The notes under the pieces were generated by a model. It worked only from the letters and a program-made list of their open reading frames with translations, was not told the origin of the DNA and did not search any database. Shown piece after piece: positions 1 through 64,000 of a DNA stretch of 64,000 nucleotides. Position 1 is the first letter of the stretch, and each line of letters opens with the position of its first letter. The translations under genes and the position numbers were made by a program. Where the stretch lies: the IMG/VR virus record IMGVR_UViG_3300028584_001242. One strand, written 5' to 3'. The stretch is from a virus. Its lineage: Duplodnaviria; Heunggongvirae; Uroviricota; Caudoviricetes.

Positions 1-25
1 AAAAAAGAAGATTGAGTGCAAGTTT

Positions 26-274
26 TTAGGCTGCTAACAAAACTCGGCAATCACCGCCCTGCAAGTGAATTGAATAAATTTCATCAGAGAGGGCTTCAAT
101 AGTTTCTTCATTACCTGCCTCACCGCAAGCAACTACTTTTTTGAACATTTCGTGATCTGCAGGAAAATCGCTTGCATAGACAGATACCAACCCAATGCGA
201 ACACCACCATGATCCAGCATGGCAATAAAATAGTCAGCACCTTTGAAAATGAAGTGGGTAATGTTTGCGGTCAT
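26..274 (-). CDS. hypothetical protein (82 aa)
   Basis: Track ORF 26..337 trimmed to ATG at 274 (MTANITHF); TATAAT promoter just upstream; no recognisable motif. Confidence 0.7.
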   Translation of the reverse strand: MTANITHFIFKGADYFIAMLDHGGVRIGLVSVYASDFPADHEMFKKVVACGEAGNEETIEALSDEIYSIHLQGGDCRVLLAA

Positions 275-408
275 GTTTATACCCTTTGAGGTTCGTTTTG
301 TTGGATTGATTATAACAAAAACAAGTTTTTTGGTCAATAAATATTATAGGATAAATTCAAATGAAACAAAAAAGGCACCCTCTCGGATGCCTTCTTTTTT
401 AACAGAGA

Positions 409-543
409 TTAATCTGCGTCTTGGTGACGGTTGCGACGACGATTGCGGAACTCGTTGTCTTTTTTGTTGAACTTCGCTTGTTCATTGTCTTTTTTCTTGC
501 CGCCGCGAAAACGTTCTACTGCGTCACCGAAAGAGCCTTGCAT
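409..543 (-). CDS. small basic peptide, MQGS family copy A (44 aa)
   Basis: MQGSFGDAVERFRGGKKKDNEQAKFNKKDNEFRNRRRNRHQDAD; GGAGA RBS; three further paralogs in the window. Confidence 0.85.
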   Translation of the reverse strand: MQGSFGDAVERFRGGKKKDNEQAKFNKKDNEFRNRRRNRHQDAD

Positions 544-591
544 GTTGTATCTCCTAACCTTGGGTTTGTGTTGTTTCGTTTTGATGGGATA

Positions 592-620
592 AGTATACCA
601 ATCCACATCAACAAAAACAA
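592..620 (-). promoter_or_regulatory. sigma70-like promoter of peptide copy A
   Basis: TTGTTT-17 nt-TATACT followed by the TATCCCATCAAAACGAAAC leader. Confidence 0.65.
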
Positions 621-633
621 CATTTTCTTTCAT

Positions 634-1020
634 TTATTTTGGGTTAAAAACCTTACCATAGTCGGCCATAAATTCAGCCGTATCAGGGTTGTCGGAATAA
701 GCAGGCAAAGGAACATCAGCCCCAAACTCATCCAGAAATTCTGGGTTGACATCGAAGACACCATAAACAGTCAACTCACCAGAACGCGATTCTGAACGGT
801 TGAGCAAGACTTTAATGTTCATTTCAGTTGCCAAATCCTGAACGATAACCTTTGCTTTCGACTTCGGCAATTGACCATAGACTTCAAACCAAGGCAAACT
901 GTCTTCCAGTTTCAAACGGGAACCAACAATACCAGAATAGACACCCAAGTTCCATTTTGACATCACACGATTAAAAGCTGCTTCCAGTTCAATAATGTTT
1001 TTAGTGTTGATTTCGGACAT
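634..1020 (-). CDS. hypothetical protein
   Basis: 128 aa ORF with GAGGTG RBS; no motif. Confidence 0.8.
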   Translation of the reverse strand: MSEINTKNIIELEAAFNRVMSKWNLGVYSGIVGSRLKLEDSLPWFEVYGQLPKSKAKVIVQDLATEMNIKVLLNRSESRSGELTVYGVFDVNPEFLDEFGADVPLPAYSDNPDTAEFMADYGKVFNPK

Positions 1021-1129
1021 AATAATTCACCTCATAGTTAAGCCTGATTATACAGGACATATGTCATAAATACAATATTTTGTTAATAAAAAAACCCGCA
1101 CTAGGCGGGTAAGTTGGGAAAGGTGTGAT

Positions 1130-1600
1130 TTAAGCAGAAAGCGGTTGAGCACTCCACTCATCATAAGGCTGCTGAACATAAGCGGCGTCCAGATGAGCCG
1201 ACAACTCTGCGACATCTTTAAACATGAACGATTGGCTTTCTTTGCCTTCGGTAGCCCGAATATAGAGTTCCCAGCGGTCTTCACCGTGACCATAGCCACC
1301 TTCGATGATGTCAGCGGTGCCACGCAAGATCAACTGGTGTTCATCACTGCCGGGATCTTGATAAGGAACCTGACGGGCATCCAGAGCGGCACGAATATCG
1401 TTGATGGTCAGTTTTTGAACGGGGTAGAGGTTGGCAACAAACTTAATTTCAAAAAGATGTTTAGGAGCATCTGGATAAAGGCTTTGGGCTTTCGAAAGTG
1501 CAGAAGAAGCATCTGCGGCCCATACCTCGCCCATATAGACATTGTGAAAACGAATCTGAAAAAGTTTAGTGTCAGTTTCAAAGTTATGTTCGTTGTTCAT
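1130..1600 (-). CDS. hypothetical protein
   Basis: Track ORF trimmed to MNNEHNF; own promoter and terminator. Confidence 0.75.
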   Translation of the reverse strand: MNNEHNFETDTKLFQIRFHNVYMGEVWAADASSALSKAQSLYPDAPKHLFEIKFVANLYPVQKLTINDIRAALDARQVPYQDPGSDEHQLILRGTADIIEGGYGHGEDRWELYIRATEGKESQSFMFKDVAELSAHLDAAYVQQPYDEWSAQPLSA

Positions 1601-1683
1601 GATGTTCGCCTTGGAAGAAGTGAGTAGGGTGATTATAACAAACCACCCATTCAAAAACAACATTTTTCGGTTAAATTAACGAA

Positions 1684-2136
1684 TTAACGGCGGTAGTCGG
1701 CCATGTTGTAGATTTTGGCGGTTGGGCGTTCTGGTGTGCAAGCTTCACCAAACAGAAGGCCAGCCAAAGCCGATTTGATGCCGTCGATTTGTTCTTGGGA
1801 GAACAGTTCTTTACCTTCTTCAAACAGGTCGGCCAGTGTTTCGCCATTTTCAAACAGAACCTTGTCTTCAATAGGTGCCGGAGCGGCAACGACAGGTTCT
1901 ACCACATCATCAGCCCGAAGGGTAGGGCACATGCTGTATTCACCACGCGGATAGAAGCATTCTTTGCCATCGTAGATGAAAATACCCTTAGTGGTAGGCT
2001 TAGTTTCACCTTTCATAAGGAACGTCACACGCTTGGGAGTGCGTTTGGTAATGGTTGCTGTAACCATATACGAGGAATCACCAATCGAAGGGGTAGCGTA
2101 GGTTTTGCCAGCTTCGAGTTTAAGGATAGTTTCCAT
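1684..2136 (-). CDS. phage/plasmid-type hypothetical protein
   Basis: Start METILKLEAGKTY; KRTPKRVT...GEYSMCPTLRA pattern resembles a small family I recall from phages and plasmids. Confidence 0.75.
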   Translation of the reverse strand: METILKLEAGKTYATPSIGDSSYMVTATITKRTPKRVTFLMKGETKPTTKGIFIYDGKECFYPRGEYSMCPTLRADDVVEPVVAAPAPIEDKVLFENGETLADLFEEGKELFSQEQIDGIKSALAGLLFGEACTPERPTAKIYNMADYRR

Positions 2137-2171
2137 GATGTTTCCCTTTCGGTTTCTGTTTTGATGGGATA

Positions 2172-2200
2172 ATTTTACCAAAAAAGAGATTTATAGGCAA
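2172..2200 (-). promoter_or_regulatory. representative sigma70-like promoter
   Basis: TTGCCT-17 nt-TAAAAT, followed by TATCCCATCAAAACAG. Confidence 0.7.
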
Positions 2201-2208
2201 CCATTATT

Positions 2209-2757
2209 TTAAATGTTTTTGAAATCAAGGCCGCACATCTGTTTTTCAAGCCAAGCAACCCGGCGTTTCAAGGCTTCGTTTTCCTCATGAAGCCGATCAG
2301 CGTCAACGAACTTAGCGGCATCTGCATAGCTGCGATCAAAGCTGTCAGTAGCCAGTTTCAAGACAGCCTCTTGCTCATCACCATATTCTGGGTAAGACAT
2401 GCCAGCGTAATACAAGGCAGGTTTCAAGAAATCCTTAATGGTTTCAAGTTGAACAGTCACCACTGCTTTACCATCACCGTTCGGAGTATAGTAGATCCAA
2501 AAATCCAGTGATTTGATAGAAGCCTTCTGATGATGAGTTTCACTCATGTTTTTATGAATGAACGATTTGAGTTGTTTATTGAAAAAATCAACAGCAATAT
2601 CAACCTCGTTCCAGCTAATGCCAGAAGCAACGTAATGATTGGTGACAAGTTTTTCAACTTGTTCTAGATCGATATCCACAACGCGGACATAGTGACCCTG
2701 ATAATTTTTGAAACGCTTACGGAACTGACTTGTGGTTTCTTTCTTTTGGTTAGTCAT
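2209..2757 (-). CDS. hypothetical protein with C-terminal coiled coil
   Basis: 182 aa ORF preceded by structured leader copy 1. Confidence 0.8.
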   Translation of the reverse strand: MTNQKKETTSQFRKRFKNYQGHYVRVVDIDLEQVEKLVTNHYVASGISWNEVDIAVDFFNKQLKSFIHKNMSETHHQKASIKSLDFWIYYTPNGDGKAVVTVQLETIKDFLKPALYYAGMSYPEYGDEQEAVLKLATDSFDRSYADAAKFVDADRLHEENEALKRRVAWLEKQMCGLDFKNI

Positions 2758-2786
2758 GAGTCATTCCATTCACTGAATTAGAGAGT

Positions 2787-2837
2787 GCAGATACAAGAGG
2801 AAAGGCTTACTTTAATGCTCGCCCCTTGTTGCTTCGA
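2787..2837 (-). promoter_or_regulatory. structured 5' leader motif, copy 1
   Basis: 51 nt nearly identical to 5672..5722, with a compensatory stem change. Confidence 0.6.
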
Positions 2838-2914
2838 TGGGATGATTATAACAAAAACGAGGTTTCAGAGCAACCATTTTTTTTTAAAACCAACTCACCC
2901 ATAGGACGATTCAA

Positions 2915-3559
2915 TTAAATTTTAGATTTTACAATTTTAACAAGATCGATAGGATAACAAGCAACAGGGAAATAAGAAATATAAACTCCAATATCAACAA
3001 TAGGTTTCCCCAGTTTAGAACAGACATCAGAAAACTCTTTAGAGAATGAAATTTTAAGATCGTTTAAGACAGTGCTGTCATAGTAAACACAATCAGAAGA
3101 TCCGTGTTTTGCTACATGTGTAATACCCAAATTTTTATATAAAATGTCAAGAATATTGCGAACATCATCATTATAATAATTAGATAATGCAATTATATTT
3201 ACAAATAAAGAAGAGTTCAGATTTTTTTCTGGACAATCAGAAAGTTCCTTTTCAATATCAAGATGAAGAGACGATATTTTTTTATTAATACTATTGTTGT
3301 ACAATTCAATAGTAGATTCTTCATGTTTAATAGATTCATCAATTTTATGAAGATTAATGATAGTCTCTTCAAGAACAGAAGCCATATGTTGTGGAAGTTT
3401 ATTTTTAATGAAAGACAGATAAGATGCTATTTCACCCAAATCTTGATGAGAACCATCAGAGTCAAAAGTATCAGAAGATGGAAAATGAGGTTTTTTCTGA
3501 CTATAAAGGTCGGCAATAGAATTTTCTATTTGAGAAATTTTTGTAAGAATGTCAGACAT
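2915..3559 (-). CDS. hypothetical protein (AT-rich gene)
   Basis: Track ORF trimmed to MSDILTK. Confidence 0.7.
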   Translation of the reverse strand: MSDILTKISQIENSIADLYSQKKPHFPSSDTFDSDGSHQDLGEIASYLSFIKNKLPQHMASVLEETIINLHKIDESIKHEESTIELYNNSINKKISSLHLDIEKELSDCPEKNLNSSLFVNIIALSNYYNDDVRNILDILYKNLGITHVAKHGSSDCVYYDSTVLNDLKISFSKEFSDVCSKLGKPIVDIGVYISYFPVACYPIDLVKIVKSKI

Positions 3560-3637
3560 AATATATAGCCTAAATTGATTTCGATGAAAGAAGTATAACA
3601 AACCCAAGTTCTCAGAGCAAACATTATTTCAAGAAAC

Positions 3638-3660
3638 AAAAAAGGGGCCGAAGCCCCTTT
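3638..3660 (-). terminator. intrinsic terminator with cUUCGg loop
   Basis: Minus strand GGGGC-TTCG-GCCCC plus T-tract. Confidence 0.85.
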
Positions 3661-3685
3661 TATAAAGTTGAAGAAAAATCTGAAA

Positions 3686-3961
3686 CTAAACCTTGATTGT
3701 TTTTGAATGACGTTTGTAAGGCCGCCATTTTGTGCCTTTGTTAAAACGCTCACGGCTGGCGGTTGCTTGGTCGGAGTGATTACCGCACTTGTCTTCCCAG
3801 CGAAGCATGTCAGCCGCTGCAACCCCGATATCCGCTTTGCATTGAACTTGAATTTCTTGATTGAGTATGCCGTTAGTAAAGCAACGAACGCCCCAAAGCT
3901 TTGGCTTGATGCGAGTTACTTTGATTTCATGCGACACATTGCCACCAATAATCACTTTCAT
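3686..3961 (-). CDS. hypothetical protein
   Basis: Start MKVIIGG; GAGG RBS; own promoter at 4006-4034. Confidence 0.75.
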   Translation of the reverse strand: MKVIIGGNVSHEIKVTRIKPKLWGVRCFTNGILNQEIQVQCKADIGVAAADMLRWEDKCGNHSDQATASRERFNKGTKWRPYKRHSKTIKV

Positions 3962-4005
3962 GTTAAGCCTCAAAATTAGAGTTGATAATTTGTTTTGATG
4001 GGTTA

Positions 4006-4073
4006 ATTATAACAAAAAAGAGTTTATTGGGCAAGCACTTATTTTAAAAACAAAAAAAAGGGGCCGAAGCCCT
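4006..4073 (-). promoter_or_regulatory. terminator-plus-promoter intergenic cassette
   Basis: GGGC-TTCG-GCCC hairpin and T-tract (4052-4073), then AT-rich UP-like DNA, then TTGCCC-17 nt-TATAAT. Confidence 0.75.
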
Positions 4074-4345
4074 CAATTAAATGTAAGATAGCATTGAGAC
4101 AAAGGAACTCGAAGCTTTTTCTTGGTGTCAACTTCTCGAATACTGGCAGTTATATCTTTGTCGGTAATATTAGCCAAGATAATAATATTATCATGCGAAT
4201 AAATTATACTGGTGCCAGCATAACAACGAATAGAGATAGTAGGACGTTGCAAATTTTCTTCCACGTCAGCTTTGGTTGGCTCACTACAACCAGCAAGCAC
4301 CATAATAGAAAGTGCAGTGATAATTGTTTTAGCAAATGTAGACAT
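4073..4345 (-). CDS. putative lipoprotein (paralog of 54000..54278)
   Basis: Signal peptide with LAGC lipobox; CYAGTSIIYSHDNIIILANITDKDI matches CYSGTSIPYQHDNVILVADITDTDI. Confidence 0.75.
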   Translation of the reverse strand: MSTFAKTIITALSIMVLAGCSEPTKADVEENLQRPTISIRCYAGTSIIYSHDNIIILANITDKDITASIREVDTKKKLRVPLSQCYLTFN

Positions 4346-4488
4346 AGTAAAGCTCCTATTGATTTGGTCTGGTTCATTTCGATAGACAGATTTTAGCAAA
4401 AAAAAGATTACAGAGCTACAAGTTTTTAACTGAAAATAAAAAATATCTGAAAAAGGGGCCGAAGCCCCAGTGTTCAAGGTGTTTTATT

Positions 4489-4887
4489 TTAGTGTGGCAG
4501 GCACATTTCGACATTGAAGCGATTGAACGCCTCCACCAAGATTTCACGGGCCTTGGTGGCGTCTTCTTCCGAGATAACAGAATAAGACTCGATGTATTTG
4601 ATAGCCGACACATCAACGCCTTCCGGCAAGTCAGTGTTAGCACCACTGGTGAAGGACGCATTGTAAGCAGATAGAGTAAGCTTAGGAGGTGCGTCGTAGC
4701 CCAACAATTCCAAACCGGGAGCCGTCCGCTCAGACGACAGGGCATAGAAGTTGGTGACACCATCATGGGAAAAGCTGAATTTTACAACAGCTTCACGGGT
4801 AGCACCACTGTTACGGTCAGCAACCACAATTTTTTTGGCAGCAATGGCTTTCAACAGAGCACGGTTAAATTTTTGAATGTGATTCAT
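4489..4887 (-). CDS. hypothetical protein
   Basis: 132 aa ORF with GAGG RBS. Confidence 0.75.
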   Translation of the reverse strand: MNHIQKFNRALLKAIAAKKIVVADRNSGATREAVVKFSFSHDGVTNFYALSSERTAPGLELLGYDAPPKLTLSAYNASFTSGANTDLPEGVDVSAIKYIESYSVISEEDATKAREILVEAFNRFNVEMCLPH

Positions 4888-4925
4888 TTATTTTTCCTCG
4901 GGTGTTTGTTGTTGAGGTTATTGTA

Positions 4926-5651
4926 TCAATAGAATGCCATCTTTACAAGCGATTTTAAATTTTCGCTCCATGTAGACAGGTCAATCAACGAATGAAGCTC
5001 ACCGAAACTCAGCTCAGGCATGGCTTCCTGTATTTTATGTTTATAGTAGCGATTGAAGAATTCCATATCCAGTTTTCGCAAGCTAGCCATAGTTGTCAAG
5101 TTGTTATTGGTGGCAGTAAATGAAACCTTGTTATTCTGGCTATCAGACAGTTTGAAGGAACCCGTTGCCACCCGAGAAATACGCTTGACATTATGGTCAT
5201 ATTTAAAACTAAACAACACATTGAAGTCAGCATGTTTATCAAACTTATTAAAAGAAACAACTTGGTTGGTTAGTTCCCTATGCTGGTTAATGCGACTAAC
5301 AAAAGCCTTGATATTGTCACAATCCAAATCATCGAAATGATTTGAATAAATATCGACAATCTCATGATTAAATCTAAAATAAAGTGAGTTGGGTGTATCA
5401 GCTTTATGAGCAGTGATCAACAGAATGGTTTCAGATTCATGGAATGAAGCACGATCTAAACCCAACGTGTGCGGGCATTCTTCACGAACAGCAACAATCC
5501 GTTGACCATTGGAATCTAGCGGGTAGCGACAAACGCCAAACTGATTGGAGCCGTACTCGAATTGATCGTTAGTGAATTTTTCAACGAAATAATCTTCAAG
5601 ACCAAAGGAAGGGTGTTTTTTTCTTTCTTCGGCGTAGGATTCTTCGTTCAT
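4926..5651 (-). CDS. hypothetical protein
   Basis: Start MNEESY; preceded by structured leader copy 2. Confidence 0.75.
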   Translation of the reverse strand: MNEESYAEERKKHPSFGLEDYFVEKFTNDQFEYGSNQFGVCRYPLDSNGQRIVAVREECPHTLGLDRASFHESETILLITAHKADTPNSLYFRFNHEIVDIYSNHFDDLDCDNIKAFVSRINQHRELTNQVVSFNKFDKHADFNVLFSFKYDHNVKRISRVATGSFKLSDSQNNKVSFTATNNNLTTMASLRKLDMEFFNRYYKHKIQEAMPELSFGELHSLIDLSTWSENLKSLVKMAFY

Positions 5652-5671
5652 GATAGTTGTCCAAGAAATGA

Positions 5672-5722
5672 GCAGAAACAAAAGGAAAGGCTTACTTGGA
5701 TGCTCGCCCTTTGCCGCTTCGA
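5672..5722 (-). promoter_or_regulatory. structured 5' leader motif, copy 2
   Basis: See copy 1 at 2787..2837. Confidence 0.6.
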
Positions 5723-5761
5723 AGACAGTATTTTATCAACAAACAGATAAACCTGCAACGG

Positions 5762-6232
5762 TTATTCGTAGTATTTGCCAAATTTAACAAAATGAAGCCA
5801 CTTTGCTTTATATTCGACAAATTTACTCACTAATACCCAAATAACAAAAAGGCTACCCACGATAAACATCAAAACACCCAGCAATTTCCAGATAGCCCCA
5901 TGAACATTATTATCAAGGTTCTCTTGACTGAGTTCCTTTTGCATAGGGACAGGTTTATTACCACCTACTTCGAATTCACGATAAAGTTTGTCTTGAATGG
6001 CAAGGCGAAAACGTTTGCCGGTCAAATCATCCAGAAAGAAACCCGTGGTATTGTAAAAGGTGTTTTGTTTCTGCTGGTAGGTTGTGCTACTGGTATCAAC
6101 AAGCGTGATGTTCCGTGTTGATTTTTCCTCATAATCAACACCAAAGCTATAAAGCTTGACGCCATACGAAATCATGACGACACCCACAAAAAAAAGAAAA
6201 ATGCAAAGCAGGTTCTTTCTGATGTACTGCAT
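5762..6232 (-). CDS. two-TM membrane protein (distant paralog of 55509..55931)
   Basis: N- and C-terminal hydrophobic helices around a periplasmic-type loop. Confidence 0.7.
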   Translation of the reverse strand: MQYIRKNLLCIFLFFVGVVMISYGVKLYSFGVDYEEKSTRNITLVDTSSTTYQQKQNTFYNTTGFFLDDLTGKRFRLAIQDKLYREFEVGGNKPVPMQKELSQENLDNNVHGAIWKLLGVLMFIVGSLFVIWVLVSKFVEYKAKWLHFVKFGKYYE

Positions 6233-6343
6233 AAAAGGTTACCACCTATCACAAATGAATGGTTTGATGGACTGATTATATCAAGGTTTTAAAACTGCAG
6301 CAACAAAAACCTCAATAATGAGGTCTTGATTTTAAAAGAGAGA

Positions 6344-6700
6344 TTATTCGCTAATGGTCATCAGCAATTGCTGATAAACGTTGTCATAAACGGCAATATC
6401 GCAGTCTGGTTTATTCAACAGGGATTCACGAAATTGTTTGAACGCCCAGTCGAGTATGTTTTTCTCGTTACGACCTATGACAAGCGAAAAGCCAGTAGGT
6501 GTGGATGTCATGCGATCAAGCAGAAGATTAAAGACAGCTTCTTCTTTGACACAATCATCAATGATTTGGATGTTTTTCTTTGTGAGTTGCCTGCAATATT
6601 GTTTTGAAGATGAATCAAGAGCTGCAGTAAACTTGGCATTAGAGCCGCCAAAACTTTTAATCATGGACACAAGCTGAAAAGGAGTGATTTTATTGTGCAT
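6344..6700 (-). CDS. hypothetical protein
   Basis: Start MHNKITPF after a GGAG RBS. Confidence 0.7.
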   Translation of the reverse strand: MHNKITPFQLVSMIKSFGGSNAKFTAALDSSSKQYCRQLTKKNIQIIDDCVKEEAVFNLLLDRMTSTPTGFSLVIGRNEKNILDWAFKQFRESLLNKPDCDIAVYDNVYQQLLMTISE

Positions 6701-6773
6701 GGAAACTCTCCAAATTTGTGAGGTCATTTTATCACAAAAGGAAAGCTTCCACAAGATTAAAACTTAAAAATGA

Positions 6774-7235
6774 TCAACGCCAATTATGGCTCTCATCATC
6801 CTCATCTTCATCCCAATCACTATCACGGCCACTATGATTGGGATCACCCTGATCGTCATCCATCAAACTTTTCGCGGTCGCAAAAGGGACACGGGCAGTC
6901 ATAGACTCCAAATGCCAAGCAGCAATGCCATTGACAGTGCTGTCATACATCGTAGTGGTAATATCATCCCACGATTTGGTCATCCAGATGTCGCCATCAG
7001 TGCCGGTGGCTTTTACCTTTGATTGTTCAGTGATATCCGTCCAGATACCATCAACCAACAGGATGTGTTGAAATTCATCATTGACATCAACCGCACCATA
7101 ACCCGTATAGACACCACGCATGATTTCAACCAAAACGCCATCAGAGATGAGTTGCAATTCACACAGGGTGCGTTCATGCCAAGGATTCAGCAAAGGTTCG
7201 TGTTTGTTTTGCGAAATGAAAGAGAAGTTACCCAT
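6774..7235 (-). CDS. hypothetical protein with acidic tail
   Basis: 153 aa ORF; GGAG RBS. Confidence 0.75.
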   Translation of the reverse strand: MGNFSFISQNKHEPLLNPWHERTLCELQLISDGVLVEIMRGVYTGYGAVDVNDEFQHILLVDGIWTDITEQSKVKATGTDGDIWMTKSWDDITTTMYDSTVNGIAAWHLESMTARVPFATAKSLMDDDQGDPNHSGRDSDWDEDEDDESHNWR

Positions 7236-7260
7236 TGATATGCTCTCCGTAAATTAGAAG

Positions 7261-7292
7261 GCTAGTATAACAGTTCCCTATTCTACTAGCAA
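7261..7292 (-). promoter_or_regulatory. promoter with mutually complementary -35/-10 arms
   Basis: TTGCTA-17 nt-TATACT; GCTAGTA/TACTAGC inverted repeat. Confidence 0.65.
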
Positions 7293-7315
7293 TCACTGTT
7301 CACCAAAAATAAGTT

Positions 7316-8347
7316 TTAGTCGAAAATGAACTTTTTATGATTCTCATCTTTTGCAAGATAGTTTTCAATAATGGTATCAATCGGCAAAGGATTCTTGCGA
7401 TTATGCAGATTGTCGTGGGCGTGACGCTTCAACATCATCTCTTTGGCTTGCGTCAAGATCTCACGAAGGTTTTCAACACTTTCAGTATAATTCGACCATT
7501 CCAGTTTGGATTTTATCTTGTTGACTTCATGAGCCACAATCAACAGATTGGATACATTATAACCTTCGAAACGATTAATGCGGTCAATCGAGAAACCAAA
7601 TGGATTGTCTTCCTGTGTTTTAGTGGCCTTAACTAACGGCAAACCTGTCAATTGACAGTGAGTGACGCTAAACAGGTGCTTAGAGTTCTCAAAAGTGAGA
7701 TCGCTGGTAAAACCCTTGCTTTTGGAACGCTCTTTGCACATTTCAATTTTGCGAAGAATGGCCCTGTCTGAATAGAACGATGCTTTGCGGATAAAATCAG
7801 AAGCTTTAAAAACTGGAAGTGTCGGACGGGGTTGCAAAGGATCAGCCAACCTATTTTTAAGATTAATGATACGCTCTGGTGTTTGTAAAGACCGTTCAAC
7901 AAGCACATCCAGATCAACGACTTCTAGTGAAAGGCTTGTGGGTTTAGATTTAGCACGAAGTGTGTCGTGAATCAAACGAAGTTGAGCCTTGGTGTCATCA
8001 ACAGCCATAAAATCGGGTGATTCTTTCATAATTTTATGAAGTTCAAACCAAAAGTTAACGGTTTGTTGATGAACAATTAACACCTGATTAATAGAAACAA
8101 TATCGGCGGTATAAGGGTTAACGGGAATGAGAAACACAGTTCCCATATCATTAAATTTCAAGCCGGTCATTTCACAATAGGAATGTTCATTAATCTGAGT
8201 GGTTTTAAGACGTGCAATGACTTCTTTTTCAAGAATATCAAACGTGAGGCTTGGATAATAGCGTTTAACACGTCCAATCAATGAACGGACAGTGGATGTC
8301 AGTCGTGTCAAACCTTTTGAGTTTAAGTTTTCAGGAATGAGGATCAT
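7316..8347 (-). CDS. HNH-like (His-Me finger) endonuclease-domain protein
   Basis: C-terminal CQLTGLPL...FSIDRINRFEGYNVSNLLIVAHEVNKIK; degenerate second copy CEMTGLKF near the N-terminus. Confidence 0.6.
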   Translation of the reverse strand: MILIPENLNSKGLTRLTSTVRSLIGRVKRYYPSLTFDILEKEVIARLKTTQINEHSYCEMTGLKFNDMGTVFLIPVNPYTADIVSINQVLIVHQQTVNFWFELHKIMKESPDFMAVDDTKAQLRLIHDTLRAKSKPTSLSLEVVDLDVLVERSLQTPERIINLKNRLADPLQPRPTLPVFKASDFIRKASFYSDRAILRKIEMCKERSKSKGFTSDLTFENSKHLFSVTHCQLTGLPLVKATKTQEDNPFGFSIDRINRFEGYNVSNLLIVAHEVNKIKSKLEWSNYTESVENLREILTQAKEMMLKRHAHDNLHNRKNPLPIDTIIENYLAKDENHKKFIFD

Positions 8348-8378
8348 AACAAAAACACCTTAGACTATAAAACAGAAA

Positions 8379-8410
8379 GCCAGTGTAACAGTTTCCTATT
8401 AGACTGGCAA
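8379..8410 (-). promoter_or_regulatory. promoter with complementary arms (sister of 7261..7292)
   Basis: TTGCCA-17 nt-TACACT; GCCAGT/ACTGGC inverted repeat. Confidence 0.65.
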
Positions 8411-8426
8411 TCGAAAAATGTAGAAT

Positions 8427-8582
8427 TTAGTAAGGTTTGTAGGTGCCGGTCAGGCGTTGATACGAGAGCCGTTGTTTCTTTTCAGTTTCTTTCGGGTCAA
8501 TCGTTGGTCGCCATTTCTGGTTGAAATGAACATCGCCATTGAATTTATAGATGTCAAAATGGAAAAATTGAAATCCTAACAT
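8427..8582 (-). CDS. small hypothetical protein (51 aa)
   Basis: Hand translation MLGFQFFHFDIYKFNGDVHFNQKWRPTIDPKETEKKQRLSYQRLTGTYKPY; TAATG coupling to the upstream stop. Confidence 0.5.
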   Translation of the reverse strand: MLGFQFFHFDIYKFNGDVHFNQKWRPTIDPKETEKKQRLSYQRLTGTYKPY

Positions 8583-8857
8583 TAGTGGTTCCCTCGACTG
8601 TTTTGGGTGCGTTCAAAAGCTTGTTTGAAAATGGTAGAAGCTTCTTTAAAAGCATTAAAACCGATTGATTTTTCACCCGATTGCAAGAAATTACCAAACT
8701 TGGGGTCAGCTAAGATTTTATCCAAGAGAGCCTGAGTTTTTTTCGAAATTTTGGCTTCTGGAATGACTTGCAGGGCCGTGTAATCAACATGACTCGCATG
8801 AAAATCAAGGATAACTTGGTCAATGTCAATATGGGGTTGATTTTCTGCTGTGGACAT
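8582..8857 (-). CDS. hypothetical protein
   Basis: 91 aa ORF; GAGG RBS. Confidence 0.7.
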   Translation of the reverse strand: MSTAENQPHIDIDQVILDFHASHVDYTALQVIPEAKISKKTQALLDKILADPKFGNFLQSGEKSIGFNAFKEASTIFKQAFERTQNSRGNH

Positions 8858-8931
8858 GTGAATACCTCTGTGAGTTAGAGCATGATTATATCAAAAACAT
8901 CGAAAATAATCAAGCTCCAACCGATAAGAGG

Positions 8932-9081
8932 TTAAACCTTGATGGCAACAATTAATTGAAGCCCTGTCACATACCCCATAGAGGTAAAATAGTAACCATT
9001 TTGTTTTGTCCACAAAAGAACTGGCGTATGTTCGGTGATGTATTGACCAGTGAAAGGGACAAAATCTTTAAGGTTATACAT
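8932..9081 (-). CDS. small hypothetical protein
   Basis: Start MYNLKDF, 10 nt after the upstream stop. Confidence 0.5.
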   Translation of the reverse strand: MYNLKDFVPFTGQYITEHTPVLLWTKQNGYYFTSMGYVTGLQLIVAIKV

Positions 9082-9091
9082 GATGTATCCC

Positions 9092-9322
9092 TTATGCCGA
9101 CTGCTGGGCTTTGACTTGTTGCAACATGGCAATCACATTATCGATCTCTGAAACAGGGATCAAGATTTGTGGATTGTTGCCAAGACCGCTACCATCGCGG
9201 GTGATGAACTCAATGACTTCGAGTTCATCTTTGTCATTTTTATAGACATTCAACTCGACATCAGGAACACGGCCAGATTCCGAAGCAACACCATTCAAGA
9301 TAGTCATGTTAGCAAGATACAT
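9092..9322 (-). CDS. hypothetical protein
   Basis: 76 aa; AGGAG RBS. Confidence 0.7.
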   Translation of the reverse strand: MYLANMTILNGVASESGRVPDVELNVYKNDKDELEVIEFITRDGSGLGNNPQILIPVSEIDNVIAMLQQVKAQQSA

Positions 9323-9430
9323 AGTGGAAGCTCCTTTAAGTGATAACGTATTATAACGCTAAACACATGATAAGGCAATAAAAAGAAAAAATTAACCCAA
9401 TCTTTATGAAAGTTAAATTAAAACGGGAAA

Positions 9431-9748
9431 TTACAACCGAATCCCAAGAAGATGAGCCGCAATTGTTTTATTAATGACAACCGATGTCGCCAACGACCAG
9501 TGATCACCAAGTTCATTCAGCAACCGGCAAGCATCCGAGGCAGAACCGATACCATTCCAACCCAACAAAGGGAAATCATTGAGTTTTTTGACTTCGTTGT
9601 TTTTCAGCGTTTGAAAAATGGGGCTACGTTCAACCAACGCAACACCCGCTGGAGTCATGAACTGTTCGTAGTATTCGGTAGGAGAGCATTTACCATTGAG
9701 GTATTGGTCACGAGTAAACTGAGAAACTTGATCCTGATTGGTAGTCAT
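9431..9748 (-). CDS. hypothetical protein (paralog of 15732..16046)
   Basis: FTRDQYLNGKCSPTEYYEQF...WSLATSVVINK matches FTRQDYMDDKCTHDQYYAQF...WSLAGAVCINK. Confidence 0.8.
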   Translation of the reverse strand: MTTNQDQVSQFTRDQYLNGKCSPTEYYEQFMTPAGVALVERSPIFQTLKNNEVKKLNDFPLLGWNGIGSASDACRLLNELGDHWSLATSVVINKTIAAHLLGIRL

Positions 9749-9871
9749 GACATAATTCCCTGCTTTCGTTTGGATAGGTCAAGTATATCAAAAAACGCAA
9801 TGGTGATCAACAAAAACAAGAATTTTGACAACAAAAAACCGCCCGAAGGCGGTCTGTTTAATGAGTGTTCG

Positions 9872-10576
9872 TTATTTCATGGCGATCTGAGCTTGTTGGG
9901 CTTGAAACTTAGCCCATTCAGCCTGAATAACAGAATAAGTAACCAGAACAGCTTTTTCATCAGGCGTATCAGAGTAAACAGCACCAGTCAGGATACCCAC
10001 AGCGGAACCATCGCTGGCATAAGCAGGGCCACCAGACATACCACGCAGCGTTACAGTGGATACCAAGTGAACATTGATAGCCTTGTTTTGAATCGTTTTT
10101 ACAGGGGTATTGAGTTCAAAACCTGATTTTTTTTGCACATTGTCATTCTGGTCAATACCAACGAACGTGATTTGTTCAGACAATACAACATCACGCCAGA
10201 CAGGCACGTCACCTGCTGCTTTCCTTTTAATAAACTGAATATCGCAGCCTTCTTGGCATTTGTAGGCCGAGTTGTCTACAAAAGTATTGTGTTTGGCCGT
10301 CACGGCATAATCAGCGTTCCATTGAACAGCACTACCGTAATCATTTACGGCGTCTTTGAATTTTTCGCCATTTTCATAAACAATGGACTCCTTTTTCAAG
10401 CGAAGTGCGATGAAAGGCAATTCTTTGCCGTTGACACTGATGCTTTTACTTTCTGCAACATTGTAGTTCTGCAGACCATTAACAGCCGCTTTAACATCTA
10501 CAGGGGCTTTCACACCGTTTGCCGAGCAACCTACGATCAAAATGGCAAATGCAACGATGGTGGCTTTCTTGAACAT
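9872..10576 (-). CDS. trypsin-like serine protease, lipoprotein
   Basis: IVGC lipobox; catalytic-triad motifs TAKH, DI and GMSGGP. Confidence 0.8.
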   Translation of the reverse strand: MFKKATIVAFAILIVGCSANGVKAPVDVKAAVNGLQNYNVAESKSISVNGKELPFIALRLKKESIVYENGEKFKDAVNDYGSAVQWNADYAVTAKHNTFVDNSAYKCQEGCDIQFIKRKAAGDVPVWRDVVLSEQITFVGIDQNDNVQKKSGFELNTPVKTIQNKAINVHLVSTVTLRGMSGGPAYASDGSAVGILTGAVYSDTPDEKAVLVTYSVIQAEWAKFQAQQAQIAMK

Positions 10577-10717
10577 TGCTTTGTCTCTCTCTATTTGTGT
10601 GTGATGATTATAACAAAACACCATCATCCAAGCAAGTGAGTCTTACCAAAATACAGACAAAAATCGTGGCTATTTTAAAAAATGGAGCCGAAGCCCCATC
10701 TATAAAAACCTTGCTGA

Positions 10718-11779
10718 TTAGTAGGTTATTGTTGAATACGTACCAGAGAAGTGACCTTCTTCGTGTGCAGTCAGGTCATGATCAACGGTGAAGGTTTCTT
10801 TATTGGTGATTGCCACAGTATGTTCAATAGATGCAGGATTAACACCCTTACTGGCACAAAGATCTAAGAACAATTGATGGTCAAGGACAGAATACCACCA
10901 GAGATCAGTACACACGTAACCCAGTTCCGCATAGTCTTTAAACTGTTCGATATCCTCATCGCTTTCTTCATTGAAAGAGCTGAATAGGATTTCATTACCT
11001 TTTTGGAATATATAAGGCATACAGTTACCAATAAAGAAATAGCCCACATTTTGTTCGGCATAAGCTTCTGTTTCTTGAAGACACCCCAGTGTTGAATTAA
11101 TAGACACTTTATATCTATTATCACGTTCAATTTTCAAGAACTTTCTAGGATCATTAAGGAAAACCAACTTACCAGAAGGGGACTTAAGTTCAACCACCAC
11201 ATTCTTTGGAGCGACAGCCATCGGGCAATCAGGTTTTTTAAGTAATGACACAACCTCCATTTTATCGTAATCAATCATCATGGATAAGTACTCATTACAA
11301 GAAGGACAGCTTCGGCTACTTTGGAACTCAATCTTATTCTTGCCATAACTAAACATGAAATAATAATCAACTTTAGTGTTATCACGAATACTCAAAAACG
11401 CCTCAAAGACATCAATCAATAGTTTATATTCAACATCAAAACGAATAATATCTCGATTACAAGAACGAACATTCTCTATAACATAAGCAATAGAACGACC
11501 ATGAAACTCGGAAAAGTGTCCTTGCAGTTGGAAGGAGATAGTTTCAAGATTAATAAAGGTATCAATAAAAGTTTCAATAAGGTCGTTAAACTGAGATGTT
11601 TCACCGATGAAACCGGGATCAGGTGTTTGATTGTGTTCTGGCAAGTAATGAAGGGCATATTCTGATTCGTCATCTTTAGGATCTTTATAGCGTCTACTAG
11701 CCAGTAAAGTATCCATGTTGTTCGTCACAAACTGCTTCAATAAAGCATCATATTTTTCCACCATTGTTATTGCTGACAT
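10718..11779 (-). CDS. hypothetical protein with CxxC (paralog of 13973..15058)
   Basis: Shared CP[S/M]C, SPSGKLVFLNDPR, GYFFIGN and CTxLWWY blocks. Confidence 0.85.
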   Translation of the reverse strand: MSAITMVEKYDALLKQFVTNNMDTLLASRRYKDPKDDESEYALHYLPEHNQTPDPGFIGETSQFNDLIETFIDTFINLETISFQLQGHFSEFHGRSIAYVIENVRSCNRDIIRFDVEYKLLIDVFEAFLSIRDNTKVDYYFMFSYGKNKIEFQSSRSCPSCNEYLSMMIDYDKMEVVSLLKKPDCPMAVAPKNVVVELKSPSGKLVFLNDPRKFLKIERDNRYKVSINSTLGCLQETEAYAEQNVGYFFIGNCMPYIFQKGNEILFSSFNEESDEDIEQFKDYAELGYVCTDLWWYSVLDHQLFLDLCASKGVNPASIEHTVAITNKETFTVDHDLTAHEEGHFSGTYSTITY

Positions 11780-11939
11780 AATGAGTCCTCTAAGATTTCG
11801 GAATTATAAAGGAAATAAAACATAATATCAACATAATTATAATAATATTTAAAAATTAAAATCCTATATAAATGGTAGCCATACGCTATTTTTAATGATA
11901 GAATAGGCCATCATTAATAGAGTGGTGGAGAAAATTTGC

Positions 11940-12827
11940 ATGAAACGAATTAAACTGGGCTTGTTGATGGGTGCAGTACTGATGTCGTCGGTGGCAATGG
12001 CGGCTGATCCAAAAGAAATCTTGCTATCTACAACTGAAACCTATCTCAAACTGCTGGCTCCGCTTGAAACTGTTGAGAATGTGGAGCCATTGCAAGATTA
12101 CGATTACGACAAAAATGTACCCCCTTCATTTGATGTGCTGACTACTAAAGTGGGCAAGAAGGACGAATTGGATGTATTCTTGCCAAAGAAAAGCGTCCAA
12201 TACCTCAATTACTTCCAAGCCAATCAGCCAGACGCAAAAGCCTTTCGTGAAAAATACTATCGCGGATATGGAAATGGTGAAAATTCTTGGGTAAGAAGCC
12301 CTAACCCAAAAGAAGGTCGAATTGATCCATCGACCATTAATAAAATGACGTTTTACAAAAATGGTATTCTGGTCAATATCAATGTTGCCAAAAGCCCCTA
12401 TACTAAATTTAAAGTTGAAGATTTAACATCTGATTATGCTGTTGAATATGAGTATGGAAAAGGAGAGGTATTGAAAGCGGATCTTATCACCACAATCAAA
12501 ATCATTGATGAGGATGATAAAAATAAGTTAACTTATGTATTGGGTGAGTATACGAAGTCCATCAAAGCCAAAGATTATTCTTCTCAAAGTATTTTCGGCT
12601 TATTCGATAAAGTGCCAACTTACGAAAAAGATGATAGTGTTGTCGAAGTAACTTCTGACAAAATGAGTGATTATGCCAGTGCTCTATTTGGTTATCAATA
12701 CTACAATGCAACAATGAGCTTTTACAGTCAAGACACCCACAAGAATTATGAACAAAAGATGAAAGAATTCACAGAACAAGAATACAAGCAAGAGTATCAA
12801 AAATTGGATCGTATTTTGAACAAGTAA
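11940..12827 (+). CDS. secreted protein (paralog of 12946..13842)
   Basis: GGAG RBS then ATG at 11940; Sec signal ending AMA; DY[D/F]DK-VPP and GK-DEL-VF motifs shared. Confidence 0.85.
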   Translation: MKRIKLGLLMGAVLMSSVAMAADPKEILLSTTETYLKLLAPLETVENVEPLQDYDYDKNVPPSFDVLTTKVGKKDELDVFLPKKSVQYLNYFQANQPDAKAFREKYYRGYGNGENSWVRSPNPKEGRIDPSTINKMTFYKNGILVNINVAKSPYTKFKVEDLTSDYAVEYEYGKGEVLKADLITTIKIIDEDDKNKLTYVLGEYTKSIKAKDYSSQSIFGLFDKVPTYEKDDSVVEVTSDKMSDYASALFGYQYYNATMSFYSQDTHKNYEQKMKEFTEQEYKQEYQKLDRILNK

Positions 12828-12945
12828 GAGCAATATCCACAAAAGGCTGTCTTATTGACGGCCTTTTTTTTTAAATAGAAAAAAGATAGACGGTTTTTAA
12901 GATTCATAGTATAATTAACGCATTAATCAAAGTCGGAGATTTACA

Positions 12946-13842
12946 ATGCTGAAACGTAAAATTGTACAAATCGTTGGATGTGTAGGATTGGCAGTAATGG
13001 CAATTTCACCGGCGATGGCTCTCGATTCCAAACGGATTGAAGTCTTGAATGAAATCATGGATATGTCAGCTCCTGACAATGCCAAATTTTCAAACATCTT
13101 AAAGGATTATGATTTTGATAAAGGCGTGCCTCCTACCGTGGAAAATTTGACCAAACAAGTGGGTAAACAGGATGAACTGCAGGTCTTCATCCCTGAAAAC
13201 AGTTCAAAATATTTCTATTATTTTGACATTGACCATCCGATTGCTACTGAATTCCGTAAAAAGTTCTTTTTCGGTATCGGCAACACAGATATTATCCCCA
13301 AGATGACCAGTGATTTGTCGATGGGGCGAGTTGACGCAAAAAGCATTAAGAATATGGACTTTTATAGCAATGGTGTATTGCTGACAATTGATATTAAAGA
13401 CGCTCCTACAACAGTTGTCGAAATTGAACCTCGTGATTCCATATACAGCGTCAAATACACCTATGCTTACGGCAACGTGATGAAAGTAGAACTGATAACA
13501 AAGGTTTCAAACGAAAGCCGCACAGGCGTTGATAAAGAAGCCATGAACTATGTATTGACTTCCTATAAAAAATCGTTAGAAGTCAAAGGCTACACGAACA
13601 AAGGTTTCTTGGGCTGGGTTAGTGAAGAAAACGTGTATAAGAAAGACAACACTGTCATTGCAGTAAATGACAATGGGAAAGACCTGCCAGCAAGCTACAT
13701 TGGCTACCTCATTCCAGCTCTTGCTGTGATGACCATATACGACAAGAACATTTATGAGAACTATGCCAATATGGAAGTTGAGATTAAGAATAAGGAAATG
13801 GCAACAACTTACAAACGACTGGATCGGATTCTTAATAACTAA
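12946..13842 (+). CDS. secreted protein (paralog of 11940..12827)
   Basis: Signal peptide ending AMA; C-terminal Y-[K/R]LDRILN shared. Confidence 0.85.
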   Translation: MLKRKIVQIVGCVGLAVMAISPAMALDSKRIEVLNEIMDMSAPDNAKFSNILKDYDFDKGVPPTVENLTKQVGKQDELQVFIPENSSKYFYYFDIDHPIATEFRKKFFFGIGNTDIIPKMTSDLSMGRVDAKSIKNMDFYSNGVLLTIDIKDAPTTVVEIEPRDSIYSVKYTYAYGNVMKVELITKVSNESRTGVDKEAMNYVLTSYKKSLEVKGYTNKGFLGWVSEENVYKKDNTVIAVNDNGKDLPASYIGYLIPALAVMTIYDKNIYENYANMEVEIKNKEMATTYKRLDRILNN

Positions 13843-13972
13843 TAGACATCCAACAAAGAAAGGTTGCTTAACTAGCAGCCTTTTTTTTCGTCTTTAATTT
13901 AACAACTAACACACTTTATTATAGACAATAAAAAAGAGCCGAAGCTCTTAGTTATATTAAAGAAATAATTAG

Positions 13973-15058
13973 TTAATAAGTTATTTTAGAATAAACACCA
14001 GTGTGATGTCCTTTTAAATGAGCTGCTAAACTATGACTAACTTTATACTTCAATGCCTTAATAGTCACAACAGTATGTTTAATAGAGTCGGGATTAACTT
14101 CTTGTGCCTCACACAGTTTAAGATAGAGGTCATAATCAAGAACTGTATACCACCAAAGACCTGTGCAGATATCACCTTTGTGTTTATAGCCTTTATACTT
14201 AGCAACTTGTTTATCATCTTCATCATTATAGCAAAGTGTCAGTATTTCACCTTTCTTTTGAATGATGTCAGCAACGGTATTACCAATAAAGAAATAACCA
14301 ATATTATGTTTTGCATGAAATTTAGTTTCTTCGATACACCCTAATGTAGAATTAATAGACGTTTCATATTGATCGGATCTTTCTTCTTTAAAGAATGCTC
14401 TCGGGTCATTAAGAAACACCAACTTACCAGAAGGGCTTTGTAATGTGACTGAAACGCGGGTAGCTGACTTAGGTAGTTTGCAGGGTTTAGCTTCAAGGTG
14501 AGTCACAATAGTATTCGTTTCATAATTAATCATGATAGCAACATACTCATCACACATGGGACAAGATGTGCCTGCTTTTATTTCAATAAGGTTGTCGTCA
14601 TAAGCAAACATACGATAATAGACGGGTCTTTCTAATTGATCACGCTTTTGAATAAATGCCGTAAAAATATCTGACAACAGCATTTTAGAAAAGTGTCTGA
14701 GAAGGTTTTCACGTCGGAAATAGCGTGCCGAATATTTCTGAGCATCTGTGGCACTGTCCATCACATCAACCAATGTTCGACCATTAATAGCAGAGAAATG
14801 ACCATTTAGATCAAAAACAAGACCATCAATTAAAATAAACTTGTCGAAAAAGTCATGCAATAACTGTTCAAATTGTTTTGAATTACCAATATAGTTTGGT
14901 TCTGGAGATTCATTGGGGTCTGGCATATAGTTCAAACCGCCGTCTCGATCATTAGAAAAAAGATTACGATATTTTTTACCAGTAGAAAGGGTATCCCAGT
15001 TATCAGATACAAATTTTTGAACAAATGTATCAAATTCTTGTTGTTTATTAATGGTCAT
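13973..15058 (-). CDS. hypothetical protein with CxxC (paralog of 10718..11779)
   Basis: Full-length alignment by eye; upstream promoter region also duplicated. Confidence 0.85.
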   Translation of the reverse strand: MTINKQQEFDTFVQKFVSDNWDTLSTGKKYRNLFSNDRDGGLNYMPDPNESPEPNYIGNSKQFEQLLHDFFDKFILIDGLVFDLNGHFSAINGRTLVDVMDSATDAQKYSARYFRRENLLRHFSKMLLSDIFTAFIQKRDQLERPVYYRMFAYDDNLIEIKAGTSCPMCDEYVAIMINYETNTIVTHLEAKPCKLPKSATRVSVTLQSPSGKLVFLNDPRAFFKEERSDQYETSINSTLGCIEETKFHAKHNIGYFFIGNTVADIIQKKGEILTLCYNDEDDKQVAKYKGYKHKGDICTGLWWYTVLDYDLYLKLCEAQEVNPDSIKHTVVTIKALKYKVSHSLAAHLKGHHTGVYSKITY

Positions 15059-15203
15059 AAATAGCCCTCGAAGATTTCGGGATTATATAACAAACAAGTA
15101 AAAATATCAACAACAATAAACATTAATTTCAAATTATCAAGAATGACAAAAAGAAGTACAAAAAAAAGGGCCGAAGCCCTTGGTTATATGGTCGATTTAA
15201 GCA

Positions 15204-15389
15204 TTAAACAGTTTTTGGAAGGTTCTGACTTTTACGCCACGCTTTCACGTTAGCACGAAAAGCGGGATTTTTAGTGGTCGAAAACAAATGAAGAACTAAC
15301 GACTTCAGTTGTTCAGCATCAAGATCAGCCACCAAATCATCCAGTGGGCCGGTTGAAACTACGGATGTTTCTGAATGTTGAGTTGTCAT
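15204..15389 (-). CDS. small hypothetical protein
   Basis: 61 aa; own promoter and cUUCGg terminator (15160-15181). Confidence 0.65.
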   Translation of the reverse strand: MTTQHSETSVVSTGPLDDLVADLDAEQLKSLVLHLFSTTKNPAFRANVKAWRKSQNLPKTV

Positions 15390-15468
15390 TTTAAATTGCT
15401 CACTGATAAAGATGGCCTATTATAGCATGGACATCTAAGAAAAAGAATACATTCTTTGTCTTTTTGAT

Positions 15469-15630
15469 CTATCGAGACAGTTTTTCAATGAGTGAGATGA
15501 AAAAGAAAGCGGTCGAACGTTGCTTGACAGTGGCAACTTCTTTCCAAGTTAACCCTGCAGCGTTTTCGATTTTTTGAGAAATGGAGTAGTGTTTAGGGGC
15601 TTTACTGAACTCTGTGATGACAAAACTCAT
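15469..15630 (-). CDS. small hypothetical protein (53 aa)
   Basis: Hand translation starting MSFVITEFSKAPKHYSIS; GGTGA RBS; TTGCCT/TATAAT promoter upstream. Confidence 0.55.
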   Translation of the reverse strand: MSFVITEFSKAPKHYSISQKIENAAGLTWKEVATVKQRSTAFFFISLIEKLSR

Positions 15631-15731
15631 GATGTTCACCATTTCGTTTGTGTTGACCCATTATAACGCACTACGATATTTAAGGCAACAAAAAAGGGCC
15701 GAAGCCCTTAGTGTTTGTGTGTATGTGCTTG

Positions 15732-16046
15732 TTATGCCGCTTCAAGCAATTGGCGAGCGATTGCTTTATTGATGCAGACAGCACCAGCCAAAGACCAATT
15801 ATCACCCAGAGTTTTCATCAGGTTTACAGCTTCACCAGCGGTACCGATGAGATCCCATTCTGCTACCGGAGCCGTCGAAAGATCTTTGGACCCAGATTTC
15901 AAGACACATTTGAAGGCTTTACTCTTTTTAACCATCTCGATACCAGCCGCATTGATGAACTGAGCATAGTATTGGTCATGGGTGCATTTGTCATCCATGT
16001 AATCCTGACGGGTGAACAGAGCGGTTTGAGTGTTGGTCTGGATCAT
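15732..16046 (-). CDS. hypothetical protein (paralog of 9431..9748)
   Basis: Start MIQTNTQ; see paralog. Confidence 0.8.
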   Translation of the reverse strand: MIQTNTQTALFTRQDYMDDKCTHDQYYAQFINAAGIEMVKKSKAFKCVLKSGSKDLSTAPVAEWDLIGTAGEAVNLMKTLGDNWSLAGAVCINKAIARQLLEAA

Positions 16047-16173
16047 TGTGTCGCTTCCTGTGTTTTGTTTCGATGGGGTAATTATAATGAAAAACAGATT
16101 TATGAGCAAGTGTTATTTTAAAAGAATGAAAAAAGCCTCCGAAGAGGCTCTTTATCTGAATAATGTTGCGTGG

Positions 16174-16731
16174 TTACTTCAATTCGACAAGCTCAATGTA
16201 TCGAGCTGGAACGTTATCAGTCAACCAGACATCGTTTTCAGAACAGTAGAACAAGAAGCCATCTTTGTGCATTTGAGCGGCGTTCACTTGAAGCATAGCG
16301 ACCTTGCCGTGACGACTGCCGACATTGATAGCGGTTTCAATGCTGAGCGACAGATGGACATGGTGACGGTTCATCTTTTTCAGACCTTCGGCCCTGATAA
16401 CATCAACAAAAGCCACTGTGGTGCCGTGGAACAGCGATTTTGGCGGTTCTTTCGGTTCGAACGTAATATCTACGCTTTCACTGGAATGGCCTTGGCTGGC
16501 ACGGATAGACAAGCCATCAGCCGAGTAGGCGAAACGTTTCTTGTTGTTGTTTTCGACAATGAAGGCGAGTTCTTCGGCGGTGATAGCCTGTTTAGCCTTT
16601 ACAGATGCTGCCAGCAGATCAGACACCAACACCCAGCCTTCTTTATCAATAGGCACGCCAGCATCTACTGCACCATGTCGCAATATGTAGGAGACATATT
16701 TGCTTTTTTGGATTACTGCTTTGTTCAACAT
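16174..16731 (-). CDS. kptA: RNA 2'-phosphotransferase, KptA/Tpt1 family
   Basis: SYILRHG, KKRF, IRASQGHS, LFHGT and RHHVHLS motifs. Confidence 0.93.
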   Translation of the reverse strand: MLNKAVIQKSKYVSYILRHGAVDAGVPIDKEGWVLVSDLLAASVKAKQAITAEELAFIVENNNKKRFAYSADGLSIRASQGHSSESVDITFEPKEPPKSLFHGTTVAFVDVIRAEGLKKMNRHHVHLSLSIETAINVGSRHGKVAMLQVNAAQMHKDGFLFYCSENDVWLTDNVPARYIELVELK

Positions 16732-16832
16732 TTTGAAATCCTCTTTTCTAATTCGTGAATAATAACACACACACGAAAATTAAACAATGTGTTTTTTAAT
16801 GAACATAAAAAAGCCTCCGAAGAGGCTAAATA

Positions 16833-17432
16833 TTAATGAGACAGAAGGATTTTCAAAGCTCTAAAATCCACTTCGATTTGATTTGATAGAATTTTCAAAA
16901 CAACTGGAAGTTTTTCCATATTAAGTGCAAAAGCATATTCATAATAACCAGCCTCAGCAAGTTTACCATTAAATGCATCAATATTATTTTGATTTGCACA
17001 ATCACCTTGAAGAATGAACAAGACAGGTTCTTTCAAAAAAGTGTAACGTTTTGCGGTTTTAAGCCAATCAGTTGTATTGATAGATTGAGTGTTTTTAACA
17101 TCAACATATATGATGTTTTGTGATTTACCATGAGTAAAATATCCATCAGGAACATTGTATCCGATTCCTTTTTTTTCCTGACCTTCTGGATAAAGTCTAA
17201 GTTGCGGTTTGTTAATGTCTCGATATATCCCATTATTAGCGGTATAAATAAAATTAAAAGTATTCTCCAAATTATAAAAACTTACATAAAAATTTAACTC
17301 ACCTACACTACCTATCTCATTGGAAGTCACTGCAGGTACAATCTTTCGAATATAAGCACCGAAAGCAATATTAAAAGGATCTTTGTAGTTATTCGATTTC
17401 ATATTTTGAACTTGAACAGATACATTAGCCAT
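16833..17432 (-). CDS. putative PD-(D/E)XK nuclease-fold protein
   Basis: Start MANVSVQ; VPDG...IYVDVK motif; very AT-rich gene. Confidence 0.45.
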   Translation of the reverse strand: MANVSVQVQNMKSNNYKDPFNIAFGAYIRKIVPAVTSNEIGSVGELNFYVSFYNLENTFNFIYTANNGIYRDINKPQLRLYPEGQEKKGIGYNVPDGYFTHGKSQNIIYVDVKNTQSINTTDWLKTAKRYTFLKEPVLFILQGDCANQNNIDAFNGKLAEAGYYEYAFALNMEKLPVVLKILSNQIEVDFRALKILLSH

Positions 17433-17580
17433 ATATAAATAGACCTTACTATAAGTGAGTTGTCGTTTAACGGGTGTATTTTTAGCCGGTCTGGCTGCTT
17501 GCCCCATGCCGAGAAGTATACCGAAGTTGCCCCCTTAGTGCAAGCGTTAGTTGCTCGAAAGTGCAAAAAAGTTGCTCGGG

Positions 17581-18016
17581 TATATGTTTCTTTTATATTT
17601 GTTTTACATTCATTCTATATTAAGAAAAAACAATTCTTTCTATTAATTGATTAAACAAAACATAAAGAAAACAATTAAAGAATGTATTCATCAATGAATA
17701 GATCATTAATAGAATGCTAATCAAATATAAAAGAAATCATTAAATGAATAAAGATAACTATAATAGAAAACAATACATTCAATTAAAGAAACATTTATCA
17801 ATAAACCTTTCAAACAAATGAATCATTAACATAACCTAAGCAAATCAATCATTGCTTTCATTGCTTTCTTTACCTCATTAACAAATGAATTCATGATTAA
17901 TCATTCATAACTCTATTCATAACCTTTTTGAAAACATAAATACTTTAACAAAGGGTTATCAAAAGAAAGATTTATCTATTAATAATGTTTTCAATTAACA
18001 AATGAATAGAAAATCA
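17581..18016. other. long AT-rich non-coding region with dispersed AATGAAT repeats and palindromes
   Basis: No credible ORF; ACAAATGAAT at ~17814, 17881 and ~17998; TATTCAT/ATGAATA palindrome at ~17685-17700. Confidence 0.6.
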
Positions 18017-18065
18017 GATTGATGATTGATGATTGATGATTGATGATTGATGATTGATGATTGAT
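18017..18065. repeat. heptanucleotide tandem repeat (GATTGAT)x7
   Basis: Seven perfect units counted directly. Confidence 0.95.
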
Positions 18066-18141
18066 GATGAACCATATTAATAAAATGAAGGCATAAAAAA
18101 ACCCAACACTAGGTTGGGCTATTTATTGAAGGTCGTGAATA

Positions 18142-18492
18142 TCATTCGTTAAGCAAATATTTAGCTTTATAACGAAGATCGTCAATTTCATCCAACAACT
18201 CTTTTTCGACTTCTGGATAATCGGCTTTCAGTTCGTGGAACTCATAGGTATTCATGAAGCGTTCAATTCGCTCAATTCGGTGGACAATTTTTTTGATCTT
18301 GTAGAGTCTTTTTTCATGGATATCTAAAAGTCGAATATTTTTACTGATTCGATCAACTGTCTTGTTCATGGTATCAAACTGAGCACGGACAGGGGCATAG
18401 CTGCGACCTTTCGGCAAATATCCCTGTGCGGGTTCTGGATTATTGACACCCAACAAACGAGCAACGAAACCACCAAAGGCTAGAAAACTCAT
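18142..18492 (-). CDS. hypothetical protein
   Basis: 116 aa; C-terminal YPE...LxDExD resembles the neighbouring gene. Confidence 0.75.
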   Translation of the reverse strand: MSFLAFGGFVARLLGVNNPEPAQGYLPKGRSYAPVRAQFDTMNKTVDRISKNIRLLDIHEKRLYKIKKIVHRIERIERFMNTYEFHELKADYPEVEKELLDEIDDLRYKAKYLLNE

Positions 18493-18523
18493 CAGTTAAA
18501 TCCTCAGTAGAAAAAAGTATGGT

Positions 18524-18862
18524 TTAAATTTTATTGACTTGAGCAATGATGTAATCGAGTTCGTCACGAAGTTTTTGAGCAAATTCTGGATCTTGTCGAG
18601 CCATCTCAGGATATTCAGGCAAGGCCATGATTCCGTTGATGTGGTCGATACTTTCACGAAACGTTTTCAACATGTCGAGTTTAGCATTTTTGATGTAAGT
18701 AATCGAGTCACTAATGCCACTAATAGAATCTCGCATGTCAACAAAACTTTCCTGAACCTGATTCAAATCTTGATGAATTTTAGAATCTTCGACAACAGCA
18801 GTCACCTTCTTTTTAAAAAAGATGGTTTTGAAAAAGGCTGTCACTGTCTCTTTATTCATCAT
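18524..18862 (-). CDS. hypothetical protein
   Basis: 112 aa; possible distant paralog of 18142..18492. Confidence 0.75.
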   Translation of the reverse strand: MMNKETVTAFFKTIFFKKKVTAVVEDSKIHQDLNQVQESFVDMRDSISGISDSITYIKNAKLDMLKTFRESIDHINGIMALPEYPEMARQDPEFAQKLRDELDYIIAQVNKI

Positions 18863-18956
18863 AAATCCCCTTTTTGATGAGGCTATTATAACACTTCATT
18901 AAATAAATGACAATAAAAAACCCAACACTAGGCTGGGTTATTGTAATAAAGTTGAG

Positions 18957-19182
18957 TTACTTCAAGAATTCTTTCAACTGCGAAGCATTGATAACATCGG
19001 TTCCAGTATGCTCGCCATTGACGTAATCAATGGTAAGCGAAACGTTAACGTCACCACTGACTGGGTTTACCGAAATAGCAGTATCAACAACGGTAAAGCT
19101 TTTGCTTGGTGTGACTTCGATTTTTTGATGGAGTTTAAACCTAACCCCCATTCAGAACATCTTTGGCGGATACATTACTCAT
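18957..19182 (-). pseudogene. gene apparently frameshifted in a G5 run
   Basis: AGGAG-ATG(19182) MSNVSAKDVLNGG-stop; removing one G joins it to the 18957..19151 frame. Confidence 0.5.
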
Positions 19183-19201
19183 AGCGAAAACTCCTTAAAA
19201 T

Positions 19202-19507
19202 TCAGATTTCTGGTTCTGGAACGTATTGATCTTGGGTGCCATCACACAAAGCCACCATGCTTTTCTTGGTGAATACAGGGCCAAAATAGGTGTTGTGGAC
19301 AAATTCCGCTGAGTAATACCAAACGCCATTAAGACAGACAGTTGGCATGTATTTTACTTTTCGAAAATAAACTTTTCCCTTATCACTATCAAATGACGAA
19401 TAAGCTTTTTTCTCGGAAGACGGGTCATTACAACCAGAAACCATAGAGAATGCCACAATACAAAAAACAAAAGATAGCATTCGAGAGAAAGAGAAACTAT
19501 TATTCAT
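19202..19507 (-). CDS. putative lipoprotein
   Basis: Hydrophobic N-terminus with VSGC lipobox. Confidence 0.7.
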   Translation of the reverse strand: MNNSFSFSRMLSFVFCIVAFSMVSGCNDPSSEKKAYSSFDSDKGKVYFRKVKYMPTVCLNGVWYYSAEFVHNTYFGPVFTKKSMVALCDGTQDQYVPEPEI

Positions 19508-19540
19508 GGTGAGTGCTCCACAAAAAGGGTGAAGCCGCTA

Positions 19541-19780
19541 TTAAGCGGCCATAGTCGAAACCATGTCGTGAAGCGGATGGTCTTCGTCAATCATCTGAGT
19601 TTCGGAGTAGAAGCGGGCACGTTGTTCAACCATCTTTTCAGCCGGGTATTGACGAATGCCTTCACTCACCATCACATCCACCAAAGTGGCATTGCTGATA
19701 GAAGGTTCGGCGGTGGTCAGCAAAACAACAGCGAGCTTGTATTGTTTATCGGTCAAGTGCAGGGTGTTTTGAGTATGCAT
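19541..19780 (-). CDS. hypothetical protein
   Basis: Start MHTQNTL; own promoter. Confidence 0.65.
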   Translation of the reverse strand: MHTQNTLHLTDKQYKLAVVLLTTAEPSISNATLVDVMVSEGIRQYPAEKMVEQRARFYSETQMIDEDHPLHDMVSTMAA

Positions 19781-19857
19781 TTTGTAATCCTTGGCGTATT
19801 TGGTTGATGGGTCTATTATACCGCTATAACAGACCAAAAACAAGCTTTTCTAACTGA

Positions 19858-20142
19858 TCATTGCCAGTTTTCAATCTGACGAATGTAGACCTGAAGTGGC
19901 ATAATATCAAGCTTGATATCTTGACCATGTGTTTCTTTGATGATTTTAGAAATCCGAACGGCTTCGGTACTGGCATATTCAGGGGTGCTGAACATCCGAA
20001 TGGATACCGATTTTTGATTTTTTTCAAAGCTGACGATAGCCAAATCATTGAAGCTCTCAACAATACCAGCATTTTCTGAGAAACCAGACCACACTGTAAA
20101 GCCCAAAACTTTTGTCGCATCATCACGAATTAAGATATACAT
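19858..20142 (-). CDS. hypothetical protein (paralog of 57569..57877)
   Basis: MYILIRD...LGFTVWSGF...FST-EYA matches MYLIAVKD...LGYMFWSGF...FTT-QYA. Confidence 0.75.
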   Translation of the reverse strand: MYILIRDDATKVLGFTVWSGFSENAGIVESFNDLAIVSFEKNQKSVSIRMFSTPEYASTEAVRISKIIKETHGQDIKLDIMPLQVYIRQIENWQ

Positions 20143-20218
20143 AAAAATTCCTTTTGCCTGAATGTGTGAAAGCCCATTATATCGCTATAACAGGCTAAAA
20201 ACAAGCGTTTTCGAGTGA

Positions 20219-20713
20219 TTAGTCAGCCAAACGAAGGAACGCAATATTCACAACCACGAAGATTTCATCATCAGACAACTGAACACGGGAGCCATCAGGC
20301 ATGCCGACAGTGTTAGCCTTCAAGAAAACCTCTGCATCGTAGGGTGCAACACGGCGACCACGTAGCTCAGATCCACCAGAGACAATACGGTCAGTCGCTA
20401 CGAAGGTCACGACCATGCAGGAACCACGCATATCAGGTTCATTGAACTTAGCTGATGGAATATCAGTGATATTACGCAATGTCAGATAGAGAGCTTCAAG
20501 CTCAGGGTCTGTGCCCCCTTCAAGCACGATTTCGACTTCGGATTCAGTGCCCCATTGAGTCAGCAGCCTTTGAGCCGTTTCGGACATTTGGTCTTTGGTT
20601 GCCCACAGACGGTTCAGTGCGTGAAAACCTTGCGGCATACGGTTACGACCACCAACATGTTTGTTGAAAATAGTGTAACGCTTAGAATGCACGGGTTGAT
20701 GAATAGCAAGCAT
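20219..20713 (-). CDS. hypothetical protein
   Basis: 164 aa ORF. Confidence 0.75.
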   Translation of the reverse strand: MLAIHQPVHSKRYTIFNKHVGGRNRMPQGFHALNRLWATKDQMSETAQRLLTQWGTESEVEIVLEGGTDPELEALYLTLRNITDIPSAKFNEPDMRGSCMVVTFVATDRIVSGGSELRGRRVAPYDAEVFLKANTVGMPDGSRVQLSDDEIFVVVNIAFLRLAD

Positions 20714-20788
20714 ATGATAATTATCCTTTGATTTAATGGGTCTATATTAACATAAACCCAAATAGGTGTCTATTTTTTTATGGTGAAA

Positions 20789-21250
20789 TCAAGAATTATA
20801 GAATTCAAGTTTTCCATGAACATTGAAGAAGCCATTAACGAAACCGTTCTTCACAAAACGATTGGCGTCAAACTCAGAAGCAAAGCGACGGCCATAGCTG
20901 CAGTTGTCTATACCATGATAGAGAACTACCCACGGCAGTTCTTGAAAATTGACATTTTTGTAAATATCACTATCAAAAATAGCGGTATCACAGAGAAATA
21001 CGAAAACAGGCACATAGCTCAAACCATCTTTGGCAACAAAACCGATAGGTGAGAGTTCACAATGTTTGAAAAGACGGCCATGAGATTCATCGGGGATTTG
21101 AATATAGCCAACCAGATCATCGAGGAAACCAGCAAAAACATCGGCTTCCATTGGTTTCAATTTGACTGAGCTAGCAGCCACCAAAGTTTTTGGAATCTTT
21201 GAGTCATCAACAAGAAACTCAAGGTCAACTGGTGAAATAGGCTTAGCCAT
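20789..21250 (-). CDS. hypothetical protein
   Basis: 153 aa ORF. Confidence 0.75.
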   Translation of the reverse strand: MAKPISPVDLEFLVDDSKIPKTLVAASSVKLKPMEADVFAGFLDDLVGYIQIPDESHGRLFKHCELSPIGFVAKDGLSYVPVFVFLCDTAIFDSDIYKNVNFQELPWVVLYHGIDNCSYGRRFASEFDANRFVKNGFVNGFFNVHGKLEFYNS

Positions 21251-21368
21251 GTCGAGATACCTGAAGGTGTTTATTTAATGAATGTATTTTATCATTAAAA
21301 TAGGTTTTTGTCGAACAATAAAAGCAAAAAACCCGCCTAAGCGGGTCTTTAATAATCAACATCAACCA

Positions 21369-22004
21369 TCAACGTTTGGATTTGATAACCTTCACCAGTT
21401 CACTGGTATAGCCCATGATGGCCTCACTATGCACATAATTACTGAATTTCAGAGTGCTGGCGAGCTGTTGCTCGTTGAGAATAATCGAAAATTCTGTGAT
21501 GATGGCTTCACGAAGTGTGGAGCATTCTTCATCAGTGCAGTAAACAGAATCTTTGTGGTGATCATGGTTGACATGGGTAATGCTCAACTTATCATAAACT
21601 TTATTGAGGATTTGAACCTCATTGTAGTTCATACGACCAGTGCCAATGATAATGGCACGAGTGAAACGTGTCTCTGGAACATCTGACAACTGAGTTTCGA
21701 GAGCTTCCCGAAGATCACCCACTTGCTCATCAAGAATATCGTTGTTTTCTTTGATAAGCGAGTTGCTGTCTGCAATCATTTCATGAAGTTGGGCAAGGTC
21801 AGCCACAATCCGAGCGGCAATCACACTGAAATCTTCAGGCAATTTGTCTTTTAGTTCACTGATGGCTTCGATGATATATGGAGTGTCCATGAATTGAGAA
21901 TCATCACCACACAACAACAGAGTTGGCAGAGCCGGTTGTTGTTGTTCACGCAGTTGGTTAACAGACATTTCGTAGGTGTCAATGATGTCGATTACAGAAT
22001 TCAT
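21369..22004 (-). CDS. hypothetical coiled-coil protein
   Basis: 211 aa ORF; own promoter and leader. Confidence 0.75.
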   Translation of the reverse strand: MNSVIDIIDTYEMSVNQLREQQQPALPTLLLCGDDSQFMDTPYIIEAISELKDKLPEDFSVIAARIVADLAQLHEMIADSNSLIKENNDILDEQVGDLREALETQLSDVPETRFTRAIIIGTGRMNYNEVQILNKVYDKLSITHVNHDHHKDSVYCTDEECSTLREAIITEFSIILNEQQLASTLKFSNYVHSEAIMGYTSELVKVIKSKR

Positions 22005-22169
22005 GTCATTAATCTCATTGGTTTCGATGGGATAATTATATCAAAAACGAGTTTTTGTGTCAATGAATCTTTATTTTAAAAACAGTCATCACGTATTAAT
22101 AAATAAAACCATCGTTGACTTTTTTATTATTGTGCTAGAATGAATACACACAATTATAAAAATAACAAT

Positions 22170-22532
22170 ATGAAAAAATATCTATTATGCTTGGCTGCTC
22201 TATGTTTCATAGGAGTATCACAGGCCGATTACAAAGTAATTTACAACAACTTAGAAAAGAATTCTATAGTATTCAAGACAAGTGGTGGAACGCCCCCAGT
22301 TGAACCATCAAACCCAACATGTGATGATGACACAGTAAGATCCTTATGGACTTCTGGTTCTATTTCATTTCAAACCCACACTATTAAATGGAATAATGAA
22401 ATAATAACTACGGGTGGAAACTATACAATGAATGAATACACAGCCGATGGTTATCATTATACAAAAGGTGATGTGGTTGTAACAGCCGCCGAATACAAAC
22501 AATATAAAGTCTGTCGAGTAGCTGTAAACTAA
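22170..22532 (+). CDS. secreted protein, short member of the YxYTKG...VCR family
   Basis: Signal MKKYLLCLAALCFIGVSQA; C-terminal domain aligns with 51849..52478 and 52511..53122. Confidence 0.75.
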   Translation: MKKYLLCLAALCFIGVSQADYKVIYNNLEKNSIVFKTSGGTPPVEPSNPTCDDDTVRSLWTSGSISFQTHTIKWNNEIITTGGNYTMNEYTADGYHYTKGDVVVTAAEYKQYKVCRVAVN

Positions 22533-22593
22533 TAACAAAAAAAACGAACAACAAAAAAGCCCCAACGATGGGGCTTTTTAGAAGCAAATAGTA

Positions 22594-22701
22594 TTAACGA
22601 TTACGCAAATCCCATTCAAGATTCTTCGGTTTAGTAGACGTGCCAGAGAGCGTTGCTTTTGCAGGTTCAACAGTTTCATTTTTTACAGGTTCTTTAGCCA
22701 T
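22594..22701 (-). CDS. small hypothetical peptide (35 aa)
   Basis: MAKEPVKNETVEPAKATLSGTSTKPKNLEWDLRNR, overlapping the upstream stop. Confidence 0.35.
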   Translation of the reverse strand: MAKEPVKNETVEPAKATLSGTSTKPKNLEWDLRNR

Positions 22702-22822
22702 ATCTGAAAATATAGTTATATTCAGAACTATTGAATGAACAAAAGGGCTTATAAGTTAAACCATATTTACCACAAACAATACATGCCAGAATAAAGTTTT
22801 TGATGGCTTGATAAATAATCAT
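22694..22822 (-). CDS. small hypothetical peptide (42 aa)
   Basis: Starts MIIYQAIKNFILACIVCGK; GAGGTG RBS. Confidence 0.4.
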   Translation of the reverse strand: MIIYQAIKNFILACIVCGKYGLTYKPFCSFNSSEYNYIFRYG

Positions 22823-22922
22823 GAACACCTCGACTAACAAGCCTACATCATAGCATAAATATCAAAAATGGTCTACTAAACAAAAAAGCTTGAATCAAAT
22901 CAGGCTCGGTCAGCAATAATGG

Positions 22923-23153
22923 TTAGGCTACTGGAATGAGTTTTGGTGTGTCATGAAAATTTGCCATTGGTTTAAATTCAAACCATACTGTGTTATCATC
23001 AAACCAGAAGCTGTGTGGATCAGCCAGACAGAATTCAAAATCAAACGGGTGCCTGTTGTCATCCATTCGATCAAAAAGCTCCTGAACGTTTTTTACACCG
23101 ATACAGCCGCTGAGAACTTTATCTTTTCTGTTGCGAATGATATAAGTATTCAT
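22923..23153 (-). CDS. hypothetical protein (tandem paralog of the N-terminus of 23165..23593)
   Basis: YxxRxRKD...LFD...WFDD-xVW shared. Confidence 0.75.
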   Translation of the reverse strand: MNTYIIRNRKDKVLSGCIGVKNVQELFDRMDDNRHPFDFEFCLADPHSFWFDDNTVWFEFKPMANFHDTPKLIPVA

Positions 23154-23164
23154 TTTAACTTTCC

Positions 23165-23593
23165 TTATCGTGTTGCTTCAAGAATGTAACGAACATAGTC
23201 ATAAAGGTCTTTATCAAGCAAGATAAGCTTGTCTATATCGACAATAATACGTTCAACCGCTTCCGCCAAATAGCCCTTGGCTAAATCTTGACGTGCCATC
23301 ACAAAGCAGGTGTAATCATCGAACATAGGATCAGCCAACTGCCTTTGCAGGGAAAGTGTAAACTCTTTCATCAAGCAAACAGCGGGTTCCAGTGTATACG
23401 AATCATCATCTTTAAACGTCAGCCAGACGTGCTTGTCATCAAACCAATGAGTCGATTCACCAACTTTAGAATATTCAATCAATGTGGGTTCTGTATCTTC
23501 ATCAATTTTATCGAATAAAGATTTATCTGAATCCGCCATCACCACGCCTAAAACAATGTGATCTTTACGGGTGCGGCAAACATAAGTGGTCAT
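23165..23593 (-). CDS. hypothetical protein
   Basis: See neighbour. Confidence 0.75.
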   Translation of the reverse strand: MTTYVCRTRKDHIVLGVVMADSDKSLFDKIDEDTEPTLIEYSKVGESTHWFDDKHVWLTFKDDDSYTLEPAVCLMKEFTLSLQRQLADPMFDDYTCFVMARQDLAKGYLAEAVERIIVDIDKLILLDKDLYDYVRYILEATR

Positions 23594-23716
23594 GAAAAAT
23601 CCTCAATAGTCTTATGGAGTGATTTTAATGGTTTTCGAAGAAAAGGTCAATCTGTTTTGAGCAAAAAAAAGCCCTCAAACAGTCGATGTTTAAGGGCTTT
23701 TGTTGATGAAGGCGAT

Positions 23717-24367
23717 TTACCGAAAAGCGGTGGCAACTTCATTTTTAATCTTGTCATTCCCCACTTCCAGTGCAGTTCTTTCGAGGTCTTCGTAAAAAGC
23801 TGTCACTTTGTCGTCGGTAATATCGACATAAAGCACTTGCGAACGCATGTAGTTGACAGTAGAGAACGAAACGCGAGAATCACCTTTAACCATATCACCA
23901 AAGAAGAACATCGAGTGAGAGTAGCCTTCATGTTTCAAGTTTTCAATAAAGGCTGCTTTGGTTTCTGCCATTTTTTCAAGGGCAATCTCTTTGGTCGATT
24001 CATCACTGAAGTTATACACCATACTCACTTCATTCAAGATGCCATACCCAGAATGAAATTTAACGTAATTTTTGGTCGCCTGATCACCGTTAACAATAAC
24101 AGAGGTGGGTTTGGAAATTTGCAAATACAGACGAACAAAAGAAAGTTCCGAGTTATCTGGAACAGTTCTTAGATCATGACGAAATGCTTCTAAATAACGC
24201 TGCTGGTGTTGAATGTCATCAAACTTCGGGATAACCATCTCAACCGCACCTTTTGAACCGACAGCCTTTTTCAATTCTTCAAACTTAAAAGGATACGTCA
24301 AGGGTTCTGCCAAAGCGATGATAGAGAACAGAAAGAGGCTAAAACCAACCAGAAGCTTTTTAAACAT
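23717..24367 (-). CDS. secreted hypothetical protein
   Basis: Signal peptide ending ALA. Confidence 0.8.
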   Translation of the reverse strand: MFKKLLVGFSLFLFSIIALAEPLTYPFKFEELKKAVGSKGAVEMVIPKFDDIQHQQRYLEAFRHDLRTVPDNSELSFVRLYLQISKPTSVIVNGDQATKNYVKFHSGYGILNEVSMVYNFSDESTKEIALEKMAETKAAFIENLKHEGYSHSMFFFGDMVKGDSRVSFSTVNYMRSQVLYVDITDDKVTAFYEDLERTALEVGNDKIKNEVATAFR

Positions 24368-24499
24368 AGATCACCTATATAATGGTTATTTCGAGATGCT
24401 TATTATATCAAGATTGGCTAAAAACAACAACTTGTAAGCCTACAGGCTAACAAAAAATAGATTTCTGTATGCTTATAGGCTTACAAAAAAAATACCCCA

Positions 24500-24898
24500 T
24501 TAAAGACTTTTGGATTGACCGTTTTCATCTTTGTAACGTCCAAGATGATATTCAAATGAGGACATAGATTTGGTGTTTTTACGATGATTGTAGCTTGACT
24601 TCAAGGACTCATCGAAAATATCATCCACACTTTTCTTGCTGGCATACATTTTGATCATTTTTGCCACAACTTCGGCATCATCAAGGCAATCGGCTCGCAA
24701 GCTGAAATACACAGCCGCCCCAAAGTGACCATTGAACTCCAGTTCTTCGGCGTGAGTCACACCAGACAGAATCGACTGCAGGTCAAAATGACTGTTCGCA
24801 TCTTGCTCTTGCTCATCGCGTTTTTCAAGGGCAATGAACTGTTTATGAGTGAGTTCTACTCGGTAGCTAACGGAGGTAACTTCGGCTAATTTTTTCAT
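24500..24898 (-). CDS. hypothetical protein
   Basis: 132 aa; AGGTG RBS. Confidence 0.75.
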   Translation of the reverse strand: MKKLAEVTSVSYRVELTHKQFIALEKRDEQEQDANSHFDLQSILSGVTHAEELEFNGHFGAAVYFSLRADCLDDAEVVAKMIKMYASKKSVDDIFDESLKSSYNHRKNTKSMSSFEYHLGRYKDENGQSKSL

Positions 24899-24996
24899 AA
24901 CATCACCTATATGTTTGATACAGCATTATACTACAATTTTAAATGTTAAACAACAAAAAGGCCACCTAAGTGACCTTTTGAAACCATCAACTGATA

Positions 24997-25434
24997 TTAA
25001 GACGCAATGCTATCAAGATAAGCTTTACGGTGTTCAAATTCTACCAATACATAGTATGGTTTGACAACAAGTTTGCGGCGTTCTTTGTAATCTTCAATCC
25101 CATGCACGTCTTTGATATGAGCCATCGCCATGCTGTGTTGCTGGTGTTCATCCATCCGGCGACCTTTGTTAGAGCGACCAAAATCTTTCTGGCAGATTTG
25201 GCAAGATGTTGCGTGAAGGACATTTTCAAAGTATGGGCCAATCAAATCTTGTTTAGCACGAAGACGTTGCAGCAAATCATAACCAGACTGACCACCATTG
25301 CACTGAGAGTAATAAGGCGACATCATACCAAGAGCACTATCAAGCTCGTCCATCAAGTCCAATACTTCATCGTTCGTCCACACTTGTTTTTCTTGGGTTT
25401 GTTCAACTACTTGACTTTCGATGACTTCTGACAT
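24997..25434 (-). CDS. hypothetical protein with C2H2-like zinc finger
   Basis: CQIC...AHIKDVH. Confidence 0.55.
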   Translation of the reverse strand: MSEVIESQVVEQTQEKQVWTNDEVLDLMDELDSALGMMSPYYSQCNGGQSGYDLLQRLRAKQDLIGPYFENVLHATSCQICQKDFGRSNKGRRMDEHQQHSMAMAHIKDVHGIEDYKERRKLVVKPYYVLVEFEHRKAYLDSIAS

Positions 25435-25508
25435 GATGTCTGACCTATTCGTTTTGATGAGGCATTATAACATGAATATCACCAAACAAAAACCATTTTT
25501 TTTGAAAA

Positions 25509-25814
25509 TCAAAGGATAAAACCACCAAGTTGATAAAGACGTTTCTTTAACTCTTCATCAGTAGCTTTGCTGAAAAACCCAATCTGTTGTTTTCTGATGG
25601 TCGATTGGGCCGTCATGTAATGGTGGTAGGGTTCAAACCGGCAAGGTTCCAGTGGGCCAACAAAATGGATGGTGTGAGGCCATTTAGTCTTATACGGAGC
25701 CTTTATTAACTCATAATCTATTCTTGAAAAATAAATAGGAACATAGAGAACCAATAAGATTGAGCCACCAAAGACGTAAAAAATAAAAGCATATGCTGCC
25801 CATTGAGCGATCAT
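25509..25814 (-). CDS. membrane-anchored protein, FxGPxxPC family
   Basis: N-terminal TM helix; FVGPLEPC motif shared with 26545..26871. Confidence 0.7.
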   Translation of the reverse strand: MIAQWAAYAFIFYVFGGSILLVLYVPIYFSRIDYELIKAPYKTKWPHTIHFVGPLEPCRFEPYHHYMTAQSTIRKQQIGFFSKATDEELKKRLYQLGGFIL

Positions 25815-25909
25815 GATTTGTCTCCAAATATTTTGAAAAGTATAACATGAAATATGATATTTAATCAACAAAAAAGCCCCTTGTGGGGCTTTTCTAAAGA
25901 GCAAACACG

Positions 25910-26245
25910 TTACGCTGGCATGTGGTCTTCTTCATTTACTTGAAGTGCAGCGATTTGTGCTTTCAGTCGGTCAATTTCAGCCAGAAGGCTGTCAACGACT
26001 TCAATCGAGTAGGTTGGAAGGACATTGCGAGGGTCAGTGTATTCATGGCAACTGCCAGTGCAACGACCAAAGTCACGAGTCGTATAGCGGTTTACACCCG
26101 ATTCATCTTCCATCGACTCATAAGTTGTGCCTTTGTTATGAACCTTGACGAAACGAACAAGACCACCACCCTGAGTGCGGTAGAAGTTGCCCAGAACGTA
26201 AGGGACAGGCTTGATATTCAGCAGGATTTTATTGACATCGACCAT
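25910..26245 (-). CDS. phage-type hypothetical protein
   Basis: 111 aa; C-terminal coiled coil. Confidence 0.75.
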   Translation of the reverse strand: MVDVNKILLNIKPVPYVLGNFYRTQGGGLVRFVKVHNKGTTYESMEDESGVNRYTTRDFGRCTGSCHEYTDPRNVLPTYSIEVVDSLLAEIDRLKAQIAALQVNEEDHMPA

Positions 26246-26300
26246 GATTGATTACTCTCGTTGAGTTGATGAAGCATTTTACCATGAATGGATTGAGCGA

Positions 26301-26552
26301 TCAATCTTTCTTTCGATATCCTTGTGAGTCTGAACCCGGATTGCCCCATGTGGGACAATGCTTGGCATTGAAAGCGTCTAGCTGCCGAGATGGTATCCAT
26401 TTTGTTTTTTTATTGCATCTGTCACACGTAAAACAAAAGTAAGTCTTTCGATAACGCGAATACTTGCCAGACAAAATAGATCGAGCTTCATAAGAAGGTC
26501 GATAAAAATGCCCTCTAATCATGCAAACAAGAGCCTTAATCAGCTTACGCAT
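26301..26552 (-). CDS. DUF1660-like prophage zinc-binding protein
   Basis: CMIRGH...CDRC pattern. Confidence 0.5.
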   Translation of the reverse strand: MRKLIKALVCMIRGHFYRPSYEARSILSGKYSRYRKTYFCFTCDRCNKKTKWIPSRQLDAFNAKHCPTWGNPGSDSQGYRKKD

Positions 26553-26871
26553 GATAATACCCAAACTTGTTCAACCACGCCTTCATTTCGGCTGTATTGA
26601 ACTCAGCACCAAACCATTTGATATCTTCATTTCTGATTTTTGAAGACGCAATGGTATAGGAACCTGCAGGACTTTCTGAGTATGAGAAATAGCAAGGCTC
26701 TAATGGGCCTACGAAGTCTTCCCTTTCTCTCCAATCAGGTTCTTTGGGGTAAGGTGTTCCATTGGCCTGCATACGCTCAACCGGGCCACGCAGCATAACC
26801 CACGTCATAAAAGCGAAAAGAGCCAAAATAAGAAACCCCACAACAGTAACAAAAATTTCATTGTTCGACAT
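26545..26871 (-). CDS. membrane-anchored protein, FxGPxxPC family
   Basis: N-terminal TM helix; FVGPLEPC. Confidence 0.7.
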   Translation of the reverse strand: MSNNEIFVTVVGFLILALFAFMTWVMLRGPVERMQANGTPYPKEPDWREREDFVGPLEPCYFSYSESPAGSYTIASSKIRNEDIKWFGAEFNTAEMKAWLNKFGYYHA

Positions 26872-26928
26872 GGTTTTAGCTCCTATTTTAGACAATTTTG
26901 TAAGCAACAAATGCCCCGGAGGGCACTG

Positions 26929-27327
26929 TTAGCTGTTTGGTGTGTTTTTGATCGAAAGGTATTGACCCAAGTAGCTGTAAATTCGTTCTTTCGCAATTGG
27001 GTTTTGAGAGTGAACGAAAAAATTGAAGTCTTTAGGCAAAAAGGATGGGTCATCCATATCTTTTTCAACCAACCACTTCGCCAAATCAACGCCTTCAAGC
27101 TCACGCATAAGGTCATTATCGAAGGAAATGAAGTCAGGGCAACCATTACGTTCAATGTAGTCCTGAGCACCTTCTACGGTGGCGAATTTGATAATTTCGC
27201 TTTCATAGGCGAGTTTCTCAATTTCGTGAGCACCGATCAACGGGTAGTAGTAACGGGGATGGCGGATCTTGTCGGGATGAAAAGCGTCGTCATCCAAGAA
27301 CAAGAAAATCTTTTTCTTTTCTGTCAT
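26929..27327 (-). CDS. cyclic-phosphate-processing receiver-like domain protein
   Basis: LFLDDD, ISFDNDL, GVDLAKWL and VHSQNP motifs. Confidence 0.75.
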   Translation of the reverse strand: MTEKKKIFLFLDDDAFHPDKIRHPRYYYPLIGAHEIEKLAYESEIIKFATVEGAQDYIERNGCPDFISFDNDLMRELEGVDLAKWLVEKDMDDPSFLPKDFNFFVHSQNPIAKERIYSYLGQYLSIKNTPNS

Positions 27328-27414
27328 GATAAATTCCTAATATACCTTTAGTTAAGGGATATAGTATATCAAGTAACCAAGTTTATAGCAACTCGAAAGT
27401 TGCTATTTCATAGG

Positions 27415-27771
27415 TTAATCTGCGATGTGAATGTGATTTTTCCAGATTTCAAAGGATTGATCATAGGCACTAACCGTTGATTGCAACAGCAGATGATCCA
27501 CTTCTGATTCAGGTTTGAGTGATTCGATATCATCTTTCATTGCCTTATAGGCATTTTCCAGAATATCAAATTCAGCCCGACTGAGAATAATGACATTCTG
27601 AGTGTCGAGGTTGTAGAACTTTACTGAAATGTCAGTAAGTGTCAACATGCCATTGGTAAATTCTTCTGCGGTCATCTTGCCTGTGAAGAAGCGAGAACGT
27701 AATTCTTTCACAATGAAATCGAACATTTTTTGGTAGAATGAAAAACTAGGTTGTTTAAATGAACTGTGCAT
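27415..27771 (-). CDS. hypothetical protein
   Basis: Start MHSSFKQ after AGGAG. Confidence 0.7.
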   Translation of the reverse strand: MHSSFKQPSFSFYQKMFDFIVKELRSRFFTGKMTAEEFTNGMLTLTDISVKFYNLDTQNVIILSRAEFDILENAYKAMKDDIESLKPESEVDHLLLQSTVSAYDQSFEIWKNHIHIAD

Positions 27772-27866
27772 AATGCCACTCCTATAAGTTGACACTATCT
27801 TATCATAATTAATAATTTTACACAATGTAAAAAGCCCACCGAAGTGGGCCTTTTATATTCATCAAA

Positions 27867-28454
27867 TCAATCAGTTTCAACTTCGGCCATGTGGCGATCT
27901 GGCATGACAGCTTTGATGTCAAGTTTGATATACTTCTGTGTCAGTTCTTCTTTTTCGATACACCCACAATCCCAGTATTGATTGCGAGTGATAATGTCCA
28001 TCAAACTTTTCTTTTTAGGCTTTTCAAAGGTTTCAATGATCGGCTTGATATAAAAGTGAGTAGAGCTTTCACCAACAATCAAAAAAGGAATATCAAACAA
28101 TTTCTCAGAATTCTTGCATACATCAACAGAAGTGATGTCACCAATCACGAAAGAGTTAGTATGAACAATTGCATAAAAACCAGCATGTTGATTTTTAGAT
28201 TTCGCCATAAGACTACGAAGATCGGATTGGTAGAAATTTTCATTGGGGACACCCAAATAATAATTTCCAACAAAACCAACTTTGTAGTTTTCGTTGATTT
28301 TATAACGGTCTTCTGTAATCGAATAGCAGGCGGAATAGCCATTATCAAGGCTACGTGCAAGTCCAATTGGAAGATTAAACAAACGCGATGAATTGTCAAG
28401 ACGGCTGTAAGAATCAAGAATCATGCGGACATTGGACAGGTTCAGCTCATTCAT
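27867..28454 (-). CDS. hypothetical protein
   Basis: 195 aa ORF. Confidence 0.75.
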   Translation of the reverse strand: MNELNLSNVRMILDSYSRLDNSSRLFNLPIGLARSLDNGYSACYSITEDRYKINENYKVGFVGNYYLGVPNENFYQSDLRSLMAKSKNQHAGFYAIVHTNSFVIGDITSVDVCKNSEKLFDIPFLIVGESSTHFYIKPIIETFEKPKKKSLMDIITRNQYWDCGCIEKEELTQKYIKLDIKAVMPDRHMAEVETD

Positions 28455-28525
28455 TTTAACAATCTCATATGATGGTTGATATGTTGATTATACAGAATAA
28501 TCGGTTCTATCACAACGATTATTTC

Positions 28526-28825
28526 TTAATCGAAGTTAACTTCCTTACACTGATAAACTTGTTTTACACGGGTAACTGATTCTTTGGTTGGGTTAAAAGA
28601 ACCTTGATACCAGCGAGATTCCGTGGAAATTTGGCGACCTACAATAGCTTCTTCTTTAGGCACAATGACATCAGCACAAGATTCACCGATGCTATCACGA
28701 ATATGCGACATAGGATTGAGAGAAAAACGCTCAATCTTGTTGCACACTTGAACTTTACAGATTTCACCGGCTTGAACTTGAGACGAAAGAGCAACAATAA
28801 AGAGTGCCGCAATAATTTTTTTCAA
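28526..28825 (-). CDS. secreted Cys-containing hypothetical protein
   Basis: TTG start; signal peptide ending VQA; SRWYQGSFNPTK motif. Confidence 0.7.
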   Translation of the reverse strand: MKKIIAALFIVALSSQVQAGEICKVQVCNKIERFSLNPMSHIRDSIGESCADVIVPKEEAIVGRQISTESRWYQGSFNPTKESVTRVKQVYQCKEVNFD

Positions 28826-28952
28826 AATATTTTCCTCAACTGGATGGAATATGGTTCTAACATGAAAACATATTATACCAAATAACTGTACGAAAATAAA
28901 GTTTTTTGAATAAAAAAAGAGGCCGAAGCCTCTTTAAAAGAATGAATGGTAT

Positions 28953-29294
28953 TTACGAGAAAACAAAGTAAGCTTTATAGCTCTCGTTAAAACCGGGTTT
29001 ATCGTATTTAACTTTCCAACCGGCTTTTTTATAATGGCGTTCAATATCAAGCCAGTTATTTTCAAAAATAGTGTGTCGTTCAAGAACACCGAGTTCAATA
29101 GAACCCAGTTCCAGAATGCGAGTAATAACATCTTCTTGCATCACAGTGGTAGAACCCTTGGTATTGGATTCAGTGATACATTCGTTAAATGCCTGAATAA
29201 CAAAGTCAGGAAAGACTCGTTCCCCTAGGTTTTTCTTAACTTGCTGTTTAGTGATTGGTTGAACAGGTTCTTTCTGTGGAGTAATAGGAGCCAT
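28953..29294 (-). CDS. phage-type hypothetical protein
   Basis: PDFVIQAFN...WLDIE-HYKKAGWKVKYDKPG, a pattern I recall from large phages. Confidence 0.75.
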   Translation of the reverse strand: MAPITPQKEPVQPITKQQVKKNLGERVFPDFVIQAFNECITESNTKGSTTVMQEDVITRILELGSIELGVLERHTIFENNWLDIERHYKKAGWKVKYDKPGFNESYKAYFVFS

Positions 29295-29361
29295 AATCAT
29301 TCCTCTTTGTTGGAGAGTTATTATAACAAATGAAAACAAACTTGTAAATATAAGTTTCTAA

Positions 29362-29661
29362 TTAATCCACCATGACAAGATCATAATCTGAATAATCCAA
29401 TTCGTTCCAAATACCATCATCATAATAACAAAATGGCATAGGCATACCTTCAACTTGAATCAAAACCCGTGGACGTGGGTCATCGTTAACCGTATAGCAC
29501 AAGGAAATCGTTTTGAAAGGTAACCCACACCGCAACTTGAATTCTTTACCAGCCAGAGCTTCATGCAGTGAGAAATCACGCAATTTCTTTTGCTCCACGT
29601 CCATGACAGCAACTGGAATTGGGTTGAACAGGGCTGACAAGAGAGCGGCAACTTGTTTCAT
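29362..29661 (-). CDS. hypothetical protein
   Basis: 99 aa ORF. Confidence 0.7.
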   Translation of the reverse strand: MKQVAALLSALFNPIPVAVMDVEQKKLRDFSLHEALAGKEFKLRCGLPFKTISLCYTVNDDPRPRVLIQVEGMPMPFCYYDDGIWNELDYSDYDLVMVD

Positions 29662-29764
29662 GAAATCACCTACTGGTTGGTTTGAAGCTAGATTATATCA
29701 AAAATCTAAAAAATGGTCAATAAAAAAGAGGCCACAGCCTCTTTCTAGAATGAATGATTCGTCA

Positions 29765-30292
29765 TCAACTGAAAACAATGTCTGGCTTATGATGAACAGT
29801 TGCCATCAAATCAAGCAATGAATCGCTCACTTGATATTTTTTGATGAGTTCGCAGCAACGAACAATTTTTAGTTCCATGCGATGGTTGTTTATTTCTATA
29901 TCCGCAGAATCTGAGGCAAACTCATCGGCTGGTCGAAGTACTGATTGTGACTGGATCTGCAATCTGATCATAGGCTGGCAGTAAGAATTGACATCAGGGA
30001 TGTATGAAAAGTCACCCACAACGACATCAATCTCATGAGCCAACTTATCATTCTTCTCTTTTTTGACAGCGTTGATAATCCGCATCAAGTTAAGGCTAAT
30101 GTAATGCCGTCTAGTGTAAAAGTTGAATATGGTTTCCCGATATTGAGGAACCTTTGGATAACTGATAGCTGGTTGATAAGGCGTATTCAACCCATCAATG
30201 ATATGACTGACCAGTTGCTGTTTAATACGTTGTTCTTTTCCCCTACGAGCCAAGTCGGCTAGGTTATAACGAACAGTTTGAAGTACGGTCAT
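29765..30292 (-). CDS. hypothetical protein
   Basis: Start MTVLQ. Confidence 0.75.
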   Translation of the reverse strand: MTVLQTVRYNLADLARRGKEQRIKQQLVSHIIDGLNTPYQPAISYPKVPQYRETIFNFYTRRHYISLNLMRIINAVKKEKNDKLAHEIDVVVGDFSYIPDVNSYCQPMIRLQIQSQSVLRPADEFASDSADIEINNHRMELKIVRCCELIKKYQVSDSLLDLMATVHHKPDIVFS

Positions 30293-30344
30293 AAAGCCTC
30301 CCATATCGCAAATGATGATGCATTATAACACAACATAAAATAAA

Positions 30345-30611
30345 TCACCAAATAATCTTGATTGAAGAGTCAATAGAGATTTGTGCCTTTGAATAACCAT
30401 TAGCAAACATCCATTCTTCGGCATCAAGCGAATTAAACCTAGGCGGAAATTGAATATCTTTGCTCGTATGAACAGTTCGAGCCACAAGATGATAAGCCCC
30501 ACCTACTTGTGACTGATAAACTTCACAAGGCTGATAAGGCCCATGAAACAAATGAGATTTGAAAGGTTTTTGTTCGGTTTTTTTGTGACTAACTCCGAAA
30601 ATAGAGAGCAT
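30345..30611 (-). CDS. hypothetical protein, FxGPxxPC family without TM helix
   Basis: FHGPYQPC motif; AGGAG RBS. Confidence 0.65.
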   Translation of the reverse strand: MLSIFGVSHKKTEQKPFKSHLFHGPYQPCEVYQSQVGGAYHLVARTVHTSKDIQFPPRFNSLDAEEWMFANGYSKAQISIDSSIKIIW

Positions 30612-30639
30612 ATTTTTTACTCCTGTTAAATTTAATGAT

Positions 30640-31248
30640 TTATGCAACTGATGGTTTAAACATCAAACCCAGTTTCCAGTGTTTTCGGCAAACGGAGCGG
30701 TATTTGCTTTCAGCACCGACTTCCACGTCACCACCATCACGAATAACTTGGCCGGTTTCGGAGTTGAATTTCAAGGTCATACGAGCTTTACACCCACACC
30801 AGCACACTTGATCAAGACTTTCGATAATATCGGCCAACTCCATCAAGCGTTTCGAGGCTGGAAACAGTTCGCCTTTAAAGCTATTTTTCAGGCCGTAGCA
30901 AATAACAGGAATATTGAGCACATCAACCACGTCTGAAAGTTGGTCGATTTGTGCAGCCGTATAGAATTGGGATTCATCACAAAGGACACAAGCAACGTCT
31001 TTGCCTGCTTCAACTTTTGCCGAAACAATGTCGAACAAGTTAACGTCTTCGTTAATCGAAATGCTTGGGGCTTGAATGCTGGCCCCTGCAATGCGAGAAG
31101 CAATAACGTCTTCACCAAAGCGGTTGTCGATTTTGTGAGAGAATAGGACGGTATCACGGCCTTCGGAGACGTAGTTGTGATTCACTTGCAACAGAGCAAG
31201 GCTCTTGCCGGAGTTCATAACGGCGTGTCGGAAATAAAGTTTAGCCAT
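30640..31248 (-). CDS. tdk: thymidine kinase
   Basis: MAKLYFR, P-loop MNSGKS, DESQF, VICYGL and CWCG...SVCRKHW zinc site. Confidence 0.95.
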   Translation of the reverse strand: MAKLYFRHAVMNSGKSLALLQVNHNYVSEGRDTVLFSHKIDNRFGEDVIASRIAGASIQAPSISINEDVNLFDIVSAKVEAGKDVACVLCDESQFYTAAQIDQLSDVVDVLNIPVICYGLKNSFKGELFPASKRLMELADIIESLDQVCWCGCKARMTLKFNSETGQVIRDGGDVEVGAESKYRSVCRKHWKLGLMFKPSVA

Positions 31249-31348
31249 GAAAAAATCTTCCTAATTCGTTTCGATGGTTTGATTATACCATGATGAGAAC
31301 GAAAAAAGAAGATATTTTGAGGAAGTGTTAAATAAAAATAAGGTTTTT

Positions 31349-31561
31349 TTAACCTTTGTAGTCGGTGTTCTTGTAGCAGTAGAGCTGAAATTTTGAAAGT
31401 TCACGAATTTCTTCGTTTTTCTCTGCAATCGTTTCACGCAATCGTTTGATTTCAACCAACCAGCGAGCATTGTCAGCTTCGACCGATTGAAGACGAACAC
31501 GGTCATCTTCAAGCGATTTGATGTAAGCTGGTGTTTTGATGTATGGAACTTCTTTGCTCAT
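31349..31561 (-). CDS. small coiled-coil protein
   Basis: Start MSKEVPY. Confidence 0.6.
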   Translation of the reverse strand: MSKEVPYIKTPAYIKSLEDDRVRLQSVEADNARWLVEIKRLRETIAEKNEEIRELSKFQLYCYKNTDYKG

Positions 31562-31574
31562 GTCGAAAGGCTCC

Positions 31575-31841
31575 TTATTCGTTGGCCGGTTGTTGATGTT
31601 TTTCACACGTTTTAAAAGGCAAGCCAGTTGTATAAAGATAACGGCCTTCTTTGTCACCATACCCTTTACAGGCAATATCACACAGAAAGAATTTTGCCAC
31701 ACAACCACAATCAAGAGCAACAATGCGGTAATAATTCATCACAGAATTACTGACACGACCTGTTTCCAGATAATGAATGCTATTTTCATCAATAACCTGA
31801 ACTTTATCAAGAAGATGTGGATAGTTCATCATTGTCACCAT
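31575..31841 (-). CDS. Cys-rich hypothetical protein
   Basis: DCGC...C...C...CEKH. Confidence 0.6.
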   Translation of the reverse strand: MVTMMNYPHLLDKVQVIDENSIHYLETGRVSNSVMNYYRIVALDCGCVAKFFLCDIACKGYGDKEGRYLYTTGLPFKTCEKHQQPANE

Positions 31842-31971
31842 TAAAGAATATTCTCAATGTGGTGATTTTATCAAAAACAACCAAAAAAAACAACCTTTTT
31901 TTAATAAATATCAATTTTAATTCATAAAAAATGCCCCGAAGGGCACCTTTTACTAAATGTTGATGGAACCT

Positions 31972-32166
31972 TTAAATTGCCATATCTTCGGCTAAGTCCC
32001 AATCACTGACTTCACGACTGACGATACAGAATTCAGTCTGACTTCCCCGGTTAGCCAGATGGTAGCCCATCCAGTCTTCTGCTTCTTCTTTGGTCATACC
32101 TGAACAGATAATGCCAGAAGCGTCTGCAAGATTTCGGGTGTTTCGTGCAATGCCATATTCAGTCAT
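31972..32166 (-). CDS. small hypothetical protein
   Basis: 64 aa; AGGTG RBS. Confidence 0.65.
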   Translation of the reverse strand: MTEYGIARNTRNLADASGIICSGMTKEEAEDWMGYHLANRGSQTEFCIVSREVSDWDLAEDMAI

Positions 32167-32211
32167 GGGTTCACCTATGTTTTTATAAAAACTTTATTTT
32201 ACAAGAATAAA

Positions 32212-32448
32212 TCAGATGTGCAACAGTTTTTTCATGCCATCCCGTATTTCTTCTTTACCTTGTTCCCGGCCATGTTCAAACATAACCGTCAAAGCTGTTT
32301 TCAAGATAGATGCTTCATCGCAGGCAATGGCCGAAAAATCAAAAAGATGACCATTAAAGCTAACCCGAGAATCTTGGTGTTCAACTTCGAAGCCAAGCTT
32401 GGTCAACAGTTCGCATTTTTTATTGATTTCTTCATAATTACGACGCAT
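32212..32448 (-). CDS. hypothetical protein
   Basis: Start MRRNYEE. Confidence 0.65.
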   Translation of the reverse strand: MRRNYEEINKKCELLTKLGFEVEHQDSRVSFNGHLFDFSAIACDEASILKTALTVMFEHGREQGKEEIRDGMKKLLHI

Positions 32449-32514
32449 TGAAATATCCTTTCTGAGTTGATAACCCATTATACCAAAATTGAGTTTTTAA
32501 AGCCATCTTTTTCG

Positions 32515-33225
32515 TTAGGTATAACGAAATTGAACTTGTTCTGTCTCTTTGTTGAACGAATGCCTTACAACATAGGGCATATCTTTCGTATCGTCTTTGA
32601 AAATAGAGCGAAGTTCTTGTTGAAGAGTTTTAACTTGCTCATGAAGCTGTTCGACTTCTTTTTGAACTTCGGCTGACTTGCCTTTACCTTTCAACGCATA
32701 GTATTGATTGCGTTTAATTCTCAACGATTCATTCAACGTATCCAGCTTCAATTTCAGCGTGTTCACTTTTTCAAGATAAGGTGCTTTAAATTGACGAATA
32801 TCAGAATCGTTAAGTTTAGAACTTTGAAGAATACTGAACGTATTAACAAAATGCTCAATCGTTGGGGTTTCCAAAAACGCGGTGAGCAGTGTTTTAGCGG
32901 TGGAAACATCAATCTCGGCGGAGTAGTCAACCCGGTGTTGAATGCCCACAACAGCCCGCACAACAGGTGTTTCACGGTCAGTGTAGCTAAACGCCAGTGA
33001 AATGGTGTTAACAAAACGTTTATGGCTTCCCAAGTCATGGTAGATGCCACCAGTACCCAAGATAGCAATATAATCAAACGTGACAGGTTTTGATTTATAC
33101 ATTGTCGAACCGACAAATGTAGTGCCACCTTTTTTGCCATTTAATTCAATAAGCGTAAAACCTTGAAGATTTTTAAACAGAGTCAACAAAGGTTTCAAGA
33201 CTTGCATGGGGGTAGTGTTTTTCAT
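32515..33225 (-). CDS. hypothetical protein with C-terminal coiled coil (paralog of 59180..59923)
   Basis: MKNTTPMQVLKP-LTLFK...ELNGK matches MKNMTPMAVLKP-LTLFK...ELNGK. Confidence 0.8.
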   Translation of the reverse strand: MKNTTPMQVLKPLLTLFKNLQGFTLIELNGKKGGTTFVGSTMYKSKPVTFDYIAILGTGGIYHDLGSHKRFVNTISLAFSYTDRETPVVRAVVGIQHRVDYSAEIDVSTAKTLLTAFLETPTIEHFVNTFSILQSSKLNDSDIRQFKAPYLEKVNTLKLKLDTLNESLRIKRNQYYALKGKGKSAEVQKEVEQLHEQVKTLQQELRSIFKDDTKDMPYVVRHSFNKETEQVQFRYT

Positions 33226-33304
33226 GGCAATGACCCTGTATGGAATAGCGTTATTATACCAAAGAAAATACAAGAAATAAACTCATTTTTGAATCGAAAT
33301 AAAT

Positions 33305-33330
33305 AAAAAACCCCGAATTAACGGGGCTTT
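33305..33330 (-). terminator. intrinsic terminator closing the peptide-tRNA-Leu(UAA) transcript
   Basis: Minus strand CCCCG-TTAATT-CGGGG plus T-tract. Confidence 0.75.
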
Positions 33331-33380
33331 TCTTTATACTAATATTAAGTTTAAATTCTCAATTTTATTTGAATTTATAA

Positions 33381-33515
33381 CTGCATCGGTAGTTCACCTC
33401 TGGCACTTACTTTAATAGGAACTAAGGGGTAGTCGGCATTCAACATTTATTATACTAGATTCAATTATAGATTAAATTAAGTGTTAATGCTGCATTATTG
33501 GCTCACCTCTGGCAC
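33381..33515 (-). repeat. twin 26-nt motif in the tRNA trailer
   Basis: CTGCAT-N7-TCACCTCTGGCAC (+ strand) at 33381-33406 and 33490-33515. Confidence 0.85.
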
Positions 33516-33550
33516 ACTCATTAAGTAAAAGTGGTTAATGTTATTTAATC

Positions 33551-33635
33551 TGGTGCCCGGTGCCGGACTCGAACCGGCACTCCTTACGGAAAGGGATTTT
33601 AAGTCCCTCGTGTCTACCAATTTCACCAACCGGGC
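33551..33635 (-). tRNA. tRNA-Leu (anticodon UAA)
   Basis: GCCCGGT/ACCGGGC acceptor, D-loop TGGTAGAC, loop CT-TAA-AA, long variable arm, GGTTCGAGTCC T-arm, encoded CCA. Confidence 0.95.
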
Positions 33636-33641
33636 GTGGTT

Positions 33642-33773
33642 TTATTCTGCGTCTGGGTGACGCTGACGACGCTGGTCACGCATTTGACGGCTTGCTTTAT
33701 TATCGCCACGTTTGGAGTTGTCTTTCTGCTTACCTGCAAACTTTTCCATCATGTCGCGGTGAGAACCTTGCAT
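33642..33773 (-). CDS. small basic peptide, MQGS family copy D (43 aa)
   Basis: MQGSHRDMMEKFAGKQKDNSKRGDNKASRQMRDQRRQRHPDAE; AAGGA RBS; stop 6 nt before the tRNA. Confidence 0.85.
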   Translation of the reverse strand: MQGSHRDMMEKFAGKQKDNSKRGDNKASRQMRDQRRQRHPDAE

Positions 33774-33810
33774 GTTTTGTATCCTTATGTTGTTTCGTTC
33801 TGATGGGTTT

Positions 33811-33839
33811 ATTATAGTGAAAAGTGGGGTAGCTGTAAA
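33811..33839 (-). promoter_or_regulatory. promoter of the peptide D plus tRNA-Leu(UAA) unit
   Basis: TTTACA-17 nt-TATAAT, then CCCATCAGAACGAAAC. Confidence 0.7.
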
Positions 33840-33951
33840 GCATTATTTTCGTTTTTTTTTATTAAAAATGTCTAAATATTGAGATTTATCTTATTGATTT
33901 TCAAGAAGAAACAAAAAAGGGCCATCTGGCCCCTTTCTTGATGTTTCTGTC

Positions 33952-34530
33952 TTAATCGTCGTTACCTTCATCGTCGTAGCAAGGGCAGTTTTCAATGTAG
34001 TAATCAAACAATTCTTCCAAAGTAGCAAAATCATTGCAGAAGCGACGTTTACGCAAAGAAAAAGTGCCATCAGCGTGGGCGAAAATTACAGGGTCTTTAC
34101 AAAAGACTTTAAAGGTTTTATTGCCTTCTTCATCCATTGGTTTTAACAGTTCTACCAGTTTTTTGATGGCCGCGATAGATTTTTCGTTGGCATCGCCGTC
34201 CAACTTGTAAATAAAAACTTCGGCTGAACGTTGCTGGCTGAACTCACAGCAGCCGGACATGTAAAGCCCCATTTCACGAATATACGTGCTAGCGGCATTA
34301 TAACGGGTCATATCAGAACCCGAACCACTTTCAGCCATCAAGAAATCGAAACGGTCTTGTTCAGACTGATCCGTTTTCAATGTTTCTATGGTGATAGCTT
34401 CGTTAAGATCCGTAATGTTTTTGTAGAGCGACGATGCTTGTTCTTGAAGCGGCTTAATTTGCTCAAAGAGTTGGGCACGCTGGACGTGAATTTCTTTAAG
34501 TTGAGCCTGCATCTGTTCAAGAGATTTCAT
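33952..34530 (-). CDS. hypothetical protein with N-terminal coiled coil
   Basis: 192 aa; GAGG RBS. Confidence 0.8.
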   Translation of the reverse strand: MKSLEQMQAQLKEIHVQRAQLFEQIKPLQEQASSLYKNITDLNEAITIETLKTDQSEQDRFDFLMAESGSGSDMTRYNAASTYIREMGLYMSGCCEFSQQRSAEVFIYKLDGDANEKSIAAIKKLVELLKPMDEEGNKTFKVFCKDPVIFAHADGTFSLRKRRFCNDFATLEELFDYYIENCPCYDDEGNDD

Positions 34531-34592
34531 GGTATAGCCTCGTTTGATTTGAGTTAATTATACATCAAATACAGAGTTAATAAAACTCTTTT

Positions 34593-34787
34593 TCAAGGTT
34601 CTCCGGCCAAAAAGTCTCGAATGCGTTCTTCGGCATATTCTCTTTTTGAATAACCATCACGGCAAGAACCTCTTGGAAAATGGGTGATATAGGTATTACA
34701 TGGACGCCACCAGAAAAGCCATTTGTACTGACAAATATAAGCCTTTTGGCCGTTGTCACGTTCAACTTCTAGGATACGTGTTTTCAT
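34593..34787 (-). CDS. small phage-type hypothetical protein
   Basis: Start MKTRILE. Confidence 0.6.
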   Translation of the reverse strand: MKTRILEVERDNGQKAYICQYKWLFWWRPCNTYITHFPRGSCRDGYSKREYAEERIRDFLAGEP

Positions 34788-34876
34788 TATAACCTCTACT
34801 ATAATTTGCATAAAGTATAACAGTTTTCTAATAAAAAAACCACCCGAAGGTGGTTTATATCTAGATTAACAAGTTG

Positions 34877-35485
34877 TTAGAGTTTTTTCGAGCTATCAAT
34901 ATATTTCAAATAAGCGTCCACTTTCTTTTGAACCCTTTCAACAGGCTGGGTAACATCCTTGTGATGTTCATCACGTTGCAAGCAATGCTTAGGGAATGTC
35001 ATCGTCACATTCAAACCAATCGCTTCACCAGCAATGCCACCAGCCCAGTCAGCACCTGTTTGACCACCTGAGATAAGGTTAGTCAGCGGCCAGAACTCAT
35101 GGACTTTGGCAATAACCATATAAACCCACTGATTCAATGACGCCTGAAGCTCATTAACCAATTTCTCATCATCAAGCGTTTTGAATTTATGCTGAGCAGT
35201 CAACTGGTCATTTGTCCAAGCACCAGCCAAGGAATAAATACCATTCCCCGCTACGTTCAAGGTGGATACATTGTGTTTTTTGCAGGCTGCATACAGCATA
35301 CGAGCTGCAACAAGGGTGTCTGTGCTCAAATGGATGGCGACATAACGATCACCAGCTTCACGCTTGGTAAGTTTTTCACCTGCTGAGCTAAAATCTTCTG
35401 CGAAAGCGACCGTAAGATCTGCAGTATGAGCATTGTGTACAGTTCTTGGCTTATACTGTGCAGATTCATGTTCGATAATTTTCAT
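34877..35485 (-). CDS. SLOG / putative molybdenum-carrier-like protein, circularly permuted
   Basis: RT-HN---ADLT and LNVAG in the N-terminal half; ISGGQTGAD glycine loop near the C-terminus. Confidence 0.7.
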   Translation of the reverse strand: MKIIEHESAQYKPRTVHNAHTADLTVAFAEDFSSAGEKLTKREAGDRYVAIHLSTDTLVAARMLYAACKKHNVSTLNVAGNGIYSLAGAWTNDQLTAQHKFKTLDDEKLVNELQASLNQWVYMVIAKVHEFWPLTNLISGGQTGADWAGGIAGEAIGLNVTMTFPKHCLQRDEHHKDVTQPVERVQKKVDAYLKYIDSSKKL

Positions 35486-35551
35486 AAAAGCACCCCTTTT
35501 TGAATAATGACATTATACCACAAAAAAGGTCAAAGAGGAAATGAAAAGCAT

Positions 35552-35573
35552 AAAAAAACCACCTGAAGGTGGT
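35552..35573 (-). terminator. terminator of the tRNA-Leu(CAA) plus mini-tmRNA-like unit
   Basis: ACCACC-TTCA-GGTGGT plus T-tract, 8 nt after the CCA end. Confidence 0.8.
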
Positions 35574-35581
35574 CTTGTGTT

Positions 35582-35748
35582 TGGTAGCTGTTGATGGGAT
35601 CGAACCACCAAGTTAGGACTATTTCATAAGCCTCGGAGTACGTGCATGCTCGTCTGACTTACTATTTCATCTTCACTTCGCCTCCACATCCACGGTCTTT
35701 GATGTTTGCACGTATAACACCGCCAACCGATCCAGTTTAGCAACAGCC
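35582..35748 (-). ncRNA. 167-nt tRNA-like, tmRNA-related RNA (mini-tmRNA-like)
   Basis: GGCTGTT/AACAGCT acceptor plus ACCA; GGTGG-TTCGATC-CCATC T-arm; 13-nt unpaired D-loop analogue with CTGGAT; perfect TACGTGCA/TGCACGTA helix; 3' arm resembles E. coli ssrA as I recall it. Confidence 0.75.
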
Positions 35749-35762
35749 AGAAATCTTAAATT

Positions 35763-35847
35763 TGGTGCCCAAGGTCGGACTCGAACCGACACTCCTTTCG
35801 GAAGCGGATTTTGAATCCGCCGCGTCTACCAATTTCACCACATGGGC
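35763..35847 (-). tRNA. tRNA-Leu (anticodon CAA)
   Basis: Cloverleaf with GCGGA-TTCAAAA-TCCGC anticodon arm, long variable arm and encoded CCA; one U-U mismatch in the acceptor stem. Confidence 0.93.
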
Positions 35848-35870
35848 GTATTTGTTTCTCTACTCTTTAT

Positions 35871-35909
35871 GCGTTGCAGTGTATCAAGATTTAGACAAGA
35901 CTGCAACGC
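35871..35909 (-). promoter_or_regulatory. tRNA operon promoter embedded in a 10-bp inverted repeat
   Basis: TTGCAG-17 nt-TACACT; GCGTTGCAGT-N19-ACTGCAACGC. Confidence 0.75.
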
Positions 35910-35933
35910 TTTTTTCTACATTTTCAATAAAAT

Positions 35934-36134
35934 TTATTCCAACAAATCTTTTGCAGCCGACTTATAGCCACGATTCCATGCATATTGCAGCATAGCGTCC
36001 AAAGATTTCAACTGATCATCAGTCCAGCCTTCGGTAGACGGGTATTTAGATGCCACAGCATCCAGTCGCTTATTCTCTGCGGCGTCTTCCATAATTTCTT
36101 TGATGTCATCATGAATATAACCAGCCATACGCAC
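35934..36134 (-). CDS. small hypothetical protein
   Basis: GAGGTG RBS before MAGY. Confidence 0.65.
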   Translation of the reverse strand: MRMAGYIHDDIKEIMEDAAENKRLDAVASKYPSTEGWTDDQLKSLDAMLQYAWNRGYKSAAKDLLE

Positions 36135-36196
36135 CTCAATATTAAAAGTGGAGAATTATCTCAACAGGCGAATTATATCAAAGAAATGGGAAAAAA

Positions 36197-36535
36197 TCAA
36201 ACCCTGTCTGGGTAATATTCAAACGAGAAACCTTTGTCACACAGATGACGCATAAGGTCAAGTGGGTGACAATACTTAGTCACTTCGATCAAGTAAGCAC
36301 TAATCGCCCGGTCGAATTGCTCAAATGCCAATCTGTCTTTATCAGGGCATTCATGCCACTGGGTACCGAAAATGGAAAGGATTTCAATCGGTCCATCAGA
36401 ATCAATGAGTGCATTTTTAATGCGAATTTTCTTGATAATGTTGGTATCAATCACTTTGACTGTGATGTTATAAACATCATCATTATCAACGTTAGAAACG
36501 ATTGATGCAAAAGATTTTTCCGTGGTGGCTGTCAT
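36197..36535 (-). CDS. hypothetical protein
   Basis: Start MTATTEK after GAGG. Confidence 0.65.
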   Translation of the reverse strand: MTATTEKSFASIVSNVDNDDVYNITVKVIDTNIIKKIRIKNALIDSDGPIEILSIFGTQWHECPDKDRLAFEQFDRAISAYLIEVTKYCHPLDLMRHLCDKGFSFEYYPDRV

Positions 36536-36618
36536 TGGAATGACCTCAAAAATTGATAAAACGATTATAGCAGAATTAAAAAGTAAAAACAACTCTGCTA
36601 CAATCTCTTTAACAAGTG

Positions 36619-36894
36619 TCACTCAACAACTTGTTTCAATTCAAGTCTCACAGATTTACCACCAGTACGAACAGCTTCCTCAGTATAGAGGGTGACTGGG
36701 CCGGTGAGCATCCGCCGAAGAAGATTATCGACATGCTCAATATCATCGCCTTTTGAATCAAAATAAAAACATTCAAGTCCTTCGTTCCACACACAAAGAG
36801 CATGCCGCCAGTCATTAATATCAGCCATATTTTGACCATTTCCAAACACAAATAAAGTGTTATCGCACAACAAGACGTATTTTTTATGGGCCAT
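36619..36894 (-). CDS. hypothetical protein
   Basis: Start MAHKKY. Confidence 0.65.
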   Translation of the reverse strand: MAHKKYVLLCDNTLFVFGNGQNMADINDWRHALCVWNEGLECFYFDSKGDDIEHVDNLLRRMLTGPVTLYTEEAVRTGGKSVRLELKQVVE

Positions 36895-36971
36895 TTTCAA
36901 TATCTCAACAAGTTAATTTTCTAGCAAAAAAAGACCGTATAAACGGCCTTTTAGTTGGTTTTAAGAGCTTC

Positions 36972-37250
36972 TTACATCGGGCCGAAAGGACTTTTTTGAG
37001 TGCCGTTCAAGCTGCGAGCTTCTTCTGGCGGTTCGTAGTCATAAGCAGCCTGAATACATTCACGCGGAGTGCCACATTTCAGGTTGCGGACGCATTTACC
37101 TGCATTGCCTTCGCTGGCATCGCCACGGTATTCATCAAGACCGGTGTAGCCGTTACGGCTTTGAGCTGCAAGATAGTAGCCGGAGCCAGCCAAGTTTTTG
37201 TTAACTTCGTTGAGTTCAGCGTAAAGGTCTTTGCGAGTATAACGGGACAT
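36972..37250 (-). CDS. phage-type hypothetical protein
   Basis: 92 aa; GAGG RBS. Confidence 0.75.
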   Translation of the reverse strand: MSRYTRKDLYAELNEVNKNLAGSGYYLAAQSRNGYTGLDEYRGDASEGNAGKCVRNLKCGTPRECIQAAYDYEPPEEARSLNGTQKSPFGPM

Positions 37251-37324
37251 GGTAGAGCCTCACTGGGTTAGTGTGGTAATTATACCAAGGGCTAACCATG
37301 AAAACAACATTTTTCGACGGTTTT

Positions 37325-37585
37325 TTACTTAAAAATCAAAAAATCCAAAGCGTGTGGATGATTTGACAGGTAAACAAAGGCGAAAAAACCAAAAGGGACA
37401 AGCGAAAATCCAACAATAAATAAACGAAGCCCCCATATAAAGCCTTGTGCCAAATAATCTTCTTTGTTCTCTTCTGCATCAGGCCGCATAACTTTTACAC
37501 CAAGATTATGGACAACAATCAGAAGGACAACGAACAAAACACACCCTGTAAGGCCCGCAACATCACCTATGGTCATTTGATACAT
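37325..37585 (-). CDS. two-TM membrane protein
   Basis: Two hydrophobic helices. Confidence 0.7.
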   Translation of the reverse strand: MYQMTIGDVAGLTGCVLFVVLLIVVHNLGVKVMRPDAEENKEDYLAQGFIWGLRLFIVGFSLVPFGFFAFVYLSNHPHALDFLIFK

Positions 37586-37608
37586 ATTGTTAAACCTCAG
37601 TGAAAAGA

Positions 37609-38112
37609 TTAAAGACCCAGACTGGTCAGAATGAATTGTTCCCGGTTTTGCAGGAATTCGCGTTGTGGGACTTTACCAGTGATTGCCTCACGACCACCTG
37701 CTTTGATTTTTTCAATTCGAGCTTGAAGGCTGCGAATTTGAGCTTCCAATGAAGCAATTTCTTTGTCATCGTCTTCTTTGGCTTTTGCAAAAGCTTCGGC
37801 AATTTTCTTTTTGACAAAGGAAACCACCCGATCATGGTCATGAACGAAGTGATAGAGGTGATTATCAATGGTGTAGGTGTAATCGCGGCAACTGCCATCT
37901 TTTTGGTTAAAGATAAAACGATCATTGTGGGCGTCATAATTCATAGGTTTTGTCACATCATATTTAGTGACAGAAAAGTGTTCAGCCGTCGCACTGGTGA
38001 CTGTTTTTACAAAACTGTTTTCAAATTGAGAGAAATGGAAGGAATTGTTCCACAAAGACAGTTGGGAAAGGTCAATCACCTTATCACCGACATTGTATCT
38101 GAATTCTGACAT
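37609..38112 (-). CDS. hypothetical protein with coiled coil
   Basis: AGGAG RBS. Confidence 0.75.
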   Translation of the reverse strand: MSEFRYNVGDKVIDLSQLSLWNNSFHFSQFENSFVKTVTSATAEHFSVTKYDVTKPMNYDAHNDRFIFNQKDGSCRDYTYTIDNHLYHFVHDHDRVVSFVKKKIAEAFAKAKEDDDKEIASLEAQIRSLQARIEKIKAGGREAITGKVPQREFLQNREQFILTSLGL

Positions 38113-38218
38113 GTCCACACTCCTATTCGTTTATGAAGGTATTATACAACAAAACGAATGTTTTATCAAATAAAAGACAAAAAAAATAGGCAGAAGCCTA
38201 CTTTTTTAAACGGTCGAT

Positions 38219-38440
38219 TTAAGAAAGAAAACCACGATCTCGAAGCTGTGAAGCAATTTCAGCGTGAGCATAAGAGGTTTGCTCATCCATGTCATTACCC
38301 GCCAGAGCAGCGTGCTCGATAATATCGCCATCGAGTGATTCAAAGAGATTGTTCAACTCGTCTTCCGTAATAAGAGAGACACCATGACTAGCCAGAACCA
38401 AAGCTACGTCATCAACGCTGATGCAAAATGCCATACCCAT
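38219..38440 (-). CDS. small acidic hypothetical protein
   Basis: cUUCGg-type terminator downstream. Confidence 0.65.
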   Translation of the reverse strand: MGMAFCISVDDVALVLASHGVSLITEDELNNLFESLDGDIIEHAALAGNDMDEQTSYAHAEIASQLRDRGFLS

Positions 38441-38509
38441 AATTATCGCTCCCATTATTAAATATTGAAGCCATTATAACAGACATTAAACATTTTGTCT
38501 AGAAAAACT

Positions 38510-38725
38510 TCATTTTGATCGGCGGTAATTTTTTCCGTAAGGCTTGTCAAACTGCTGATAATATAAACGGTTGTCGGCCTTAATCGGTTCAACATAATTG
38601 ACAAAACCATTATGGTCAACAAGAAAATCGCCAGAAATGAAAGGAATGTTAGAATTTAGCAGCATAACACGGCCTAGAATACCTCGACCACGGCCACCAA
38701 TAACGATAATATCTTTGCCATACAT
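38510..38725 (-). CDS. small basic protein (tandem paralog of 38746..38979)
   Basis: YG--I-V-G...GD-LVD...PYGK-YR-S shared. Confidence 0.7.
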   Translation of the reverse strand: MYGKDIIVIGGRGRGILGRVMLLNSNIPFISGDFLVDHNGFVNYVEPIKADNRLYYQQFDKPYGKNYRRSK

Positions 38726-38745
38726 GAAATAAGCTCTCCTACTGA

Positions 38746-38979
38746 TTAATGCGTTTTACCAAGAAACGACTTGCGATATTTTTTACCGTAAGGTCGATTA
38801 ATGAAGGGCTGAATAGCTTTATCGTGCTTGAATTCGTCAGGAATAAAATTATCAACGAGTAAATCACCAGTAATCAAAAGAATAGGTGACAAACGACGAA
38901 CAAACATACCAACGCCTGAGCGACCATTGCTGATCCCATAAACGAGAATGTTATGACCATAATTAGAATGGCTTCGCAT
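38746..38979 (-). CDS. small basic protein (tandem paralog of 38510..38725)
   Basis: See neighbour; AGGAG RBS. Confidence 0.7.
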   Translation of the reverse strand: MRSHSNYGHNILVYGISNGRSGVGMFVRRLSPILLITGDLLVDNFIPDEFKHDKAIQPFINRPYGKKYRKSFLGKTH

Positions 38980-39105
38980 GATGAGTGAACTCCTATTAAG
39001 AACCTAGATTATACATGAACAGCGGACAATATTCAATAAATTAAGGACACAAAAAAGCCCCTAATGACCGAAATCAAAAGAGGCTGAGAGTGTTGCTAAG
39101 CAGGA

Positions 39106-39603
39106 TTAGGAGTCTGTTTCACGGGTTGAGTCGTAGAACATATGACTTCCGATAGAGTTTACATGCGTCATGTTCTTAGACCAACTAGGGGCTTCGATAG
39201 ACGTGTTAAAGAAATGGTCAGCACCTTTGGCGTAATCTGGATATTTTTTATCCAATAAGCCTTGGGCGATAACTTTCAACTTGTCATTTTTGATTTGCTT
39301 CGGCTTCCCGTTAAGAAGCTCACAGACATATGAAAACTGACAAATGATCTTGTTTTTGATAGTCACTTTTTTATCGACAACGGCGACAATAGTATCACCA
39401 GCCCGAGCAGTTCGGTTAAGAACTACCTGACCAACAGCAATGATACCTTCTTTGGTTTCACCCCGAGCTTCAAAGTAAAGAACCTCGGCCAACTTCAAGC
39501 ATTCATCATTCGATTCGCAACGGCTAACAGCCTCTTTTTCAGCAGCGAAAACAGTAGAGGCACTAAGGGCCAGTAGAATTGTAAGGTTTTTCAAAAGCAT
39601 CAT
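39106..39603 (-). CDS. cell wall hydrolase, SleB family
   Basis: Signal peptide; CL-LAEVLYFEARGE, VVLNR, CQFS, GADHF and IGSHMFY. Confidence 0.88.
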   Translation of the reverse strand: MMLLKNLTILLALSASTVFAAEKEAVSRCESNDECLKLAEVLYFEARGETKEGIIAVGQVVLNRTARAGDTIVAVVDKKVTIKNKIICQFSYVCELLNGKPKQIKNDKLKVIAQGLLDKKYPDYAKGADHFFNTSIEAPSWSKNMTHVNSIGSHMFYDSTRETDS

Positions 39604-39711
39604 AACTTACTATCTCCTTCAAAGTGCCGATATTATAATGCTATGGACTTTGCAGGTCAACCCAATATAAAGAACGAAAAAACATATAAAACTTGTTTTT
39701 AATAGCCAAAG

Positions 39712-40335
39712 TTATGGTTTGAAGTAACCCCATTGGAATGAGTCGTGAATGCCTGAAAATGAGACGTACCCAACATCCAAAAAGTCACCTTTAAAATGAG
39801 AATCAAACAATTCGTCTGCACAACAACCACCAATCTCACCACCCACCAGAATAGGCTTTTCAGTGCCCCACGCCTTGATGATCTCAAAAGCTGCACTGGT
39901 CATAGGAGGCCAGCAGAGAATAAGAACGTCCATCTGGTCATAATACTGACGCACAGCGTCTAAACCTGACATCTTTAATACTTCAAGGTCATTCAGTGAC
40001 CAAGAATTGTCATCAGTTGCCAAAACAAACACACCGGCTTTGTTCAAATGATGAGCCAAACGACCACGACCGGCCATGACTTCAAGGCAACGTTTGCCTT
40101 TCAGAAGATCGGCAAGATTTTCAACCAGTGTTTTTGTAATGAGTGCATAAATGCCAGCTTTTTGACATTCATGATGAAAGAAAGAGTTTTGATGAAAGCA
40201 ATAGCTGAAATCATCTGCCATAATGTGATGATCAACAATTGTTAAATCGACAAGTTTGTTTGCCTTGATCGCTTCCAAGTAATCAATGTAAGGCTGATGA
40301 ACAAGTTTCAACACGCTATCATCAAACATTGTCAT
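39712..40335 (-). CDS. class I SAM-dependent methyltransferase-like protein
   Basis: LEVMAGRG motif I, ATD motif II, LILCWPP. Confidence 0.65.
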   Translation of the reverse strand: MTMFDDSVLKLVHQPYIDYLEAIKANKLVDLTIVDHHIMADDFSYCFHQNSFFHHECQKAGIYALITKTLVENLADLLKGKRCLEVMAGRGRLAHHLNKAGVFVLATDDNSWSLNDLEVLKMSGLDAVRQYYDQMDVLILCWPPMTSAAFEIIKAWGTEKPILVGGEIGGCCADELFDSHFKGDFLDVGYVSFSGIHDSFQWGYFKP

Positions 40336-40436
40336 GACGCCTAGTAATTTCAATGATCCATTATAGCATAATTGAAACAAAAAAAACCTAAATTTCTCAA
40401 TTTAGGCTTCTTAAACAATGGCGAGAAATATGATTT

Positions 40437-40661
40437 TTAATACAAATCGCTGATTTTGTCAATCATCCGAAGCTTTTGTTCATCAGAAAGCGTATCATCG
40501 GCCATAACAAGATTTTTCAGTGTCAAAAATGTTGGTGGTTCTTTGGCACTTGCTCGCTTCGGTGGTGCTGCTGGAGCTGCAGGTCGGGCCGCAGGAATGT
40601 GATCGTTATCACCATGTCTTTTAAACATTTCTGGCATGGGTTGTGGGGCTTTTGCTGTCAT
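40437..40661 (-). CDS. small Pro/Ala-rich protein
   Basis: GGAG RBS. Confidence 0.65.
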   Translation of the reverse strand: MTAKAPQPMPEMFKRHGDNDHIPAARPAAPAAPPKRASAKEPPTFLTLKNLVMADDTLSDEQKLRMIDKISDLY

Positions 40662-40682
40662 AATAATGTCTCCAATTTTTTA

Positions 40683-41165
40683 TTAACCGTTGTTTGCGAC
40701 AAATTCATTTTTTTCACGATACAGCATATTTTCTTGCAAATACTGAGTCGCAATCTCGACCACTTGGCTCAACGTGATGATTTTAGCAGTAAAATCAATG
40801 CGTGTATACCAGTCAGAAGAATACGAATGGTGACATTCAGACATGGCCGACTTAACAAGGTTCGCAATAGCTGCCACATGTCGTTTTTTCAAAAACGGGA
40901 CAACAAGGCCCACATAAAAGCGAACTGTTCTATCAAATTCTTCTGCATAAAACTTATTGTCATGGGTCAAGACATCGGAATTAGACCAAGAAGACTGAAA
41001 ATGATTAGACACTTCATAAACATAAGCCAACCGGCCATGTTTGTCTATTTCTGCATAAGTTTCGGCCCCGCCACAACCTTTATATTTTGAAAAAACATGA
41101 GTTGCGAACGCCATGAATGCTTTATTGATAGCAATTTGATTAGTGTTGACCCAATACTTTTTCAT
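40683..41165 (-). CDS. hypothetical protein
   Basis: Start MKKYWV. Confidence 0.7.
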   Translation of the reverse strand: MKKYWVNTNQIAINKAFMAFATHVFSKYKGCGGAETYAEIDKHGRLAYVYEVSNHFQSSWSNSDVLTHDNKFYAEEFDRTVRFYVGLVVPFLKKRHVAAIANLVKSAMSECHHSYSSDWYTRIDFTAKIITLSQVVEIATQYLQENMLYREKNEFVANNG

Positions 41166-41285
41166 GATAAAAGTCTCTGTAATTGAATAACTATTATACA
41201 ACAAAAAGAATACAAATACTATATTTCTTTGAAATAAAAAAACCTAAATTTCGCAATTTAGGCTTATTTGTGATACCGCTGAGAC

Positions 41286-41405
41286 TTATCGTTTTACTGG
41301 GGCTTTATCGTTTCGAGCAAAGAACATGTGGTATCCGATGTAAGCTGGAAAGATGAATGGAAGGCACGTTGCTGAAACAACCAGTGAAACAAGTTCATTT
41401 TTCAT
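41286..41405 (-). CDS. small membrane peptide (39 aa)
   Basis: MKNELVSLVVSATCLPFIFPAYIGYHMFFARNDKAPVKR; GAGGA RBS. Confidence 0.5.
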   Translation of the reverse strand: MKNELVSLVVSATCLPFIFPAYIGYHMFFARNDKAPVKR

Positions 41406-41472
41406 GATTTGAATCCTCTTGGGTTATATTCATAGTTTACACAACAACCAACTTACATACAATTACCGCCTG

Positions 41473-41736
41473 TCAGCGAAACAGTTTTTTCAGGCTGCGA
41501 TTGATATTATTATTCAACTTCTTGTCCAGCTCACGGAAAGACTGCCGAACTTGCTTTTTAGGCAGGTTCTCGTAATAACGGACTTTCGATTTTGCCTGAC
41601 TGGTGGTCGAACGATACATCGGGGAAGAAACATCCCAACCACGACTGCCATTGTATTTAATCCGAACCGGGTCACTAGCAGCCGAAGCCAATGTAGTGAA
41701 CAAGCAAAGAACAATGGCGATAATGAATTTGTTCAT
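41473..41736 (-). CDS. secreted basic protein
   Basis: Signal MNKFIIAIVLCLFTTLASA. Confidence 0.7.
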   Translation of the reverse strand: MNKFIIAIVLCLFTTLASAASDPVRIKYNGSRGWDVSSPMYRSTTSQAKSKVRYYENLPKKQVRQSFRELDKKLNNNINRSLKKLFR

Positions 41737-41843
41737 GTGAAACCCCTTTTCTCTTGATGGGGTAATTATACCATTCTGAACGATTACCTGCAATGGATTT
41801 ATTCAAAAATCACATTTTAATTTGCTTATGGACGGACGGTTTA

Positions 41844-42305
41844 TTACTTTTTAAGACTGAAATAGGTGTTGGTATAGTTCAAGAAAGACCAAATCAATCC
41901 GCAGACAAACATAAATGCAATAATAAATTGAATCAATGCTATAAACGAATAGATGTTGTAGGTACCAGTTTGAAGTTTATCACTACGAGAGAACAAATAA
42001 ACGTCACCAGCCTTTGCATGGAAATGCGTGCGTTCAGCCACAGAAATTGTTTTATTGGCTTTTATATCTGGAAAGTAAAAAGTAGCGTAGTAGCGATATT
42101 CCACTTTTTGTTTATATTTATGTGGATAAGCCACAGGATCATGAACAACCAGAGTCGCCGGAACTTCAGTAGAATACCAACTCATGAAAGAGTATCCAAT
42201 CGGAGATGTCACGACCACAGCGAGCAGAATCGTCATAAACAAAACGTTCTGCCTGAAAATAGTTTTCAGCTCAGTGAAATAGGATTTCCAAAATGGCTTT
42301 TTCAT
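41844..42305 (-). CDS. two-TM membrane protein
   Basis: Hydrophobic helices at both ends. Confidence 0.7.
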   Translation of the reverse strand: MKKPFWKSYFTELKTIFRQNVLFMTILLAVVVTSPIGYSFMSWYSTEVPATLVVHDPVAYPHKYKQKVEYRYYATFYFPDIKANKTISVAERTHFHAKAGDVYLFSRSDKLQTGTYNIYSFIALIQFIIAFMFVCGLIWSFLNYTNTYFSLKK

Positions 42306-42394
42306 AAGAATAACCTCTTAATATAGAACGCAAGTATAACAAATAAACAAACAAAAAGAAAGGGCCGAAGCCCTTTTGTTATGTTTTAAAAAAG

Positions 42395-42796
42395 TTATTT
42401 CCTCATTAAGTCTCGCATCATCTTTTTACGTCGAGCCGTATGTGGATTGAACTTATTACCATGTTGCTTATGTAAAGCATACAATTTTATTTGTGCTTGC
42501 GTAGCTATTTTGGAATCAACGACTTGTTTAAGGGCACTCACTTCAAACTGAGAAAGTTCACGGACATTAAGAATGGTCATATTGTAGTCAAACATATCAC
42601 GAGGGCAAGAATAGGCTATTCCCCCAACTTCAAACCAGCATTCACCAGATTGGAGAAACCAACCATTCATATTGATCTTAGGTTCGATTTCAGTGTATGG
42701 CCCACGGCGGATCGTATCTGCAAACCCAAGTTTATGAGGGTACATCCAACTGGCAAGCTCTAAACGTTTGATGGTCATTAAAGTGATCTCGCTCAT
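42395..42796 (-). CDS. hypothetical protein
   Basis: Start MSEITLM, downstream of the GNAT gene. Confidence 0.7.
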   Translation of the reverse strand: MSEITLMTIKRLELASWMYPHKLGFADTIRRGPYTEIEPKINMNGWFLQSGECWFEVGGIAYSCPRDMFDYNMTILNVRELSQFEVSALKQVVDSKIATQAQIKLYALHKQHGNKFNPHTARRKKMMRDLMRK

Positions 42797-42810
42797 TGAT
42801 TGTAGCGTAA

Positions 42811-43185
42811 TTATACCATACGCTGATAAGAAACACCAACGCCATTTTTCCGCCAAAAAGACTTGCTGTGAACGGTGCCGGAAAGTGTTCTAACATCTTT
42901 ATCCATGTGCGGCTTAATGACTTCGGAACCAATACCTTTACGGCGGTAAGCTGCCCGCACAAAGCATTGAACCACTTTGTGATGCTTCAAAGCGATAGCA
43001 ATGGGTTTGTCACCATCATAAGCAAGGCTGATTTCAACCTCAACCGGATCGGTGTAGCCATTAACAACAGAGTTCAAATCACAAATCAAGTTCCAACCCG
43101 GAATGCACAAGCGATGAGTTTTTGCAATTTTGCAAAATTCGATGGTATCTGCTTTGTTTCCGGCTGTCTTGTAAGTAATATTCAT
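42811..43185 (-). CDS. GNAT family N-acetyltransferase
   Basis: FVRAAYRRKGIGS acetyl-CoA-binding motif A; FWRKNG motif B. Confidence 0.8.
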   Translation of the reverse strand: MNITYKTAGNKADTIEFCKIAKTHRLCIPGWNLICDLNSVVNGYTDPVEVEISLAYDGDKPIAIALKHHKVVQCFVRAAYRRKGIGSEVIKPHMDKDVRTLSGTVHSKSFWRKNGVGVSYQRMV

Positions 43186-43320
43186 GATAAATGACCTTTA
43201 GTAGTCTTTAATATGGGGATATTTTAACAAAATAAGCCATATAAAACAAGCTTAATCGGTAAAAAAACAAAAAAAAGCAGCCAAAGCTGCTTAATAATTT
43301 TGTTTGATTAACTGTGTAGT

Positions 43321-43581
43321 TTATGGAGTGATAATATCAATAACTTCCGAAAAGTGTTTCCAGTAAGCGAGGCATTCAGCCACAACTTGAAGACGTTCAA
43401 CACACATATCCAATGTTGCAGCCAACATCAGTTCACCATCGGCCAACCGAATTTCGGCGTAGTAGTAAAAATTAGTTGGGGCGTGCTTGGGAGCACTGTA
43501 TTTGATATTTTGGATGACGGCACCTTTGTACTGTTCAGCCCATTTCAATTCTGCTTCGGTGTATTTTTTAGAAAAAGACAT
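43321..43581 (-). CDS. hypothetical protein
   Basis: 86 aa ORF (track start). Confidence 0.65.
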   Translation of the reverse strand: MSFSKKYTEAELKWAEQYKGAVIQNIKYSAPKHAPTNFYYYAEIRLADGELMLAATLDMCVERLQVVAECLAYWKHFSEVIDIITP

Positions 43582-43656
43582 AGTTTTTATCTCTCTGTGA
43601 ATGTATAGATATTATACCAAGAAAAAGCTTTTTTTAAAAGGATAATCTATTAATTT

Positions 43657-44073
43657 TTAGGTATTTTTATTGTCGATAAACAGAAAAATACAAGCCAATT
43701 CCTGTTTAGGTTCAAACCCATACCAGTGTTCGTGGTCATTAAAATATTTGATATTATTTTTGTGTAAAAAGGCATGGTATTCACCAAAGTTAAATGTATA
43801 TTCAACACCAAGCTCTGGTTCAACACAATACTCTTTACCATCAAGTTTGTAGATGAAGAAAAAATCTTCCTTAGCGGCCACAAATTTAATTGTCCATTCG
43901 GTGTCAGTGTTACCATAACCAAATGGATCATCCTTGTGCGTCTCAACTTCTGACATGTAGGTGTATTCTACACCATCAATGGTGGCATGTTGAGTAAAAT
44001 TGCTAGGCGGAACACGATAGCTTTTGCAGTAAGATTCAACTGCTTCATAGAGTTCTTTGCTGAGTGTTTTCAT
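43657..44073 (-). CDS. possible 2OG-Fe(II) oxygenase / cupin-fold protein
   Basis: THKD (HxD), then beta-rich segment and distal YHAF. Confidence 0.4.
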   Translation of the reverse strand: MKTLSKELYEAVESYCKSYRVPPSNFTQHATIDGVEYTYMSEVETHKDDPFGYGNTDTEWTIKFVAAKEDFFFIYKLDGKEYCVEPELGVEYTFNFGEYHAFLHKNNIKYFNDHEHWYGFEPKQELACIFLFIDNKNT

Positions 44074-44215
44074 GTCAAAGTGACCACTGAATGAATATAG
44101 GACTATTTTACCAAAAAACAGTTTTTTTGACAATCTTTTTTTTCTAAATATCTATTAAGATTATATGTATTAAAGGTCTAAAATATGTTAATATTGCAAA
44201 AAAGAGGATTAACTT

Positions 44216-44827
44216 ATGAACAGACCTTATAAATTACTGAACGAAAAAATTGAAATCAATTATCCCTTTATGCAAGTGGGGTTTCGCCATTTTGAATTTG
44301 AAAAGTTCAAAGGTGATCGCGGTGAGTTGAATTTTATGATTGTTAAAAAGGCCGATGCTGTCTGCCTAACGCTGTATGATAAGGATAAAGATTCATTTCT
44401 GCTAATCCGTCAGTTCAGGCCGGGTGCTGCCATTAACGAATATGACACCAATCCATACCTGTGGAGTGTGGTAGCCGGTCATATTGACATCAAGAATGGT
44501 ATCAGGGAAACCCCTCGACAAACTGCAGCCAAAGAAGCCAAAGAAGAAGCGGGTGTGATTGTCAACGAAAGCAATCTCATCGATCTAGGTTCTGGCTATA
44601 CTAGTGCTGGATCATCGAGTGAGAAACACCATCACTTTTTGTGTGCGTTCAGTGCAGGTGACATTGACCAGTCAAAAGCCTACGGGATTGATGACGAAGA
44701 TATCGAAGTCGGCGTGTTTACCAGTGAAGAAGCCATGCACATGATTGAAATAGGTCAGATTGCTTGTAATGAGGCTATTCTGGGGATTAGGAGCACGTTG
44801 TTGTTGAAATATACCGGGAAGCTTTAA
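44216..44827 (+). CDS. NUDIX hydrolase, ADP-ribose pyrophosphatase-like (NudF/NudK type)
   Basis: LIRQFRPG; AGHID...ETP...AAKEAKEEAG Nudix box; SAGSSSE; DEDIEV. Confidence 0.88.
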   Translation: MNRPYKLLNEKIEINYPFMQVGFRHFEFEKFKGDRGELNFMIVKKADAVCLTLYDKDKDSFLLIRQFRPGAAINEYDTNPYLWSVVAGHIDIKNGIRETPRQTAAKEAKEEAGVIVNESNLIDLGSGYTSAGSSSEKHHHFLCAFSAGDIDQSKAYGIDDEDIEVGVFTSEEAMHMIEIGQIACNEAILGIRSTLLLKYTGKL

Positions 44828-44856
44828 TCGCTTCGGAAATGAAAGAATAAAAGCCC

Positions 44857-45534
44857 TCAAAGGGCTTTTTTATTGTCTGCAAGTTGTGGAGTGATTGGAT
44901 TATTTTTATAAGCTAACACACTGGTGCAGTTTGCTTCTGGGCAATCACCTTCTTTAACAACTGATTCATCCTTGTCAGATATATTGTAAATGGAAACATT
45001 ATCAAATGTATTTGATAAATAAAGAATAAAAGGGTTCATATCAGGGTATCTCTTTTTCTGTCTTTTAATTAAACTAATTTCTTGTTTTTTAAATAGGTCA
45101 AAAGCGACACCTGAACCCCAATCATTATAAACTGTTGTATTAAAGTTAAATATAGAACTGTTGTTTTTTGTGTACATATAAAAAGAATCAAACTTGGAAT
45201 CTTTATAATAAATTCTTAAATAAGTGTTAGGTGGATATTTTTGTAAGTCAATACGATTACATATGGAATTAACACAATCTATTTTACTAAACAAATCTTT
45301 TTGAAAAGGTGTTATTTCATTATAGTTTAAAGTGATAACTTCTTTTTCTGATGGTAAAGCGTTTAAATTGTTGGCAAAACTTATAATGTCCATAAAATCA
45401 GGATCAAATCTTTTAGTTATCGAAGTATAGTACGTCAATCCAGCAAAAACGGCTATTATCATGCAAGCAATCACCATAATCGGTTCAAGCAAAGAAACCC
45501 CACCAGACATATATTTTATTTTTTTTATGTTCAT
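44857..45534 (-). CDS. type IV pilin-like protein
   Basis: Basic leader, G|VSLLE class III signal with Glu+5, hydrophobic helix. Confidence 0.65.
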   Translation of the reverse strand: MNIKKIKYMSGGVSLLEPIMVIACMIIAVFAGLTYYTSITKRFDPDFMDIISFANNLNALPSEKEVITLNYNEITPFQKDLFSKIDCVNSICNRIDLQKYPPNTYLRIYYKDSKFDSFYMYTKNNSSIFNFNTTVYNDWGSGVAFDLFKKQEISLIKRQKKRYPDMNPFILYLSNTFDNVSIYNISDKDESVVKEGDCPEANCTSVLAYKNNPITPQLADNKKAL

Positions 45535-45694
45535 CGCTATACCTTAGTTATTGTGAAGTGCTAACTTCATTAAAAACAATAACAAATAATATAAAAAAAG
45601 CAAATAAAAAACCTCCAATAAGGAGGTTTAATGAATAAATTTAACAATGGTTGAATTAATCAGCAAGAATGCAGCTTTTTAGTAAAATGAACAA

Positions 45695-46072
45695 TTATGA
45701 AACTTTAACATCTGACATAATACTTTTGCAACTCAACTCATCATCAAAAACAGGAACAAATTTCAATTTGCCGGTGAATGTTTTAACTTCTGTCATACGA
45801 TAAAAGAGTGTCGCTCGTTTTTTAATAGGTTCAGACTGGCAACGAAACATGCCATCAATACGTTTGTCGTAAATACTAACAAAAAAACTACTCATCTGTT
45901 CGCTGATTCGAATGTCGGCTTCGATGGACATCAGCTCCGATTTCTTCCCGGTAGGATGATAACCATTGACGATTGATTGATAAACAATAAAGATAACAAA
46001 AACAGCAAAAAAACCAAGAAACCATTTGGCAACTTTAGCGTTTTGCTGATCTTCATATTCTGCAATAGTCAT
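45695..46072 (-). CDS. membrane-anchored hypothetical protein
   Basis: Single N-terminal TM helix. Confidence 0.7.
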   Translation of the reverse strand: MTIAEYEDQQNAKVAKWFLGFFAVFVIFIVYQSIVNGYHPTGKKSELMSIEADIRISEQMSSFFVSIYDKRIDGMFRCQSEPIKKRATLFYRMTEVKTFTGKLKFVPVFDDELSCKSIMSDVKVS

Positions 46073-46081
46073 ACAAATTCC

Positions 46082-46450
46082 TTAAATGGTAATTGTGCCA
46101 ATAACTGGGTATTCTGCAACAGGAGCACTTTCATACTCTTCGCCACACATCGAAATCAAGAACAACCCATTTTTGTGAGAGCAATCAACAATGAACGGCT
46201 GATTTTTGTAAACGATTACCGAACGTGGCAATGGAGAGAAAGAAAAGACAATATCTTTTGGGTTGAAATCGGAATCTTTTGCTGCCAAATCGAGGCGAAT
46301 GGCATTAACCTTCGCTTCAATGAATGCTGATTCTTGGCTGGATGAAACGGTGGCCTCAACGATTTTCTTCAAATCGCTCGAAATATCATTAACCATAACA
46401 CCACAAGCGTTCAACTGGATTTTGACGGTTTCTGCATTCAAAGTTTTCAT
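46082..46450 (-). CDS. hypothetical protein
   Basis: 122 aa ORF. Confidence 0.75.
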   Translation of the reverse strand: MKTLNAETVKIQLNACGVMVNDISSDLKKIVEATVSSSQESAFIEAKVNAIRLDLAAKDSDFNPKDIVFSFSPLPRSVIVYKNQPFIVDCSHKNGLFLISMCGEEYESAPVAEYPVIGTITI

Positions 46451-46506
46451 CGGGCTTATCCTCGTTTTGATAAGTCATTATACCACTGTGAACAATCAAA
46501 AACAAC

Positions 46507-46532
46507 AAAAAAGGGGCCGAAGCCCCTTTTTT
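46507..46532 (-). terminator. cUUCGg terminator, potentially bidirectional
   Basis: A-tract GGGGC-CGAA-GCCCC T-tract. Confidence 0.85.
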
Positions 46533-46543
46533 ATTTGAAATTA

Positions 46544-46960
46544 TTAAGCTGTTACTGCATTTTTCCAAGCCCAATCTTCTGGCGTCAATTCACGAAGTCC
46601 GTGTTTTGCCCGAGCCTTATCACACCGTTCATTCTTTTCACCATCTTCATACGAAGCTGGAAACCCATCACGACAAGTGGAAGAACGAGTTGCGTAACCA
46701 CCACAAAACGCATCAACACCGATAGTGCCAGTTAGATTAACGCAGTAAGGGGATGTGGAGCTGTCAGTGCCCTTCATGGCGACATGGTGCGGGCTGACTT
46801 GAACAACGGTGTCATCAGGAACAGTGCCGCCACCAGATACACATTCCTTCCAGTAAAAGGAGGCACGAAAGTAAGCACAGCAAGCACCACAACCGACGCA
46901 AGGATTGTTTTCTTGCCCTTCTGGAACTTTGATTTTGTCGCTAACGATAATCGCAGTCAT
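46544..46960 (-). CDS. YkgJ family cysteine-cluster (Zn/Fe) protein
   Basis: NPCVGCGACCAYFRASFYW...C..L.G...C..Y..RSSTCR...C.KARAKHGL. Confidence 0.88.
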   Translation of the reverse strand: MTAIIVSDKIKVPEGQENNPCVGCGACCAYFRASFYWKECVSGGGTVPDDTVVQVSPHHVAMKGTDSSTSPYCVNLTGTIGVDAFCGGYATRSSTCRDGFPASYEDGEKNERCDKARAKHGLRELTPEDWAWKNAVTA

Positions 46961-47033
46961 GTTGGATCTCTATTGGTTTTTAGTGAATTTATTATAGCAA
47001 AAAAGACTTTTTTCGTCAACGTTTTCATGCGTG

Positions 47034-47648
47034 TCATACAGGATTTTTTTCGTAAAAAAGAACATCAAAACACTGATTTTTAGCCAGCATACACTCTTCT
47101 TCAGTAATCATTTTACCCAAGTTGTTTTCATTGTAATATTCATGCTTAACATGGTTCATCATATCAGCAATAACAAAAGTGTTACGTCTACCAAAGCGAA
47201 AGCTTTCACTTTGCGTAATTGACTCAGGCGGAAATAATCCTTTTGAATAAGGTTCCATTGAGACATTGTTATTAAAAATAAAACCAATATTTTTAGAATA
47301 TATTTTAAGATAATCAACTTTATTATTAATGTAACTGATTGCAATAAAAGCACCAGAAACCAATTTACCATCAAATGTAAAACAGTAATCTTGACTTCTT
47401 GAACAATTTAAATTTTTGATTACATCATTTTGAATGGTTAATGCTTGATCATAGTTAATGACATGTACTCCATCAGTATTAGTAGATAAGCCTAAATGAT
47501 AAATGAACGCTAAATAATTTACATTTTCCACAACTGTTTTTCGCTTATACTCATAGAAAGCACAAAAAGATAATATAATAATCATAACTAAAAGAGATAT
47601 AACTATTATAAATTCACTTTTGATAACAACGGTTTTATTAGCACTCAT
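47034..47648 (-). CDS. membrane-anchored AT-rich protein, pilin/pseudopilin-like architecture
   Basis: N-terminal TM helix; paired Cys and YLKIYSKN-xFIFN layout similar to 44857..45534. Confidence 0.5.
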   Translation of the reverse strand: MSANKTVVIKSEFIIVISLLVMIIILSFCAFYEYKRKTVVENVNYLAFIYHLGLSTNTDGVHVINYDQALTIQNDVIKNLNCSRSQDYCFTFDGKLVSGAFIAISYINNKVDYLKIYSKNIGFIFNNNVSMEPYSKGLFPPESITQSESFRFGRRNTFVIADMMNHVKHEYYNENNLGKMITEEECMLAKNQCFDVLFYEKNPV

Positions 47649-47778
47649 AAGCCCCTCCAAATATTACGGACGTAATAAAATATAACCAATATCATTGATA
47701 AATCAAATACGAAGTGTATTGAATTTAAGCAATAAAAAAAGAGCCATCAAGGCTCTTTTTAGTTGCTACGTTGATTAA

Positions 47779-48066
47779 TTAAGCAGAAAAGTTCAACAAT
47801 TCACTGAATGGCTTGCCAATTGCATCTTCGACCATGCTGGTAATCTGCTTAGAACCCTCACCATAGACAACCACACCACCAGTAGGAAATAAGTCATGAT
47901 TTCCGGGTGCAAAGACATCCAAACGCATGATGTTATTGTCTTCATAATCGGTGATGTAGGCTCGACCATGACCATCGGTATTAACAGCCACTTCCGTGGC
48001 TTCCAAAACGGCTGCACGAACCTTCATTATCACGACTGGACGTTTAAGATAAGAAGACGTAATCAT
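47779..48066 (-). CDS. hypothetical protein
   Basis: Start MITSSY, downstream of an internal TATAAT promoter. Confidence 0.65.
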   Translation of the reverse strand: MITSSYLKRPVVIMKVRAAVLEATEVAVNTDGHGRAYITDYEDNNIMRLDVFAPGNHDLFPTGGVVVYGEGSKQITSMVEDAIGKPFSELLNFSA

Positions 48067-48130
48067 GGTTGTTGCCTCATCGGTTTGTGTGTAGCCATTA
48101 TACGACAAATCTGTTTTTTGAGCAAGCGTT

Positions 48131-48775
48131 TTAGCCAAGCAAACCTTTGAGTTGACGAAGTTTTTCGGCGGTTTCTGGTGATATTTTAAGTTTTGGCATG
48201 AATCTTTTTTGTTCAGCTATCAGCTTTTGGTGAGTTTCAAATATAAACGGATAGACCCAATGTTCAACCTGAGAGCCATCAAAACCATGTTTTAAGTATT
48301 CTTCTCTGGTTGACAAAAGGGCAGCTTGCAACACCTCTCTAACAGCCGCCAGCCAACTGGCTTCAACATTGTCAGGGACTTTAAAGATGAGCGAGTACTG
48401 GTTAATAAGACGGACATCAGACGATGTAAACCCTTTATCAGTTGGCAAACTAGATTTGACCAAAACATCAAAGTGTTTTTCCATCACCTGATATTTTGCT
48501 AATTCCATTTCTCGATAAACTTGCTGAGGCGTAACATACTTCTCATAAATAGAAGCCATATCAGGCGGAACAGTGCCGAGATGTTCTGTGCTGATTTTGG
48601 CGTTAGGTGTATCAGTTTTTGAGATATTGTGTGAATGAACAGTACCATCAGATGCCCAGCACGACTCTGGATCACGAACAAGAACAAATTTTAACACATC
48701 CATGCGACTCTGAAACAAGTCAGGGTATTTGATAATGTGGTTCTTGACGTTGATTTCAGCCGGGGCTAGTGACAT
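48131..48775 (-). CDS. hypothetical protein
   Basis: 214 aa; GAGG RBS. Confidence 0.8.
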   Translation of the reverse strand: MSLAPAEINVKNHIIKYPDLFQSRMDVLKFVLVRDPESCWASDGTVHSHNISKTDTPNAKISTEHLGTVPPDMASIYEKYVTPQQVYREMELAKYQVMEKHFDVLVKSSLPTDKGFTSSDVRLINQYSLIFKVPDNVEASWLAAVREVLQAALLSTREEYLKHGFDGSQVEHWVYPFIFETHQKLIAEQKRFMPKLKISPETAEKLRQLKGLLG

Positions 48776-48877
48776 GTTGGAAAACCTCTTTAATTGATAA
48801 TGGATTATACCACAATCTAATGTGCAGGTAAAGAAAAAGCCACCCGAAGGTGGCCTTTATTGTATCCGAAACCCGTA

Positions 48878-49231
48878 TTACAGGTTCATGCAAGACAGTT
48901 TGTGACGGCCATAAGCCAAGATTTCAGCCAGAACAACAGGGTCTTTCAGGTCAGCACCATCGAAATCGCCCAAGTAGGCTACAACGTGTGGGTTACGGGA
49001 TGCCCACAAGTCGCCTTCTTGTTTGATGACAGTGGTGCCTTCCAGAGTGCCCCAACCCGCGATGACAGTGCCACGGCAAGCGAATCCAGTATGGCAAACG
49101 CTTTTCGAGCCGTCAGCAAACGTGATTTCTTTTGGCTGGTCGGAGGTGATGACACCCCAAACATTCTTGCTGCATAGAGCCAGAGCGAATTTTTTGACTG
49201 GCAGGTTAGGTAGGTTCTTAGCTTGGGCCAT
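48878..49231 (-). CDS. phage-type hypothetical protein
   Basis: 117 aa ORF. Confidence 0.75.
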   Translation of the reverse strand: MAQAKNLPNLPVKKFALALCSKNVWGVITSDQPKEITFADGSKSVCHTGFACRGTVIAGWGTLEGTTVIKQEGDLWASRNPHVVAYLGDFDGADLKDPVVLAEILAYGRHKLSCMNL

Positions 49232-49273
49232 GATGTATTTCCTTTGTGTCGTTGAGTTGATGGAGCTATTCTA

Positions 49274-49642
49274 TCAAAAAACAGTTTTCATTGCAAGGAA
49301 ATTAAGTGCATAGGCTTTCAATTCTTCTTCAAAAAAGTCCGCTAGGTCACTTTCACGAGTATTGAATACATATCCAGTATTGAAATAGAAGTGACCAGCA
49401 GCCAGTGAATATGTTTTCAGCCAACTGGACGCATCAGTAAACAAGATTTGCATGGCAATGTTAACAAAGAAATGATTTCTATTAACAACAGTATTGCGTG
49501 CTTGAATAAGTTTTTGTTTAGCAAGTGTTATCTCATCTTTACTGTAAATATCACCATATTCAGCCACAACATTGTGATTAGAATTGTCAGTTTCAACCGA
49601 CAGTGGACGTGGTTTATTTTTTTTACTAACGATAATGTTCAT
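49274..49642 (-). CDS. degenerate DUF2201-N (VWA-associated metallopeptidase-like) fragment
   Basis: KLIQAR...HFF--IAM...T-S---GHFYFN-GYV; HExxH replaced by EEELK. Confidence 0.35.
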   Translation of the reverse strand: MNIIVSKKNKPRPLSVETDNSNHNVVAEYGDIYSKDEITLAKQKLIQARNTVVNRNHFFVNIAMQILFTDASSWLKTYSLAAGHFYFNTGYVFNTRESDLADFFEEELKAYALNFLAMKTVF

Positions 49643-49655
49643 AAGTTATCCTAGA

Positions 49656-49859
49656 TTATTTTTTGTCAGACAACGGATTGACCATATCCCAGAATACAAA
49701 CTTTTGCTGGGTCATGACACAGTAAGGCGTGGATTCTTGTTTCAAACAGGTGTCCATTCGATCTTGTGAAGCCATCAATAATCCGACAACGACTACCAAG
49801 AAAATCAAACCAATCAGTCCGTAACCAATAAAACTAAAAATTTTCTTCAACATTAACAT
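49656..49859 (-). CDS. small membrane protein (tandem paralog of 49876..50067)
   Basis: TM helix then C-x6-YC-xTQ-xF-xWD. Confidence 0.7.
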   Translation of the reverse strand: MLMLKKIFSFIGYGLIGLIFLVVVVGLLMASQDRMDTCLKQESTPYCVMTQQKFVFWDMVNPLSDKK

Positions 49860-49875
49860 GAAAGATCTCCAATAA

Positions 49876-50067
49876 TTAATTATTCTTTTTGAAAGGATAT
49901 AAAGTGTCCCAAAGCAAAAATTCTTTTTGAGTAAAACTGCAATACATGAAAGAATTAACAGCCATACACTCAGAAAAGCGGTTTGATTTCACAACTATTG
50001 TAAAAATAACGAACAACACAACAGCAGTTAACAACAGAAAGGTGCCAACGGTTTTCAGCTTGTCCAT
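49876..50067 (-). CDS. small membrane protein (tandem paralog of 49656..49859)
   Basis: See neighbour. Confidence 0.7.
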   Translation of the reverse strand: MDKLKTVGTFLLLTAVVLFVIFTIVVKSNRFSECMAVNSFMYCSFTQKEFLLWDTLYPFKKNN

Positions 50068-50185
50068 AAATCACCTCTGACATAATTGTGTGTATTCTAT
50101 CATAATTAAAAAAAAATGTAAGATTTATAGTCAAAAAAAGATTGAAAAACAAAAAATAAATGTAATGATATGAGCACAGAAAGGA

Positions 50186-50911
50186 ATGGAGATGAAAAAT
50201 TACTTTAAAACATTAAAAGAAAGTATATATAGCAATAAAATAATAGTAGCATCATTTTATCTGATGTTATCTATTGTCGCTATTTACAAATTTAATACAC
50301 CAATAGAAAAAGTATTGGCAACTTATATTACATTAGACATCATAGCCATGTTTGTGATGGTAGGCATACTAAGTTATTATAAAACAAACTATTCGAAGCG
50401 GAACTATAACAAAAGAACCATATTCCTATCAGAAGGGTTTAAATATCTAATAATACTCGGTTTGATCTACTCAATAATGTATTATGCATCAAACCATGAG
50501 ACTCAGAGTATAGTTGGGCATATTTTTAATATTACGGTTATCCTTATTTTTGGATTAGGTTTTGTTTTTAAACTTAACAGTTACAGAAAAATATATAGGC
50601 CAATTATTAAGAAGTCATATATAAATGATAATGAATTTAAAGCATTGTATCTATTCGACAGTTGTAATGATTTATATTTCGAATACAGCTATACATATAA
50701 TAATGAATACGGTTCTACATCTAATAATGAATTTGAACTCACATCACTTGAAAAAAATGGTATTAGAGTTGAAAAAGAGCATATATATATGGACGGTGTT
50801 AAATACAGCAAGTACCAATATCTTAACTACCTTAAAGAAAGCGAAATAAAAACATTAGAAGATTTGACGGAAGAAGATAAGTTACTGATTGCCATGATAA
50901 ACATACAATGA
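50186..50911 (+). CDS. multi-TM membrane protein
   Basis: Four hydrophobic helices, soluble C-terminus. Confidence 0.75.
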   Translation: MEMKNYFKTLKESIYSNKIIVASFYLMLSIVAIYKFNTPIEKVLATYITLDIIAMFVMVGILSYYKTNYSKRNYNKRTIFLSEGFKYLIILGLIYSIMYYASNHETQSIVGHIFNITVILIFGLGFVFKLNSYRKIYRPIIKKSYINDNEFKALYLFDSCNDLYFEYSYTYNNEYGSTSNNEFELTSLEKNGIRVEKEHIYMDGVKYSKYQYLNYLKESEIKTLEDLTEEDKLLIAMINIQ

Positions 50912-50951
50912 AAAAGGAACCTGATGGTTCCTTTCTTGTTTTAAATATTGC

Positions 50952-51155
50952 TCAGCTTTTAGTGACAAATTTAATGATGCCAATAATGAGTGGAAGTGCC
51001 AAAAAAATACCGGCTGACCAGACAGCAAATTTTAACCAGAACATGGATTTTTTGTCATAGTTTTCAGCTTTTTTACGACCATCATCAATGATGTCATTGA
51101 TGCAATAAGAGGCATTACCATAGGTGCTACATTTTGGACAACTACACGCGATCAT
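50952..51155 (-). CDS. small membrane protein with CxCxxC
   Basis: CSCPKC N-terminus and C-terminal TM helix. Confidence 0.6.
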   Translation of the reverse strand: MIACSCPKCSTYGNASYCINDIIDDGRKKAENYDKKSMFWLKFAVWSAGIFLALPLIIGIIKFVTKS

Positions 51156-51253
51156 TTACATATCTCTCTGATTAAGTACAACAATTATAAACAATATTGA
51201 ATGGTCATGCAACAAAAAACCACCGAAGCGGTTCAATTATTTTTGTTACTGTA

Positions 51254-51445
51254 TTACTTTTTATCAACAGCATAAAGATTGAGTTCAGTTGATCCAGTAA
51301 TATCATCAACACAGTCATAAGAGAGGATACACTGATGTTCAATGAATCTGGTTTTCAAGGACTGAAGGTAAGCAATTGCTTCATCAATGGACATTTGATC
51401 CATTGCGTAACCAAGCGAAGGTTCTTCTGGCATTAACTGGTTCAT
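51254..51445 (-). CDS. small hypothetical protein
   Basis: AAGGA RBS. Confidence 0.6.
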   Translation of the reverse strand: MNQLMPEEPSLGYAMDQMSIDEAIAYLQSLKTRFIEHQCILSYDCVDDITGSTELNLYAVDKK

Positions 51446-51456
51446 GGAATAATTCC

Positions 51457-51558
51457 TTATTTCGACTTAACGATAACAGACACATCAGAAGGTTTTTCAG
51501 CAACCTGTTTGGTGTCATCGTTGTTGTCTTTTTTGCAGACTTTGCATTTATCACACAT
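51457..51558 (-). CDS. 33-aa Cys peptide
   Basis: MCDKCKVCKKDNNDDTKQVAEKPSDVSVIVKSK; GGAG RBS. Confidence 0.45.
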   Translation of the reverse strand: MCDKCKVCKKDNNDDTKQVAEKPSDVSVIVKSK

Positions 51559-51848
51559 GATGAAGGCTCCAACCTCATTAAAGTAACCAAATTATAGCAA
51601 GAAAACCTCAAAAATGAAAGCTTTTATTGTAACTTAATAAAAATAAATAAATATTTTAGTAAGTTGATTTTTAAATTAATTGTGTTTTTTTTATATATTA
51701 AATAAACAAATTTATTAAAAACAATACAAAACTATAATCGTTATTATTAATATAAAATATTATATAAATATCATATTATCAACAACAACTCAATTTGATT
51801 TTATATAAAATATGGTAAATTTAATAGTAATACAATAATAATATTAAT

Positions 51849-52478
51849 ATGAAAAAAACAATACTAATGTTAACAGGTTCTCTATTAGCCAGCACTGTAT
51901 TAACAGCAAATGCTTCATATACCGCTATATATGGTGAGAAACAAATCAATGGCGATAACATTACGTTTGTAAAAAAAGGTAAATGGATAAAAGCATCCCC
52001 AGCAATATCAGAATGGGTGAATGTTGGTTCTGCTACGGGTTGTTCAAACTGGACACCAGATCCAAGCACAGTAGCTATTGGCACTACATTTAATCAAACC
52101 GCGAATAACTGCACACAAGAACAAACAAGAACAGTTCAAAACAGAGAACAAAATGATTATACCCTTATATACAGGAACATTGGTGAATCTATAAATGAAA
52201 ATAAAACACTAACTAATCAGACCAATACAAGAACAGCAAATGGTACTAAGATAGTAAATGAATGTGGTACAGGTGATATAAACCAATATCGTTGGGTTAA
52301 TGGAACACCATCAATGAGCATGATGTATATTATATGGAATGGTGCAAAAGTTTTCCCTGATATTGGAAATATTAATTTAACAGAATATACATATAATGGA
52401 TATAAATATACCAAAGGTGGTCAGGTATCTAACTTAGGTTACTATACATTCCACACTGTATGTAGAGTAAAATTATAA
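51849..52478 (+). CDS. secreted adhesin-like protein (tandem paralog of 52511..53122)
   Basis: Signal peptide; WVNVGS-TGCS-WTPDPS...C-Q-QTRTVQ module; C-terminal YKYTKG...VCR domain. Confidence 0.8.
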   Translation: MKKTILMLTGSLLASTVLTANASYTAIYGEKQINGDNITFVKKGKWIKASPAISEWVNVGSATGCSNWTPDPSTVAIGTTFNQTANNCTQEQTRTVQNREQNDYTLIYRNIGESINENKTLTNQTNTRTANGTKIVNECGTGDINQYRWVNGTPSMSMMYIIWNGAKVFPDIGNINLTEYTYNGYKYTKGGQVSNLGYYTFHTVCRVKL

Positions 52479-52510
52479 GTATTTAAAATAATAAAAATGA
52501 GTAAAAATAT

Positions 52511-53122
52511 ATGAAAAAAATAAGTTTAATAATATTGCCATTTGCTTTACTAGGTTTAATGGCTAATGCAAACGCAAGTTACCAAGTTATATACGGTGAT
52601 AAGCAAATAAATGGTGATAATATAAAGTTTGTAAGTAAATGGTTAGTTGCTGATCCATTGGTAAGTGAATGGGTTAATGTAGGATCTCCAACAGGTTGTT
52701 CTGCATGGACGCCAGATCCAAGTACAAAAAATATTGGAGTGACATTTGATCAATCAGCTACTGGGTGTACACAGGTGCAAACCAGAACAGTGCAGGAAAG
52801 AGAACAAAACAATGTCAGCCATGAATACAGACCTATTGGCCCAGTAAAAAATGAAAATAGAACATTGAGCAATCAAACACTAACTAGATCAGCAGTTGGT
52901 ACTAAATCACCAGAAGAATGTGATATTCCAAACTCAACTTGGGTTGCAGGTTCACCATCTTATGCATTGTTAAATATAACATCAAATGGCGTATTAGTTT
53001 ATAGTGGTGGTGATTTCGCATCTACTCAAAAAGTAGTTGGAGCTTACAAATACACCAAAGGTGTTTTAACCGCAAACTATGGCTCATATACAATAAGTAA
53101 AGTTTGTCGAACAGCATTGTAA
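52511..53122 (+). CDS. secreted adhesin-like protein (tandem paralog of 51849..52478)
   Basis: See neighbour. Confidence 0.8.
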   Translation: MKKISLIILPFALLGLMANANASYQVIYGDKQINGDNIKFVSKWLVADPLVSEWVNVGSPTGCSAWTPDPSTKNIGVTFDQSATGCTQVQTRTVQEREQNNVSHEYRPIGPVKNENRTLSNQTLTRSAVGTKSPEECDIPNSTWVAGSPSYALLNITSNGVLVYSGGDFASTQKVVGAYKYTKGVLTANYGSYTISKVCRTAL

Positions 53123-53176
53123 TATTAAAAATAAGAAACAAAAAAGCCCTATCGCTAGGGCTTTTTCTTTGGTAGA

Positions 53177-53308
53177 TTACTCTGCGTCTTGGTGACGGTT
53201 CCGGCGTTTGTCACGGAAGTTACGATCTTTGCGATTTTCTTTGGACTTCGAAGTATCTTGTTGCTTGCCGCGAAAACGTTCTGTAGCTTCACCGAAAGAA
53301 CCTTGCAT
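53177..53308 (-). CDS. small basic peptide, MQGS family copy B (43 aa)
   Basis: MQGSFGEATERFRGKQQDTSKSKENRKDRNFRDKRRNRHQDAE; GGAGA RBS; TTTACA-17-TATACT promoter at 53356-53384; absent from the ORF track. Confidence 0.85.
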   Translation of the reverse strand: MQGSFGEATERFRGKQQDTSKSKENRKDRNFRDKRRNRHQDAE

Positions 53309-53418
53309 GGTGTATCTCCAACTGTTTGATTGTGATGTTTCGTTTTGATGGGATAAGTATATCTAAATCGAACCATCATGTAAAGCAGCTTTTTATCATT
53401 TAATAGTTTATTTATAAT

Positions 53419-53444
53419 AAAAAAGAGGCCGAAGCCTCTTTTTT
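53419..53444 (-). terminator. cUUCGg terminator
   Basis: AGAGGC-CGAA-GCCTCT flanked by A- and T-tracts. Confidence 0.85.
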
Positions 53445-53461
53445 GTAAGGTCAAACTATTG

Positions 53462-53887
53462 TTACTTGAATGATTTTGCTTCTTCGATAAAATCACGATA
53501 GAATTTAGCCCAATCATCAATGTCTACTTCAAGGCGTGCAAGCACTTCATTGGATACGCCCATCAGTTGAAGATTTTCAAATTCTTTTTTCAGCAAATCT
53601 TTTTGAAGGTGGTAGGCTTTTGTAAAAGCATTAAGTTCATCATCGGTGACAACAACATCAACGCCAGTGCGGCCTTCGAGGTTACGGCCATATTTACGGA
53701 AGATTGACTTCAGGCTTTGCTCAAAACCATCATTTAGTGCTGAAAGATTATGAAAATCGACCATACTTTTTTTATCTCGTTTTGGGTTCATGACATAGCA
53801 AACCAAAGAGATATGCATAGACTTACAATGATCTCGAACAACCAGTTCAAGAAATTGCATTTTTTTGTGAAAATCAAAACCTTTCAT
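53462..53887 (-). CDS. hypothetical protein
   Basis: 141 aa; GAGGA RBS. Confidence 0.75.
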   Translation of the reverse strand: MKGFDFHKKMQFLELVVRDHCKSMHISLVCYVMNPKRDKKSMVDFHNLSALNDGFEQSLKSIFRKYGRNLEGRTGVDVVVTDDELNAFTKAYHLQKDLLKKEFENLQLMGVSNEVLARLEVDIDDWAKFYRDFIEEAKSFK

Positions 53888-53999
53888 TTTTAAATCCTCG
53901 GAATGTTTGATGAGTTGATTATATCATCAAAAATGACATTTCACAACTATTTTAAGCCAAACGATGATTCTTATAGACAAAAAAGGGCTGAAGCCTTAA

Positions 54000-54278
54000 T
54001 CAATTATCTTTAAAGTAACATTGTGAAACAGGAACCCGCCTACTAATGCCAGTATCGGTTTCTTGAATTCTTGCAGAAATGTCAGTATCAGTAATGTCAG
54101 CGACCAAAATAACATTATCATGTTGATAAGGTATTGAAGTTCCTGAATAACAAACAACAGATATAGTCTTTTTGCCTGAAATATTGCTTTGTGTGTTAGT
54201 GTTACTTTTTTCTTCTGCATTACAACCTGCCGACACAGAAAGAGCGAGTGCAAGTGCGATAATAAATGTCTTTTTCAT
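54000..54278 (-). CDS. putative lipoprotein (paralog of 4073..4345)
   Basis: SAGC lipobox; see paralog. Confidence 0.75.
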   Translation of the reverse strand: MKKTFIIALALALSVSAGCNAEEKSNTNTQSNISGKKTISVVCYSGTSIPYQHDNVILVADITDTDISARIQETDTGISRRVPVSQCYFKDN

Positions 54279-54375
54279 AAAGGCTCCAATTAATATAAGT
54301 TACTAAGTATATCAGAAAAGATTTTATGATACAAACAAAAAGAGGCCGAAGCCTCTTTATTTTGCAGTGTCTTGA

Positions 54376-54894
54376 TTACGCAACCACTACGGCTGAGGTT
54401 GGAAGTCCACGTAGGTCAATCGGGTCAATGTCAGACAATTTAATGTCAACAATGTGAACACTTGGATACATGTCTCGAATCATGTCAGAAAAGCTACGTG
54501 GCATAACTTCTGCTTCGAGTTCAGTCACCGATTCAGCCAGACGGCGAGCTTTGGTGCGAAGCTCAATCAGTTCGTTGATGAGTTTCAGTTCATGGGCCGA
54601 CGATGGCTTGGCTGGGCGGTTCAGTTCCAAGTTGCTTTCGTGACGCAGGATGTCGAGGTCTTTCTGAGCCGGGAACAGTTCAGCATGGACAGCAATACCA
54701 GCTTGAGTCAACGAAACAACGTCGCCTTCGCGGGAAACCAGACCTTTGCCTTTCAGATTCAGGAGAACCGCATTCACCTGAGAGAGCTTTACAGCTTCTG
54801 GGCCGGTAGGGATGGTTTGAACATTTACCGACGAAGTGCCGAGAGCAACGATGTTCACGATTACTGCGGTTTCGAGAGCGGTAACTTTGGTCAT
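54376..54894 (-). CDS. hypothetical protein with winged-helix-like N-terminus and coiled coil
   Basis: VNAVLLNLKGKGLVSREGDVVSLTQAG resembles a winged helix. Confidence 0.6.
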   Translation of the reverse strand: MTKVTALETAVIVNIVALGTSSVNVQTIPTGPEAVKLSQVNAVLLNLKGKGLVSREGDVVSLTQAGIAVHAELFPAQKDLDILRHESNLELNRPAKPSSAHELKLINELIELRTKARRLAESVTELEAEVMPRSFSDMIRDMYPSVHIVDIKLSDIDPIDLRGLPTSAVVVA

Positions 54895-54994
54895 GGTGTA
54901 TCTCCGATGTTTGATTAGGTATCTCGTTTTGATGTGTCTATAATATCAAAAACCACATTTATTGGCAAGCATTCTTTCATCAAAAAACATATTT

Positions 54995-55201
54995 TTAGCC
55001 AATAAATTTTTTAATAGCCTTTTCGTATTCTTTACTTGATTTATATACATCATAAGCGAAAAAAATTAACACCAAAGAGACGATACCCCAAAAAACCATC
55101 TGGTCTGAAAATTCACTTCGGACAGGTTCTTGGATGAAATTAAAGGCACAAACCCCTATCATCAGCAAACACAACAAAACTTGAACAATAAGACTTTTCA
55201 T
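54995..55201 (-). CDS. small two-TM membrane protein
   Basis: ATGA overlap with the upstream gene. Confidence 0.65.
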   Translation of the reverse strand: MKSLIVQVLLCLLMIGVCAFNFIQEPVRSEFSDQMVFWGIVSLVLIFFAYDVYKSSKEYEKAIKKFIG

Positions 55202-55464
55202 GGTTCCCACCGATTAACCAAATCATCAGCAACAGGTTCTTTATTTTGTGGTGTCCAGCAAATGAAAATCATTGCTGAAATAATTGCAATCGTCATCGAA
55301 AACAACATCAAGATCATGCTGACATGGAACCAGTAAGGCAGGTAGTCAGGTGAAATGTGGTAGGCCATATGAGCAGTGTAGCGGTTGCTTTGGTACAAAC
55401 AGATCGTCAACAAAATAAAAATAATAACGAATAAACCAGAGTTGAATCTAGTAATATGTTTCAT
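55198..55464 (-). CDS. small two-TM membrane protein
   Basis: Hydrophobic helices. Confidence 0.65.
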   Translation of the reverse strand: MKHITRFNSGLFVIIFILLTICLYQSNRYTAHMAYHISPDYLPYWFHVSMILMLFSMTIAIISAMIFICWTPQNKEPVADDLVNRWEP

Positions 55465-55508
55465 TGATATCCCCTTTTAATTGATTAGAATTATGTCAAA
55501 AAACACAT

Positions 55509-55931
55509 TTATTGACAAGCTTTATTTTCATCGGATTTAATAAAATAACGAATATACAAAGCCATGCAAACTGAAAACCAAATGAGAAAGGTTATCATAA
55601 ACAAGGACGCACCAACACCGCCAACGAAAGGCATGATATTGCCGACTTCACTCGCAGATGCCTTGATATATATGACCATAGGCTGGCTATGCCCCATCAG
55701 GAAAGATTCAAGATCCAAGGAATCAACAGGTCGCTTAAATTGATGACCTTCATAATTGAAGTCACCTACATATGACTGATCGTTACGGATTTCTACTGCC
55801 GTCAACTCAACTGCAATCACCATTTTGTCAGTGACTCTGGAAATTTGCAAAATAGCAAAGCTTGCAAGTACCCAAATTAAGCACATAATAAGGCATACGC
55901 CCAATACTTTGTTTTTGTTTAAATTTTTCAT
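55509..55931 (-). CDS. two-TM membrane protein (distant paralog of 5762..6232)
   Basis: Same topology and similar loop. Confidence 0.65.
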   Translation of the reverse strand: MKNLNKNKVLGVCLIMCLIWVLASFAILQISRVTDKMVIAVELTAVEIRNDQSYVGDFNYEGHQFKRPVDSLDLESFLMGHSQPMVIYIKASASEVGNIMPFVGGVGASLFMITFLIWFSVCMALYIRYFIKSDENKACQ

Positions 55932-56104
55932 GACATATCTCTTAATTTAAATGAATAAACGTTCTAAAGTGATGAGCCATTGTATCAAAAGTAATATTTT
56001 TAAGCAACCTGTTTTAACTGAAATTTCAATTTACAAAAAAATTGTAAAATGGCTTGAAAAAATATCAATATTTGATATATTATGTGGAACAATGGAGAAA
56101 TGCT

Positions 56105-56515
56105 ATGAGTTATGTAAGTGACAACTTGATGGATGGTGAAGTAATTGAATATGAAGCAAGTTTAAGTAACTGGGGTTTCTTCTGGCAAATTTTTTTTGGT
56201 GTTCTACTTATTCCTGTTCTTGTGGGAATTGTGATTTTAGTGATTGTCTACATTCAGAAAAAGTGTACGGAATTGGCTGTAACCAACAAACGATTGATTG
56301 CTAAAAAAGGATTCATTCAGAGAGATACCGTTGAAATAAACTTGAAAAAAGTTGAAAGTATACAGGTTAATCAAGGTTTAATGGGTAGAATGTTTAACTT
56401 TGGTACAATTATTGTTTCAGGGACTGGTCATGGTAATGCACCGATTAAGTACATTGCAGATCCCCTTGAATTTAGAAGACGCCTTTCAATGGCCCAAGAC
56501 AAGATGGACGAATAA
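56105..56515 (+). CDS. bacterial PH-domain (bPH_2) membrane protein
   Basis: MSYV..NL..GE; TELAVTNKRLIAKKGFI; KVESIQVNQG--GRMFNFGTI-VSGTG. Confidence 0.85.
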   Translation: MSYVSDNLMDGEVIEYEASLSNWGFFWQIFFGVLLIPVLVGIVILVIVYIQKKCTELAVTNKRLIAKKGFIQRDTVEINLKKVESIQVNQGLMGRMFNFGTIIVSGTGHGNAPIKYIADPLEFRRRLSMAQDKMDE

Positions 56516-56556
56516 ACACAAGAAGACTGTTCAAACAGTCTTTTTTTTCGGCTGTG

Positions 56557-57039
56557 TTATTTGTCAATACGATAATAGAATGTGTAATAACCCGAACCAC
56601 TTGCCCCCATATGGCAACCATACTTACGCCCATCAATAGGATCATCAGGAATAGTGGAAACAGTGTCAAATTTTAGAGCATCATAATTAGCAATGATTTG
56701 TTTACACACATCGAGTGAAAGTAAGGCTGAATCTTGTATTTTAACTAATGACTCATCCGCATCAATTACAAAGTCAACACTTTCATAATTAGGAACTTGT
56801 GTTAGATAGGCAGCATCTTTAAGTTTACTCACATTTTCAACACTCATGCCAGACATGGAAACACCTTCATTTTTTGCAAAGAGAGCCGCCGTAGCAATAG
56901 TGTTTGCAGTGTTTAATAAGTAAGCAGTTTTTGTATAAATAGAATTATTATTATAGGCATAAAAACCATAAGCAATTGTTGCAACAGATAAAGCAGCCAT
57001 AAGAGCAATAGAAATGATCGAGATAATAAGTGAAAACAT
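56557..57039 (-). CDS. pilin-like protein (MFSLII.IISIAL type)
   Basis: Hydrophobic N-terminus MFSLIISIISIALMAALSVATIAYG; L-AAYLTQVP; C-terminal Cys pair. Confidence 0.55.
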   Translation of the reverse strand: MFSLIISIISIALMAALSVATIAYGFYAYNNNSIYTKTAYLLNTANTIATAALFAKNEGVSMSGMSVENVSKLKDAAYLTQVPNYESVDFVIDADESLVKIQDSALLSLDVCKQIIANYDALKFDTVSTIPDDPIDGRKYGCHMGASGSGYYTFYYRIDK

Positions 57040-57232
57040 GTATTCTCCGTTATTAATATTAACTTCCAAGTTAGTCTAACACCAAACTCTTAATTAATAA
57101 TTTACCTCGGAGTACAACGATGTCAATTATTTTTTATATAAATTAATATATCAAAGTGCCACTATTTACATATAAAAATAAATATATAAACAAAAAAGAC
57201 AGCCTTAGCTGTCTTCTTTTTGTACATGACGA

Positions 57233-57475
57233 TTAGTAGTTTTGATCACTATCTCCGATGGAGTAGACGACAACTTGCTCTTTTGTGTCCTTATCGGTCA
57301 CAGTGATGGCTTCTGGTAAATTGATGTCAGCAAATTCACCGAGAGCATAGAAACCTTCTTGTCGAACACACAACTTTGAACCGGCTGGCAGTTCTTTCAA
57401 TGCGGCAATCATATCTTCAACATCGATCATTGCACTAACAGAACCAGCAACGTTTGTTGTAATAAGAGTTTTCAT
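57233..57475 (-). CDS. small hypothetical protein
   Basis: GGAGG RBS. Confidence 0.75.
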   Translation of the reverse strand: MKTLITTNVAGSVSAMIDVEDMIAALKELPAGSKLCVRQEGFYALGEFADINLPEAITVTDKDTKEQVVVYSIGDSDQNY

Positions 57476-57568
57476 GAAACCTCCTTGATTTAGATCCTTA
57501 TAATAACAAAAAACAGAATAATAGGCAACAAAAAAAGGAGCCGAATCTCCTTTTTCTTTAAAGTCTGG

Positions 57569-57877
57569 TTATTTCCAGAGCTTCAACATACTACCAGCCA
57601 AATCGGCACTGATTGTTTCCATCTCGTAATACTTACCCGAATGTTTATGGATAAGTTCTTTGAGCCGAAGAACTTCTTTATCAGCATACTGTTTGGTGGT
57701 GAACAGCGTGGCATGTAGGCTTTTTTCGTTTTCTTGAAAACCTGTGTCAGCACTGACCATTGGCTTACTGAAAGTGGGCAGAGATCCATCACCTTGTGCG
57801 TCAGCTTTGAAACCAGACCAGAACATGTAGCCCAGAGCATTGTTTGGATCGAGGTCTTTAACAGCAATCAAATACAT
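57569..57877 (-). CDS. hypothetical protein (paralog of 19858..20142)
   Basis: Starts 11 nt after the peptide C stop; probably co-transcribed. Confidence 0.75.
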   Translation of the reverse strand: MYLIAVKDLDPNNALGYMFWSGFKADAQGDGSLPTFSKPMVSADTGFQENEKSLHATLFTTKQYADKEVLRLKELIHKHSGKYYEMETISADLAGSMLKLWK

Positions 57878-57888
57878 GATGGATTTCC

Positions 57889-58020
57889 TTATTCAGCGTC
57901 TTGGTGACGGTTGCGGCGAGCATCACGGAACTGACGCTCTTTGCGATTTTCTTTGGTCTTGGAAGAATCTTGTTGCTTACCACGAAAACGTTCTGTTGCT
58001 TCACCGAAAGAACCTTGCAT
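57889..58020 (-). CDS. small basic peptide, MQGS family copy C (43 aa)
   Basis: MQGSFGEATERFRGKQQDSSKTKENRKERQFRDARRNRHQDAE; GGAGA RBS; TTTACA-17-TATACT promoter at 58066-58094; absent from the ORF track. Confidence 0.85.
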   Translation of the reverse strand: MQGSFGEATERFRGKQQDSSKTKENRKERQFRDARRNRHQDAE

Positions 58021-58109
58021 TTGTGTATCTCCGACTGGTTTATGGTGTTTCGTTTTGATGAGACAAGTATAGCTAAAATCAGATTTTATGTAAAGATATT
58101 TTTGTTCGA

Positions 58110-58223
58110 TTAAAGGTTTTTTTTGAATTGATGATGGTAATAGAATTCAATAGCAGCAAAAATACCAATAGCCAAAAAACCGATAATAATGATAGTGTTC
58201 ATTCCGTCAACCATTTCTTTCAT
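58110..58223 (-). CDS. small membrane peptide (37 aa)
   Basis: MKEMVDGMNTIIIIGFLAIGIFAAIEFYYHHQFKKNL. Confidence 0.4.
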   Translation of the reverse strand: MKEMVDGMNTIIIIGFLAIGIFAAIEFYYHHQFKKNL

Positions 58224-58322
58224 GATTTTTCACCGCTGTTATGGAATGTTGATTATACCAAAATTGATTATTTATCTCAACAAAAAAGACACCTGACGGT
58301 GCCTTTATTTGATATATCATTA

Positions 58323-59078
58323 TTACAAGATAGTCACATTGGCCCGAGCTTTGATATGCTCAATAAAGCCTTGGATACCATCAGTGATGAAGGCATTGAA
58401 ATGGAATTCAAAGTCCTTCAAACCTGCTTTCTGTGCAGCCTCAAAGTATTCATACATTTGTGGAACGTTCATACCAGTGGTGTAAACATAAACGATTTTG
58501 CCACCTTTTGCTTTGAATTCGGTAAACGCAGACACCAGAGCTTCTTTTGTATATCCGCCCAAATTCAAGATGTAGGAAAAATTCGCATCGCGTTGTCCCA
58601 AATACTGACGTGTGTGTTCTTCCAGATACGGGTCATTTTCAAGGTTGATGTATTGGGTGTTTGCATTGATGACGTGAGTAGGTTTCCACCCCATATCAAC
58701 AGGTTCTTCTGTTTCAATTTCCCATTCTGGAAGCATGAAGCAATAGCCACCTGCTGAGTTAATCAGCACTCGTTTACCATCAAGAATTTCTGCCAGCATA
58801 TTGGAGAAACGTTTGTTGATAATGCCATCCAATTCGTAAATTGGGTTTTTACCATGAAGTTTGCAGTGAGCAACCGTTGCTGCAAGGATGCCAGCAGCCG
58901 GTGTAGTGCGTGGAAGATCACCCCAGCTTTCAATTTCGGCTTTCTCACGGATCAAATGGCTAACTTGTGCAACCACTTGACCGGAAGTATGCTCCATAAA
59001 CGACATCAGATTTTCTGGAGTGTCAACCAACATCCACTGACCTTCAATTGGGGCGTTCTTGATGGTAACTCGATTCAT
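58323..59078 (-). CDS. hypothetical protein
   Basis: 251 aa ORF. Confidence 0.8.
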   Translation of the reverse strand: MNRVTIKNAPIEGQWMLVDTPENLMSFMEHTSGQVVAQVSHLIREKAEIESWGDLPRTTPAAGILAATVAHCKLHGKNPIYELDGIINKRFSNMLAEILDGKRVLINSAGGYCFMLPEWEIETEEPVDMGWKPTHVINANTQYINLENDPYLEEHTRQYLGQRDANFSYILNLGGYTKEALVSAFTEFKAKGGKIVYVYTTGMNVPQMYEYFEAAQKAGLKDFEFHFNAFITDGIQGFIEHIKARANVTIL

Positions 59079-59179
59079 GACGTTTAATCCATTTGTGTTT
59101 GAGTAAGGCTATTATAACAAAAGCCCTGAACAAAAACAAGATTATTCAAGGCTTTTATTGGTTTCTTAATAAAAAACTA

Positions 59180-59923
59180 TCAAGAAATGATGTTTTTTTG
59201 CTTCAACTCTTTGTAAAACAGGTCACGGGCATACGCTGGAATGTTTTTAGTGTTGCCATTCAACAGGAAAGTCCGTTCTTGCAAGATTTTCTTCGAATTG
59301 TCCATTGCAGCACCGAGTTGTTCACGCTGTTTTGGGATTTTAGAGTCGCCCCGGTTTGCGATTTCGGTTGCCCACAAGAGTTCCCGAGCAGCGTCAACAG
59401 CCTGATTAGCGGCTTTAAAGCGGGCCATCACATCTTCCACTTCTTTAATGCGTTCAGCCTTAATCGCATTCAAAGCCGAGAGAGTAAGTGCCGAGCTAAC
59501 CACAATGTCGAATTCGTTGATGAATGCTGCCAAGAATTCTTCTTTATCGGTGATACCCAACGCTAGCACAGCTTTCATTTTCGGTTCGATTTCAGCTACC
59601 GAGTATTCACGCGAATATTCAGCAGACAAATCTTTTGACGGCTTAATCGAAGCCCGAACAGTCGGCTCGCCTTCTTTGTAGTTGATGCAAAACGAGAAGC
59701 TACGGTCAAAACGCTGATGACCTTTTTCATTGTGGTGAATACCACCACGAATGTTGAAGATAGCCATGAAGTCAAATGTAACCGAAGCGGCCACATACAC
59801 CTGATCGTTGGCGTAGGTGCGACGTTCTTCTTTGCCGTTCAGTTCTAAGTAAGAGATGAACGAAAGGGCTTTGAATAAGGTCAATTCTGGTTTCAGGACG
59901 GCCATCGGAGTCATGTTTTTCAA
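59180..59923 (-). CDS. hypothetical protein (paralog of 32515..33225)
   Basis: TTG start 7 nt after AGGAGA gives MKNMTPM. Confidence 0.8.
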   Translation of the reverse strand: MKNMTPMAVLKPELTLFKALSFISYLELNGKEERRTYANDQVYVAASVTFDFMAIFNIRGGIHHNEKGHQRFDRSFSFCINYKEGEPTVRASIKPSKDLSAEYSREYSVAEIEPKMKAVLALGITDKEEFLAAFINEFDIVVSSALTLSALNAIKAERIKEVEDVMARFKAANQAVDAARELLWATEIANRGDSKIPKQREQLGAAMDNSKKILQERTFLLNGNTKNIPAYARDLFYKELKQKNIIS

Positions 59924-60032
59924 GGGTGTATCTCCTAAGAAAGTAGATTGATTATACACAAAAATAAGTTTTTCTACAAGCTTTTTTAGAGAATAAAAAA
60001 ACCTTCCGAAGAAGGTCTTTTAGAAGTGCTGA

Positions 60033-60383
60033 TTAACGGCTGGCTTGGTCAATGGCATATTGGTCATTGACATGGTTCATGATGTCATCAATATCCCGCT
60101 GACCAAAAGAGAACGCTTCATGGATACGCTTCATGTCCAGAATGGCTTGACCATAGGCCGCATGAAAAGATTCAGCCCGATCAATCGAGTCATATTCAGC
60201 TTCGCCACCCATTGAGTTACTGATAGCGACTTCAATGCCATGTTTGTTAATGACAACGGCCCGAACCTTAATCGCTTCTTCCGACCAGTAACCATTTGGT
60301 TTAAAGGTAATTACGAGCCATTGGCGGTCTGGCTGCATGATAGAACTTTTACTGATCTCAAATTTACGTTCATAACCAACCAT
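60033..60383 (-). CDS. phage-type hypothetical protein
   Basis: Start MVGYERK after GGAG. Confidence 0.7.
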   Translation of the reverse strand: MVGYERKFEISKSSIMQPDRQWLVITFKPNGYWSEEAIKVRAVVINKHGIEVAISNSMGGEAEYDSIDRAESFHAAYGQAILDMKRIHEAFSFGQRDIDDIMNHVNDQYAIDQASR

Positions 60384-60448
60384 GACGGCACTCCACTTCA
60401 AATTTAGAAAATTATTATAGCAAAAATGAGTTTTTGTGTCCACAACAA

Positions 60449-60745
60449 TTAGTGGATAGTGATACTCTTACGATGAATGACCAACAAACATTCGGCCATG
60501 TCTTTAAGCAAAGGATTGCTGATGTCGTAATAAGCATGGATGTAAGCCAACAACTCAACCAAGGAGACTTCACCCGTGAAAGGTTTCTGCTCCGTTTCCA
60601 GAGAATGCTTGTTGACTAACGATGAATAGGTGGTGATTGCCTCGTTAAGAACAGGCAGTTGAACGGGGTCACACTCGAAAGTGCCATCCATAATAGAACC
60701 ATTAACAAACAACAAATGACCACTGGAAGCCGTTGCAGTATTCAT
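60449..60745 (-). CDS. hypothetical protein
   Basis: GAGGA RBS. Confidence 0.7.
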   Translation of the reverse strand: MNTATASSGHLLFVNGSIMDGTFECDPVQLPVLNEAITTYSSLVNKHSLETEQKPFTGEVSLVELLAYIHAYYDISNPLLKDMAECLLVIHRKSITIH

Positions 60746-60894
60746 GTTAGATCCTCTATGAAATGAGCGAATCCTTTCTGAAAAACTCCCTTTCTATGTG
60801 ATGATTATAGCAAATTTAAGTTTTTTGATCAACCTTTATTTTGACAAAAAAAAAGGCCAGTGCTAGCTGACCTTTTTCTGTTTCTGTATTGGGT

Positions 60895-61050
60895 TTAATG
60901 GTGGCTTTTTCGAGAGCATTTTGTATGCAGCAAACTAAACTTTCTCACTTTCGATTGCGAAGGGCTTCTGTCATGGTGCTGATGATGATCACCGCCACCT
61001 GTAAAAATCAATGCAATGTAGATCAGTAACATTCTTTTCATTTTGAACAT
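60895..61050 (-). CDS. small His-rich peptide with hydrophobic N-terminus (51 aa)
   Basis: MFKMKRMLLIYIALIFTGGGDHHQHHDRSPSQSKVRKFSLLHTKCSRKSHH; AGGAG RBS; long leader. Confidence 0.55.
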   Translation of the reverse strand: MFKMKRMLLIYIALIFTGGGDHHQHHDRSPSQSKVRKFSLLHTKCSRKSHH

Positions 61051-61215
61051 GTTTATTCTCCTGTCATAGAATAGATTAAGGCATTAGAGCTTTAAGGTAT
61101 TGAATAGGCAGGTATTGTTTTTATTTTAAACCAATTTATTGTTTCATCTTATTCGATTCAATGTGCGTTAAGATGAGTAGATTATACACAAAAAAGATTA
61201 TTCACACAAGTTTTT

Positions 61216-61491
61216 TTAGATTTCAAACTGGAAACTACTGTATTTTTTTGGTTTTCGAGGTTTATTTTTTTTCTGACCGACTGGTTTATGGTCATCGGCC
61301 AAGTAATCAATGTCACCCATCATATCAACACCTGTTTTTTCAAAAACCTGTGCAGAGTGAGTGATATTGGCAAAAGCATAACCACGAGAAATACACCGAC
61401 TGGTTTCTTTCATGTCAGAGTGAAGTTGCCAGATCAAACCAATAAAAAGCAACAGAAACAGACCAAGACCAATATATCCAAGAATACTCAT
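61216..61491 (-). CDS. membrane-anchored hypothetical protein
   Basis: N-terminal TM helix; ATGA coupling. Confidence 0.7.
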   Translation of the reverse strand: MSILGYIGLGLFLLLFIGLIWQLHSDMKETSRCISRGYAFANITHSAQVFEKTGVDMMGDIDYLADDHKPVGQKKNKPRKPKKYSSFQFEI

Positions 61492-61961
61492 GCTACCTCC
61501 ATTTCCTGATTGACGGGAATAACAGCAGCCGTCACTAAATTAACGAACTCATCAATTGGCATGATATACTGCGAATAATCTTTAGAGTGACCATACCAAC
61601 CAACTTGGGTATAAGCGTGCTTGTTTCGCATGGATTTGACTACTTCACGGGCTACCTGACGAACAACACGGCTCTTTTCCTTCGGCAATACCAATCCAAC
61701 ATGGAAACGAACGATAGAAAGTAGCGTTGATTTATCAAGTCCATGCTCTGTAGTATCAGATGCTTGATAAAACAAGCCTTCATCCTCAGTGTCATAGCTT
61801 TCTGATTCTAAGTAGGTCACAGAGAACAGATTTTTTTCAATATCCATGCTAACAATAGCTTTATCGAAATCATAAATCGTAGCAAAAGGATATTGATGCT
61901 TAGCAAATTTTGCGGAAGCGGCGGTGATCGATTTCAAGTTTTTGTTGATACGCATAATCAA
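61488..61961 (-). CDS. hypothetical protein
   Basis: 157 aa ORF. Confidence 0.75.
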   Translation of the reverse strand: MIMRINKNLKSITAASAKFAKHQYPFATIYDFDKAIVSMDIEKNLFSVTYLESESYDTEDEGLFYQASDTTEHGLDKSTLLSIVRFHVGLVLPKEKSRVVRQVAREVVKSMRNKHAYTQVGWYGHSKDYSQYIMPIDEFVNLVTAAVIPVNQEMEVA

Positions 61962-61992
61962 TATCCTTTCAAAATTTAAGGTAGGTCTAAGA

Positions 61993-62367
61993 TCAACCCT
62001 CGACCAACTCTACATAAAAGCAATTGCCAAAAACATCAAAGTATGAAACATCAATGTCTTCCAAGTTAGCAAAGTAATTGCCGTTCGCATCTGAAGGCCA
62101 TACTTGCAAACCGGGTTCACTGTATTCACACCATTTTGAATAACCTTTGACTTCATCAGGTGCTAGGCCATTTTTTCGAACATAATCACCGGCTTCTTTC
62201 AAGAAGTTTACAAATTCAATCACGTCAGCTTTTTGCCCCACTGAAAACACGGCTGTTTCGGTGGCAGTGATTTCATCATAAGGATGAAGAAACGTAATTT
62301 CAACAACATACTGATTAGCATAAGGACTAGTGCTTTTTTCAAGCACCTTCAAATCAACAATTGGCAT
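61993..62367 (-). CDS. acidic hypothetical protein
   Basis: GAGGA RBS. Confidence 0.75.
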   Translation of the reverse strand: MPIVDLKVLEKSTSPYANQYVVEITFLHPYDEITATETAVFSVGQKADVIEFVNFLKEAGDYVRKNGLAPDEVKGYSKWCEYSEPGLQVWPSDANGNYFANLEDIDVSYFDVFGNCFYVELVEG

Positions 62368-62417
62368 TAATAAATCCTCTTTTCAGTGGCTTATTATACA
62401 GAAAAAGAAGCTCTTAA

Positions 62418-62810
62418 TCAACCACCAAAATCATAAGCTTTCAATCGACCTTTTCTATCATACCCCACCTGACAGCAATCAATCGACATAACCCATGTTG
62501 GCAAACCCTGCAGTTTTTCTGGCATGGTGAGCTTTTCTTGAACTACGCAATTAAAATCACCCAGAATGACTTTACGGCCTTTTGCATAGGCTGCATAGCC
62601 ATCGGAATACCCCTTAGATTCAATCGAATTGTCACGAAGGCCATCGAAGTTAAGCGGGAATTTGATGACACAATGTTTACTGCTGAAAGCTGCACGGTTA
62701 CGACCACAAGACGGTTGACCATATTTGAATTCAAGCCGGGTCAAGATATCCAAAGCCAGTGCATTCAGGTTGCTGCAACCGAAATTGACAAAATCAGCGA
62801 TGCTGGTCAT
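62418..62810 (-). CDS. minimal protein-kinase-like fold protein
   Basis: CGRNRAAF loop, VIKFP lysine, NSIE glutamate, VVQEK hinge, IDCCQVG loop, terminal YDFG. Confidence 0.55.
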   Translation of the reverse strand: MTSIADFVNFGCSNLNALALDILTRLEFKYGQPSCGRNRAAFSSKHCVIKFPLNFDGLRDNSIESKGYSDGYAAYAKGRKVILGDFNCVVQEKLTMPEKLQGLPTWVMSIDCCQVGYDRKGRLKAYDFGG

Positions 62811-62867
62811 GGCTCAAATCCTTTAAGATAGGAAATGATTATACCAAAAAACTTAAAAATAGGCAAC

Positions 62868-63002
62868 AAAAAAGAGATCCGAAGATCTCTTTCTGTAATC
62901 AAAACCGTCTTTTGATTGCCTCAAAGGGAAACTAAACAACACCCGTCAATGTTGAGTCATAGGAGAACGCCTACACCGTGAAACATGGCTCAAAGGCCGA
63001 CT
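62868..63002 (-). ncRNA. candidate small RNA (~135 nt)
   Basis: Lies between a TTGATT-17-TATAGT promoter (63008-63036) and a cUUCGg terminator (62868-62891); no RBS-led ORF; internal hairpins. Confidence 0.5.
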
Positions 63003-63050
63003 TAATAACTATAACAAAAGATCTTGAAAAAATCAAGACCTTTTCTCATT

Positions 63051-63263
63051 TTAAGTCAAATTAAAAGCAAATTCATACGCCAGTTTAAAGGAAGTGAATT
63101 CACCTTGTTCACAGCTTTCGCCACCATACTGTGGAATTTCAAACACTTTGAAAAGACCGTCAGGATGCATTTCGATATACCAGCCATCTTCAATATAAGG
63201 TGCCCGCTGAGTGGTCAGAACACCTGTTGATTCATCAAAGAAGGAAAACAGTTGAGTGGTCAT
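63051..63263 (-). CDS. small phage-type hypothetical protein
   Basis: AGGTG RBS. Confidence 0.7.
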   Translation of the reverse strand: MTTQLFSFFDESTGVLTTQRAPYIEDGWYIEMHPDGLFKVFEIPQYGGESCEQGEFTSFKLAYEFAFNLT

Positions 63264-63288
63264 TTATTCACCTATTAATTATTGAAAA

Positions 63289-63732
63289 TTATGGTTCCAA
63301 GTCAATGACAACAGAACCAAAGTGGATTACTTTTACAGGAGTGTGAACGTAGGCTTCAAGTGTTTGGTTTCCACCCGTTTCAGCACGGCCTGATTGCTCA
63401 AGATCTGAAAGAACTGCCAGTTCACGAATAAACCCTAGAAAACGATCCAACTTATATTCTTTACCTTTTAACGGGCTGAACGTAAGGTTATTGATGGCAT
63501 TAAGATAAATCTGACCAACAAAACTATTACCAATAGGAAAAACACCTCTGTAAGAATATTCACCGTTGACGAAAAAATCCTCATCGGTATTGATCTCAAT
63601 GATCAGTTGTTTAACACCAATGTCACTTTTTGCTTTCGTGATCTCTTGAATCAAAGGAAAGACATCACTGATAACGGATTCATCAGCATTGTTGAGAACA
63701 TTCAAGAGAACAGAAGCAGGTATTTTTTTCAT
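63289..63732 (-). CDS. hypothetical protein
   Basis: 147 aa ORF. Confidence 0.75.
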   Translation of the reverse strand: MKKIPASVLLNVLNNADESVISDVFPLIQEITKAKSDIGVKQLIIEINTDEDFFVNGEYSYRGVFPIGNSFVGQIYLNAINNLTFSPLKGKEYKLDRFLGFIRELAVLSDLEQSGRAETGGNQTLEAYVHTPVKVIHFGSVVIDLEP

Positions 63733-63897
63733 GATTTTATCTCGATTGGATTGAACGTCGATTATAACACATCGGTGATCGAAAAGCTATAATTTGAATT
63801 GAATAATAGCTTTTATCTAATGGATAAATAGCATAAGACTATTTTTATAGATAAAATCATATGTTAAATTATTAAAAGAATAAAATAGGTGATTAAA

Positions 63898-64000
63898 ATG
63901 ATTTTTGGCGAAAATAGAAATAAAAAATTAATAGCAGTGACCAATGAATTAAATGGAAAAAACTCAATACTCAATGCACTGAATTTATCAATGGCAGTAA
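63898..64000 (+). CDS. partial CDS running off the window
   Basis: AGGTG RBS then MIFGENRNKKLIAVTNEL..., open to the window end. Confidence 0.55.
   Translation, partial: MIFGENRNKKLIAVTNELNGKNSILNALNLSMAV

Follow-up and report, generated by a model that had tools for sequence, protein, structure and literature searches.

The whole 64,000-nt stretch of viral DNA that we analysed (the window) carries four paralogous genes of 43–44 codons, all on the minus strand. These mini-genes are real protein-coding genes under purifying selection, and their product, the mini-protein, defines a fixed-length family confined to a group of giant, phage-like elements that are uncultivated. By sequence comparison, this family matches no known one. 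Our preferred reading, to which we assign a probability of about 35%, is that the mini-protein may be a binder directed at RNA or translation that is made early and in abundance.

Four mini-genes in the window

All four ORFs that the initial annotation reported as dispersed copies were present (Table 1). When the six-frame translation of the window was searched with the family HMM, these copies were recovered with E-values of 4e-25 to 1e-20 and no fifth copy was detected. Because the next-best match reached only E of about 1, the window holds exactly four copies. The 88% identity and dS of 0.42 between copies 4 and 3 mark copy 4 as a recent duplicate that pairs with copy 3. The closest relative of copy 1 (84% identical) is in another element, and copy 2 is 91% identical to L044_909, also of another element. 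The description of the genes as unannotated does not hold everywhere, because gene calls in JGI, ENA and Logan already list the mini-protein as a hypothetical protein.

Table 1. Positions of the mini-genes and their associated elements in the window
Feature	Position	Strand	Details
Copy 1 terminator	368..397	-	Intrinsic; GAGA loop, T-run
Copy 1	409..543	-	44-aa mini-protein, F-type, GGKKKDNEQAKF subtype; translation; HMM E 4.4e-25
Copy 1 promoter and start box	573..620	-	TTGTTT 615-620, 17-nt spacer, extended -10 TGGTATACT 592-600, CATCAAAACGAAAC 573-586
Terminator ending the copy 2/tRNA-Leu unit	33305..33332	-	
tRNA-Leu(UAA)	33551..33635	-	6 nt past copy 2 stop; ARAGORN, Rfam 59.4 bits
Copy 2	33642..33773	-	43-aa mini-protein, H-type, MQGSHRDMMEKF; HMM E 1.1e-20
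Copy 2 promoter	33811-33839	-	TTTACA-17-TATAAT; start box 33792-33805 (unit 33792..33839)
Copy 3 terminator	53140..53167	-	Intrinsic; GCGA loop
Copy 3	53177..53308	-	43-aa mini-protein, F-type, GKQQD subtype; HMM E 3.5e-24
Copy 3 promoter	53356-53384	-	TTTACA-17-TATACT; start box 53337-53350 (unit 53337..53384)
Copy 4 operon remainder	57192..57877	-	ORFs of 102 aa (57569-57877) and 80 aa (57233-57475); terminator 57192-57219
Copy 4	57889..58020	-	43-aa mini-protein; translation, alignment
Copy 4 promoter	58066-58094	-	TTTACA-17-TATACT; start box 58047-58060 (unit 58047..58094)

Coding status, selection and relatives

The comparison of dN/dS between copies, which the initial annotation had proposed, gave 0.18–0.38 (dS 0.4–2.3), as expected of genes under selection. 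Divergence at the three codon positions was 0.31/0.24/0.53, with the third position the most variable. Clustering at 50% identity among 1.84 billion proteins yielded 33 clusters, all with a core of 41–46 residues. Two old paralogue clades were kept across at least five related elements, and each of the related elements carries at least 6–7 copies. Dosage and/or specificity selection, as suggested initially for these separately promoted copies, fits this parallel retention of diverged paralogues.

Searches of Pfam, NCBIfam and PHROGs with 4 and then with 46 members returned no match to a family. A profile search of the PDB yielded no match under E 0.1 and only a sub-threshold, compositional one (E 0.12), to the eS24 basic tail. 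The AF2 model matched nothing in the PDB by Foldseek, and an ESM-Atlas feature search was uninformative (best score 0.78). Neither megablast nor tblastn matched INPHARED phages or PLSDB plasmids, GTDB species genomes contained no relative, and no paper on the peptide motifs emerged from text searches of the literature. No full-length homologue of gp251 from Salicola phage SCTP-2 was detected in the window or in records G001–G004, and models of Gp23 and Terminase_6N had no match in G001, G002 or G004. Two candidates were rejected. A resemblance to bS21 seen by eye (F..A..RF) had no profile support, and PF01165 was absent from G001, G002 and G004. The Pol-beta-like nucleotidyltransferase family of phages phrog_24943, which includes SCTP-2 gp251, aligned only with residues 1–19 (hhalign probability 73–91%), short of a full NTase palm domain.

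Promoters, start box and signals of high expression

Promoters of the form TTTACA-17 nt-TATA(C/A)T, claimed previously for three copies, were called upstream of copies 2, 3 and 4, whereas the TTGTTT-17-TGGTATACT extended -10 promoter of copy 1 was read from the sequence by eye. The architecture of the latter is also found in the orthologues L032 and L035. Near-consensus promoters with upstream A-tracts precede about 24 of the 36 non-redundant loci. The mini-gene leader is A/C-rich and contains a GGAG ribosome-binding site. With zero mismatches, the 14-mer CATCA[A/G]AACGAAAC occurs in the window only at the four start boxes in Table 1. The leader proposed in the initial annotation is thus present at all four copies, but it is not private to the mini-gene, as the box is shared with other promoters. 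We rejected CATCAAAACGAAAC as a gene-specific leader RNA since the box is found in other window promoters and in unrelated viral contigs. In addition, the leader is unstructured, and in three of the four copies the leader and start region fold less well than shuffled controls. CATCAAAACGAAAC is best regarded as a general promoter start box and not as a mini-gene signal.

Codon usage also points to high expression. None of the 265 mini-gene Arg codons is AGA or AGG, compared to 20% in window genes; 90% are CGT or CGC, and 99% of the Gly codons are GGT or GGC. We infer that sigma-70 host RNA polymerase transcribes the mini-gene early and very strongly, and we would predict the A of CATCA as the start. 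In a first search for the mini-gene in RNA, none of the listed holders was on record as RNA. In a second search, contigs of one metatranscriptome and of one run that is probably RNA covered, out of a 901-nt stretch, the mini-gene alone; such contigs, which show neither level, ends nor strand and from which transcription is not provable, give a weak hint that the mini-gene is transcribed.

Each copy is a compact cassette, in which an A-tract, a -35, a -10 and the start box are followed by the A/C-rich leader, GGAG and an ORF whose Arg and Gly codons are solely those favoured in strongly expressed genes. At the end of the cassette stands a terminator, a tRNA gene or additional genes. About 17 of the 36 loci are monocistronic, each with its own terminator, which speaks for a product that acts in trans. 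The operon layout of copy 4 is conserved in L007–L019, and its 102-aa and 80-aa ORFs had no family match.

The hyperplastic regions of T4-type phages contain small genes, non-essential ones, that are flanked by PeSL cassettes (promoter-early stem-loops; Arbiol et al. 2010, PMC2839356). In a comparable manner, a small ORFan is enclosed here by a strong promoter of sigma-70-like type and a terminator stem-loop, in many same-strand units that are duplicated and probably shuffled. This layout was found in the window, where a promoter and a terminator frame copy 1, copy 3 and the units to which copies 2 and 4 belong, and in the comparison with 36 related loci. By analogy, the cassettes have probably spread by recombination of promoter/terminator modules. 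Unlike in PeSLs, however, the mini-gene itself is the repeated cargo, is deeply conserved and often has a tRNA in the place of the closing stem-loop. The window cassettes and the T4-type PeSLs are also unrelated in sequence.

Linkage to tRNA genes

The co-transcription of one copy with a tRNA, as proposed in the initial annotation, is well supported. Because copy 2 and tRNA-Leu(UAA) are only 6 nt apart, with neither a promoter nor a terminator between them, they constitute one transcription unit, and this layout recurs across the family. At 11 of the 36 loci, a tRNA or tRNA-like gene starts 7–33 nt after the mini-gene stop. One paralogue clade is usually followed, at a distance of 6–35 nt, by tRNA-Arg(UCU), tRNA-Leu(UAA) or tRNA-like genes. 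The layout was also found in a 45%-identical relative (two contigs). In record G004 (290 kb), four of the six copies are tRNA-linked, with a chance expectation per copy of about 0.005. On the other hand, about 12 of the 14 tRNA clusters in G004 have no mini-gene and F-type copies are mostly without a tRNA, so the linkage could reflect the shared use of strong promoters and not function.

The close spacing raises the question of whether the act of translation alone matters, with a functionless peptide whose reading would stabilise or insulate the tRNA transcript in cis. In many loci the mini-gene stop lies 6–13 nt upstream of the tRNA 5' end, and ribosomes and RNase P would therefore compete there. 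Nevertheless, the strong purifying selection on amino acids at near-saturated synonymous sites, the length and termini fixed over 33 clusters, and the roughly half of loci that stand alone with their own terminator make such a cis-acting leader very improbable.

A counter-defence factor would be made together with spare and decoy tRNAs, and would either shield the tRNAs of the element or inhibit a host nuclease that acts on tRNA or RNA. The co-transcribed tRNA-Arg(UCU) and tRNA-Leu(UAA) are in line with this, as are the tRNA-like genes with abnormal anticodon loops (ARAGORN '???') in L023 and L039, and diverged parallel paralogues would suit several targets. We nonetheless regard this as unlikely, because conservation is high and not arms-race-like (dN/dS about 0.2–0.4), Pfam and PHROGs gave no match, and no defence gene was identified as a target.

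The initial annotation suggested a host-takeover or ribosome-rescue role, with ArfA, the ArfB and SmpB tails and Sra as analogues. Beyond the genomic neighbourhood, where tRNA-like RNAs and a previously noted tmRNA-like RNA (35582-35748) are found, nothing speaks for a rescue factor of the ArfA or SmpB-tail type or for a partner of a tmRNA-like RNA. Even at E-values up to 10, none of the 46 members resembled the models of ArfA, ArfB, SmpB or Sra, a distance of 1.8 kb separates the tmRNA-like RNA from the nearest copy, which belongs to another unit, and neither multiple copies nor a very high dosage would be expected of a rescue factor. We give this explanation hardly any credence.

A small basic ORF on a tRNA transcript has a parallel in Escherichia coli tpr, a small protamine-like ORF within the tyrT tRNA transcript (PMC3141248). 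Both are tiny basic ORFs on strong tRNA-operon transcripts. They differ in order: tpr lies downstream of its tRNAs, whereas the mini-ORF is promoter-proximal with the tRNA after it.

Predicted protein and possible targets

Invariant positions in the four-way alignment are M1, Q2, G3, S4, E10, F12, G14, K15, D18, N25, R32, R35, R36, R38, H39, D41 and A42. They include the MQGS, E10, F12, G14 and Arg-rich C-terminus noted at first sight. The mini-protein (5.2 kDa) had been called a basic peptide; it is basic, but only moderately so, with a net charge of +4/+5 and a pI of 10.4. Charged residues account for 48% of the sequence and acidic residues for 18%, and the acidic C-terminus is conserved. 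AF2 modelling (mean pLDDT 75) placed helices at residues 5–14 and 19–36, and the mini-protein is thus predicted to be a charged, two-helix protein. It has no match to RNA-, ribosome- or tRNA-binding families.

In the preferred reading, the mini-protein would act in trans and stoichiometrically. Its target would be abundant, would contain RNA and would come from either the host or the element; tRNA, tRNA-like RNAs, ribosomes and enzymes of RNA processing are examples. The C-terminal helix, Arg-rich and invariant (R-x-x-R-R-N-R-H), would be the binding part, and the invariant N-terminal helix (MQGS-aromatic-x-D/E-x-x-E-K/R-F) the part that confers specificity. More tentatively, the mini-protein might turn translation towards the element by binding to the ribosomes of the host or to tRNAs and tRNA mimics that the element itself encodes, with distinct RNA partners for the H-type paralogues, which ride on tRNA operons, and the F-type paralogues, which stand alone.

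A precedent for such a role is gp014 of phiKZ, a jumbo-phage protein, immediate-early and abundant, whose binding site on the 50S subunit is at the 5S rRNA (Gerovac et al. 2024, PMC10914614). It is a very early, abundant and familyless phage protein, aimed at the host ribosome. However, gp014 is single-copy and multi-domain, with more than 260 residues and no sequence similarity to the mini-protein, for which ribosome binding is only proposed. Sra, bS21, bL34, bS22/bL37 and ArfA are similar in size (25–70 residues), basic character and high copy demand, but they had no HMM match to the 46 members at E-values up to 10. Small ribosomal proteins carry a net charge well above +4/+5, and that of the mini-protein is much lower than in this whole group. 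Arginine-rich-motif RNA-binding peptides, such as lambda/P22 N and HIV Rev, share with the mini-protein a short helical Arg-rich segment in a small, low-complexity protein, a likeness of composition only. The motif of the mini-protein is C-terminal, whereas that of lambda N-type antiterminators, which also have regions for Nus-factor binding, is N-terminal and binds a boxB hairpin in a nut site; no boxB/nut-like target was identified here.

The same Arg-rich helix could instead serve a DNA-binding or nucleoid-directed early protein that coats or compacts the DNA of the host or the element or blocks host transcription. A basic, helical peptide that early-type promoters would produce in large amounts agrees with this, and no result here separates DNA from RNA binding. 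However, the modest net charge, the acidic content and the conserved acidic C-terminus are unlike those of protamine-type condensers, and it is hard to see what the conserved tRNA linkage would mean if the mini-protein bound DNA. We consider this rather unlikely. Were the mini-protein a plain nucleic-acid coat, it would represent just another new ORFan family.

Large sets of tRNAs and tRNA mimics, whose use is poorly understood, are found in giant phages and phage-like elements. A tiny, strongly conserved, multi-copy protein family that bears all the sequence hallmarks of very strong expression and is repeatedly wired into tRNA operons could reveal new ways of handling host translation or RNA. 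Since its 43 residues can be synthesised, the mini-protein is a concrete and cheap target. The family also illustrates how length cut-offs conceal genes that are among the most strongly selected of these genomes.

Finally, the N-terminus could be a targeting or propeptide segment of a virion-packaged internal peptide, cut after Glu10. In T4 and phiKZ-type phages, prohead proteases cleave after x-x-E motifs, which counts in favour of this, as do the invariant 12 N-terminal residues and the nearly invariant Glu10. F-type copies read A-x-E at this position, but H-type copies read M-M-E. The promoters look early and are of host type, and the genes around them are small and early-type; neither a capsid nor a protease context was found, and the tRNA linkage would be left unexplained. 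Virion packaging is therefore improbable.

Four mini-gene copies in the window

Four open reading frames on the minus strand were translated into mini-proteins of 44, 43, 43 and 43 residues (copies 1–4, respectively). Their alignment contains 17 invariant columns, including MQGS, E10, F12, G14, K15, D18 and the C-terminal R-x-x-RR-x-RH-x-DA. The positions of the copies, the MQGS, E10, F12 and G14 residues and the conserved C-terminus had been described in the initial annotation, and were confirmed by reading, translation, alignment and a family HMM. This HMM was built from 48 distinct members and searched against every open stretch of 15 residues or more in the six-frame translation of the window. 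Copies 1–4 scored E values of 4e-25 to 1e-20. Because all other stretches scored only E ~1 or worse, the window holds exactly four copies, the number originally proposed.

Features of the mini-gene units and of sequences discussed with them
Feature	Coordinates	Strand	Description
Copy 1 (F-type)	409-543	-	promoter TTGTTT, 17-nt spacer, extended -10 (TGGTATACT), a layout common to orthologues in other elements; intrinsic terminator, GNRA loop
Copy 2 (H-type)	33642-33773	-	promoter TTTACA-17-TATA(C/A)T; tRNA-Leu(UAA) begins 6 nt past the copy, no break
Terminator of copy 2 unit	33332-33305	-	
Stretch after tRNA-Leu(UAA)	33333-33550	-	220 nt to the unit terminator
Exact GTGCCAGAGGTGA repeats	33394-33406, 33503-33515		each then ...ATGCAG
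Copy 3 (F-type)	53177-53308	-	promoter TTTACA-17-TATA(C/A)T; intrinsic terminator, GNRA loop
Copy 4 (F-type)	57889-58020	-	promoter TTTACA-17-TATA(C/A)T; first of three genes in operon
End of copy 4 operon	57219-57192	-	
Start box variants	22035		TATAAT-TATCC-CATCGAAAC
	16062		CATCGAAACAAAAC
	25446		CATCAAAACGAATA
	54921		CATCAAAACGAGAT
tmRNA-like stretch	35582-35748	-	follows tRNA-Leu(CAA); CCA end, then terminator
343-aa ORF	7316-8347	-	
Stretch found in run X1	57400-58300		
tRNA-shaped gene, locus L023	1411-1487 (L023, in G004)	-	2-nt ARAGORN 'anticodon'
gp251, Salicola phage SCTP-2	MF360958.1 244290-245345		L062/L067/L068

Coding status and selection

The mini-gene encodes a protein and is under selection. 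Pairwise dN/dS among copies 1–4 was 0.18–0.38 rather than near 1, at a synonymous divergence that ranged from 0.42, for copies 3 and 4, to >2. Across 36 non-redundant family loci, the mean pairwise difference at codon positions 1, 2 and 3 was 0.31, 0.24 and 0.53. When 1.84 billion representative proteins were searched exhaustively with HMMER, 33 clusters matched, all with a core of 41–46 residues and all keeping the pattern M-Q-G-S-aromatic...E-K/R-F...R-x-x-R-R/K/Q-N-R-H. Some public gene calls are extended N-terminally, and read the conserved leader in differing frames. This means that the leader does not code for protein, and that translation truly starts at the MQGS methionine.

Distribution and paralogy

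A word-indexed search returned 39 clusters, drawn from JGI, ENA and Logan and from a small number of NCBI metagenome records; none had a name other than "hypothetical protein". The search of phage and plasmid genomes proposed at the outset gave no relatives in INPHARED phages or PLSDB plasmids, nor were there any in 185,579 GTDB species genomes. Copies occur on metagenome contigs of 0.5–1.9 Mb, several per contig within 100–275 kb: at least seven on a 1.86-Mb contig, at least five on a 678-kb contig and six on the related 290-kb IMG/VR record G004.

In a tree of only 44 columns, and thus of limited resolution, an H-type clade (MQGSH/Y-x-D-M/T-x-E-K-F) with members from at least five elements stood apart from the F-type remainder. 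Copy 2 shares 91% identity with a copy in another element but only 53–58% with its own paralogues; for copy 1, a counterpart elsewhere reaches 84%. Copies 3 and 4 represent a lineage-specific duplication. These comparisons show that the paralogues are old and have been maintained in parallel. The findings support the proposed selection for several separately promoted copies.

Promoters and the start box

The promoter ascribed to three copies was found on copies 2–4, whereas copy 1 has a different one (see table). At ~24 of the 36 loci, the sequence upstream of the mini-gene reads, in order, A-tract, TTTACA or a near variant, 17 nt, TATA(C/A)T, 5 nt and CATCAAAACGAAAC. An A/C-rich leader follows the start box, with GGAG 7–8 nt upstream of ATG. 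In three of the four window copies, the leader and start region fold more weakly than dinucleotide shuffles (z +1.1 to +1.5).

The 14-mer CATCA[A/G]AACGAAAC, described earlier as a leader, is exact on all four copies, and zero-mismatch matches in the window lie only upstream of them. The box is not private to the mini-gene, however. With up to two mismatches, 11 matches were found in the window against 2 expected, and variants in the same register occur in other strong window promoters. When IMG/VR was scanned with TATAMT-N3-YY-CATCRAAACGAAAC (roughly 0.2 chance matches expected), one family locus and four unrelated viral contigs were recovered (L057, L059, L060 and L061), in which the genes behind the box are unrelated and have ribosome-binding sites of their own. 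A mini-gene-specific signal is ruled out by these occurrences. The box is a promoter start box, and the matches suggest a widely used initial-transcribed sequence. In the form -10/N5/CATC(A/G)AAACGAAAC, it is seen again in strong promoters on the unrelated viral contigs and upstream of other window genes.

The cassette architecture is like that of the promoter-early stem-loop (PeSL) cassettes of T4-type phages (PMC2839356). By analogy, the PeSL concept could offer a mechanism for dispersal of the mini-gene cassettes.

AGA and AGG account for none of 265 family arginine codons versus 20% in 78 long window ORFs; 90% of the arginine codons are CGT/CGC and 99% of the glycine codons GGT/GGC. The mini-genes are therefore independent of the tRNA-Arg(UCU) that often comes after them, and their codons look tuned to abundant host tRNAs. 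Like the promoter and leader features above, this codon usage is a sign of very high expression. Within 901 nt surrounding copy 4, a fish-associated metatranscriptome and one run guessed to be RNA each gave one contig, of 166 and 229 nt and with one mismatch, spanning only the mini-gene and the first ~45–55 nt beyond. These contigs are only a weak hint of mini-gene transcription.

Association with tRNA genes

As initially annotated, one copy (copy 2) shares its transcript with a tRNA. Among the 36 loci, 11 have tRNA-Arg(UCU), tRNA-Leu(UAA) or a tRNA-like gene whose anticodon loop is abnormal, starting 7–33 nt past the stop codon; ~17 others close with a terminator, and the remainder continue into another ORF. 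The tRNA-linked rows comprise 8 of 10 H-type versus 3 of 28 F-type, although the rows are phylogenetically non-independent. In G004, four of the six copies have one of its 37 tRNA hits 12–35 nt downstream (single-copy chance ~0.005 by our own arithmetic). Even the distant member P0058 (~45% identity) is followed after 10 nt by tRNA-Arg(UCU)-tRNA-Leu(UAA)(-tRNA-Met) on two unrelated contigs. Conversely, ~12 of the 14 tRNA clusters of G004 are without a mini-gene, as is the window tRNA-Leu(CAA), which has its own promoter. The association is strong, yet obligatory in neither direction.

The tRNA-shaped genes at L023 and, past the mini-gene, at L039 have shortened anticodon loops (2-nt 'anticodons' in both). 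They adjoin mini-gene copies directly, and normal tRNAs come next. The stretch after tRNA-Leu(UAA) in the copy 2 unit is without a convincing ORF, and this transcript may thus carry an additional small RNA there (fold z-score only -1.4). A putative tmRNA-like stretch follows tRNA-Leu(CAA); the window gave zero tmRNA hits at Rfam gathering thresholds.

Protein properties and possible function

The mini-protein has a mass of 5.2 kDa, a pI of 10.4, a net charge of +4/+5 and 48% charged residues; Leu, Ile, Cys, Trp and Tyr are absent from the window copies. AlphaFold2 (31 sequences) predicted helices at residues 5–14 and 19–36, with a mean pLDDT of 75 and 85–89 at residues 21–40. For this small basic protein, binding to DNA is a possible but doubtful role, action as a counter-defence factor is unlikely, and a function as a packaged peptide is very improbable.

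Profile and structure databases gave zero matches, and hence no characterized family of other function. The mini-protein can therefore not be assigned to ArfA, SmpB, ArfB, Sra or bS21, and the rescue-factor analogies drawn in the initial annotation are unsupported. The broader idea of a translation-directed role is circumstantial. Our tentative reading, to which we give a probability of about 0.35, is an abundant early mini-protein that binds RNA or the translation apparatus. A precedent, unrelated in sequence, is the ribosome-binding protein gp014 of phage phiKZ, which is abundant and made immediate-early (PMC10914614). E. coli tpr, a tiny basic ORF within a tRNA transcript (PMC3141248), is a loose analogy only.

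Residues 1–19 resemble the N-terminus (MGGSFSDTTERF...) of gp251 of Salicola phage SCTP-2 (E 2e-4 within that genome; hhalign probability 73–91%). By its PHROG (phrog_24943) and its Atlas structural neighbours, gp251 is a Pol-beta-like nucleotidyltransferase. A single gp251 homologue retains MGGAYTDQ-ERF, and the window and related records contain no full-length gp251 relative. We treat the likeness as an unexplained motif similarity.

Genomic context

The window is phage-like, with predominantly small minus-strand genes, sigma-70-type promoters and terminators. Its thymidine kinase is 45–48% identical to those of gamma-proteobacterial jumbo phages (Salicola SCTP-2, Serratia and Klebsiella phages). 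Several ORFs matched PHROGs, and a weak T4-baseplate match was also found; no family was found for the ORFs immediately beside the mini-genes. The C-terminal half of the 343-aa ORF matched HNH-endonuclease PHROGs; its matches to PHROGs annotated 'decoy of host sigma70' and 'Srd anti-sigma factor' were weaker.

Close relatives of the window lie on Ga0308158_10000001 (1.86 Mb), Ga0370506_000001 (1.92 Mb), Ga0247725_1000001 (1.54 Mb) and Ga0370511_0000001 (0.83 Mb). From these 0.8–1.9 Mb metagenome contigs, IMG/VR excises 'proviruses' of 150–290 kb; Gp23 and Terminase_6N models had no hit in the related records labelled provirus. The contigs may be giant elements, prophages in small genomes or assembly chimeras. 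In the DNA-type run X1, labelled with a named organism, a 9.6-kb contig (~21x depth) carries the whole 901-nt copy 4 stretch in near-identical form. The window's element, or a near-identical one, may thus be present in a culture or single-organism sample.

Follow-up and report, generated by a model that had tools for sequence, protein, structure and literature searches.

A conserved 167-nt tRNA-ended RNA beside tRNA-Leu in a giant phage-like element, probably of the architectural kind of T4 species 1 RNA

The locus and its relatives

The window analysed here is a 64,000-nt stretch of a Caudoviricetes record in IMG/VR (IMGVR_UViG_3300028584_001242), and the tRNA, the RNA and the terminator described below lie on its minus strand. 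A tRNA-Leu(CAA) gene (35763..35847), called by ARAGORN and scored at 52.7 bits by the Rfam tRNA model, is followed after a spacer of 14 nt by the gene of a 167-nt tRNA-ended RNA (35582..35748). A terminator-like hairpin with a U run, of the intrinsic type (35555..35576), begins 5 nt past the 3' end of this RNA. The sequence-only reading of the stretch had placed a CCA-ending RNA after tRNA-Leu(CAA) and before a terminator, and that arrangement stands. A search for a promoter-like site between tRNA-Leu and the RNA found none, and a promoter-like site for the next gene is located after the terminator; we infer a shared transcript, the RNA being apparently co-transcribed with tRNA-Leu. Contigs of four RNA-labelled sequencing runs span the region together with DNA past the terminator; they may derive from DNA and cannot show the RNA ends. 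Positions in the RNA (p) are given below as p = 35749 minus the window coordinate.

The gene of this RNA is real and defines a structured family outside all Rfam 15 families: when ARAGORN and the 4227 Rfam families were applied, at gathering score and at E up to 10, the RNA went unrecognised apart from weak chance matches. Counting the window copy and those in metagenomes, there are eight distinct versions (window, L044, L043, L056, L030, L001, L047 and L028), 86-97% identical to the window copy, where L001 is counted once as L016 and L029 are identical DNA, and L043 agrees fully with a contig from a peat metagenome. Every one of the eight measures exactly 167 nt, with zero indels, and the model built on the family (R1) scores 197-205 bits on its members. 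Each copy is preceded by tRNA-Leu(CAA) or tRNA-Leu(UAG), which ends 13-14 nt before it, and a terminator of the same type is kept behind all of them. The proposal of a separate CCA-ending, tRNA-like RNA is hence borne out by eight conserved copies.

The relatives were located through a neighbouring gene of the cpYpsA family, through pattern scans and through contigs encoding relatives of that gene. A blastn search of 50,697 phage records gave no relative of the RNA, the matches being to tRNA-Leu and to the generic T arm alone. Scanning IMG/VR with 15-mers yielded 20 loci, of which 19, on other contigs, are chance matches and the remaining one (L016) shares its 290-kb contig with L001. A gapped pattern scan of metagenomes gave three loci, one of which is the DNA of L001 again; the single match of the gapped scan in species genomes, in a Pseudomonas coding region, and the two matches of a loop-based scan, within GC-rich coding DNA, are all due to chance. 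The sequence is present in public metagenome runs from food, groundwater, freshwater, peat and wastewater.

The RNA and its tRNA-Leu come and go together. In the close relative L036 a stretch of 368 nt of the window (35943-35576) is cleanly swapped for 35 nt and homology restarts at the terminator; L041 also lacks both tRNA-Leu and the RNA, L057 lacks much the same stretch, and the RNA is carried at the corresponding site in L043 and L056. This clean replacement argues that tRNA-Leu and the RNA form a single accessory cassette of 368 nt (35576..35943), made of a promoter-side inverted repeat, tRNA-Leu(CAA) and the 167-nt RNA, which is present or absent as a unit. Within 10 kb of the anchor gene the RNA is absent from the close relatives L036-L038, L040-L041, L057 and L050, and the cassette is therefore dispensable. 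More distant cpYpsA relatives, with protein identities of 55% or less, are found in bacterial or other contexts, and the RNA was not found there.

Fold of the RNA: two arms and their apical loops

The ends of the RNA build the top half of a tRNA. The 5' strand of the acceptor stem (RNA 1-7, 35742..35748) pairs with RNA 157-163, which is followed by A73 and an encoded CCA (35582..35592); both strands are invariant and the stem is 100% paired in the eight copies. It comprises 7 bp, with a G-U at pair 1:72 and a C-G at pair 3:161 (3:70 in tRNA numbering) in 8/8 copies. The place of the D arm is occupied by a 12-nt D-loop-like single strand containing a GG pair (RNA 8-19, GCUAAACUGGAU, 35730..35741; 1 variable site in the eight copies), and the D stem is absent. 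The T arm (RNA 140-156, 35593..35609) is canonical, GGUGG / UUCGAUC / CCAUC, 100% paired and variable only at loop positions 150 and 151. These elements, a 7-bp acceptor stem, a canonical T arm and a GG-bearing stretch in place of a D stem, had been read correctly from the sequence. In the whole RNA 43 sites are variable (26%), with one in RNA 1-22 and two in 140-167; the rest cluster in interior loops and bulges.

Between the two halves of this tRNA-like domain, the best-supported fold of the eight copies contains two arms. Arm I (RNA 20-56, 35693..35729) is formed by helices 20-24/52-56 and 28-33/43-48 and closed by a 9-nt loop (34-42), with compensatory changes at 23:53 and 33:43. The absence of an anticodon arm was therefore only partly right, since this covariation-supported hairpin exists. 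Arm II (RNA 71-139, 35610..35678), which abuts the T arm, comprises helices 71-74/136-139, 78-80/130-132, 87-93/117-123 and 98-100/111-113 and the loop 101-110; it shows compensatory changes at 88:122 and 91:119, as well as one-sided, pair-preserving changes at 71:139, 80:130, 87:123 and 92:118. With the T-arm stem at 140-144/152-156, 96.6% of the cells of this fold are paired. Compensatory changes thus occur at four pairs, and the observed covariation score was reached by 1 of 500 shuffles; as the family is narrow (at least 86% identity to the window copy), this covariation corresponds to about five independent events. Thermodynamic folding in which only the acceptor stem and the T arm were fixed recovered both arms in 6 of the 8 copies. 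RNAalifold, run on four sequences, broke the T arm and paired it with the linker; this fold was rejected because variants at positions 59 and 150 break its pairs and the T arm is canonical.

The two arms are joined by a conserved linker that carries a GGAGG (RNA 57-70, 35679..35692; 3 variable sites in 14 positions). In constrained folds the linker, at 67-69, may pair with RNA 8-10, a contact that is weakly supported. It should be mentioned that a possible mini-ORF, with GGAGG, 10 nt and then AUG-AAA-stop, can be read at RNA 64-87; the GGAGG reads GGAAG in two copies, and the supported fold engages the AUG in base pairs.

Each arm ends in a loop that is complementary to the loop of the other. 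The segment UACGUGCA in loop I (RNA 35-42, 35707..35714), invariant at 36-41, faces UGCACGUA in loop II (RNA 103-110, 35639..35646), invariant at 104-110 and preceded by a hypervariable stretch at 101-103. This complementarity had been described as a perfect 8-bp helix; it is indeed present, and what it joins are two apical loops (35-42 with 103-110), which makes it a loop-loop or kissing interaction. Over the eight copies it is 95% paired, with a duplex energy of -11.2 kcal/mol, and its end pairs are lost in some copies, leaving 7 bp. Some perfect 8-bp complement occurs in 11% of shuffles, and within the window family the pairing shows no two-sided change. As it never varies on both sides, the case for it is made by conservation and position: its weight would lie in the invariance of the two segments and in their placement in two independently supported loops.

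Relation to tmRNA

The RNA had been proposed to be a miniature tmRNA-like RNA, and a number of likenesses do exist. As in tmRNA, including the TLD-only form of mycobacteriophage DS6A, there is an acceptor stem, a T arm, A73, CCA and a D loop that bears GG but has no stem, features that characterize the TLD type, and the body has a closed-ring topology. The differences are a C-G pair at 3:70, an unconserved helix 2a, the lack of tmRNA-type pseudoknots and a reading frame without a coding signature. We conclude that the window RNA is not a tmRNA and that the tmRNA or mini-tmRNA label is wrong, since the G3-U70 pair, helix 2a, covariance models, ARAGORN and the coding pattern all fail it.

Concerning the structural elements, the C-G at 3:70, given by the sequence-only reading as departing from the alanine determinant G-U, holds in all copies. 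A helix-2a-like stem had also been suggested, and GGUUGG can pair with CUAACU in the window copy; the candidate helix 21-26/133-138 is nevertheless unconserved, being 85% paired with zero compensatory changes. Pair 23:136 is broken in 4/8 copies, which are all four of those outside the window's own subgroup, and position 23 covaries with 53 and not with its supposed helix-2a partner 136. The resemblance of the 3' arm to that of E. coli ssrA exists as letters, and 46 of 300 shuffles score equally well; the UCGAC...GGAC motif shared by the tmRNAs of E. coli and DS6A is missing from the window RNA.

Model searches agree with this. The Rfam tmRNA models, including the mitochondrial model, which finds message-less forms, gave a match neither at gathering score nor with E relaxed to 10, the sole trace being an 8.6-bit beta_tmRNA fragment that runs across the T arm and the terminator. 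The L001 copy, on the 290-kb contig G001, is absent even from the sub-threshold tmRNA matches. ARAGORN called no tmRNA at its default or at a lowered threshold, so that two of the checks proposed for this identity came out negative. As a positive control, the 83-nt TLD-only tmRNA of DS6A scored 43.2 bits with RF00023. G001, a relative that encodes 37 tRNAs, yielded no SmpB gene, which has no bearing on the SmpB of the host itself.

The supposed tag frame starts with GCA at RNA 40 and does encode ANIKDRGCGGEVKMK followed by two stops, as described, over 15 codons. It is open in 8/8 copies, with GCA or GCG as first codon, and its stop at 85-87 is kept in seven of them, L047 reading CAG there and UAA in the next codon. 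Its length is unremarkable: 869 of 2000 shuffles contain an equally long stop-free run, and the RNA has another frame that stays open further. Over codon positions 1/2/3 the variable sites of the tag frame number 7/4/6, and with 35% variable sites against 26% overall this frame ranks among the least conserved regions of the RNA; the comparison of homologues thus yielded covariation for the fold and no coding pattern for the frame. Two reservations already attached to the frame proved correct. Its first codon lies inside the 8-bp helix, that is, within the conserved loop-loop pairing, and the peptide, which ends in VKMK or VKME, has no C-terminal degron. In the supported fold, base pairs take up most of the frame.

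Likeness to T4 species 1 RNA and possible roles

tRNA-like stable RNAs are long-known residents of phage tRNA clusters. In T4, species 1 RNA (rnaC; NC_000866 70908-71046) and species 2 RNA (rnaD) end the tRNA cluster, and these RNAs, which had been mentioned as a comparison in the sequence-only reading, turned out to be the best match for the window RNA. RNAC and RNAD are expressed RNAs that were still listed in 2022 as being of unknown function (PMC9697503). We aligned six rnaC homologues, ranging from T4 to phages of Yersinia, Enterobacter and Pectobacterium, for which there is no Rfam family. Their common fold is 95% paired with 22 compensatory pairs. It lacks a D arm and combines a terminal stem of acceptor type with a long arm I and with an arm II set directly against a canonical T arm. 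Complementarity between the apical loops of these two arms extends over 6 bp (UUGACG / CGUCAA), and in Yersinia phage TG1 both loops have changed jointly to UUGAUG / CAUCAA.

The correspondence with the window RNA can be followed element by element. Both are small RNAs whose genes belong to a phage tRNA cluster and share the strand of the tRNAs, rnaC closing the cluster in T4, both have an acceptor-like stem beside a T arm without a D arm, and both carry two internal arms with complementary apical loops (6 bp in T4, 7-8 bp in the window). Species 2 RNA resembles the window RNA more loosely. On the other hand, rnaC measures 139 nt and the window RNA 167 nt, CCA is encoded in the window RNA and not in T4 rnaC, and the former belongs to a giant phage-like replicon whereas the latter belongs to a T4-type phage. 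The model of the window family (R1) gave no match in the T4 region, and the model of the six rnaC homologues (R2) gave none on the window RNA or on six loci carrying it. Since the two models do not find each other, the relation is one of architecture and not of demonstrated descent. Weak R2 matches fall on true tRNAs, and one match, at 18554-18667 of the window, folds no better than shuffles, has no Rfam match and was discarded.

We therefore propose, with a probability of about 70%, that the gene encodes a stable, structured, tRNA-ended non-coding RNA of the architectural kind of T4 rnaC, and not a tmRNA. The tRNA-like top half would allow excision from the tRNA transcript by the host RNase P, 3' trimming and CCA repair, and would keep the RNA stable, while the loop-loop pairing would lock the two arms into a closed, compact, nuclease-resistant ring. 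The locked body together with the conserved linker would then be the working part that binds a partner, most likely a tRNA-handling protein or the translation machinery, and the RNA would neither decode codons nor carry a tag message. Read in this way, the window RNA would represent an independent family with the design of T4 species 1 RNA in a phage-like replicon of very large size that differs greatly from T4. The comparison brings out a shared feature, a pair of arms joined through their end loops, that gives a testable, comparative handle on function, and it removes a tempting tmRNA or mini-tmRNA annotation. More tentatively, and as the less likely case, T4 and the giant element could share a common, previously undescribed RNA class, with a tRNA handle and kissing-locked arms, that acts on the translation or tRNA machinery; its members could be, for example, non-decoding, chargeable aminoacyl carriers (possibly of leucine here) or decoys of a host tRNA-binding factor. 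If this is so, a single mechanism would underlie both the window family and T4 species 1 RNA, and comparing the two would open a way to what the T4 RNA does.

Among more specific roles, the strongest alternative, unlikely as it is, would be a leucine-chargeable mimic, i.e. a non-decoding RNA putatively charged by LeuRS through A73 and the elbow of D loop and T loop, and then either carrying leucine to a reaction outside the ribosome or sequestering LeuRS or EF-Tu. E. coli LeuRS requires A73 and the tertiary pairs between D and T loops, not the anticodon or the variable arm, and still charges a tRNA-Leu from which both of these arms have been removed (PMC9976931). The window RNA shares with tRNA-Leu, a type II tRNA, A73, the AAA-YU-GG motif in the D loop (as in its neighbour) and a canonical UUCGA T loop, and every copy is preceded by a tRNA-Leu gene. 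Arm II is placed directly before the T arm like the variable arm of tRNA-Leu, but is 69 nt long, and instead of a 7-nt anticodon loop there is a 9-nt loop engaged in the kissing pair. The D stem is missing, position 8 carries G in place of U, there is no assignable site for the A15-U48 and A20a elements, and the likeness to the adjacent tRNA-Leu is confined to generic tRNA motifs; the RNA is, moreover, missed by ARAGORN and by the Rfam tRNA model, and G001 has no match to tRNA-synt_1, the class I aaRS family that covers LeuRS.

It appears improbable that the RNA acts as a decoy for a tRNA-attacking or tRNA-sensing factor of the host, for instance an anticodon nuclease or some other defence directed at tRNA. 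Such an RNA would offer its elbow and acceptor stem while hiding its loops in the kissing pair, a picture with which a tRNA-like top half without a free anticodon-type loop is consistent, as is an accessory cassette with presence/absence variation, typical of counter-defence cargo; known anticodon nucleases recognise, however, the anticodon loop, which the window RNA lacks, and no defence or nuclease partner was identified. Both the nuclease decoy and the SmpB or ribosome decoy had been put forward in the sequence-only reading and gained no specific support. The second of these, in which a tRNA-like domain would titrate the host SmpB and blunt trans-translation as proposed for DS6A, is very improbable. 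It would draw on the acceptor stem, the T arm and the stemless D loop shared with the tmRNA TLD, and precedents exist in the TLD-only tmRNA of DS6A and in TLD-like molecules that inhibit tmRNA (PMC4131195, PMC11915505); against it stand RF00023, which recognises the DS6A RNA and finds nothing here even at E = 10, the missing G3-U70 and UCGAC...GGAC elements and the unconserved helix 2a.

We give very little credit to a decaying or intron-containing ordinary tRNA, or to a passenger that the cassette carries neutrally. At a threshold lowered to 80% and with introns permitted, ARAGORN does return a tRNA-His(AUG) with a 72-nt intron, and a dispensable cassette could carry a passenger. The tRNA-His model was rejected, as its D stem is 78% and its anticodon stem 70% paired, one pair never forms and covariation is lacking; we know of no splicing mechanism for a 72-nt intron in a bacterial or phage tRNA. 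Zero indels in eight copies, compensatory changes and invariant loops speak for selection on the RNA, not decay. Last, the reading as a minimal rescue RNA, one that would go into stalled ribosomes and append the encoded peptide, can be effectively rejected: the frame is open in every copy with its stop largely kept, but it has a chance length and no coding pattern, is mostly paired with its GCA held in the loop-loop helix, and comes without an alanine determinant or a degron-like end.

A final comparison concerns the YrlA-type Y RNAs of bacteria and phages, tRNA mimics bound by Ro60/Rsr and common in large phages. Like the window RNA, they are non-coding and copy the tRNA elbow, that is, the T loop and the GG of the D loop. 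In YrlA it is the Ro-binding stem that is built from the RNA ends, and a loop caps the acceptor-like stem, whereas in the window RNA the ends form the acceptor stem itself, with a free ACCA.

Complementary loops in T4 rnaC

T4 rnaC (L032:1409-1547 in the T4 locus), the species 1 RNA that has the same layout as the RNA of the window, carries two complementary apical loops, UUGACG and CGUCAA. In Yersinia phage TG1 both loops are altered jointly, to UUGAUG and CAUCAA respectively, as derived from the alignment cited for rnaC (A3), which yields 22 compensatory pairs over the entire rnaC fold. Neither rnaC nor rnaD has a family in Rfam.

Short motifs within the RNA

Both strands of arm II, the internal arm that abuts the T arm, contain the 9-nt direct repeat UGAAAUAGU, located at window positions 35661-35669 and 35618-35626 (RNA 80-88 and 123-131, respectively). 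A GGAGG is found at RNA 64-68, followed 10 nt further on by an invariant AUG-AAA-stop. The direct repeat, as well as the GGAGG with its AUG-AAA-stop, may be simply by-products of RNA structure.

Cassette ends and neighbouring genes

The promoter end of the cassette, a short way upstream of tRNA-Leu, harbors a 10-bp inverted repeat, GCGTTGCAGT / ACTGCAACGC (window 35871-35880 and 35901-35910), similar to stem-loops at the promoters of mobile cassettes in phages. Downstream of the cassette, on the minus strand, lies a gene for a circularly permuted YpsA/SLOG-family protein (window 34877-35485; Pfam PF12694, phrog_10774), whose relatives are found in Vibrio phage ICP1 and many large phages. In another locus carrying the RNA, ARAGORN also predicts, within the tRNA cluster that hosts it, a tRNA of unknown identity (L028:1669-1746) with a two-base 'anticodon' (ga), which may be a tRNA look-alike with a short anticodon loop.

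The replicon and its possible host

Contigs of 1.54, 1.84, 1.85 and 1.92 Mb are assemblies of the RNA-carrying replicon, obtained from independent metagenomes (L036 and L041, relatives that lack the cassette, and L029, which has the RNA). Despite these lengths, the inspected stretches of the replicon are phage-like in character, showing same-strand small ORFs, most of them with no Pfam match. G001, a 290-kb piece with the IMG/VR label 'provirus', contains 37 tRNAs and gives no match for SmpB, Terminase_6N, Gp23 or class I aaRS.

Concerning the host, the tRNA-Leu of the window finds its closest counterpart in the databases, at 86.7%, in CAKLQF020000003.1, a record labelled 'Acinetobacter phage MD-2021a'. 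There the matched tRNA is flanked by queA and rcsC, hence this record looks like a bacterial chromosome, and its phage label may be wrong. The tRNA-Leu match gives a weak hint that the element carrying the RNA could have an Acinetobacter-like host.
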